DNA from: Macrostomum lignano
Lineage: Eukaryota
Assembly (NCBI GenBank): GCA_002269645.1
Contig: NIVC01004978.1
Coordinates: 1 to 29,701 of the forward strand
Direction of reading: 5' to 3'
Length of the DNA stretch: 29,701 nucleotides
Shown: positions 1 through 29,701 of the stretch, piece by piece
How positions within the stretch are numbered: position 1 is the first letter of the stretch
Layout: the number at the start of each line of letters is the position of its first letter
Notes under the pieces: model-generated
Databases searched by the model: none
Told to the model about the DNA's origin: nothing
Seen by the model: only the letters and a program-made list of their open reading frames with translations
Program-made: the position numbers and the translations under genes

Positions 1-944
1 GTCACTTAAAATAAAGTTATCAGGTTGCTTAACTTCTAGATTTATTTACGTTGAACTCTCTGATTACCTCAGCATCGATCACGTAGCCATTGATTGCTTG
101 ATTCCAGAATTACTTCATTTTTTGCAGAAGTCTCCTGGATGCCTGTACGCTAGTGTAAAGCAGTCTACCATTATTCCACACTTATTTCACGGTAGTGCAA
201 AGATAGTGACGGGTAGATAAGATAACCCACGTGACAAAACACTCACTCCTGGATTAAATTTGCACATAGGTGAATGCACAATTAGAGAAACCGTGAATTA
301 ATGGACTTAAGTACTTGTCACTGGGCCTGGAGAGAGTATGAAATTCTGATCGGGCAACACTGTGCCCTCCAGAAGCTCAGACAGCCGTCTCTATGTAACA
401 AGGATGTAAATGAATTCTAATAATATAACTGAAATGTGCAGAAAGACTATATATGAAATAGACATTTCAATGTCCGATATTTGATGTGATTTCCGTATTT
501 ATGCTACAGAAGCAGCAATTTATGCAGTAATTGTACCCAACAACAATGTAAGATCCACCCACTAAGCAAATATATTTTATTCACCTTGTACAGGTGAAAC
601 TTTTTACTCTTCTTGATTATACTCGCGTATTTAGCAGCATATTTCTCTCTCTATACTCGGATTCAAATGAGAGTTTTAAGGCAGCCGACTCGCATTCTTA
701 ATAAAGCCGTTTAAGAGGCAATTATAAATATTGTACTTATATTTATATATCAGGTAGTTAACAACAGCAGCAACAATCCGGTGCGGTGTCTGTTGGATCA
801 TCCGATGAGGAATTGAAACTGGATTTCGAGCAATCAGACTCCATATAGCTATGGTTAATTGTCGCAGTTGCTAGCTCTGCTATTGGCTGTTCAGACTGAG
901 ATGATTAGAGAGACAAAAGCGAGTTCGAAGGCTTTCAAGCTGTT

Positions 945-3900
945 TGATGTGTGCGCGGTAGCCTTGGTCAGGTTGCCAGGGATGTGATGGGTGTTGCGTC
1001 ACTCCGTCCACATTAGCCATTCAGCTGTGACGTCTAAGGCGCAGTCCCCGTTACGAACCGAGTTTTTCAGAGTCGGATTGGCAGACCACCTCACCTTCCT
1101 CTCTTTTCAACGGGCTTGCGCCCGGATTTGGCGAAATTGCGGCTATATATTGAAGGCTGTGCCGTCGTCTCATTAGCGTTAAAGTAGAGAGAACTGCCAA
1201 TAGAATGCACCAGAAACCACAAGTAGAACCAAAATCAGCCTCATCCTTTTAGGATTGGGACTTGTTGTTCTTCCGCAGCCGACTGGGCAGCCGCATGCAT
1301 CCAGCTGAGCACAGGTTGGCTCGAGTCTCCGCATCTGTTTCCGGCCGCATCGGGAAGCTGATCAGAGCCGAAAGCTGCTCACTGCAATCCGTGAAGCTCA
1401 CCAGCCCGAGTACTCACCATCAATGGTAAGATTGACAGCTCTGAGTGAACCACAGGAGACTGAGGAGTTCGTACTCTGGACGGTATGGTTTCTGGAATCC
1501 AAATGTCAAGAGTTGTGAAATTTGATTTAATAAGCCAGCCTATTGTTCTGACAGCAGATAAACTGCTATTCTCAAGTTCAAGAAACTCACAGCTTATCAG
1601 CATCCTCGAACTCAGCTATTTTGCAGTCTTCTGCCCCGCAGTTCAGGTAGAAGACCTTCTTGGTCCTGTGCTCATAGAACAGTCCGATGCGAAGCCTCTG
1701 TGCGAGATTCAGCGGCTCCTTGCTGCGGGTGCTCAGGCCGGAGCCGACGCGAGTTCGCTGGCCTGAAGCCGGTGTTCAAGTGGAGTGAAATTGTGCAAGA
1801 GTTAAGCTGTGCTGCCTACAGCTAAAACTGATGTGCATTTATTGCTTAACAATGATATTGTTCATGTTAGTCCTCACTACTGCGAGTAAGATTAGCTCAT
1901 GAGAGTAGCCATGCGATATTTTATGGCAGATCCTGCCTCTACTGTGTTTAATTTTCACTAGTCTAAAAAGCCACCGGTTCACTCCAGCTTACTCTCTGTA
2001 ACGAAGTTCTTCAGAGTCGTGGAGCTGTTGAAGCTGGCGAGCCTCATGACTCCGCTGTCAGCCCTCATCGCAGCCGCCAGCTCAGCAGTCAGGTTCCGAC
2101 GAACCGATCCTTTGGTGTAGCAGTTGCTCTCAAAATTAGTCATGCTTCTGCGCAGAATCCGGCTCCATCAGCCGAATATGTAGACCCGGAATATTCACTG
2201 AGCTTCTCCGATTCAGCCGGAATGAGACAGTCAGGAGCTCCTACAGTTTGATGTAATGTATTGTGATTGAATTTTAAGTAAGAAATTGATTTAATAAAAT
2301 TGTGTCCAGCATCGGGCCAGCTCTATCGTACCCTTTCGTCAGTTGCAGCACGCGAAGCATCTCCAGCTCCACGGGCTTTGGCTCGCTTGTTGAAGGCGAC
2401 GAGCAAGTCGCTGGAAATGCATTGGGGTTCGCATTGCCAGGGTAAGAATCGAAGTGTTTGACTGGTTTTATCGAGTTCCAGCTGGCAGTAGCAGCGTGGG
2501 TAAAAACCCACTGACTGCTTGTTCACAGATGCCATTCGACAACTGCTTACTTTAATAATAATAATATAATAATTGATTACACCTGCCCAATGGGCAGATG
2601 TGCAACCGACAGCTCAGCCGCAGCTATTGCGCGGCGCGTCTGAAGCTGCGTACGGCTGTTCAGTCCAAAGACTGCGGTTCGACACACACCCTCACTTATC
2701 CCAGCTAATGCTGGCACCCATTTTACAGCTGGGTGAACTGAAGCAATGCAGAGTAAAGTGTCTTGCTCAAGGACACAAATTGTTCCAGTGGGATCGGGAA
2801 TCGAAACTGCGACCTTCACGTTGTGCGTCCGACGCTCTAACCACTAGGCTACAACCCTAGACCATTACAACTGCCTTGAGTCAGCTATACTAGGCATTTA
2901 TGCAAAGGCGTGAAGTTTGATTTCATAATCACTATTATTATCAACTCTCTTTTCGTTGGCGACCAGACGGCTAAAATTGATGCTCTAAAGGCCTGCTGTC
3001 TTCTTCAACAATTAACATTATTGCACAGCTTATAGAATATTCTCTAATTGTGATCAAAGCGCTGCTTACCGTCCGAAGCCTTCGAGTGCAGTTCGTATCG
3101 CATCGGTTGTTGCTGTGCAGCTGAATCCACAGATTTTGTCCGCCTCCACTCGTTTACGCGAGCCTCCGTGTCAAAGCCAGTCAGAACCACAACGGAATTG
3201 TCAAGGTGGTCAGTCAGAATCTTCCATTTGCAGTTGAGCCCTTCCTCAGGCACAGGGTCCGCGTCAGCTTTGGGAATGATTCGATCTTCAATGAACTCGA
3301 GTTTTTTGCTGAGCTGGAACTCATTGGTGTTGCCACGCGGATAGCAGTACTGGTTGCCTGCCAGAGCTCTAAAGAAAAAAGGGCGGGAAAGTAGATTTAT
3401 TGTAAATGGACACTCAAAAGTTACTGGAAGGCCCACTTAAGATTTGGTCTACTAAAAACGTTATTTTCTGAGCTATTATTGGCAAAATGTGTTGTTGATT
3501 ATATGATTAATTGACTTTTCGGTCGGTACTTCAGTTATTTCTCCCATACCGACCTGTAAAAAGAAAACGTTTTATATTTTAATAATGTATAGAATGTATA
3601 GTAATATATTATTATCATTAGCTATGCTCTATACGCATGTACGTGTAGAAATGCCATCGATTTTGGGGCAACATTCTAGCGGAATTCAATACGATAAAAT
3701 GGGTGAGTATCTACTTACCATCCTACTGATAAGTAGAAAGACAAGAAAATATCGCGTGTAGAACAAGTTCTGTTTATCCAGCTACAGCACTATGATATAA
3801 TCCAATTAACTTTCGTACATTAATGTACATTGACAGCGCAAGCCTCGCAAGGACAGGTCCCCAAAGAACAATCCCACAGCGGGCAGCCCCACAAAGGACA

Positions 3901-4094
3901 GCCCCAATTAGTATGGCGCCCCCAGAGTAGCATCCCAAAACATTCTGCCTACCTTTAAGCAAATGTTAATCCGCAAAAAAATCCCAGTTGGTTTAATGAA
4001 TGAAGCGTCGCATCACTCACATTTGAAATGTGGCAGACAGCAGCAGAAGAGTCGCCAGGCTTCTGCCCATCACTATCTGCAGATTCAGTCGCAT
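945..4094 (-). pseudogene. Paralog A: SP-CUB-like-CTLD-like-TM receptor, frameshifted as assembled (pseudogene or consensus errors)
   Basis: Exons (minus): 4021-4094, 3070-3368, 2332-2410, 1993-2240, 1591-1762, ~945-1491, all with GT-AG ends. Exons 1-3 and 5 are open and nearly identical to paralog C. Exon 4 has three 1-bp deletions relative to C, and the first gives an immediate TGA (G AGC TCC TGA). Exon 6 has several more 1-bp deletions and a 7-bp deletion next to the TM. The position homologous to the C stop (945-947) reads TCA. Confidence 0.8.
2553..2857 (-). mobile_element. tRNA-derived CORE-type SINE in intron 2 of paralog A
   Basis: Minus strand shows box A TAGCCTAGTGG and box B GTTTCGATTCC. 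The segment GTGTCCTTGAGCAAGACACTTTAC...CTTCAGTTCACCCAGCTGTAAAATGGG resembles the MIR/CORE domain, followed by a (TTA)n-like tail. An imperfect flanking direct repeat CCATT(CG)ACAACTGC lies at 2532-2546 and 2862-2874. Absent from intron 2 of B and D. Confidence 0.85.
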
Positions 4095-4169
4095 GTCGGA
4101 CGCTTCCGGCACCTAAAAATCCCGATGTGAGGTGGACGCTGCATGCAGGAGATTCTGTGTCCGCTCAGC

Positions 4170-4196
4170 ATTTATAGGTAAAGACGTGAAACTGCC
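4170..4196 (-). promoter_or_regulatory. Putative core promoter of A: TATA box CCTATAAAT plus conserved GGCAGTTTCA motif
   Basis: TATAAAT lies 76 nt upstream of the ATG. Both motifs recur with nearly the same spacing in the otherwise diverged upstream region of B. Confidence 0.55.
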
Positions 4197-4716
4197 GAAC
4201 AAGCTGGATATTCGTAGATGCCATCAAAACTTCTTGTACACGTACGAGCGTACTTCTAATCACTTCTAATCGCTTAGCAATCCGATTTCTGTTTTAGTAC
4301 CCGGATGTAGTGACAGTTAACTTGGCTTTTTGTTAACCCAACCCTGAGACCAAGGAATTTCACATGCAATAAGCGTCTTGATTTGACTTTTTATTTGATT
4401 TTAAATATAATATTGCATCTGGTGAGACAGGCTCAGTCTTTGCTCTGACTTACATGAGCAAAATTACATTCTAGTGACTCTAATGAACCCCTGTAGCTAT
4501 GATACTACATGCAAAGAAAGTAATCAGGTACGTTGAATTCAAAAATAATTTTGCAACAGAAGTACAATACACACAGCCCCTAAGGACTCGAGAACGGGAA
4601 TGCCTGTTAATCGAACGATGGTAGAAAATTCTGCGGTAACAAAAAATATTTTGTTTAACATTCTTAACCATTTTTGCTTCCTTCTATCTGATCTTTCCTT
4701 AAACAAATCTCATTTG

Positions 4717-6712
4717 ACAAAAAAGGACTCTTAACATTGCCATCAAATTATGCTCAAATTTCTTAAAAATTATGGCAACTAAGTGTGCACGAAACTAAAC
4801 TCACTGTCCATGTGGACTCACACTCACCAAGAGATGTTGGCCAACTCCAACTTCTTGCAGACTTTATAAGAGAAAATTTAGGAGGGGAGCACCGTGGAAA
4901 ACCCATGATTTTATAGGCCAAGCCGCGGTAACTCTCAGGAAGATCCAAGTGAAACCCACGGCTTATCCGCGGTGAATTTTCTCTAAAGCAGCGAGTTTTC
5001 CCTCCTTTCAAGTACAACTAAAAGGCAATTCCATGTCTCTCCATGGATAGTCAGTAGAATTGTTAAAGTAGGGTTGAATTATAGGAGTGCAGGTGTATGC
5101 GTGCGCACAGTTGCCGCCCTGTACCATACTATTGTACGTAGCATGCGAGGAAAGAGAAGCAGAGGACGCACGCTCGATCTGTATCGTGCATGCGCTTTCA
5201 GACCAAGCGTGCACTGTTCATTATATGCCGCATAATGTCAGTGCTGTGCAAAAAAGGGGACTTTAGTTTACCGAGAACTTGGAGTTCTTTATTTTTTGTT
5301 CTTTCTAAAGGTGTGAAATAAAAAAATTACATGCATACAGATCCCACAAATAGTTCGTAAACAATAATAGCCTGCCGTTCAGCTCAAAGCAGTCAACTGC
5401 AGGGAATAAAATAAAAATTACAAGCAAGTGACATTGGGTCTGGCGGATGTCCTTATTGTCGAAGTTAAGAGACTAAAATTTTCTTTATGGGTTCTATCGG
5501 GATTCACAAGGTTTTTCAAAATGTATTTATGATTTCTTCTTTTAGTTTATTTCAACAACGAGCAGTGCGAGCTAAAAGTACTGTGGTGCAGAAACAGCTT
5601 GAGTATTAGTTTCATAGCTCTCATTTAGTCTTTTTTGGTGGAAAACTTTAGCTAGAACTTTAGGATATGTTCCACATTATCTCGATTCTGCATTCCCCAG
5701 ATTTTAGCTCGTACATTCCCCCAGATTTTACGTTCCCGCAGCTTTCACATTCCTAAGATTTGCATCTCCCAGATTTCACATTCCTTAAATTTTACATTCC
5801 TCCAATTCTACATTTCTTAGATTTCACTTTCTCCAACTTTTACATTCCACGAATTTTGCACCCCCAGCTTTCACATTTCGCAGATTTTGCTTTTCTCCAT
5901 GTTTCACATTCCCAGATTTTGCATTCCTCCATATTTTACATTCCTAAGATTTCAAATTCCTAAGATTTCAAATTCCTATGATTTCAAATTCCTAAGATTT
6001 CAAATTCCTAAGATTTTACATTCCACAGATCTTACATTCCCCAAATTACACATTCCCAGATTTCCCGGCGTCGCAAGGAAACAACAAGATACGCTGTCAG
6101 AGTCCTTTGACGGTAGCAGCACAAGTCGCAAAGAAAAGCCACGTCGCCGATTGAATCCGGGGCGCCGGCGTCAGACAGCAGGCTGGAGACAAGGCGCGAA
6201 CCCGCGATACGTGCATGGGACAGCTTGATTTTGCCAGCCGCTCTCACCCCATGTACGCAAGGCGAACCCCAGAGCTATTTTTAGCAACACATCTGTATAG
6301 TGCCATTTGAATGTGAAAGTGCAAGAGGATTCTCTGGTCTGTGTTGAACGCTCTTTAATTTTTAAACGTTTGCGTTATTAACAAGTTTTTTCTGTTATCT
6401 TCTGCTTGCATGGCAGAAAGACTTTCAAACACTCTGGCCTGTAAAGGCTCTATTATGAGTGAGGCCCAAATCTCAGAATTCGCAGCACAGAATATTCAAA
6501 GCAGGGTATTTGATAGTCAACAGGAACGCATAGGCACAATGCAAAAATGCATAGTTTGAGTGTAGCGTTACAGCTCAACGAAGTTTCTCTCTGTGCCCTG
6601 CCCTCAACGCATTTTGTTGGGAGTCTTCTGTGTCACGCGTTCGCAGGCTGCTGGCTGCTGCAGCCTCTAATCTCGGAAACAGTTATTAAAAAAATAAACA
6701 ATGCTGAAAATT
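4717..6712. repeat. ~2 kb upstream block shared by all three spacers (homologs 15113-16891 and ~22621-24620)
   Basis: Begins acaaaaaa(a)ggactcttaaca in each copy and stays collinear with the B-upstream copy through the minisatellite. It is moderately diverged in the B spacer. It is either part of the ancestral duplication unit or an unclassified non-autonomous element. Confidence 0.8.
5688..6063. repeat. 16-bp minisatellite, consensus ATTTCACATTCCYMAG, roughly 23 degenerate units
   Basis: Visible periodicity, including a homogeneous run of atttcaaattcctaag at ~5949-6012. Confidence 0.9.
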
Positions 6713-8049
6713 AAACGGAATGAAATGAAATTTCATTGCCATGTGCATGCTATATGCGCTAGTAAATTTATTACATTTTTGATGGGTTTCGACCTTTGGG
6801 CTCCTTGTTAGGGAAGCCTTCGGGCCTCAGGCTCAGAAATAAATCAATTAGAGCCCTGGCCCCCCACTCCTGTCAGATGGTCAGCCCCATGGTAGCTTGA
6901 TCGTGTGGCGAGCAGTCTTGGTCCTATAGCTAAGAGAGGGACAGCGAGAGACAAGCAGGGAGAATTTTGAAGGTAGAAATTAGTTAATCCGCAGATTAGC
7001 TAACTCGCTGCCACCAGCCCGTACGTCCTGGCTCACCACACCGGGACTCTCGAAATCGGGCTTCCGACTAGAAGGGGCTTTGCACTTACCTTGCAACTAG
7101 TGTCTTTTTGCTGTCAATCTCGAAGTCATAGCCGATGATAAGGGACACTGCTGGGACTAGATCGCATTGGCCATGCAGGTACAGAGGGGACTTGTGCAGG
7201 GGATTCTTGCAGTGGCGAGTCTATGGGGTAGCTACATGTACTATTACATTGCTAAATACGAAGATATGTACTTTTGGCCTTCAACGCGCCAACTAGCCTA
7301 TCATAGCGCTGATGATAGGCTAACTCGAACTTCAGAGACCTCGCATGATTCATTTACCCGAGCCGCTTGGCTACCCTAGAGTGCACAAAGTACATCTCTG
7401 GCGCCGATTCTGCACTTCTGGCAGTTTTGCTCACTGATTTGATAGATTGGTCGACTGAGAACCGCCTTGCCATTGGTCCACTGTGACCGGCGCCTACTAG
7501 CTTAGCTACTCATCTGAGCCATCGGCGAACAAAGAAATAAAGCCGATAAAAATAACTGTTAGATTTAACCTTCTCCTTAGATCACTTCACACCTCAGATT
7601 GAATTGGAGTTTTAGACTACTAGCAGTATTATTGAATGATTTCTGCCTCAGCAACAGCACTTATTGAACAAAATGAGCAAAAGTGTGCGCCTAATTCAGC
7701 TACTGAAAAAGGGGACAGATAAGGGATCACCCAATCAAGCAAGTCTAGGTAGCCTCTCACCCAACCAATCAGAAACTCAACAGCCGGAGACCAGGTAATC
7801 CACAGTGACCGAATCGGCTTGATGCTCTGCAGCTGTAGACTCGGGATGATGCTGTCACAATCTTCGCTGTTAGCTAGCAGGTGATGCTCTTCACTTGATG
7901 TTCGCTGCTGATGACCGGGGGACTCGTCCTTGATGATGATGGGGGGGAAGTCGCAATCCGGGGATCAAGAAACGACGGTCAGGCTCCGGGAGGTCTCAAG
8001 CTAGGCCAAGGTCCCAGGAGGTTGAGGTCCGAGCGGGCCAAAAACACCG

Positions 8050-8185
8050 GTTTAAATAGCCGCCAACTGGACCGCAGTTTGTTATAATGGAACACGTTGA
8101 TTCTGATTGGCTGAGCCGTTTTGTTAAAATGAGCGCCGAATTTTCTGATTGGCTAAGCTTGTTGCTACCCATAATCACGTGACCG
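8050..8185 (-). promoter_or_regulatory. Promoter-like cluster (two AGCCAATCAG NF-Y-type boxes, CACGTG E-box, TATTTAAA) in an unidentified spacer insert; duplicated at ~25957-26092
   Basis: ttctgattggct occurs twice (~8101 and ~8142), tcacgtgac at ~8175 and tttaaatag at ~8051. The layout resembles an LTR U3 or a Pol II promoter, but no LTR termini or TSD could be confirmed. Confidence 0.4.
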
Positions 8186-9378
8186 AGAGATCCTATCAGT
8201 TCCCACAGGGTCGTAAAAAGATGACAGATGCGGCCATAAATCAATCAAAATCGCAACAAAATGATTTATGACTTTTCGCGTAGGATTGACAGAAATTGAT
8301 GAAAAAATATACATTAGCAAGCTCTTATTAAATAGAAAGTGAAGATAATGAAGAGAAATTGCTAATCGCTAATCCCAAGGTACTTTTAGGGGTAAAACGC
8401 ATAGCTGTCAAAGCTGTCACACGCTTGAGTGAACACGAACAATAGGCTCTGACCTCATAAATCTTGATGGCCTGTCAAAATGATGAGAAAAAAGCTACCG
8501 CCCGCATCCTCTCAGACCATCTGGCACCCGCCTAAACACTGAGTGAGGCGCAGGTGGCTGTCAGACCAGCTTCGAAAGCGATGATTTATGACCCAAAAAG
8601 CTGCGCCTATGTTATTATGACTACTAGTATGACCAAACATTATATCTAGTATAGATTCTATGACAATTAACAAAAAAGGATAAAATGCCCACTGCCCACT
8701 GTTAGTAGGCTGGTAAAGTTAGAGCCCATGTGCTAGCGCGGGATTTGGATTCATCATTTTCATGACAAAACGTAAATTTCGCAAAAGGGTTACAGTTAAA
8801 ATGGTTAGATTAGTAGGTACAATAATTTTGTTAAAATAATTTTGCAGGCTTTGAATTTACCTACTAATACTATTAATACCCAAAATTGTCCATGCGCTCG
8901 TTTTTTCACCACTGTTTAATTCAGCAACAAACCAAGCAGTCAATCCTTATTGCACACATCTTTCGCGTTAGTGCAGTGAAAACATCAAAAGATGTGTGGA
9001 TGGATAAGGTAAAGTAGTAAATGAATTATAAACAAATGAAATATTTATAATATTTACAGCGATTACCGCATTTATAAAGCAGAAAAATTGTTGCATATTA
9101 GTGACAGCATAAGTGTACAGTGATCACTCGCATATAACAGCTAGCGAACTTCTCACTCAATCCTCGTAGTTCATTCTTAGTAAAGCTGCTAACACTTAGT
9201 TAACACCAGCAACAAAATCATAAAATATTGTCTGTTGAATCTTCAAACCAGTCATTACCGGATGCGTCCGATGAGAAGTGAAGCTGGATTTCGAGCAAAC
9301 AGACTCCATAACTATTAATGATTTTGTCTCTTTTGCAAGCGCGGATATTGGCTGATCAAAGCGAGATGATTGGCGTGA

Positions 9379-12300
9379 CTAAATGAGAGCTGGTCGGCTT
9401 TCAAGCTGTTTTATGTGCGTGCTGTAGCCAGAATGAACCAGAGGTTTTTGGGCGTCGGATTGGCAGGCCCCCTCAGGCCCTCCTCCCTTTTCAACGGGGC
9501 CTGGGACCGTCTTTGGCGAAGCTGCTGCTTCACGTTGAAGGCATTGCAGTCGACTCACAAAAATTAGCGTTAAAGTAGAGAGAAATAACAATAGAATCAA
9601 ACCAGCAGCCACAAGTTGAACGACAATCAGCCTCATCCGTTCAGGACTGGGACTTGTTTGCTCTTCTTCCGCAGCCGGCTGGGCAGCCGCAAGCATCCAG
9701 TTGAGCACAGGTTGGATCGAGTCTCCGCATCTGTTTCTGGCCGCATCCGGGAAGCTGATCAGAGCCGGAAGCTGCTCACTGCAGTCCGTAAAGCTCACCA
9801 GCCCGAGTACCTCACCATCAATGGTAAGATTGACAGCTCTGAGTGAACCACAGGAAACTGAGGAGTTCGTACTCTGGACGGTATGGTTTCTGGAATTAAA
9901 GTGTAAATAGTTGTGAAATTTGATTTAATTAGCCAGCCAATTGTTCCGACAGCAGATAAACTGCTATTCTCAAGTTAAGAAACTCACAGCTTATCAGCAT
10001 CCTCGAACTCAGCTATTTTGCAGTCTTCTGCCCCGCAGTTCAGGTAGAAGACCTTCTTGGTCCTGTGCTCATAGAACAGTCCGATGCGAAGCCTCTGTGC
10101 AAGACTCAGCGGCTCCTTGCTGCGGGTGCTCAGGCCGGAGCCGACGCGAGTTCGCTGGCCTGAAGCCGGTGTTCAAGTGGAGTGAAATTGTGCAAAAGTT
10201 AAGGTGTGCGGTCTACAACCCAAGGTAAACAGCGATGTTCAGTAAAGGACACTGCATGCGTTCAATAAGCTGGCAATGAAAACCATTTCTAAGTTACTGC
10301 AGGCGAGGAATTTACACATCTCTCGTGCGTACTGCTCCTATTGTGGGTTTTGCGGCGGTTTAACATAACGGCTTTGTGGGCCTGAAACTTGTGAATATTA
10401 TTCGATAATAATATGAAAACTATCGATATAAAAGTAAGTGCAGGACAACTTTATGTTTCTGATTATAGCGCTATCTGGTATCATGGGCCATATTATTGAT
10501 GCTGTGTGAAGCATGCATATTGCAAAAATTATGTAGCTTAGGCCATAGGAGCTTGGGGTATGAGATGCAACAGCAAATAAAACGAAGCAGGTTTGTAACT
10601 TGAAAACTTTATTGAAATACGAGCGAATTTGGAAATGCAGTTTTTAATTTGCATTAATTATTATTAATTAATTTGAAAATTCGCCAATTAATTCGGCTTA
10701 AATTACCTACAGAGTGTGATTAAACCTTTTAATCATTGTCTTGATTATGATTGGCAATCTGGTGAAAAATGTTTTTTTTCAGTGGCGAAAATGAGCATTT
10801 TTGAGCAATTGTTCAAATTTGATGCATACGCTCGTACACCGCAGCACAATTATCAAGGCAAAACTTCTGGCAACGCATGCATTCTTTCTTTACCTGCGCT
10901 GTTACGTTGTAATAAGCTTTAAATATTGATTTGGTACTGACATGGCGGGTACAAGACCTGAATTTACCAGTTTTCTTGACCCGAAATGTTACTGTACTCT
11001 AAAATTTGGTGATAGACTTCAAGTTGATTCAATGCAAGCTGCACGCCACAGACATTAACCGTAGGAATACCTCAGGGAATTTCTCAGTTAAAATTTCTCA
11101 GGGAAAGGCTCATTTGCACTCATTCTCAGGAGCCATTAAATTCAATAGCTAATGTGCAATGGAATATAGAATTTTACTTCATTTGATTGCAATTTAAATA
11201 AGCTTTTGTAGTGTAATTTAAGGTGCTATTTCTAAGATGGCTTTGTTTTTATCCCTAATCCATTCCTGACATGCATGTAGTATATTGAGGGAAGTTCACT
11301 AACACAGCAGCACTCAGCCCTGTTTTAAGATATATAGTCTTCATGTACTAGTAATTCGTACATTATTGTTTCATTTCGCTAAGTGTTTGTAAAGCCACCG
11401 GTTCACTCCAGCTTACTCTCTGTGACGAAGTTCTGCAGAGCCGCGGAGCTGTTGAAGCTGGCGAGCCTCATGACTCCGCTGTCAGCGCTCATCGCAGCGA
11501 GCTCAGCAGTCAGGGACCGACGAACCGATCCAGTGGTGTAGCAGCTGCTCTCAAAATTAGTCACATTTCTGCCGCAGAATCCCGGCTCCATCAGCCGAAT
11601 TCTCAGAGTCGGGATATTCGCTGAGCTTTTCCGATTCAGCCGGAATGAGACCGTCAGGTAGCTCCTACAGTTTTTATGTAGAGTGCAGTGGTTGAGTTCA
11701 ATTACAGAATTATAGATCTCAGAGAATTGGCCAGCTCTATCGTACCCTTTGGTCAGTTGCAGCACGCGCAGCATCTCCAGTTCCACTGGCTTTGGCTCGC
11801 TTGTTGAAGGCGACGAGCAAGTGGCTGGAAATGCATTGGGATTTTTATTAGCAGGGTGAGAATGAAAGCATTTGCTGTTTTTATTAAGTACCAGCTAGCA
11901 TGGGTCAAAAACTACTGACTGCTTGTTTACGGTAATGGTTAGAACTGGAAATCGAAACCAATACTACATGTACGAGTATAATAGCAAGTTTAACTGTGCT
12001 CAAAGTTCTGCTTACAGTCCGAAGCCTTCGAGTGCAGTTCGTATCGCATCGGTTGCTGTGCAGCTGAATCTACAGATCTTGCCCACCTCCGCTTGCTTTG
12101 GTGAGGCGCCGTGTCAAAGCCAGTCAGAACCACAACGGCTTTGTCAAGGTGGTCAGTCAGAATCTTCCATTTGCAGTTGAGCCCTTCCTCAGGCACAGGG
12201 TCCGCGTCAGTTTTAGGGATGATTCGATCCTCAATGAACTCGAGTTTTTTGCTGAGCTGGAACTCATTGATGTTGCCACGCGGATAGCAGTACCGGTTGC

Positions 12301-13042
12301 CAGCGAGAACTCTGGGAGAAGAATAGAAAAGTAGCTTTGCTGTTGTAAAATAGATATTGTAGTTTAAAACTACGGAAGGGTCACTCCCCTTTGTTAAAAA
12401 ATCGGACTTGTTAGGATATTGTGGGAGAATTGTTTCAATGAGGTAATTTATTGGTTCGTCGGTTCAGTTATTAATCGCACACTGACCAGAAACCAATAAA
12501 TATCTGTACTCTACGCATTGGAGTAAGGACGCGCGATCGATTTAGCGATAAAATTAATATTTTTACCAATTTCAAAACGATAAAGAGATGAGTTCTTACT
12601 GTCCTACTGATAGTAGAAACACAAGAAATGGCGTGCAAAAAGACTTGCTGTTTTGCAGCTACAGTATTAAGATATAGGCCTAATCAAATTAAAATTCATA
12701 CACTGCAAGCACCATTCTCGTTAAGGACAGCCCTCCAAAGAACTGTGCAGCAAGGACAGCCTCACAAAGGACAGCCTCCAAACGAACGAACGACTGCGCT
12801 CCAACAGTATGACACCCCCACCAATCAGTATTATGCCCCAAGCATGGCGCCCCCATGCAGTGTGACATCCAAAAGCATTCAACCCACCCTAAGCAAAAAA
12901 CCTGATTCCGCTCAGAAATCCCAGTTGTGGCTAATTTGGTGCAAGAAATTAAGCTGCGCATCACTCACAGTTGCAGTGCAGCAGACAGCAGCAGAAGAGT
13001 CGCCAGGCTTCTGCCAATCGCTATCTGCAGATTCAGTCGCAT
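9379..13042 (-). CDS. Paralog B: type-I membrane protein with signal peptide, CUB-like domain, CTLD-like domain, TM and 59-aa tail (459 aa, 6 exons)
   Basis: Exons (minus): 12969-13042 (MRLNLQIAIGRSLATLLLLSAALQ, donor GTGAGT), 12016-12311 (VLAGNRYCYPRG...NCKWKI...VVLTGFDT..., donor GTAAGC), 11746-11824, 11417-11664 (GSYLTVSF...FCGRNVTNFESSCY...RLASFNS), 9988-10159 (...LRIGLFYEH...), 9379-9889 (CGSL...FTDCSEQLPALISF, TM LIVVQLVAAGLILLLFLSTLTLIF). Total 1380 nt in frame with consistent phases. CUB and CTLD are assigned by eye from motif spacing. Confidence 0.85.
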
Positions 13043-13119
13043 GTCGCTCACTTCCGGCACCTAAAAATCCCGATTAGGGTTAGATGCAGTATGTAGAGTC
13101 TGTTTCTTTCTGCATCAGG

Positions 13120-13144
13120 ATTTATAGGGAGGCTTGAAACTGCC
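13120..13144 (-). promoter_or_regulatory. Putative core promoter of B (CCTATAAAT; GGCAGTTTCA)
   Basis: 78 nt upstream of the B ATG; conserved with A and C amid divergent flanks. Confidence 0.55.
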
Positions 13145-13706
13145 CATAAGAAATTTGCATTAAAATCAAAGTACTTGTACGTGAGGTATATTAGTACTCG
13201 TATTTATTAATTGGACTAAATTTCCAAGATTTTTGTGTAATGCATTGCACCAACTGTAAAATTCGCTGGGTGGGGTCACCTACCTAACTATGGTCCCCCC
13301 AATCATAAGTACATGAATACATGTACTACTAACTTTTGCACTCTGATTTATGTCCTCATATCGAATGTAGGGACAATTACATGACTCTAGTCCAGTTTTA
13401 AACTCCAGGAACTCTAGCTGCAAGCAATAAAGTACGTATGGATTTTTTATCAGTATGAAATTTTTGGATTGTGAAAGAGGGAACAAAAATTTTAATTGGG
13501 GTCAGACAAAAAGCGCCAGTTCAATTGCTTGGAATAAGTTGTTGGGCTGAGCCACGCGGTAGCCCCGCTAGGCACCCCCTTTTAACAACAAAAATTTTTG
13601 ACTAAATTTTGCAGAGGCTAAAAACTTCTTTTGTACGTTCGTAATACGCTTAATTTTAATTTCGATCTAGCGAAATTTTAACCTTATGAAGTCTCTTGCT
13701 AGAGTT

Positions 13707-14017
13707 CAGTTACGGCGCAGGGGGGAGGGGGCAGGGGGGGCAACTGCCCCGGGTGACCACGGTCACTGTCTCAAGGGGGGGGGTGACGACCCCACCATCC
13801 CCACGGCCCTAGAAAAGACCCTAGGAATGGAGGGAGATGGTCACCCCTGTAATGCAACTTGCATCAATGATTAAAAATGCATTTTTATAAGAATTTTCGT
13901 GTTGTAAATTCGTTTTGTAAGAAGTGTGACCGCCTTGTAAGGGTAAGGGTTTAATTGTAAAGGGGTGACCACCTAACTACTGCCCCCCCCCCAACCAGAG
14001 ATACTGCGCTACCACTG
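13707..14017. mobile_element. MITE-like element with degenerate CAGT...GCGCAG termini and G-rich subterminal tracts
   Basis: Left end CAGTTACGGCGCAGGGGG; reverse complement of right end CAGTGGTAGCGCAG...GGGGGGGGC. Flanking 8-mers match 5/8 (ctagagtt vs cttaagct). No coding capacity. Confidence 0.5.
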
Positions 14018-14082
14018 CTTAAGCTTTCAATGTTCTAAAATTTCAACCCTGTAAAGTTTCGACCTATAGTGAGATAATTTAC

Positions 14083-14128
14083 TTTTCGACGTTGTGAAAT
14101 TTCGACGTTGTGAAATTTCGACCTTGTG
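14083..14128. repeat. Short tandem repeat, 16-bp unit (aaatttcgacgttgtg), about 3 copies
   Basis: tttcgacgttgtgaaatttcgacgttgtgaaatttcgaccttgtgaaa is directly visible. Confidence 0.85.
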
Positions 14129-14921
14129 AAAGCACCCCCCCCTTACAGTGCACGTCTGGCACAAACCCGCGTAAACAGCCCTAGGCTCGTTCTCTTGAGG
14201 TTTTCTTTCGTGCAACAGAACAATATAACAGTATGCATGTATAATTACGAGTATATAAAAAATCTATTTTGAAACGTCATCTGATTTCCAAATGTGTTTG
14301 TTCGATTATATTGCATGTATCATCGAAGATGCTGCCGCAACGCAATAATGGTTTGCTGACATCGGTCTGACGCTCGTAGTTCGTCACATTGCTGTACGAC
14401 GAACTCCATCGATTGTTTTTAAATTAAAAAACAAAAAAAATTTTTTACGATAACGAGTAAATTTAAAAAAATAAAACCAACTTATAAATGTATTTATTGC
14501 GCAAAAACCTAGCTCATATAAGTTTTCTAAGTTAAGCGCAGATACCGCTACCAGGTTTTCCACGAAAATTCCAAACAGGGATTTTAATATATTTATTTGA
14601 CTTAAAATGAAATGTACGAGTAGCAGCTAGCAAGTAATCATGGTTCACTCGACCATAATTATACTTGAATGCTTGCTATACTCTAATGACCCGAGTAGTT
14701 ACATGAATGAGCATGATATATCATATATTACAGTGAAAATCCATCCGCGCATCCATCGAATTCAGCAATACGATATATGTACGAGCATGTACTGTATATA
14801 GCCCAATATGCAAGGCCTCGCGAACAAAAAACTGTTAGTTTAATTACGTAAAATATAAAATCTAGGAGCTTAGAAAAACTTTTGACATTCTTTACTCATA
14901 CTGTAGCTATCTTATCTAGCT

Positions 14922-15101
14922 CAGTTGCGGATCCAGAAATTTTTGTACGGGGGGCGCAGACTACTAAGGTGCATGTTTGTGCATATCATTTACACGTATA
15001 TGTAGCTACCTGAAAATGTGTACTTTTCATATAAAAAAATAAAAAATCAAACTCGACGGGAGGGCCGCGCGCCCTGTAAATCCCCTCTAAATCCGCTACT
15101 G
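14922..15101. mobile_element. 180-bp MITE-like element with CAGT(T/A)GCGGAT terminal inverted repeats
   Basis: Left CAGTTGCGGATCCA; right reverse complement CAGTAGCGGATTTA. GC-rich subtermini in an AT-rich background. Confidence 0.6.
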
Positions 15102-15999
15102 ATTCTAACTTAACAAAAAAGGACTCTTTAACATGGCCATCAAATTATGCTCAAATTTCTTGAAAACTATGGTAACCAAATGTGCTCACTCACTGTCCAT
15201 GTGGACACATACTCACCAAGAGATGTTGGCCAATTTACAACTTCTTGTAGACTTTATGAGAAATCTTATGAAGGGAGCACCGCGGAAAAGCCATGATTTT
15301 ACAGGCGAAGCTGAGGTAACTCTGTGGCAGATCCAAGTAAAACCCAAGTAAAACCCACGGCTTTTCCGCGGCAAATTTTCTCTTAAGCAGTTGGAGTTTG
15401 CCCTTTTTTCAAGTACAACTAAAAGGCAATTCCATGGCTCTTCCATGGAAATTCAGTGAGTAGAATTGTTTAAATAGGTTGGAGTATGGGTGTATGCGTG
15501 CGTTGTTGCCGCCCTTTACATCACCATTGTACGTAGCATGCGAGGAAAGAGAAGCAGAGGACGCACGCTTGATCTGTACTGTGCATGCGCTTCCAGACCA
15601 AACATGCACTGTTCTCTGTACGCCGCCCAACGCTGTACAAAAAAGGAACTTCAGTTTTTCTGTGAACTTTAGAGTTCTTTATTTATTGTTCAAAGCCCAA
15701 AGGCAAAGCAGTCAATTGCAGAGAATGATTACAAGCATGTGACATGCATAGGGTCCGGCGGATGTCACTGTCGTCGAAGTTAAGAGACTAAAATTGTCTT
15801 TATGGACTCTGTCCGGATTTACAACGGTTTTCAGAATGTATTTATGAATTATTTTTTAGTTCAGTTCAACAAATGCGATCAGTGCGAGCTAAAAGTACTA
15901 AGGTGCAGAAACAGCATGAATATAAGTTTCGTCGCTCTCATTTGGTCTTTTTGGTGGAAACTTTAGCTAGAACTTTAGGGTAGGTTTTACATTTTCTCG

Positions 16000-16182
16000 A
16001 TTCTACATTCCCCAGATTTCATATCTCCCAGATTTCACATTCCCCCAGATTTTACATTCCCTCAGATTTCACATTCCCCAGGTTTTGCTTTCCTCCATGT
16101 TTCACGTTCCTAAGATTTCACATTCCCCAGATTTTACATTTCCCAGATTTCACAATTCCAAATTATAAATTCCCAGATTTCC
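16000..16182. repeat. Shorter copy of the 16-bp minisatellite (roughly 11 units) upstream of B
   Basis: Same unit (atttcacattccccag) with the same homologous flanks as 5688-6063. Confidence 0.85.
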
Positions 16183-18820
16183 TCGGCGTCGCAAGGAAAA
16201 CAGCAAGATACGCTGACAGTCCTTTGACATTAGCGGCACAAGTCGCAAAGGAAGGCCACGTCGCCGACCGAATTCAGGGCGCCAGCGTCAGCCAGCAGGC
16301 TGGAGACAAGGCGCAAACCCGCGATGCGTGGCCTGCCTGCTTGTGCGAGCTGGACGCCGCCCTCACCCAGAAGCTATTTTTAGCAACACATCTGTAGAGA
16401 GCCATCTGCATGTGCAAGTACAAGGGGATTCTCTGTTCTGTGCTGAACGCTCCTTTATTTCTAAAAGTCATTACTCTCATTTACAAGTTTTATTTTTCTC
16501 GTATCTTCTGCTTGCATGGCAGAAAGACTTTCAAACACACTGGCCTGTAAAGGCCCTATTATGAGTGCGAGGCTCACATCTCAGAATTTGCAGTACCGAA
16601 TATTTTTAAGGCAGTGTATTTGATCTAGTCAACAAGAACGCATAGGTTCATGTACGAGTACATGTATAATGCAAAAAATGTATAGTTTTAGCGGGGTAGG
16701 TTTAGCGCTCACGCAGTTTCTCTCTGTGCCGTCGTTAGGAAACGGTCAACCCCCAAACCCAACGCATTTTCCTGCAAGTTTTCTGAATCACACGTTCGCA
16801 GGCTGCTGGGTGGCTTGCGGAAACCTAAGCGCTTCTCCAGTGCTCGCTTTTCCAGTGCTTACAATTATTAAAAATTAACAAACCTGAAAATGATATCGCA
16901 AACAAGGTTTGAAACGAGGTACTTAGTTAATTTTCTCTTACTAATCTGAGGGTTAAATGATCAGGCCGTGGCTAGGGAGGGGGCCAAGGGGACCCGGCCC
17001 TCCAAAAAGGCTGTAAAAAATAATGGCCGATTTCCCGTTGACTTGGCGCCCCTTCAAAGCAGGTTTGACGCCTCTGATCTCAATTCTAGCAGTTCTCCAA
17101 CAGCCACTTTGGCTACTTTGGCCTCATCAGCAGCCCCTTGGCGCCACTTGGTGCTGGCGCGTCTCCATGGCGCTGGCGCCTCTTGCTATGGCGCCACTTG
17201 CCAAGACGCAGCCCCCAATAAAAGCCTCAGCTGCAAACCCTGTTATGATAAACTCCATACCAGGTGTGGTAATTCTAAGATTGAACGATAAAATATTGCT
17301 AATTTTGCTAATATTGCTAATCGCACGTCGGATTTTGACTCGCACTGGGTAGAGAGACAACTTCAAGACACTTGTACAAAGAATTGAAGCGTGAACAAGA
17401 ACTAGCTCGTACAGCTATATTTAATACTCTATCGTCTAAATGTTAAAAAGGTTAAAATGGTAAAACGTTACCGCTCGTTGTGGGACGATGTCGTCAAAAG
17501 CGTTGCGCCGGTAGGCTACTCGTACCTTAGAAGAATGCAATTAGCACTAAACAATAGTTAGACAATTCCGAATTAAGAAAATGAATTTAGTAACCACTGT
17601 CTTCATTTGAGATGCTTCAAGAACTGTGCCACAACTAAAGTAGACCAGGTTTTTCTTAAATATGACGGAGCTTATATTCATGCAAAAAAGCAGTTCGTTT
17701 TCACCATCAGCTTTTTCAATCTTATAGCTGGATGTAAAATGAGACATGAAATCTGGCTGGCTTCGGGAACGCAACTATTTCTCTTTGATTACCTTAATCC
17801 TCGGTCACTTAAAATATACATGTAGTTTTCCTATTGCATACTTTCTAGATTATTAACGTTCAACTCTCTGATTACCTTAGCCATGCATGATCACGTAGCC
17901 ATTTGATTGCTTAATTCCAGAATTACTTCATTTTTTGCAGGTGTTTTCAGGATGCCTGTACACTCGTGTAAAGCAGTCTACCACTATTCCACACTTATTT
18001 CACGGTAGTGCAAGGATAGTGACGGGTAGATAAGATAACCCACGTGACAAAACACTCACTCCGGGATGAAATTTGCACATAGGATGAAAGCACAAGTGAG
18101 AGCAACTGTGGAATAATGGACTAAAGTAATTGCTACTGGGCCTGGAAGACAGTATGAAATTCTGATCGGGCAACACTGTGCCCCGCAGAAGCTCAGGCAG
18201 CCGTCTCTATGTACCAACGACGTAAATGAAAGTAACAAAGCAGTAAATGAATTGTAAATAACTAAAATGTACAGAAAGTTTATATATGAAATAGACATTA
18301 CAATTCCGATATTTGCAGTGATTTCCGTATATATGCTACAGAAGCAGCATATTTATGCAGTAATTGTACCAACAACAATGATCCACCCACTAAGCAACTA
18401 TATTTTATTCACATTTTACTGTATGTTGTAAATGAAGTTTTCTATCTAACCACACGTGATTTGTACAGGTGAAACTTTTTCTGTTCTTGATTATACTCGC
18501 GTATTTAGCAGCATTTCTCTCTCTATATTCGGATTCAAATGAGAGATTTAAGGCAGCGAACTCGCATTCTTAATAAAGCCGTTTAAGAGGCAATTATAAA
18601 TATTGTACTTATAGTTTATATATCAGGTAGTTAACAACAGCAGCAAAAATCCAAGGTACAGTGTCTGTTGGATCTTCCGATGAGGAATTGAAACTGAATT
18701 TCGAGCTATCAGACTCCGGAATCATGGATAATTTAGTCTCTGTTGCTAGCTCTGTTATTGGCTGTTCAGACTGAGATGATTAGAGAGACAAAATGTGAGT
18801 TCGAAGGCTTTCAAGCTGTT

Positions 18821-21800
18821 TTATGTGTGCGCTGTAGCCTTGGTCAGGTTGCCAGGGATGGGTGCTGCAGGGTGTTGCGTCACCCCATCCACATTAGGCC
18901 ATTCAGCTGTGACGTCTAAGGCGCAGTCCCCATTGCGAACGAGAGGTTTTTCAGAGTCGGATTGGCAAACCGCCTCAAACCTTCCTTCATTTTCAACCGG
19001 GCTTGGGACCGGATTTGGCGAAATTGCTGCTGTATATTGAAGGCTGTGCCGTCGTCTCCTATAAATTAGCGTTAAAGTAGAGAGAACTGCCAATATAATC
19101 GCACCAGAAACCACAAGTAGAACCAAAATCAGCCTCATCCTTTTAGGATTGGGACTTGTCTGTTCTTCCGCAGCCGACTGGGCAGCCGCATGCATCCAGC
19201 TGAGCACAGGTTGGCTCGAGTCTCCGCATCTGTTTCCGGCCGCATCCGGGAAGCTGATCAGAGCCGAAAGCTGCTCACTGCAATCCGTGAAGCTCACCAG
19301 CCCGAGTACGTCACCATCAATGGTAAGATTGACAGCTCTGAGTGAACCACAGGAGACTGAGGAGTTCGTACTCTGGACGGTATGGTTTCTGGAATCCAAA
19401 TGTCAAGAGTTGTGAAATTTGATTTAATAAGCCAGCCTATTGTTCTGACAGCAGATAAACTGCTATTCTCAAGTTCAAGAAACTCACAGCTTATCAGCAT
19501 CCTCGAACTCAGCTATTTTGCAGTCTTCTGCCCCGCAGTTCAGGTAGAAGACCTTCTTGGTCCTGTGCTCATAGAACAGTCCGATGCGAAGCCTCTGTGC
19601 GAGATTCAGCGGCTCCTTGCTGCGGGTGCTCAGGCCGGAGCCGACGCGAGTTCGCTGGCCTGAAGCCGGTGTTCAAGGAGAGTGAAATTGTGCAAGAGTT
19701 AAGCTGTGCTGCCTAAAGCTAAAACTGATGTGCATTTATTGCTTAACAATGATATTGTTCATGTTAGTCCTCACTACTGCGAGTAAGATTAGCTCATGAG
19801 AGTAGCCATGCGATATTTTATGGCAGATCCTGCCTCTACTGTGTTTAATTTTCACTAGTCTAAAAAGCCACCGGTTCACTCCAGCTTACTCTCTGTAACG
19901 AAGTTCTTCAGAGTCGTGGAGCTGTTGAAGCTGGCGAGCCTCATGACTCCGCTGTCAGCGCTCATCGCAGCCGCCAGCTCAGCAGTCAGGTTCCGACGAA
20001 CCGATCCTTTGGTGTAGCAGTTGCTCTCAAAATTAGTCATGCTTCTGCAGCAGAATCCCGGCTCCATCAGCCGAATATGTAGACCCGGAATATTCACTGA
20101 GCTTCTCCGATTCAGCCGGAATGAGACAGTCAGGTAGCTCCTACAGTTTGATGTAATGTATTGTGATTGAATTTTAAGTAAGAAATTGATTTAATAAAAT
20201 TGTGTCCAGCATCGGGGCAGCTCTATCGTACCCTTTCGTCAGTTGCAGCACGCGAAGCATCTCCAGCTCCACGGGCTTTGGCTCGCTTGTTGAAGGCGAC
20301 GAGCAAGTCGCTGGAAATGCATTGGGGTTCGCATTGCCAGGGTAAGAATCGAAGTGTTTGACTGGTTTTATCGAGTTCCAGCTGGCAGTCAGCAGCGTGG
20401 GTAAAAACCCACTGACTGCTTGTTCACAGATGCCATTCGACAACTGCTTACTTTAATAATAATAATATAATAATTGATTACACCTGCCCAATGGGCAGAT
20501 GTGCAACCGACAGCTCAGCCGCAGCTATTGCGCGGCGCGTCTGAAGTCTGCGTACGGCTGTTCAGTCCAAAGACTGCGGGGTCGACACACACCCTCACTT
20601 ATCCCAGCTAATGCTGGCACCCATTTTACAGCTGGGTGAACTGAAGCAATGCAGAGTAAAGTGTCTTGCTCAAGGACACAAATTGTTCCAGTGGGATCGG
20701 GAATCGAAACTGCGACCTTCACGTTGTGCGTCCGACGCTCTAACCACTAGGCTACAACCCCTAGACCATTACAACTGCCTTGAGTCAGCTATACTAGGCA
20801 TTTATGCAAAGGCGTGAAGTTTGATTTCATAATCACTATTTATCAACTCTCTTCGTTGGCGACCAGACGGCTAAAATTGATGCTCTAAAGGCCTGCTGTC
20901 TTCTTCAACAATTAACATTATTGCACAGCTTATAGAATATTCTCTAATTGTGATCAAAGCGCTGCTTACCGTCCGAAGCCTTCGAGTGCAGTTCGTATCG
21001 CATCGGTTGTTGCTGTGCAGCTGAATCCACAGATTTTGTCCGCCTCCACTCGTTTACGCAAGCCTCCGTGTCAAAGCCAGTCAGAACCACAACGGAATTG
21101 TCAAGGTGGTCAGTCAGAATCTTCCATTTGCAGTTGAGCCCTTCTTCAGGCACAGGGTCCGCGTCAGCTTTGGGAATGATTCGATCTTCAATGAACTCGA
21201 GTTTTTTGCTGAGCTGGAACTCATTGGTGTTGCCACGCGGATAGCAGTACTGGTTGCCTGCCAGAGCTCTAAAGAAAAAAGGGCGGGAAAGTAGATTTAT
21301 TGTAAATGGACACTCAAAAGTTACTGGAAGGCCCACTTAAGATTTGGTCTACTAAAAACGTTATTTTCTGAGCTATTATTGGCAAAATGTGTTGTTGATT
21401 ATATGATTAATTGGCTTTTCGGTCGGTACTTCAGTTATTTCTCCCATACCGACCTGTAAAAAGAAAACGTTTTATATTTTAATAATGTATAGAATGTATA
21501 GTAATATATTATTATCATTAGCTATGCTCTATACGCATGTACGTGTAGAAATGCCATCCATCGATTTTGGGGCAACATTCTAGCGGAATTCAATACGATA
21601 AAATGGGTGAGTATCTACTTACCATCCTACTGATAAGTAGAAAGACAAGAAAATATCGCGTGTAGAACAAGTTCTGTTTATCCAGCTACAGCACTATGAT
21701 ATAATCCAATTAACTTTCGTACATTAATGTACATTGACAGCGCAAGCCTCGCAAGGACAGGTCCCCAAAGAACAATCCCACAGCGGGCAGCCCCACAAAG

Positions 21801-21998
21801 GACAGCCCCAATTAGTATGGCGCCCCCAGAGTAGCATCCCAAAACATTCTGCCTACCTTTAAGCAAATGTTAATCCGCAAAAAAATCCCAGTTGGTTTAA
21901 TGAATGAAGCGTCGCATCACTCACATTTGAAATGTGGCAGACAGCAGCAGAAGAGTCGCCAGGCTTCTGCCCATCACTATCTGCAGATTCAGTCGCAT
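18821..21998 (-). CDS. Paralog C: type-I membrane protein with signal peptide, CUB-like domain, CTLD-like domain, TM and 79-aa tail (480 aa, 6 exons)
   Basis: Exons (minus): 21925-21998 (MRLNLQIVMGRSLATLLLLSATFQ), 20970-21268, 20232-20310, 19890-20140, 19488-19659, 18821-19388. Total 1443 nt, fully open, intron phases 2-1-2-1-2, canonical donors and acceptors. TM LILVLLVVSGAIILAVLSTLTLIY is followed by stop-transfer RRRRH. Confidence 0.88.
20454..20760 (-). mobile_element. tRNA-derived CORE-type SINE in intron 2 of paralog C (duplicate of the copy in A)
   Basis: Nearly identical to 2553-2857 and at the same intron position. Confidence 0.85.
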
Positions 21999-22073
21999 GT
22001 CGGACGCTTCCGGCACCTAAAAATCCCGATGTGAGGTGGACGCTGCATGCAGGAGATTCTGTGTCCGCTCAGC

Positions 22074-22100
22074 ATTTATAGGTAAAGACGTGAAACTGCC
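22074..22100 (-). promoter_or_regulatory. Putative core promoter of C
   Basis: Identical to the A promoter. Confidence 0.55.
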
Positions 22101-23595
22101 GAACAAGCTGGATATTCGTAGATGCCATCAAAACTTCTTGTACACGTACGAGCGTACTTCTAATCACTTCTAATCGCTTAGCAATCCGATTTCTGTTTTA
22201 GTACCCGGATGTAGTGACAGTTAACTTGGCTTTTTGTTAACCCAACCCTGAGACCAAGGAATTTCACATGCAATAAGCGTCTTGATTTGACTTTTTATTT
22301 GATTTTAAATATAATATTGCATCTGGTGAGACAGGCTCAGTCTTTGCTCTGACTTACATGAGCAAAATTACATTCTAGTGACTCTAATGAACCCCTGTAG
22401 CTATGATACTACATGCAAAGAAAGTAATCAGGTACGTTGAATTCAAAAATAATTTTGCAACAGAAGTACAATACACACAGCCCCTAAGGACTCGAGAACG
22501 GGAATGCCTGTTAATCGAACGATGGTAGAAAATTCTGCGGTAACAAAAAATATTTTGTTTAACATTCTTAACCATTTTTGCTTCCTTCTATCTGATCTTT
22601 CCTTAAACAAATCTCATTTGACAAAAAAGGACTCTTAACATTGCCATCAAATTATGCTCAAATTTCTTAAAAATTATGGCAACTAAGTGTGCACGAAACT
22701 AAACTCACTGTCCATGTGGACTCACACTCACCAAGAGATGTTGGCCAACTCCAACTTCTTGCAGACTTTATAAGAGAAAATTTAGGAGGGGAGCACCGTG
22801 GAAAACCCATGATTTTATAGGCCAAGCCGCGGTAACTCTCAGGAAGATCCAAGTGAAACCCACGGCTTATCCGCGGTGAATTTTCTCTAAAGCAGCGAGT
22901 TTTCCCTCCTTTCAAGTACAACTAAAAGGCAATTCCATGTCTCTCCCATGGATAGTCAGTAGAATTGTTAAAGTAGAGGGTTGAATTATAGGAGTGCAGG
23001 TGTATGCGTGCGCACAGTTGCCGCCCTGTACCATACTATTGTACGTAGCATGCGAGGAAAGAGAAGCAGAGGACGCACGCTCGATCTGTATCGTGCATGC
23101 GCTTTCAGACCAAGCGTGCACTGTTCATTATATGCCGCATAATGTCAGTGCTGTGCAAAAAAGGGGACTTTAGTTTACCGAGAACTTGGAGTTCTTTATT
23201 TTTTGTTCTTTCTAAAGGTGGTGAAATAAAAAAATTACATGCATACAGATCCCACAAATAGTTCGTAAATAATAATAGCCTGCCGTTCAGCTCAAAGCAG
23301 TCAACTGCAGGGAATAAAATAAAAATTACAAGCAAGTGACATTGGGTCTGGCGGATGTCCTTATTGTCGAAGTTAAGAGACTAAAATTTTCTTTATGGGT
23401 TCTATCGGGATTCACAAGGTTTTTCAAAATGTATTTATGATTTCTTCTTTTAGTTTATTTCAACAACGAGCAGTGCGAGCTAAAAGTACTGTGGTGCAGA
23501 AACAGCTTGAGTATTAGTTTCATAGCTCTCATTTAGTCTTTTTTGGTGGAAAACTTTAGCTAGAACTTTAGGATATGTTCCACATTATCTCGATT

Positions 23596-23971
23596 CTGCA
23601 TTCCCCAGATTTTAGCTCGTACATTCCCCCAGATTTTACGTTCCCGCAGCTTTCACATTCCTAAGATTTGCATCTCCCAGATTTCACATTCCTTAAATTT
23701 TACATTCCTCCAATTCTACATTTCTTAGATTTCACTTTCTCCAACTTTTACATTCCACGAATTTTGCACCCCCAGCTTTCACATTTCGCAGATTTTGCTT
23801 TTCTCCATGTTTCACATTCCCAGATTTTGCATTCCTCCATATTTTACATTCCTAAGATTTCAAATTCCTAAGATTTCAAATTCCTATGATTTCAAATTCC
23901 TAAGATTTCAAATTCCTAAGATTTTACATTCCACAGATCTTACATTCCCCAAATTATACATTCCCAGATTT
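23596..23971. repeat. 16-bp minisatellite upstream of C
   Basis: Duplicate of 5688-6063. Confidence 0.9.
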
Positions 23972-26900
23972 CCCGGCGTCGCAAGGAAACAACAAGATAC
24001 GCTGTCAGAGTCCTTTGACGGTAGCAGCACAAGTCGCAAAGAAAAGCCACGTCGCCGATTGAATCCGGGGCGCCGGCGTCAGACAGCAGGCTGGAGACAA
24101 GGCGCGAACCCGCGATACGTGCATGGGACAGCTTGATTTTGCCAGCCGCTCTCACCCCATGTACGCAAGGCGAACCCCAGAGCTATTTTTAGCAACACAT
24201 CTGTATAGTGCCATTTGAATGTGAAAGTGCAAGAGGATTCTCTGGTCTGTGTTGAACGCTCTTTAATTTTTAAACGTTTGCGTTATTAACAAGTTTTTTC
24301 TGTTATCTTCTGCTTGCATGGCAGAAAGACTTTCAAACACTCTGGCCTGTAAAGGCTCTATTATGAGTGAGGCCCAAATCTCAGAATTCGCAGCACAGAA
24401 TATTCAAAGCAGGGTATTTGATAGTCAACAGGAACGCATAGGCACAATGCAAAAATGCATAGTTTGAGTGTAGCGTTACAGCTCAACGAAGTTTCTCTCT
24501 GTGCCCTGCCCTCAACGCATTTTGTTGGGAGTCTTCTGTGTCACGCGTTCGCAGGCTGCTGGCTGCTGCAGCCTCTAATCTCGGAAACAGTTATTAAAAA
24601 AATAAACAATGCTGAAAATGAAACGGAATGAAATGAAATTTCATTGCCATGTGCATGCTATATGCGCTAGTAAATTTATTACATTTTTGATGGGTTTCGA
24701 CCTTTGGGCTCCTTGTTAGGGAAGCCTTCGGGCCTCAGGCTCAGAAATAAATCAATTAGAGCCCTGGCCCCCCACTCCTGTCAGATGGTCAGCCCCATGG
24801 TAGCTTGATCGTGTGGCGAGCAGTCTTGGTCCTATAGCTAAGAGAGGGACAGCGAGAGACAAGCAGGGAGAATTTTGAAGGTAGAAATTAGTTAATCCGC
24901 AGATTAGCTAACTCGCTGCCACCAGCCCGTACGTCCTGGCTCACCACACCGGGACTCTCGAAATCGGGCTTCCGACTAGAAGGGGCTTTGCACTTACCTT
25001 GCAACTAGTGTCTTTTTGCTGTCAATCTCGAAGTCATAGCCGATGATAAGGGACACTGCTGGGACTAGATCGCATTGGCCATGCAGGTACAGGGGGACTT
25101 GTGCAGGGGATTCTTGCAGTGGCGAGTCTATGGGGTAGCTACATGTACTATTACATTGCTAAATACGAAGATATGTACTTTTGGCCTTCAACGCGCCAAC
25201 TAGCCTATCATAGCGCTGATGATAGGCTAACTCGAACTTCAGAGACCTCGCATGATTCATTTACCCGAGCCGCTTGGCTACCCTAGAGTGCACAAAGTAC
25301 ATCTCTGGCGCCGATTCTGCACTTCTGGCAGTTTTGCTCACTGATTTGATAGATTGGTCGACTGAGAACCGCCTTGCCATTGGTCCACTGTGACCGGCGC
25401 CTACTAGCTTAGCTACTCATCTGAGCCATCGGCGAACAAAGAAATAAAGCCGATAAAAATAACTGTTAGTTTTAACCTTCTCCTTAGATCACTTCACACC
25501 TCAGATTGAATTGGAGTTTTAGACTACTAGCAGTATTATTGAATGATTTCTGCCTCAGCAACAGCACTTATTGAACAAAATGAGCAAAAGTGTGCGCCTA
25601 ATTCAGCTACTGAAAAAGGGGACAGATAAGGGATCACCCAATCAAGCAAGTCTAGGTAGCCTCTCACCCAACCAATCAGAAACTCAACAGCCGGAGACCA
25701 GGTAATCCACAGTGACCGAATCGGCTTGATGCTCTGCAGCTGTAGACTCGGGATGATGCTGTCACAATCTTCGCTGTTAGCTAGCAGGTGATGCTCTTCA
25801 CTTGATGTTCGCTGCTGATGACCGGGGGACTCGTCCTTGATGATGATGGGGGGGAAGTCGCAATCCGGGGATCAAGAAACGACGGTCAGGCTCCGGGAGG
25901 TCTCAAGCTAGGCCAAGGTCCCAGGAGGTTGAGGTCCGAGCGGGCCAAAAACACCGGTTTAAATAGCCGCCAACTGGACCGCAGTTTGTTATAATGGAAC
26001 ACGTTGATTCTGATTGGCTGAGCCGTTTTGTTAAAATGAGCGCCGAATTTTCTGATTGGCTAAGCTTGTTGCTACCCATAATCACGTGACCGAGAGATCC
26101 TATCAGTTCCCACAGGGTCGTAAAAAGATGACAGATGCGGCCATAAATCAATCAAAATCGCAACAAAATGATTTATGACTTTTCGCGTAGGATTGACAGA
26201 AATTGATGAAAAAATATACATTAGCAAGCTCTTATTAAATAGAAAGTGAAGATAATGAAGAGAAATTGCTAATCGCTAATCCCAAGGTACTTTTAGGGTA
26301 AAACGCATAGCTGTCAAAGCTGTCACACGCTTGAGTGAACACGAACAATAGGCTCTGACCTCATAAATCTTGATGGCCTGTCAAAATGATGAGAAAAAAG
26401 CTACCGCCCGCATCCTCTCAGACCATCTGGCACCCGCCTAAACACTGAGTGAGGCGCAGGTGGCTGTCAGACCAGCTTCGAAAGCGATGATTTATGACCC
26501 AAAAAGCTGCGCCTATGTTATTATGACTACTAGTATGACCAAACATTATATCTAGTATAGATTCTATGACAATTAACAAAAAAGGATAAAATGCCCACTG
26601 CCCACTGTTAGTAGGCTGGTAAAGTTAGAGCCCATGTGCTAGCGCGGGATTTGGATTCATCATTTTCATGACAAAACGTAAATTTCGCAAAAGGGTTACA
26701 GTTAAAATGGTTAGATTAGTAGGTACAATAATTTTGTTAAAATAATTTTGCAGGCTTTGAATTTACCTACTAATACTATTAATACCCAAAATTGTCCATG
26801 CGCTCGTTTTTTCACCACTGTTTAATTCAGCAACAAACCAAGCAGTCAATCCTTATTGCACACATCTTTCGCGTTAGTGCAGTGAAAACATCAGATGTGT

Positions 26901-27387
26901 GGAAGGATAGGGTAAAGTAGTAAATGAATTATAAACAAATGAAATATTTATAATATTTACAGCGATTACAGCATTTATAAAGCAGAAAAATTGTTGCATA
27001 ATAGTGACAGCATAAGTGTACAGTGATCACTCGCATATAACAGCTAGCGAACTTCTCACTCAATCCTCGTAGTTCATTCTTAGTAAAGCTGCTAACACTT
27101 ATTTAACACCAGCAACAAAATCATAAAATATTGTCTGTTGAATCTTCAAACCAGTCATTTACCGGATGCATCCGATGAGGAAGTGAAACTGGATTTCGAG
27201 CAAACAGACTCCATAATTATTAATGATTTTGTCTCTTTTGCAAGCGCGGATATTGGCTGATCAAAGCGAGATGATTGGCGTGACTAAATGAGAGCTGGTA
27301 GGCTTTCAAGCTGTTTTATGTGCGTGCTGTAGCCTTTGTCAGGCTACCAGGGAAAGGTGATGGGTGTTGCGTAACTCCATCCACATT

Positions 27388-29467
27388 TTAGCATTCAGCT
27401 GCGACGTCTAAGGCGCAGAATGAACCAGAGGTTTTTGGGCGTCGGATTGACAGGCCCCTCAGGCCCTCCTCCTTTTCAACGGGGCTTGGGACCGTCTTTG
27501 GCGAAGCTGCTGCTTCACGTTGAAGGCATTGCAGTTGTTTCATAAAAATTAGCGTTAAAGTAGAGAGAAATAACAATAGAATCAAACCAGCAGCCACAAA
27601 TTGAACCATAATCAGCCTCATCCGTTCAGGACTGGGACTTGTTTGCTCTTCTTCCGCAGCCGGCTGGGCAGCCGCAAGCATCCAGTTGAGCACAGGTTGG
27701 CTCCAGTCTCCGCATCTGTTTCTGGCCGCATCCGGGAAGCTGATCAGAGCCGGCAGCTGCTCACTGCAGTCCGTAAAGCTCACCAGCCCGAGTACCTCAC
27801 CATCAATGGTAAGATTGACAGCTCTGAGTGAACCACAGAAGACTGAGGAGTTCGTACTCTGGACGGTATGGTTTCTGGAATCCAAATGTCAAGAGTTGTG
27901 AAATTTGATTTAAGTAGCGAGCCAATTGTTCTGACAGCAGATAAACTGCTATTCTCAAGTTAAGAAACTCACAGCTTATCAGCATCCTCGAACTCAGCCA
28001 TTTTGCAGCCTTCTGCCCCGCAGTTCAGGTAGAAGACCTTCTTGGTCCTGTGCTCATAGAACAGTCCGATGCGAAGCCTCTGTGCGAGATTCAGCGGCTC
28101 CTTGCTGCGGGTGCTCAGGCCGGAGCCGATGCGAGTTCGCCGGCCTGAAGCCGGTGTTCAAGTGGAGTGAAATTGTGCAAGAGTTAAGCTGTGCGGTCTA
28201 CAGCTAAAATTGATGTGCATTTATCGCTAAACAGTGATATTGTTCCTGTTAATTCTTACTACTGCCAGTAGGATAAACTCAACGAGTAGCATTGCGATGC
28301 TTTATTTCTGATTCTATCTTACTGGCTTGAAGTTTTGTTAAGTGTTCAGAAACCAACCGCTTCATTTCAGCTTACTCTCTGTTACGAAGCTCTGCAGAGC
28401 CGCGGAGCTGTTGAAGCTGGCGAGCCTCATGACTCCGCTGTCAGCGCTCATCGCAGCCAGCTCAGCAGTCAGGGACCGACGAACCGATCCTGTGGTGTAG
28501 CAGTTGCTCTCAAAATTAGTCATGTTTCTGTCGCAGAATCCCGGCTCCATCAGGCGAATTTGTAGACCGGGATATTCGCTGAGCTGCTCCGATTCAACCG
28601 AAATGAGACAGTCAGGTAGCTCCTACAGTTTCGTGTAGAGCACAGTGATTAGTTTGGAGTAAGGAAAAGATTTTTTAAAAATAGTTCAGCATCGGGCCAG
28701 CTCTATCGTACCCTTTCGTCAGTTGCAGCACCCACAACATCTCCAATTCAACTGGCTTTGGCTCGCTTGTGGAAGAGCAAGTCGCTGGAAAGTTCAAGTT
28801 TCATTGGGAGTTGACTGCTTTTATCGAGTACCGGCTAGAAGTCTGTATCTGTAGTGTGGCACTAAAACCTACAGACTTCTCGCACACACTTGCCATTAAA
28901 CAAGTACAGACTTCACTACTGCACTATGCATTTATGCGTCGCGTGAAGTTCGTTTTTGTCATCTCTACTATTTGTTTTCAACTTCCTTAAACTGTATAAA
29001 GCCTTCTGTTGGTAATTAACTGAATGAACGTCAATAAACCGCTTTTAGATGTTCTGTTTCTAGCTCGTAGCAAAAGACTAACTGCATGCGAACAGGAAAT
29101 ACAAGTTAGAACTGGACAAAATTAAATATTATAATATATCTGTAATTGTGCTCGAAGCTTGCTCTACTTACAATCCGAATCATTCGAGTGCAGTTGGTAT
29201 CGCATCGGTTGATGTTGTACAGGTGAATCCACAGATCTTTTCCACCTCCGCTTGCTTAGGTACGCCTTCGTGTCAAAGCCAGTCAGAACCACAACGGCTT
29301 TGTCAAGATGGTCAGTCAGAATTTTCCATTTGCAGTTGAGGCCTTCCTCAGGCACGGGCTCTCCGTAAGTTTTAGGTATGATTCGATCCTCAATTAAATC
29401 CAGTTTTAAGCTGAGCTGCAACACAGTGATGCCACGCGGATAGCAGTAATGGTAGCCTGCCTGAGCT
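27388..29467 (-). pseudogene. Paralog D (5'-partial, exon 1 beyond window): same receptor family, with a 1-bp frameshift in exon 4 and a truncated tail as assembled
   Basis: Exons (minus): 29172-29467, 28712-28784, 28376-28622, 27973-28144, 27388-27874. Exon 4 is 247 nt, 1 nt short in a C-run (tgtagaccggg vs tgtagacccgg in C), giving a premature TGA. Exon 6 has two 1-bp C-run deletions relative to B and an in-frame TAA at 27388. It could be an intact gene with sequencing errors. Confidence 0.75.
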
Positions 29468-29701
29468 CTGAAGAGAAGAGTAAAAGGGTGGGACTGTAGA
29501 TTTATTGTAAATGGACACTTAGAAGTTACTGGAAGGCCCACTTAAGATTTGGTCTACTAAAAACGTTTTTTTCTGAGCTATTACTGGAACATGTGTTGTT
29601 GATTGTGTGATTATTTGGCTTTTCGGTCGGCACTTCAGTTTTTCTCGCATATCGACCTCTTAAGTAATACGAGTATGTTTTATATTTTTTAATAATGTAT
29701 A

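What the first reader, a model, noticed from the sequence alone, without database searches (positions are those of the whole stretch)
945..29467. Tandem array of diversifying CUB-like + C-type-lectin-like type-I receptors: candidate undescribed recognition (immune/allorecognition) locus
Seen in sequence: four head-to-tail paralogs, hidden from the ORF track by splicing, share a 6-exon SP-CUB-CTLD-TM-tail design. Sequence variation is concentrated in the membrane-distal domain and the tail, while exon 5 differs by only 0-4 of 172 nt among copies. Established knowledge: clustered, polymorphic single-pass receptors are typical of invertebrate recognition loci (Hydractinia Alr, Botryllus fester, lectin-like receptor clusters). 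CUB and CTLD modules are used in both immunity and gamete recognition. Inference: this is a lineage-specific receptor family under diversifying selection. I do not recognise it as a named gene, and gamete recognition is an equally open alternative.
Basis: partly seen in the sequence, partly recalled or inferred. Interest (0 to 1): 0.85.

Follow-up and report, generated by a model that had tools for sequence, protein, structure and literature searches.

The report
Flatworm tandem array of CUB–lectin-like receptors
The window holds four same-strand copies of an uncharacterised Macrostomum lignano gene for a single-pass membrane protein with a CUB-like and a C-type-lectin-like domain; the array is real and larger than four, but an immune or allorecognition role is not shown.

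Summary
Four spliced paralogs lie head to tail on the minus strand: A 4094→~945, B 13042→9379, C 21998→18821, D 29467→27408. D's exon 1 lies just beyond the window. [quoted passage not shown]

The organism is the flatworm Macrostomum lignano. The genes are deposited in GenBank as hypothetical proteins, and I found no paper on them. No family member hits Pfam. A family profile hits only CTLDs in the PDB (best E 5e-6). An AlphaFold model (pLDDT 77) matches CUB domains and NK-receptor-type CTLDs by Foldseek. The Ca2+/sugar-binding motifs are absent.

The frameshifts in A and D are assembly errors, because another assembly reads those exons in frame. That assembly shows at least 11 copies over about 130 kb.

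Domain-wide diversifying selection is not supported: pN/pS is 0.43 for the CUB-like domain and 0.51 for the CTLD. The 172-nt exon is similar between copies because of homogenisation, since its synonymous sites and flanking introns are also similar. The one diversifying signal is a hypervariable basic loop (residues 91-106). Transmembrane and tail segments come in three swapped types.

The function is unknown. This is a lineage-specific expanded CTLD receptor family, a new variant of a known kind.

The parts
945..4094 (-). Gene A, the counterpart of GenBank BOX15_Mlig013553g3 / P0001 (454 aa). Exons (high to low): E1 4094-4021, E2 3368-3070, E3 2410-2332, E4 2240-1993, E5 1762-1591, E6 1491-~945. 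The 3' end is uncertain.
   Evidence: In this window, 1-nt deletions at 2150, 2158 and 2235 (E4) and at 1205, 1350 and 1412 (E6) break the frame. These deletions are absent from NIVC01000712.1, where the gene is intact.
9379..13042 (-). Gene B, intact, 459 aa. Exons: 13042-12969, 12311-12016, 11824-11746, 11664-11417, 10159-9988, 9889-9379 (stop included).
   Evidence: Intron 3 (81 nt) is open in frame in B only, and intron 4 is 1257 nt against 230 nt in the other copies. In the GenBank assembly this copy carries 1-nt deletions at the equivalents of 9485 and 11422, and the locus fetched there lists no gene over it.
18821..21998 (-). Gene C, intact, 480 aa. Exons: 21998-21925, 21268-20970, 20310-20232, 20140-19890, 19659-19488, 19388-18821.
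   Evidence: C is 100% identical to GenBank BOX15_Mlig023897g1 (P0003, 367 aa). That model is N-terminally truncated because the GenBank contig has a 1-nt deletion at the equivalent of 21145.
27408..29467 (-). Gene D, lacking exon 1 in the window. Exons: E2 29467-29172, E3 28784-28712, E4 28622-28376, E5 28144-27973, E6 27874-27408 (TAG stop).
   Evidence: The 1-nt deletions at 28566, 27472 and 27454 are specific to the window and absent from NIVC01002507.1. Exon 1 was found in L001 at about 816-890, roughly 640 nt beyond the window end. Its start codon is shifted two codons downstream, because the first ATG reads ATA. The partial GenBank model is P0009.
586..9429 (.). First copy of the recent 8.9-kb duplicated block (gene A plus the A-B spacer, up to the 3' end of gene B). 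Its partner is 18461-27334 at 98.7% identity.
   Evidence: Self-BLAST. A/C differences are 64 substitutions, 27 deletions in A and 8 deletions in C. Between 1500 and 9000 there are only 13 substitutions.
18461..27334 (.). Second copy of the 8.9-kb duplicated block (gene C plus the C-D spacer).
9988..10159 (-). The 172-nt exon 5 in B, which encodes the middle of the CTLD, including the RIGL ('WIGL') strand. The equivalents are 1591-1762 (A), 19488-19659 (C) and 27973-28144 (D).
   Evidence: The exon differs by 0-6 nt between copies, and intron 5 diverges by only 4-8%. pS is 0.049 and pN is 0.026.
20996..21043 (-). Codons 91-106 of gene C: a hypervariable, basic, disordered loop of the CUB-like domain (TEACVNEWRRTKSVDS in C; TAPHQSKRRWARSVDS in B).
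   Evidence: 14 of 16 codons vary non-synonymously and none varies synonymously only. Fisher p is 2.9e-6 against the rest of the ectodomain. pN/pS is 1.6 for residues 92-106 and 2.2 for 91-105. pLDDT is below 50 at 96-110.
5713..6064 (.). A 16-nt-period minisatellite (unit ACATTCCTCAGATTTC, about 22 copies) in the A-B spacer. It recurs at 15999-16181 and 23620-23971.
   Evidence: One array lies in each intergenic spacer, so the minisatellite is part of the repeating unit of the gene array.

Best explanation
What it is. The window is a stretch of a large tandem array in Macrostomum lignano, with at least 11 copies. The array encodes a lineage-restricted family of type I single-pass membrane glycoproteins. 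Each protein has, in order:
- a signal peptide;
- a divergent CUB-like beta-sandwich;
- a divergent CTLD that lacks the Ca2+/sugar-binding motifs and resembles NK-receptor-type CTLDs;
- a short stalk;
- one transmembrane helix;
- a 50-80-residue cytoplasmic tail.

How the array evolves (shown by sequence comparison). It grows and is kept partly homogeneous by unequal crossing-over and gene conversion. The signs are a recent 8.9-kb duplicate, relationships between copies that change along the gene, and a converted tract around exon 5. The ectodomain is under relaxed purifying selection. One disordered basic loop in the CUB-like domain is hypervariable. The transmembrane and tail segments occur as three types exchanged between copies.

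How it most likely works (inferred). The proteins are cell-surface binding receptors. Their ectodomain binds a protein or another non-canonical ligand rather than sugars through Ca2+. Different transmembrane/tail types would couple similar ectodomains to different downstream partners. Which biology they serve (defence against microbes, cell adhesion or reproduction) is not resolved by this evidence.
For: - Gene models with canonical splice sites in all copies.
- Organism and annotation status.
- CTLD homology by sequence: profile searches against PDB return 43 and 70 hits, all CTLDs, best E 5.7e-6 and 4.7e-6.
- Structure: AlphaFold with 37 sequences gives pLDDT 77.2 and pTM 0.69, with a helix at 374-409.
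- Fold matches: Foldseek hits CUB domains (6gh8_A, 9en2_A, 2wno; TM 0.33-0.57) and CTLDs (2yhf_A TM 0.75, 6e7d, 7odu, 1ypq, 3hup).
- CUB-type sequence features: a C...CxWxI motif, with C71 and W73 invariant across distant members.
- CTLD-type cysteines: C0/C0' and C2/C3 are kept. The WIGL motif appears as RIGL.
- Topology: hydrophobic peaks at the N-terminus (B only at the >1.6 cut-off) and at 373-389. Five N-glycosylation sequons in each ectodomain, all within the CTLD. No EPN, QPD or WND motif.
- Frameshifts are assembly-specific.
- At least 11 copies.
- Selection measures.
- Mosaicism: in exon 2, B is nearer to A/C (8%) than to D (14%). In exon 6, B is nearer to D (3%) than to A/C (12%).
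Against: - No single family member reaches any Pfam CUB or Lectin_C score at E <= 1.
- The N-domain profile finds nothing in PDB sequences at E <= 10. The CUB assignment therefore rests on a predicted structure with modest Foldseek scores (E about 1e-4, TM 0.5-0.6) and one motif.
- The sequence match to CTLDs covers only the N-terminal third to half of the domain.
- The first AlphaFold run, with 10 sequences, was unusable (pLDDT 35). The good model depends on a 37-sequence alignment from a single species.
- No transcript evidence was available for the splice junctions, the 3' ends or expression.
- The order A-B-C-D depends on a join that GenBank assembly GCA_002269645.1 leaves as two contigs. 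By their coordinates those contigs should overlap by about 1 kb, of which I could read only 226 nt.
Confidence: 0.75

Rival explanations
1. Immune pattern-recognition receptors. The array would be an expanded, diversifying set of innate-immune sensors, like other invertebrate CTLD expansions. The hypervariable loop and copy number would provide binding breadth.
For: - A CTLD plus CUB combination occurs in C. elegans CLEC proteins. [quoted passage not shown]
- Tandem expansion and a hypervariable loop are present here.
Against: - Ectodomain-wide pN/pS is 0.46.
- There is no EPN/QPD/WND carbohydrate site.
- No expression or induction data were found.
- The nematode proteins are secreted and share no detectable specific sequence relationship with this family. 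No hit outside M. lignano appeared.
Confidence: 0.25
2. Reproductive recognition. The proteins would be sperm, egg or female-tract surface receptors evolving under sexual selection or conflict in an outcrossing hermaphrodite.
For: - Reproduction-related genes evolve rapidly in Macrostomum (titles and abstracts of PMC7336406 and PMC8662610).
- The family is lineage-restricted and has a fast-evolving loop and tail.
Against: - The gene identifiers are absent from the supplementary tables held for PMC7336406.
- There is no tissue evidence.
- Most of the ectodomain is under purifying selection.
Confidence: 0.15
3. Allorecognition locus, comparable to Hydractinia Alr or Botryllus fester/FuHC.
Against: - M. 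lignano is solitary and shows no colony fusion or rejection (my own knowledge).
- The known allorecognition receptors are Ig-like or EGF/Sushi proteins, not CUB/CTLD proteins (my own knowledge).
- No allelic polymorphism data exist. Differences between the two assemblies are almost all 1-nt indels, not allelic substitutions.
Confidence: 0.03
4. Mostly decaying or artefactual copies. On this view only B and C are real genes, A and D are pseudogenes, and the near-identical A and C blocks are an assembly duplication.
For: - A and D are frameshifted in the window.
- A and C are 98.7% identical.
- M. lignano is described as a hidden polyploid in the abstract of PMC10468722.
Against: - Every frameshift in A and D is missing from the other assembly, which has different 1-nt deletions in B and C.
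- Differences between assemblies are indel-dominated: 13 of 14 in the C-D half.
- A and C keep consistent, distinct tail sequences in both assemblies.
Confidence: 0.07

Closest known systems
C. elegans CLEC proteins that combine CTLD and CUB domains (for example CLEC-4, CLEC-41, CLEC-42)
   Same: - The same two domain types occur in one protein.
- The family is large and lineage-expanded. C. elegans has 283-288 clec genes, about half of which carry an extra CTLD or another domain such as CUB (PMC8051790).
   Different: - The nematode proteins are predicted to be secreted and have one to three CTLDs with one or two CUBs. Here there is one CUB-like and one CTLD-like domain on a transmembrane anchor with a cytoplasmic tail.
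- No specific sequence relationship was detected.
- The flatworm domains are too divergent for the Pfam models.
Vertebrate NK-gene-complex CTLD receptors (CD69, NKR-P1, LOX-1, CLEC5A, Ly49 / NKG2)
   Same: - These are the best sequence and fold matches for the CTLD.
- The canonical Ca2+/sugar site is lost.
- The genes are clustered in tandem with gene conversion.
- Similar ectodomains are paired with different transmembrane and tail types, which recalls activating/inhibitory receptor pairs.
   Different: - NK receptors are type II proteins, with an N-terminal tail and a C-terminal CTLD, and have no CUB domain. These proteins are type I.
- The C1-C4 disulfide is missing in most members here.
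- I did not recognise an ITIM or ITAM in the tails by eye.
- The resemblance reflects the shared fold and probably convergent genomic dynamics, not orthology.
CUB-domain receptors (neuropilin a1/a2, PCPE-1, TSG-6 CUB_C, Neto2)
   Same: - The predicted fold of residues ~28-178 matches these CUB domains.
- The first disulfide and the CxWxI motif are conserved.
   Different: - There is a 20-40-residue disordered, basic, hypervariable insertion between strands 83-91 and 114-119.
- The second CUB disulfide is not conserved.
- No sequence-level hit to any CUB was found.
Hydractinia Alr and Botryllus fester / FuHC allorecognition loci
   Same: Clustered single-pass membrane proteins with variable distal regions.
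   Different: - The domain families are different.
- Those loci are defined by extreme allelic polymorphism and a fusion/rejection phenotype. Neither can be tested here, and a fusion/rejection phenotype is not expected in a solitary flatworm (my own knowledge).

Membership tests
[quoted passage not shown] | Significant sequence similarity to known CTLDs | tested here: met
   Family profiles against PDB sequences returned 43 hits (full-length profile) and 70 hits (CTLD-only profile), all of them CTLDs. Best E-values were 5.7e-6 (CD69) and 4.7e-6 (DC-SIGNR). The match covers only the N-terminal ~45-62 residues of the domain. Single sequences do not reach Pfam Lectin_C at E <= 1.
[quoted passage not shown] | CTLD fold: two helices plus two beta-sheets in a double-loop arrangement | tested here: met
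   In the AlphaFold model, residues ~180-345 have block pLDDT mostly above 85, with helices 202-211 and 225-235 followed by strands. Foldseek against PDB gives CLEC5A TM 0.75 (rmsd 3.8), NKR-P1B 0.69-0.70, LOX-1 0.56-0.66 and CD69 0.63-0.64. This is a predicted structure, not an experimental one.
[quoted passage not shown] | Conserved cysteine framework (C1-C4, C2-C3) and WIGL motif | tested here: inconclusive
   The C0/C0' pair (C181, C192) and the C2/C3 pair (C305, C328) are invariant or nearly so. WIGL appears as RIGL or RLGM. C1 is present only in the P0010/P0012 subgroup, and C4 is replaced (LISF). This fits a divergent CTLD, but the canonical framework is incomplete.
Ca2+-dependent carbohydrate-recognition domains (true C-type lectins) | EPN or QPD motif plus WND motif forming Ca2+ site 2 | tested here: not met
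   B and C contain no EPN, QPD, EPS, QPN or WND. The WND position reads FTD. The proteins should not be called lectins.
CUB domain | Sequence match to CUB profiles | tested here: not met
   No Pfam CUB hit at E <= 1 for any of 37 members. The N-domain profile has 0 hits in PDB sequences at E <= 10. UniProt names many members 'CUB domain-containing protein'. Other members receive unrelated automatic names (ZP, PAZ, PilZ, Tub), so these names are weak evidence.
CUB domain | CUB jelly-roll beta-sandwich fold | tested here: met
   The model has nine strands between residues 30 and 175. Foldseek hits are neuropilin-2 CUB1 (6gh8_A, TM 0.57, prob 1.00), TSG-6 CUB_C (2wno, 0.57), neuropilin-1 a1 (4gza_H, 0.52) and PCPE-1 (9en2_A), with E 4e-4 to 2e-3. 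The scores are moderate and the structure is predicted.
CUB domain | First disulfide with the C-x-W-x-I motif about 25-40 residues after the first Cys | tested here: met
   C33 ... C71-K-W73-K-I. C71 and W73 are the only invariant columns across distant members. The second CUB disulfide is not conserved.
Type I single-pass membrane receptor | N-terminal signal peptide, one transmembrane helix, positive-inside rule, glycosylation sequons only on the ectodomain | tested here: met
   A hydrophobic segment lies at the N-terminus (helix 2-27 in the model; it passes the Kyte-Doolittle >1.6 cut-off only in B). Kyte-Doolittle peaks are at 373-389, followed by RRRRH (C) or SR (B). There are five NxS/T sequons between residues 183 and 312 and a predicted helix at 374-409. 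No dedicated signal-peptide predictor was available.
Allorecognition loci (Hydractinia Alr, Botryllus fester / FuHC) | Extreme allelic polymorphism linked to a fusion/rejection phenotype | not testable with these tools
   No population data are available. The two assemblies differ almost only by 1-nt indels.
Gene family under diversifying (positive) selection | dN/dS > 1 over the recognition domain or at clustered sites | tested here: inconclusive
   By domain, pN/pS is 0.43 (N-domain) and 0.51 (CTLD). For the loop, pN/pS is 1.6 over residues 92-106 and 2.2 over 91-105. In the 91-106 stretch 14 of 16 codons change the amino acid and none changes synonymously only (Fisher p 0.005 against synonymous-only sites elsewhere). 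The windows are small, the loop is disordered, and recombination among copies confounds the estimate. No codon-model test was run.

The most novel reading that the evidence does not exclude
The array could encode a paired-receptor system comparable to vertebrate NK-complex receptors but invented independently in a flatworm. Nearly identical CUB-like/CTLD ectodomains, differing mainly in one hypervariable basic loop, would be coupled by cassette exchange to three alternative transmembrane/tail modules with opposite or distinct signalling outputs. Such a system could serve self/non-self, microbe or mate discrimination.
Probability: 0.1. Interest if true: 0.8.

Novelty: new variant of a known kind. 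Interest (0 to 1): 0.4.

Why it matters
If it holds up, this is an uncharacterised, Pfam-invisible receptor family that has expanded to dozens of genes in a flatworm model with working transgenesis and RNAi, so its function is directly testable. It adds a type I, membrane-anchored CUB-like plus CTLD-like architecture to the list of lineage-specific CTLD expansions in invertebrates.

It is also a clean example of concerted evolution in a tandem array, with one hypervariable loop and swapped transmembrane/tail types.

There is a practical lesson for annotation. Single-base consensus errors in long-read assemblies truncate or fuse the gene models here. P0003 and P0009 are truncated, and P0002 spans 19 kb.

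It does not, on present evidence, open the question of flatworm immunity or allorecognition.

Tried and rejected
- Pfam on raw ORF pieces, on spliced B and C, and on 37 family members gave no relevant hit.
I used the GenBank counterparts, P0001 and others, instead.
- AlphaFold with a 10-sequence alignment gave pLDDT 35 and was discarded.
- The N-domain profile against PDB sequences gave nothing.
- I searched for the gene identifiers in full texts and in the supplements of four M. lignano papers. A fifth paper holds no supplement text. Nothing was found, so there is no expression information.
- I tried to identify the organism behind SRA run SRR24204725 and could not.
- Rfam and tRNA scans of the window found nothing.
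- ORF scans of the spacers found no convincing further gene. The GenBank annotation also lists only family genes in these loci.
- I considered and rejected pseudogene status for A and D.
- I considered and rejected special purifying constraint as the reason for the conserved 172-nt exon.

Full report
**What is in the window**

The sequence looks eukaryotic. It has no long ORFs and its G+C content is 38-49%. A self-comparison shows a repeating unit of about 8.4-9.5 kb. Positions 586-9429 match 18461-27334 at 98.7% over 8.9 kb. Weaker matches (77-96%) link four gene-sized blocks.

Reading the minus strand and aligning the four blocks gave one shared gene design with canonical GT-AG introns. The six exons are:
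- Exon 1: 74 nt, the signal peptide.
- Exon 2: 296-299 nt.
- Exon 3: 73-79 nt.
- Exon 4: 247-251 nt.
- Exon 5: 172 nt.
- Exon 6: about 510-570 nt, holding the end of the ectodomain, the transmembrane helix and the tail.

Introns 3 and 5 are only 81-99 nt long. Intron 3 is open in frame in copy B alone, and that is how I found it.

B (459 aa) and C (480 aa) are intact in the window.

**Organism and annotation**

A word-based search placed the genes in Macrostomum lignano.
- C is 100% identical to BOX15_Mlig023897g1, a truncated 367-aa model.
- A corresponds to BOX15_Mlig013553g3 (454 aa).
- D corresponds to the partial model BOX15_Mlig030037g1.

All are 'hypothetical proteins' in GenBank. UniProt's automatic names are often 'CUB domain-containing protein', but other family members carry unrelated names such as ZP, PAZ, PilZ and Tub. 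I did not treat these names as evidence.

**Comparison with the GenBank assembly**

The window is not a GenBank contig. It joins the end of NIVC01000712.1 (window 1-14095, 99.09% identity) to the start of NIVC01002507.1 (window 13870-29701, 99.89%).

This comparison settles the frameshifts.
- The 1-nt deletions that break A (exons 4 and 6) and D (exons 4 and 6) in the window are absent from the GenBank contigs.
- The GenBank contigs have their own 1-nt deletions in B (exons 4 and 6) and in C (exon 2).
- In the C-D half, 13 of the 14 differences between the assemblies are indels.

These are long-read consensus errors. All four genes are intact in at least one assembly. D's exon 1 lies about 640 nt beyond the window end.

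**Size of the array**

Mapping C's exons onto five fetched loci shows at least 11 same-strand copies over roughly 130 kb. Five lie on contig 712 and six, plus a fragment, on contig 2507.

Other close paralogs sit on three further contigs. That fits the hidden polyploidy reported for this species in the abstract of PMC10468722.

The GenBank model P0002 spans 19 kb and looks like a chimera of two neighbouring copies (with the sequences).

**Domain identity**

Pfam is silent for every one of 37 members. An exhaustive profile search of 1.84 billion cluster representatives found 30 clusters. One (P0031) is an unrelated spurious match. The rest that carry names are all M. lignano, and one short unnamed contig comes from SRA run SRR24204725.

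That contig encodes a relative with about 50-55% identity and the same exon 4/5/6 layout. A further N-domain follows the CTLD directly, with no transmembrane segment between them.

CTLD evidence:
- The family profile matches only CTLDs in the PDB. The hits are CD69, DC-SIGNR, DC-SIGN, NKG2A, LOX-1 and others, with best E-values of 5.7e-6 and 4.7e-6, over the first 45-62 residues of the domain.
- With 37 aligned sequences AlphaFold gave pLDDT 77 and pTM 0.69. With 10 sequences it had given pLDDT 35.
- Foldseek on that model returns CTLDs: CLEC5A TM 0.75, NKR-P1B 0.69-0.70, LOX-1 and CD69.

CUB evidence:
- Foldseek also returns CUB domains: neuropilin-2 CUB1 TM 0.57, TSG-6 CUB_C 0.57 and PCPE-1.
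- The N-domain keeps the C...CxWxI signature of the first CUB disulfide. It has no sequence-level CUB hit.

The CTLD lacks the EPN/QPD and WND motifs. It also lacks the C1-C4 disulfide in most members.

Hydropathy, a basic stop-transfer sequence and five ectodomain sequons support a type I membrane topology.

**Evolution of the copies**

I anchored nine array copies to C's codons and computed Nei-Gojobori proportions.

| Region | Mean pN/pS |
|---|---|
| N-domain | 0.43 |
| CTLD | 0.51 |
| Stalk | 0.80 |
| Transmembrane helix | 1.30 |
| Tail | 1.24 |

The 172-nt exon is not under extra constraint. Both pS (0.049) and pN (0.026) are low, with a ratio of 0.53. The similarity extends into the introns on both sides. 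Intron 5 diverges by 4-8%, and the last ~30 nt of intron 4 are nearly identical between copies. Introns 1-3 diverge by 20-44%.

Relationships between copies also change along the gene. B groups with A/C in exon 2 and with D in exon 6. Together these point to gene conversion or unequal exchange.

The one local signal of diversification is residues 91-106.
- 14 of 16 codons vary non-synonymously and none varies synonymously only.
- Fisher p is 2.9e-6 against the rest of the ectodomain.
- pN/pS is 1.6-2.2.

This stretch is a low-confidence loop in the model. It carries a basic R-x-x-R/K-S motif that is kept even in 35%-identical relatives. It may be a fast-evolving linker, a protease site or a binding loop.

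Transmembrane and tail sequences fall into three types distributed among the copies. This explains the ratios above 1 for those regions without invoking positive selection.

**Interpretation**

The architecture and the lineage restriction are supported. 'Diversifying receptor family' is only partly supported. The immune, allorecognition and gamete-recognition readings remain guesses.

I found no expression or polymorphism data. Allorecognition is unlikely in a solitary worm (my own knowledge).

The nearest known kind is the invertebrate lineage-specific CTLD expansion, especially the C. elegans CLEC proteins that combine CTLD and CUB domains (PMC8051790). The CTLD itself most resembles vertebrate NK-complex receptors.

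The combination of a membrane anchor, type I orientation and a single CUB-like plus a single CTLD-like domain makes this a new variant of a known kind, not a new kind.

Noticed in passing
window 5713-6064, 15999-16181, 23620-23971: A minisatellite with a 16-nt period (ACATTCCTCAGATTTC) lies in each intergenic spacer of the array. It has about 22, 11 and 22 copies at 71-76% match.
   Followed up: partly
window 3849-3906, 12752-12782, 21753-21810: A short 15-nt tandem repeat (AAGGACAGCCCCACA, 2-4 copies) sits at the same place in intron 1 of genes A, B and C.
   Followed up: no
window ~20996-21043 (gene C codons 91-106) and equivalents in A, B and D: The hypervariable disordered loop keeps a basic R-x-x-R/K followed by S-(V/A)-(D/E). 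Examples are RRWKR|SVD and WRRTK|SVD, and RRVVR|SAE in 35%-identical relatives. This fits the minimal furin / proprotein-convertase consensus, so the N-domain might be cleaved.
   Followed up: no
window 1000-2900 and 27400-28600, compared with L002 and L001: Single-base deletions relative to GenBank assembly GCA_002269645.1 cluster inside genes A and D, while that assembly has its own in B and C. Substitutions are rare, so both assemblies carry residual long-read indel errors that break gene models.
   Followed up: yes
L005 10001-29025 (NIVC01000712.1 460732-479756): GenBank gene model BOX15_Mlig033233g1 (P0002) spans 19 kb. Its sequence has an A/C-type N-terminus and a B/D-type tail, so it looks like a chimera of two neighbouring array copies.
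   Followed up: partly
L006 (Logan contig SRR24204725_808221, 1-1895): A relative with about 50-55% identity from an unidentified sequencing run has the same exon 4/5/6 layout. After its CTLD it continues straight into another N-domain with no transmembrane segment. This suggests multi-module or secreted family members in another organism.
   Followed up: partly
window 10160-11416 (intron 4 of gene B): Intron 4 is 1257 nt in B but 230-231 nt in A, C and D, an insertion of about 1 kb that I did not characterise.
   Followed up: no
window 12592-13074, plus strand: A 161-codon open frame runs antisense to exon 1 and intron 1 of gene B. It has no homologue that I looked for and is probably spurious.
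   Followed up: no

Follow-up and report, generated by a model that had tools for sequence, protein, structure and literature searches.

The locus analyzed here poses a simple question: why should eleven consecutive codons of a tandemly repeated gene diverge almost entirely by amino acid replacement, and what does the encoded stretch do? The window (the whole stretch of DNA that was analyzed, 29,701 nucleotides of Macrostomum lignano contig NIVC01004978.1) contains four tandem copies (A–D) of a six-exon M. lignano gene, all on the minus strand (Table 1). The answer developed below, to which we give about an even chance of being right, is that these codons encode part of a flexible two-layer loop, with a conserved convertase-type core and diversifying flanks, in a CUB-like domain of M. 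lignano-specific membrane proteins.

Table 1. Coordinates of the gene copies, exons and loops in the window.
Feature	Positions	Strand	Remarks
Variable loop, copy A	3134..3166	-	EARVNEWRRTK; P1 is Lys; W and R positions swapped relative to the family consensus; codons (3166-3134) GAG GCT CGC GTA AAC GAG TGG AGG CGG ACA AAA
Variable loop, copy B	12077..12109	-	11 codons in exon 2, APHQSKRRWAR; same in second assembly; codons (12109-12077) GCG CCT CAC CAA AGC AAG CGG AGG TGG GCA AGA
Variable loop, copy C	21034..21066	-	EACVNEWRRTK; differs from A by CGC->TGC alone
Variable loop, copy D	29236..29268	-	KAYLSKRRWKR; RWKR/S is the canonical R-x-K-R motif
Conserved loop core, copy B	12074..12088	-	R-W-A-R then Ser (R-x-x-R/S); candidate proprotein-convertase site, alternatively a basic patch
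Copy A gene	1000..4094	-	1-bp deletions in exons 4 and 6, not reproduced in older assembly
Copy A exons	4094-4021, 3368-3070, 2410-2332, 2240-1993, 1762-1591, 1491-c.1000	-	
Copy B exon 1	12969..13042	-	Start codon, signal peptide; exon 1-exon 2 junction agrees with independent gene models P0001 (a UniParc gene model, not transcript evidence) and P0002-P0008
Copy B exon 2	12016..12311	-	First half of CUB-like beta-sandwich, contains loop; AG/GT borders and phases, alignment to annotated M. lignano proteins
Copy B exon 3	11746..11824	-	
Copy B exon 4	11417..11664	-	N-terminal domain ends, CTLD-like module begins
Copy B exon 5	9988..10159	-	
Copy B exon 6	9379..9889	-	Remaining ectodomain, transmembrane segment, cytoplasmic tail, stop
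Copy C gene	18821..21998	-	Intact ORF, 480 aa
Copy C exons	21998-21925, 21268-20970, 20310-20232, 20140-19890, 19659-19488, 19388-18821	-	
Copy D gene	27170..29467	-	Exons 2-6; exon 1 past window end; 1-bp deletions absent from older assembly

The genes lie in tandem arrays with a unit of about 9 kb; the array holds at least 10 same-strand paralogs, and there are further clusters. The predicted product comprises a signal peptide, a CUB-like beta-sandwich, a C-type-lectin-like module, a transmembrane segment and a short cytoplasmic tail, a layout that suggests a family of type I membrane proteins with receptor-like architecture. All relatives found among 1.84 billion representative proteins come from M. 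lignano, and a literature search returned nothing on this M. lignano family. The profile of the second module matches CD69 (E 0.005), MRC2, NKG2A and DC-SIGN; among the 28 matches listed, 25 are C-type-lectin-like domains, although only the N-terminal ~50 residues align and there is no Pfam match. Frameshifts might have marked copies A and D as pseudogenes, a reading that was rejected, as the frameshifting indels are absent from the older assembly; over 15.8 kb compared between the two, 16 of 17 differences are 1-bp indels. Copy A, which had served as the reference of an earlier note on this DNA, looked frameshifted only because of these assembly indels.

That note had described an 11-codon loop as hypervariable between copies A and B and had taken it as a sign of positive selection on a ligand-contact loop of a CUB domain. 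Its observations on the sequence were confirmed: the coordinates and sequences given for the loops of A, B and D are correct, with the minus strand as coding sense; A and B differ in 10 of the 11 codons by 11 substitutions, every one of which falls on the first or second codon position and spares the third; and VVVLTGFDT and SVDSAAQ, the peptides on either side, are the same in both. The clustering of differences is real. "Exclusively non-synonymous" holds for the A–B pair only; two synonymous differences appear in the loop once all 12 copies are compared (GCT/GCG at codon 2 and CTA/TTA at codon 4). At least nine distinct loop haplotypes occur in the family, not two; Arg is constant at position 8, and only two alternatives are seen at each of positions 5, 7 and 11. 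The loop of copy C, a fourth copy in the window, was absent from the earlier note.

Measured against the remainder of the gene, the stretch is a true replacement hotspot with few silent changes: minimum changes across 12 paralogs are 22 replacement to 2 silent in the loop and 158 to 113 elsewhere (Fisher P = 8e-4). Among 11-codon windows of the whole gene it ranks first for replacements, and a scan of the 11 full-length copies against 100,000 permutations never produced a window of that size with as many of them (P<1e-5); silent changes, scanned in the same way, do not cluster along the gene. The loop changes fall 11:11:1 over the three codon positions (P = 1.1e-3 against equal rates), a split that speaks against pure neutrality or a hotspot of mutation. 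A good part of the signal comes from two lineages, with 7 changes on the A-type lineage and about 6 on that of B.

The step from hotspot to positive selection, which the earlier note had also taken, is only partly borne out; the replacement excess and the codon-position split favor it, but omega rises above 1 only modestly once all pairs are considered. The A–B pair is the extreme case, with a loop pN of 0.43 against a rest-of-gene pS of 0.10 (Poisson P = 9e-5) and a short-intron distance of 0.15 (Poisson P = 2.6e-3). Averaged over 55 pairs, loop pN is 0.237, loop pS 0.107, rest-of-gene pS 0.128 and intron distance 0.18, so that mean loop pN/pS is ~1.9–2.2 and only 1.3 when introns serve as the yardstick. 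Loop omega over all pairs is thus ~1.3–2.2, as estimated by crude counting on 11–12 recombining paralogs. Per site, the loop has 0.85 replacement changes against 0.44 silent changes gene-wide (Poisson P = 0.004); loop positions 1+2 change at most ~1.7-fold faster than short, well-aligned introns and no faster than poorly aligned ones. Tree-free and pairwise counts were used instead of a single tree, because the paralogs are mosaic. That mosaicism is real and was shown from genomic DNA: A and the paralog L1g1 share an identical loop with introns 28% different, B and L1g2 have introns 1.7% apart with loops that differ at six positions, and loop variants are in this way decoupled from their backbones.

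Variation does not extend over the whole loop, however, and the description of all 11 codons as hypervariable fails for their C-terminal part. In an alignment across subfamilies that are 31–35% identical, with only 26 invariant columns, R100 (P4) and the following S104 are invariant and R103 (P1) is 90% conserved; the P4 Arg codon, AGG, shows no variation in 11 copies. The motif R-x-x-R/S occurs in 9 of 12 copies, as RWKR, RWAR, RSGR or RWTR, and in P0013, P0032, P0033, P0034, P0017, P0030 and P0035; divergent subfamilies carry RVAR, RVVR or RLGR at the core, the copies A, C and L1g1 have RRTK, with Lys at P1, and the most distant members, P0022–P0025, lack the basic motif. The conserved arginines and serine are more in keeping with a processing motif or a basic-binding one than with free diversification, and the candidate site lies between the signal peptide upstream and the transmembrane segment downstream. 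Nevertheless, R-x-x-R also appears elsewhere in this Arg-rich protein (RLNR, for example), so the motif alone is weak evidence; a furin-type enzyme would be expected to cut poorly with Lys at P1, as in the RRTK copies, and cleavage inside a beta-sandwich is unusual.

Structure prediction, for which annotated homolog P0004 and alignments of database proteins were used, agrees with the earlier placement of these residues in a surface loop. The chain reads ...VVVLTGFDT, then the loop, then SVDSAAQQQPMRYELH..., and the only low-confidence stretch of the domain model, HLSERRWKRSVDSAAQ (pLDDT below 50), is predicted to form a flexible excursion joining two beta strands of the sandwich. Assignment to the CUB family (Pfam PF00431, PROSITE PS01180) fared less well. 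The UniRef automatic name, "CUB domain-containing protein," was not reproduced here: Pfam hmmscan gave no family at E<=10 for single exons, full-length B and C, or nine relatives; when the family N-domain was compared with neuropilin CUBs by hhalign, the probability was 1.8%, with only 15 columns aligned, around C-x-W-x-I; and neither a PDB profile search with the N-domain (E<=10) nor a PDB sequence search with the spliced ectodomain found a match. By fold, the full-length model matches mostly CUBs, led by 6gh8 (NRP2 a1; E 8e-5, TMt 0.54), with TSG-6, PCPE-1, Neto2, Kremen, C1r and aSFP among the further matches. The domain-only model (pLDDT 72.5) places the Clostridium perfringens enterotoxin C-domain first (E 2e-3), slightly ahead of any CUB; CUBs follow at E 0.02–0.06 and TM 0.40–0.52, and no match of any kind reaches E<=1e-3. 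The predicted fold thus matches CUBs no better than it does the enterotoxin beta-sandwich, and CUB membership, for which every sequence test failed, has weak support from the fold alone.

What likeness there is concerns the CUB domains whose loop L5 binds a ligand or Ca2+ (C1r/C1s/MASP, cubilin, neuropilin a1/a2, PCPE-1, the TSG-6 CUB_C domain and spermadhesins). The family domain is likewise modeled as a beta-sandwich of ~120–150 residues, has an invariant Cys-x-Trp and an F-D-x-E motif just upstream of the loop, and, in the predicted models, counts CUB structures among its best fold matches at TM ~0.5. C33 and C71 (the Cys of C-x-W) are invariant and, judged from sequence, could be the CUB C1–C2 pair. 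Unlike CUBs, the family domain has no second canonical disulfide: the sequence lacks both a Cys ahead of the Y-E/D strand and the "fCG" Cys, and C127 alone is left over. Nor is the Ca2+-binding triad present (the Glu of F-D-x-E and the Asp residues of Y-D and S-D): depending on the paralog, E, A, K or V occupies the Glu position, Y-D is Y-E, and no third acidic position is evident (VSFRLN), in a register taken from motifs rather than from a significant alignment. Compared with neuropilin a1, the family loop is ~16 residues longer.

A coherent mechanism can be proposed on this footing. The 11 codons would encode the opening part of a long excursion, flexible and exposed to solvent, between two strands of the N-terminal CUB-like beta-sandwich. 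One layer of it would be the constrained core, an R-x-x-R with Ser next and either Val or Ala after it, which is most likely a proprotein-convertase (furin-type) processing site and less likely a basic binding patch; cleavage there would yield a two-chain ectodomain. In the other layer, residues P11–P6 and P3–P2 would gain replacements faster than linked silent sites among the paralogs of this subfamily, a turnover that would reflect diversifying selection on an exposed loop with a role in recognition or processing, and gene conversion would then shuttle the loop variants among paralogs.

The alternative that survives best, though we consider it unlikely, is an uncleaved ligand-contact loop at the CUB L5 position, positively selected for different ligands, whose basic residues would form a binding surface such as a heparin- or glycan-binding patch of the B-B-x-B type. 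Hotspot and codon-position asymmetry fit this reading and the two-layer loop equally, and the A-type loops retain a basic cluster, WRRTK, despite having lost the P1 Arg. The register of C-x-W-x-I and F-D-x-E would also put the loop at the canonical CUB ligand/Ca2+ loop, mostly by inference, as C-x-W-x-I alone is aligned. Against this, sequence comparison does not establish CUB homology, the residue that opens the loop, where the Ca2+-binding Glu would stand, is itself variable, and a strict Arg at P4 and P1 and Ser at P1' with free P2 and P3 resembles a minimal convertase pattern more than a generic basic patch.

Similarly doubtful, and ranked below it, is an account that dispenses with positive selection: a disordered linker under relaxed constraint outside the basic core, with conversion homogenizing the other exons while the loop shows older divergence. 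Mosaic paralogs do show active conversion, mean loop pN (0.24) is only 1.3x the intron distance, and intron divergence, at 0.6–1.5 minimum changes per site, equals or exceeds that of loop positions 1+2 (1.0), with exonic silent sites lower (0.44 changes per site). The longer introns are partly unalignable, however, so their change counts are inflated, and in the A–B pair loop pN exceeds the pair's own intron distance. Neutrality also predicts third positions as variable as first and second ones, contrary to the observed split; at the intron rate, ~11 third-position changes would be expected, and one was seen.

A purely mutational origin, in which the cluster would have arisen with no selection acting on the protein, appears very improbable, whether through a local hotspot, through multi-nucleotide events or through conversion of a patch from a donor that was diverged or ectopic. 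Such an origin would suit the seven changes within nine codons on the single A-type lineage, the reciprocal CGG/TGG swap 6 bp apart on that lineage, and the two codons each changed at two positions; but no ectopic donor of an A- or B-type loop was found in the window and ~190 kb of family loci, the distinct loop haplotypes number at least nine rather than two, and neither the codon-position asymmetry nor the preserved basic core is expected without selection. The chance of a sequencing or assembly artefact is negligible: the window's assembly has many 1-bp indel errors, but these are indels, not substitutions, the same loop types recur in other contigs, and exon 2 of A and B is base-for-base the same in the independent, older M. 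lignano assembly, so the loop is not an assembly artefact.

If the preferred reading of a cleavable core with diversifying flanks is correct, parallels exist on both counts. Furin-type processing loops inside folded ectodomains are found in Notch (S1, in the heterodimerization domain), in the Sema domain of MET/RON and in the insulin receptor. The family resembles these in having R-x-x-R or R-x-K-R followed by Ser-Val in a predicted flexible, exposed loop of a secretory-pathway protein, and in conserving P4 and P1 Arg with variable P2 and P3; it differs in the three copies with Lys at P1, and its cleavage is a candidate only. Hypervariable flanks among paralogs are not, to our knowledge, a described feature of the Notch, MET/RON or insulin receptor sites. 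Surface receptor families that are tandemly arrayed, restricted to a lineage and under positive selection in exposed loops include the C-type-lectin-like NK receptors, the spermadhesins and invertebrate recognition gene arrays. With these the family shares a tandem array, a replacement excess in one exposed loop, conversion mosaics and a CTLD-like module, but it has no sequence kinship with them, and its variable loop surrounds a conserved basic core.

A bolder proposal, speculative and rather improbable, is that a flatworm-specific array of CUB-like/CTLD-like surface receptors diversifies the residues flanking a conserved protease-processing site and so places recognition specificity in a cleavable loop. 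Were it true, each paralog might be cut by, sense or evade a different protease or partner, and recognition in immunity, self/non-self discrimination or gamete and mating interactions might draw its specificity from a cleavable loop, not a binding pocket. M. lignano is a hermaphrodite and a laboratory model for regeneration and sexual selection, in which RNAi and in situ hybridization are routine. For most of its lineage-specific genes no function is known; an uncharacterized family is now defined, and a single, sharply bounded loop that combines rapid amino acid turnover with a conserved basic core offers a cheap experimental handle.

Some minor leads should be recorded. ARAGORN and Rfam gave no match on a SINE-like insert, and P0021, a bacterial protein with nine matched stretches, turned out to be a false lead of low complexity, with SpaA and the like but no CUB. 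P0002, which joins an A-type loop to a B-type backbone, was rejected as evidence of recombination because the 19-kb gene model behind it runs over two paralogs. Automated scans should take warning, as public gene models include chimeras of neighboring paralogs that mimic recombinants.

The 11-codon loop that follows FDT in exon 2 exists in nine haplotypes among 12 independent exon-2 copies, drawn from the four tandem genes of the window (A to D) and from genomic paralogs outside it (Table); one database protein of the family, P0035, adds the variant EAHVKQQRWTR. The loop sequences and positions that the earlier note gave for A, B and D are correct on the minus strand: A and B differ by 11 substitutions in 10 of the 11 codons, none at a third position, between flanking peptides that are the same. 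The exon 2 sequences of copies A and B agree between the two assemblies, and the loop sequences are therefore reproducible; the observation is confirmed, more robustly than could have been known from the window. The C loop differs from that of A only at codon 3 (CGC to TGC, Arg to Cys, window 21060), which leaves an extra unpaired cysteine in an exposed segment.

Positions in the window of loop haplotypes and other features; cells are empty for paralogs outside the window or where nothing applies
Feature	Gene or location	Window position	Strand	Remark
Loop APHQSKRRWAR	B	12109-12077	minus	
Loop EARVNEWRRTK	A, L1g1	3166-3134 (A)	minus	
Loop KAYLSKRRWKR	D	29268-29236	minus	
Loop EACVNEWRRTK	C	21066-21034	minus	absent from the earlier description
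Loop EAHLSERRWKR	P0004g, P0007g			consensus
Loop ETHLSERRWKR	P0006g			
Loop EAHLSQRRWAR	L1g2, L1g3			
Loop EAHASERRWTR	P0008g			
Loop VAHLSVRRSGR	P0005g			
CTLD-like module	exons 4-6 of each copy	11664-9700 (B)		C..F..CY...LASF.S..E..FV...RIGL; no Pfam detection
Single-base indels	A, exon 4	2237, 2161, 2152		
Single-base indels	A, exon 6	1414, 1352, 1207 and others		
Single-base indels	D, exons 4 and 6	28569, 27477, 27459		
Single-base indel	C, exon 2	21146		error lies in the other assembly
Minisatellite arrays	spacers	5713-6064, 15999-16181, 23620-23971		
SINE-like insert	A, intron 2	c. 2580-2860		
SINE-like insert	C, intron 2	c. 20480-20760		
Extra sequence	B, intron 4	10217-11391		

Because the paralogs are mosaics, changes were counted as tree-free minima over 11 full-length coding sequences. 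The ratio of replacement to silent changes is 22:2 in the loop against 158:113 in the other 355 codons (Fisher P = 8e-4). For replacements it ranks first among the gene's 11-codon windows, and its 22 were never reached when per-codon values were shuffled 100,000 times (largest 21, mean 12.3); silent changes do not cluster (P = 0.25, shuffle test). Only five replacement and seven silent changes fall in the 30 codons upstream, so the 5′ boundary of the hotspot is abrupt. Hypervariability does not extend to the P0013 subfamily, whose loop has three differences over 12 positions at 68-85% overall identity, and in the most distant family members the motif is missing and loops have other lengths; hypervariability thus characterises the window's subfamily.

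The ~90 nt of exon 2 upstream of the loop (B 12200-12110), encoding EEGLNCKWKILTDHLD.AVVVLTGFDT, are almost invariant in the 12 copies, silent sites included, and directly adjoin the gene's most variable codons; the end of a conversion tract, RNA constraint and strong codon constraint are candidate readings. After the loop, the ectodomain window richest in replacements lies in exon 6 (alignment columns 313-323; B 9889-c.9790 and the matching positions of other copies), where two haplotype classes, NHTVQSTNSS...LTIDGEVLGLV and YHAVETTNSF...LGAGGEVLWRV, are spread over the paralogs independently of exon-2 type.

At first, second and third codon positions the loop has 11, 11 and 1 nucleotide changes (P = 1.1e-3 for a test of equal rates), a split that neither a mutational hotspot nor unconstrained drift readily explains. 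By Nei-Gojobori estimates, the A-B pair has a loop pN of 0.43 and a loop pS of 0, beside 0.10 for pS in the rest of the gene (Poisson P = 9e-5) and 0.15 for short introns (P = 2.6e-3); this pair, chosen in the earlier note, is an extreme case. The 55-pair means are 0.237 for loop pN, 0.107 for loop pS, 0.128 for rest-of-gene pS and 0.18 for short introns, with rest-of-gene pN averaging 0.056. Set against these yardsticks, mean loop pN gives an omega of about 1.3-2.2, depending on which is taken as neutral. Over the 12 copies, introns show between 0.6 changes per site (intron 3, short and well aligned) and 1.5 (in doubtfully aligned stretches), values not clearly lower than the 1.0 per site seen in the loop at positions 1 and 2. 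The positive selection proposed earlier is likely but not established: the replacement excess and the codon-position split speak for it, but the excess in omega is moderate and the original pair was extreme.

Loop variants have also moved between gene backbones, as three comparisons indicate: A and the paralog L1g1 share an identical loop with short introns 28% different; B and L1g2, only 1.7% apart in introns, have loops separated by four replacement and two silent changes; and L1g1 pairs exon 2 of the A type with exon 6 of the P0006 type. Searches of the window and of family loci totalling ~190 kb found no ectopic donor for loop sequences. The protein P0002 was considered as a recombinant and rejected, its gene model being an annotation chimera over 19 kb.

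Within the loop, position 8 is Arg, encoded by AGG, in every copy, and positions 5, 7 and 11 have two states each. A wider alignment adds subfamilies 31-35% identical, P0013/32/33 (...LSLRRVAR|SAE) and P0034/17/30 (...YRQRLGR|SAE); here the P4 Arg and the Ser directly after the loop are invariant, P1 Arg is 90% conserved, P2 and P3 vary freely, and the whole protein has only 26 invariant columns. This core, R-x-x-R followed by Ser-Val/Ala, is the signature of a minimal putative proprotein-convertase site, and several copies carry the canonical R-x-K-R. The A/C/L1g1 type, with Lys at P1 and the W/R pair swapped, is therefore a poor predicted furin substrate. From sequence, the basic core, which the earlier note had missed, would most simply be a processing site whose flanks diversify; the ligand-contact role suggested there is putative.

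An AlphaFold2 model of P0004 from a 24-sequence family alignment was moderate at full length (pLDDT 60; N-terminal domain 70-84; residues 98-110 <50) and better for the domain only (pLDDT 72.5, pTM 0.69). In the latter, the single low-confidence stretch is HLSERRWKRSVDSAAQ, between the strands AVVVLTGFDT and MRYELHS, so the model predicts an exposed, flexible excursion for the loop; the earlier claim of a replacement excess in an exposed loop is supported. The CUB identity claimed for this domain fared less well. The model suggests a CUB-like beta-sandwich, and Foldseek with the full-length model returned mostly CUB domains (E ~1e-4, TM 0.5-0.57 per target), but the cleaner domain-only model matched the C. 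perfringens enterotoxin C-domain first and CUBs next (E 0.02-0.06, TM 0.40-0.52); Pfam gave no match at E<=10 in any member examined, PDB sequence and profile searches none, and hhalign against verified neuropilin CUB domains a probability of 1.8%, in an alignment limited to the C-x-W-x-I motif. The CUB assignment is accordingly weak. If registered by the C-x-W and F-D-x-E motifs, the loop would occupy the position of canonical CUB loop L5, but is ~16 residues longer, and the would-be counterpart of the Ca2+-binding Glu of canonical CUBs is variable. The second ectodomain module gave weak but consistent profile matches to C-type lectin-like domains (25 of the 28 hits listed; CD69, E 0.005).

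A search with the spliced B protein recovered nine proteins of Macrostomum lignano, 74-93% identical to it; NCBI calls them "hypothetical" and UniRef "CUB domain-containing protein", and none has a precomputed Pfam domain. When 1.84 billion representative proteins were searched exhaustively with HMMER, there were 21 hits, the real ones all from M. lignano, down to ~22% identity; as far as these data reach, the family is lineage-restricted. A literature search found no paper on it.

The window holds four same-strand tandem units of ~9 kb, each with one six-exon gene (GT-AG introns, consistent phases) whose product consists of a signal peptide, ~340 residues of ectodomain, a single TM segment and a short tail; the reading frames of B (459 aa) and C (480 aa) are uninterrupted. 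The 8.9-kb A (586-9429) and C (18461-27334) units are 98.7% identical overall and ~99.9% identical except for the sharply diverged last ~900 bp (gene 3′ end, TM segment and tail), whereas for the units between and after them, B and D, the similarity is only 84-96%. This suggests that copy A and its spacer were recently duplicated as a single unit to give copy C, or that a long tract was converted. The window is, by sequence, one locus with the ends of two GCA_002269645.1 contigs: 13870-29701 matches NIVC01002507.1 (99.9%) and 1-14095 matches NIVC01000712.1 (99.1%). Of 17 differences from the GCA_002269645.1 contigs over 15.8 kb, 16 are 1-bp indels, mostly in short homopolymers, and they look like long-read assembly errors rather than pseudogenisation. 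The frame-breaking indels of A and D are missing from the older assembly; these copies are therefore not called pseudogenes. Joined contigs give an array of at least 10 genes (P0007g, P0008g, D, C, B, A, L1g1, L1g2, L1g3 and one further upstream), with two more clusters on other contigs. Public gene models of the array are unreliable: P0002 (L001 10001-29025) and P0010 each combine exons from adjacent paralogs. An in-frame stop interrupts exon 4 of the genomic P0008g (L003 17396-20078), whose loop is unlike that of protein P0008.

Downstream of each gene unit, the spacer carries a minisatellite of 16-bp units (ACATTCCTCAGATTTC; 11-22 copies, ~71-76% matches). A and C, but not B or D, contain a ~280-bp insert whose head resembles a tRNA-derived SINE (GGTTAGAGCG...GGTCGCAGTTTCGATTCCCGA); neither ARAGORN nor Rfam gave a match to it. 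Intron 4, ~230 bp in A, C and D, holds ~1.17 kb of extra sequence in B.
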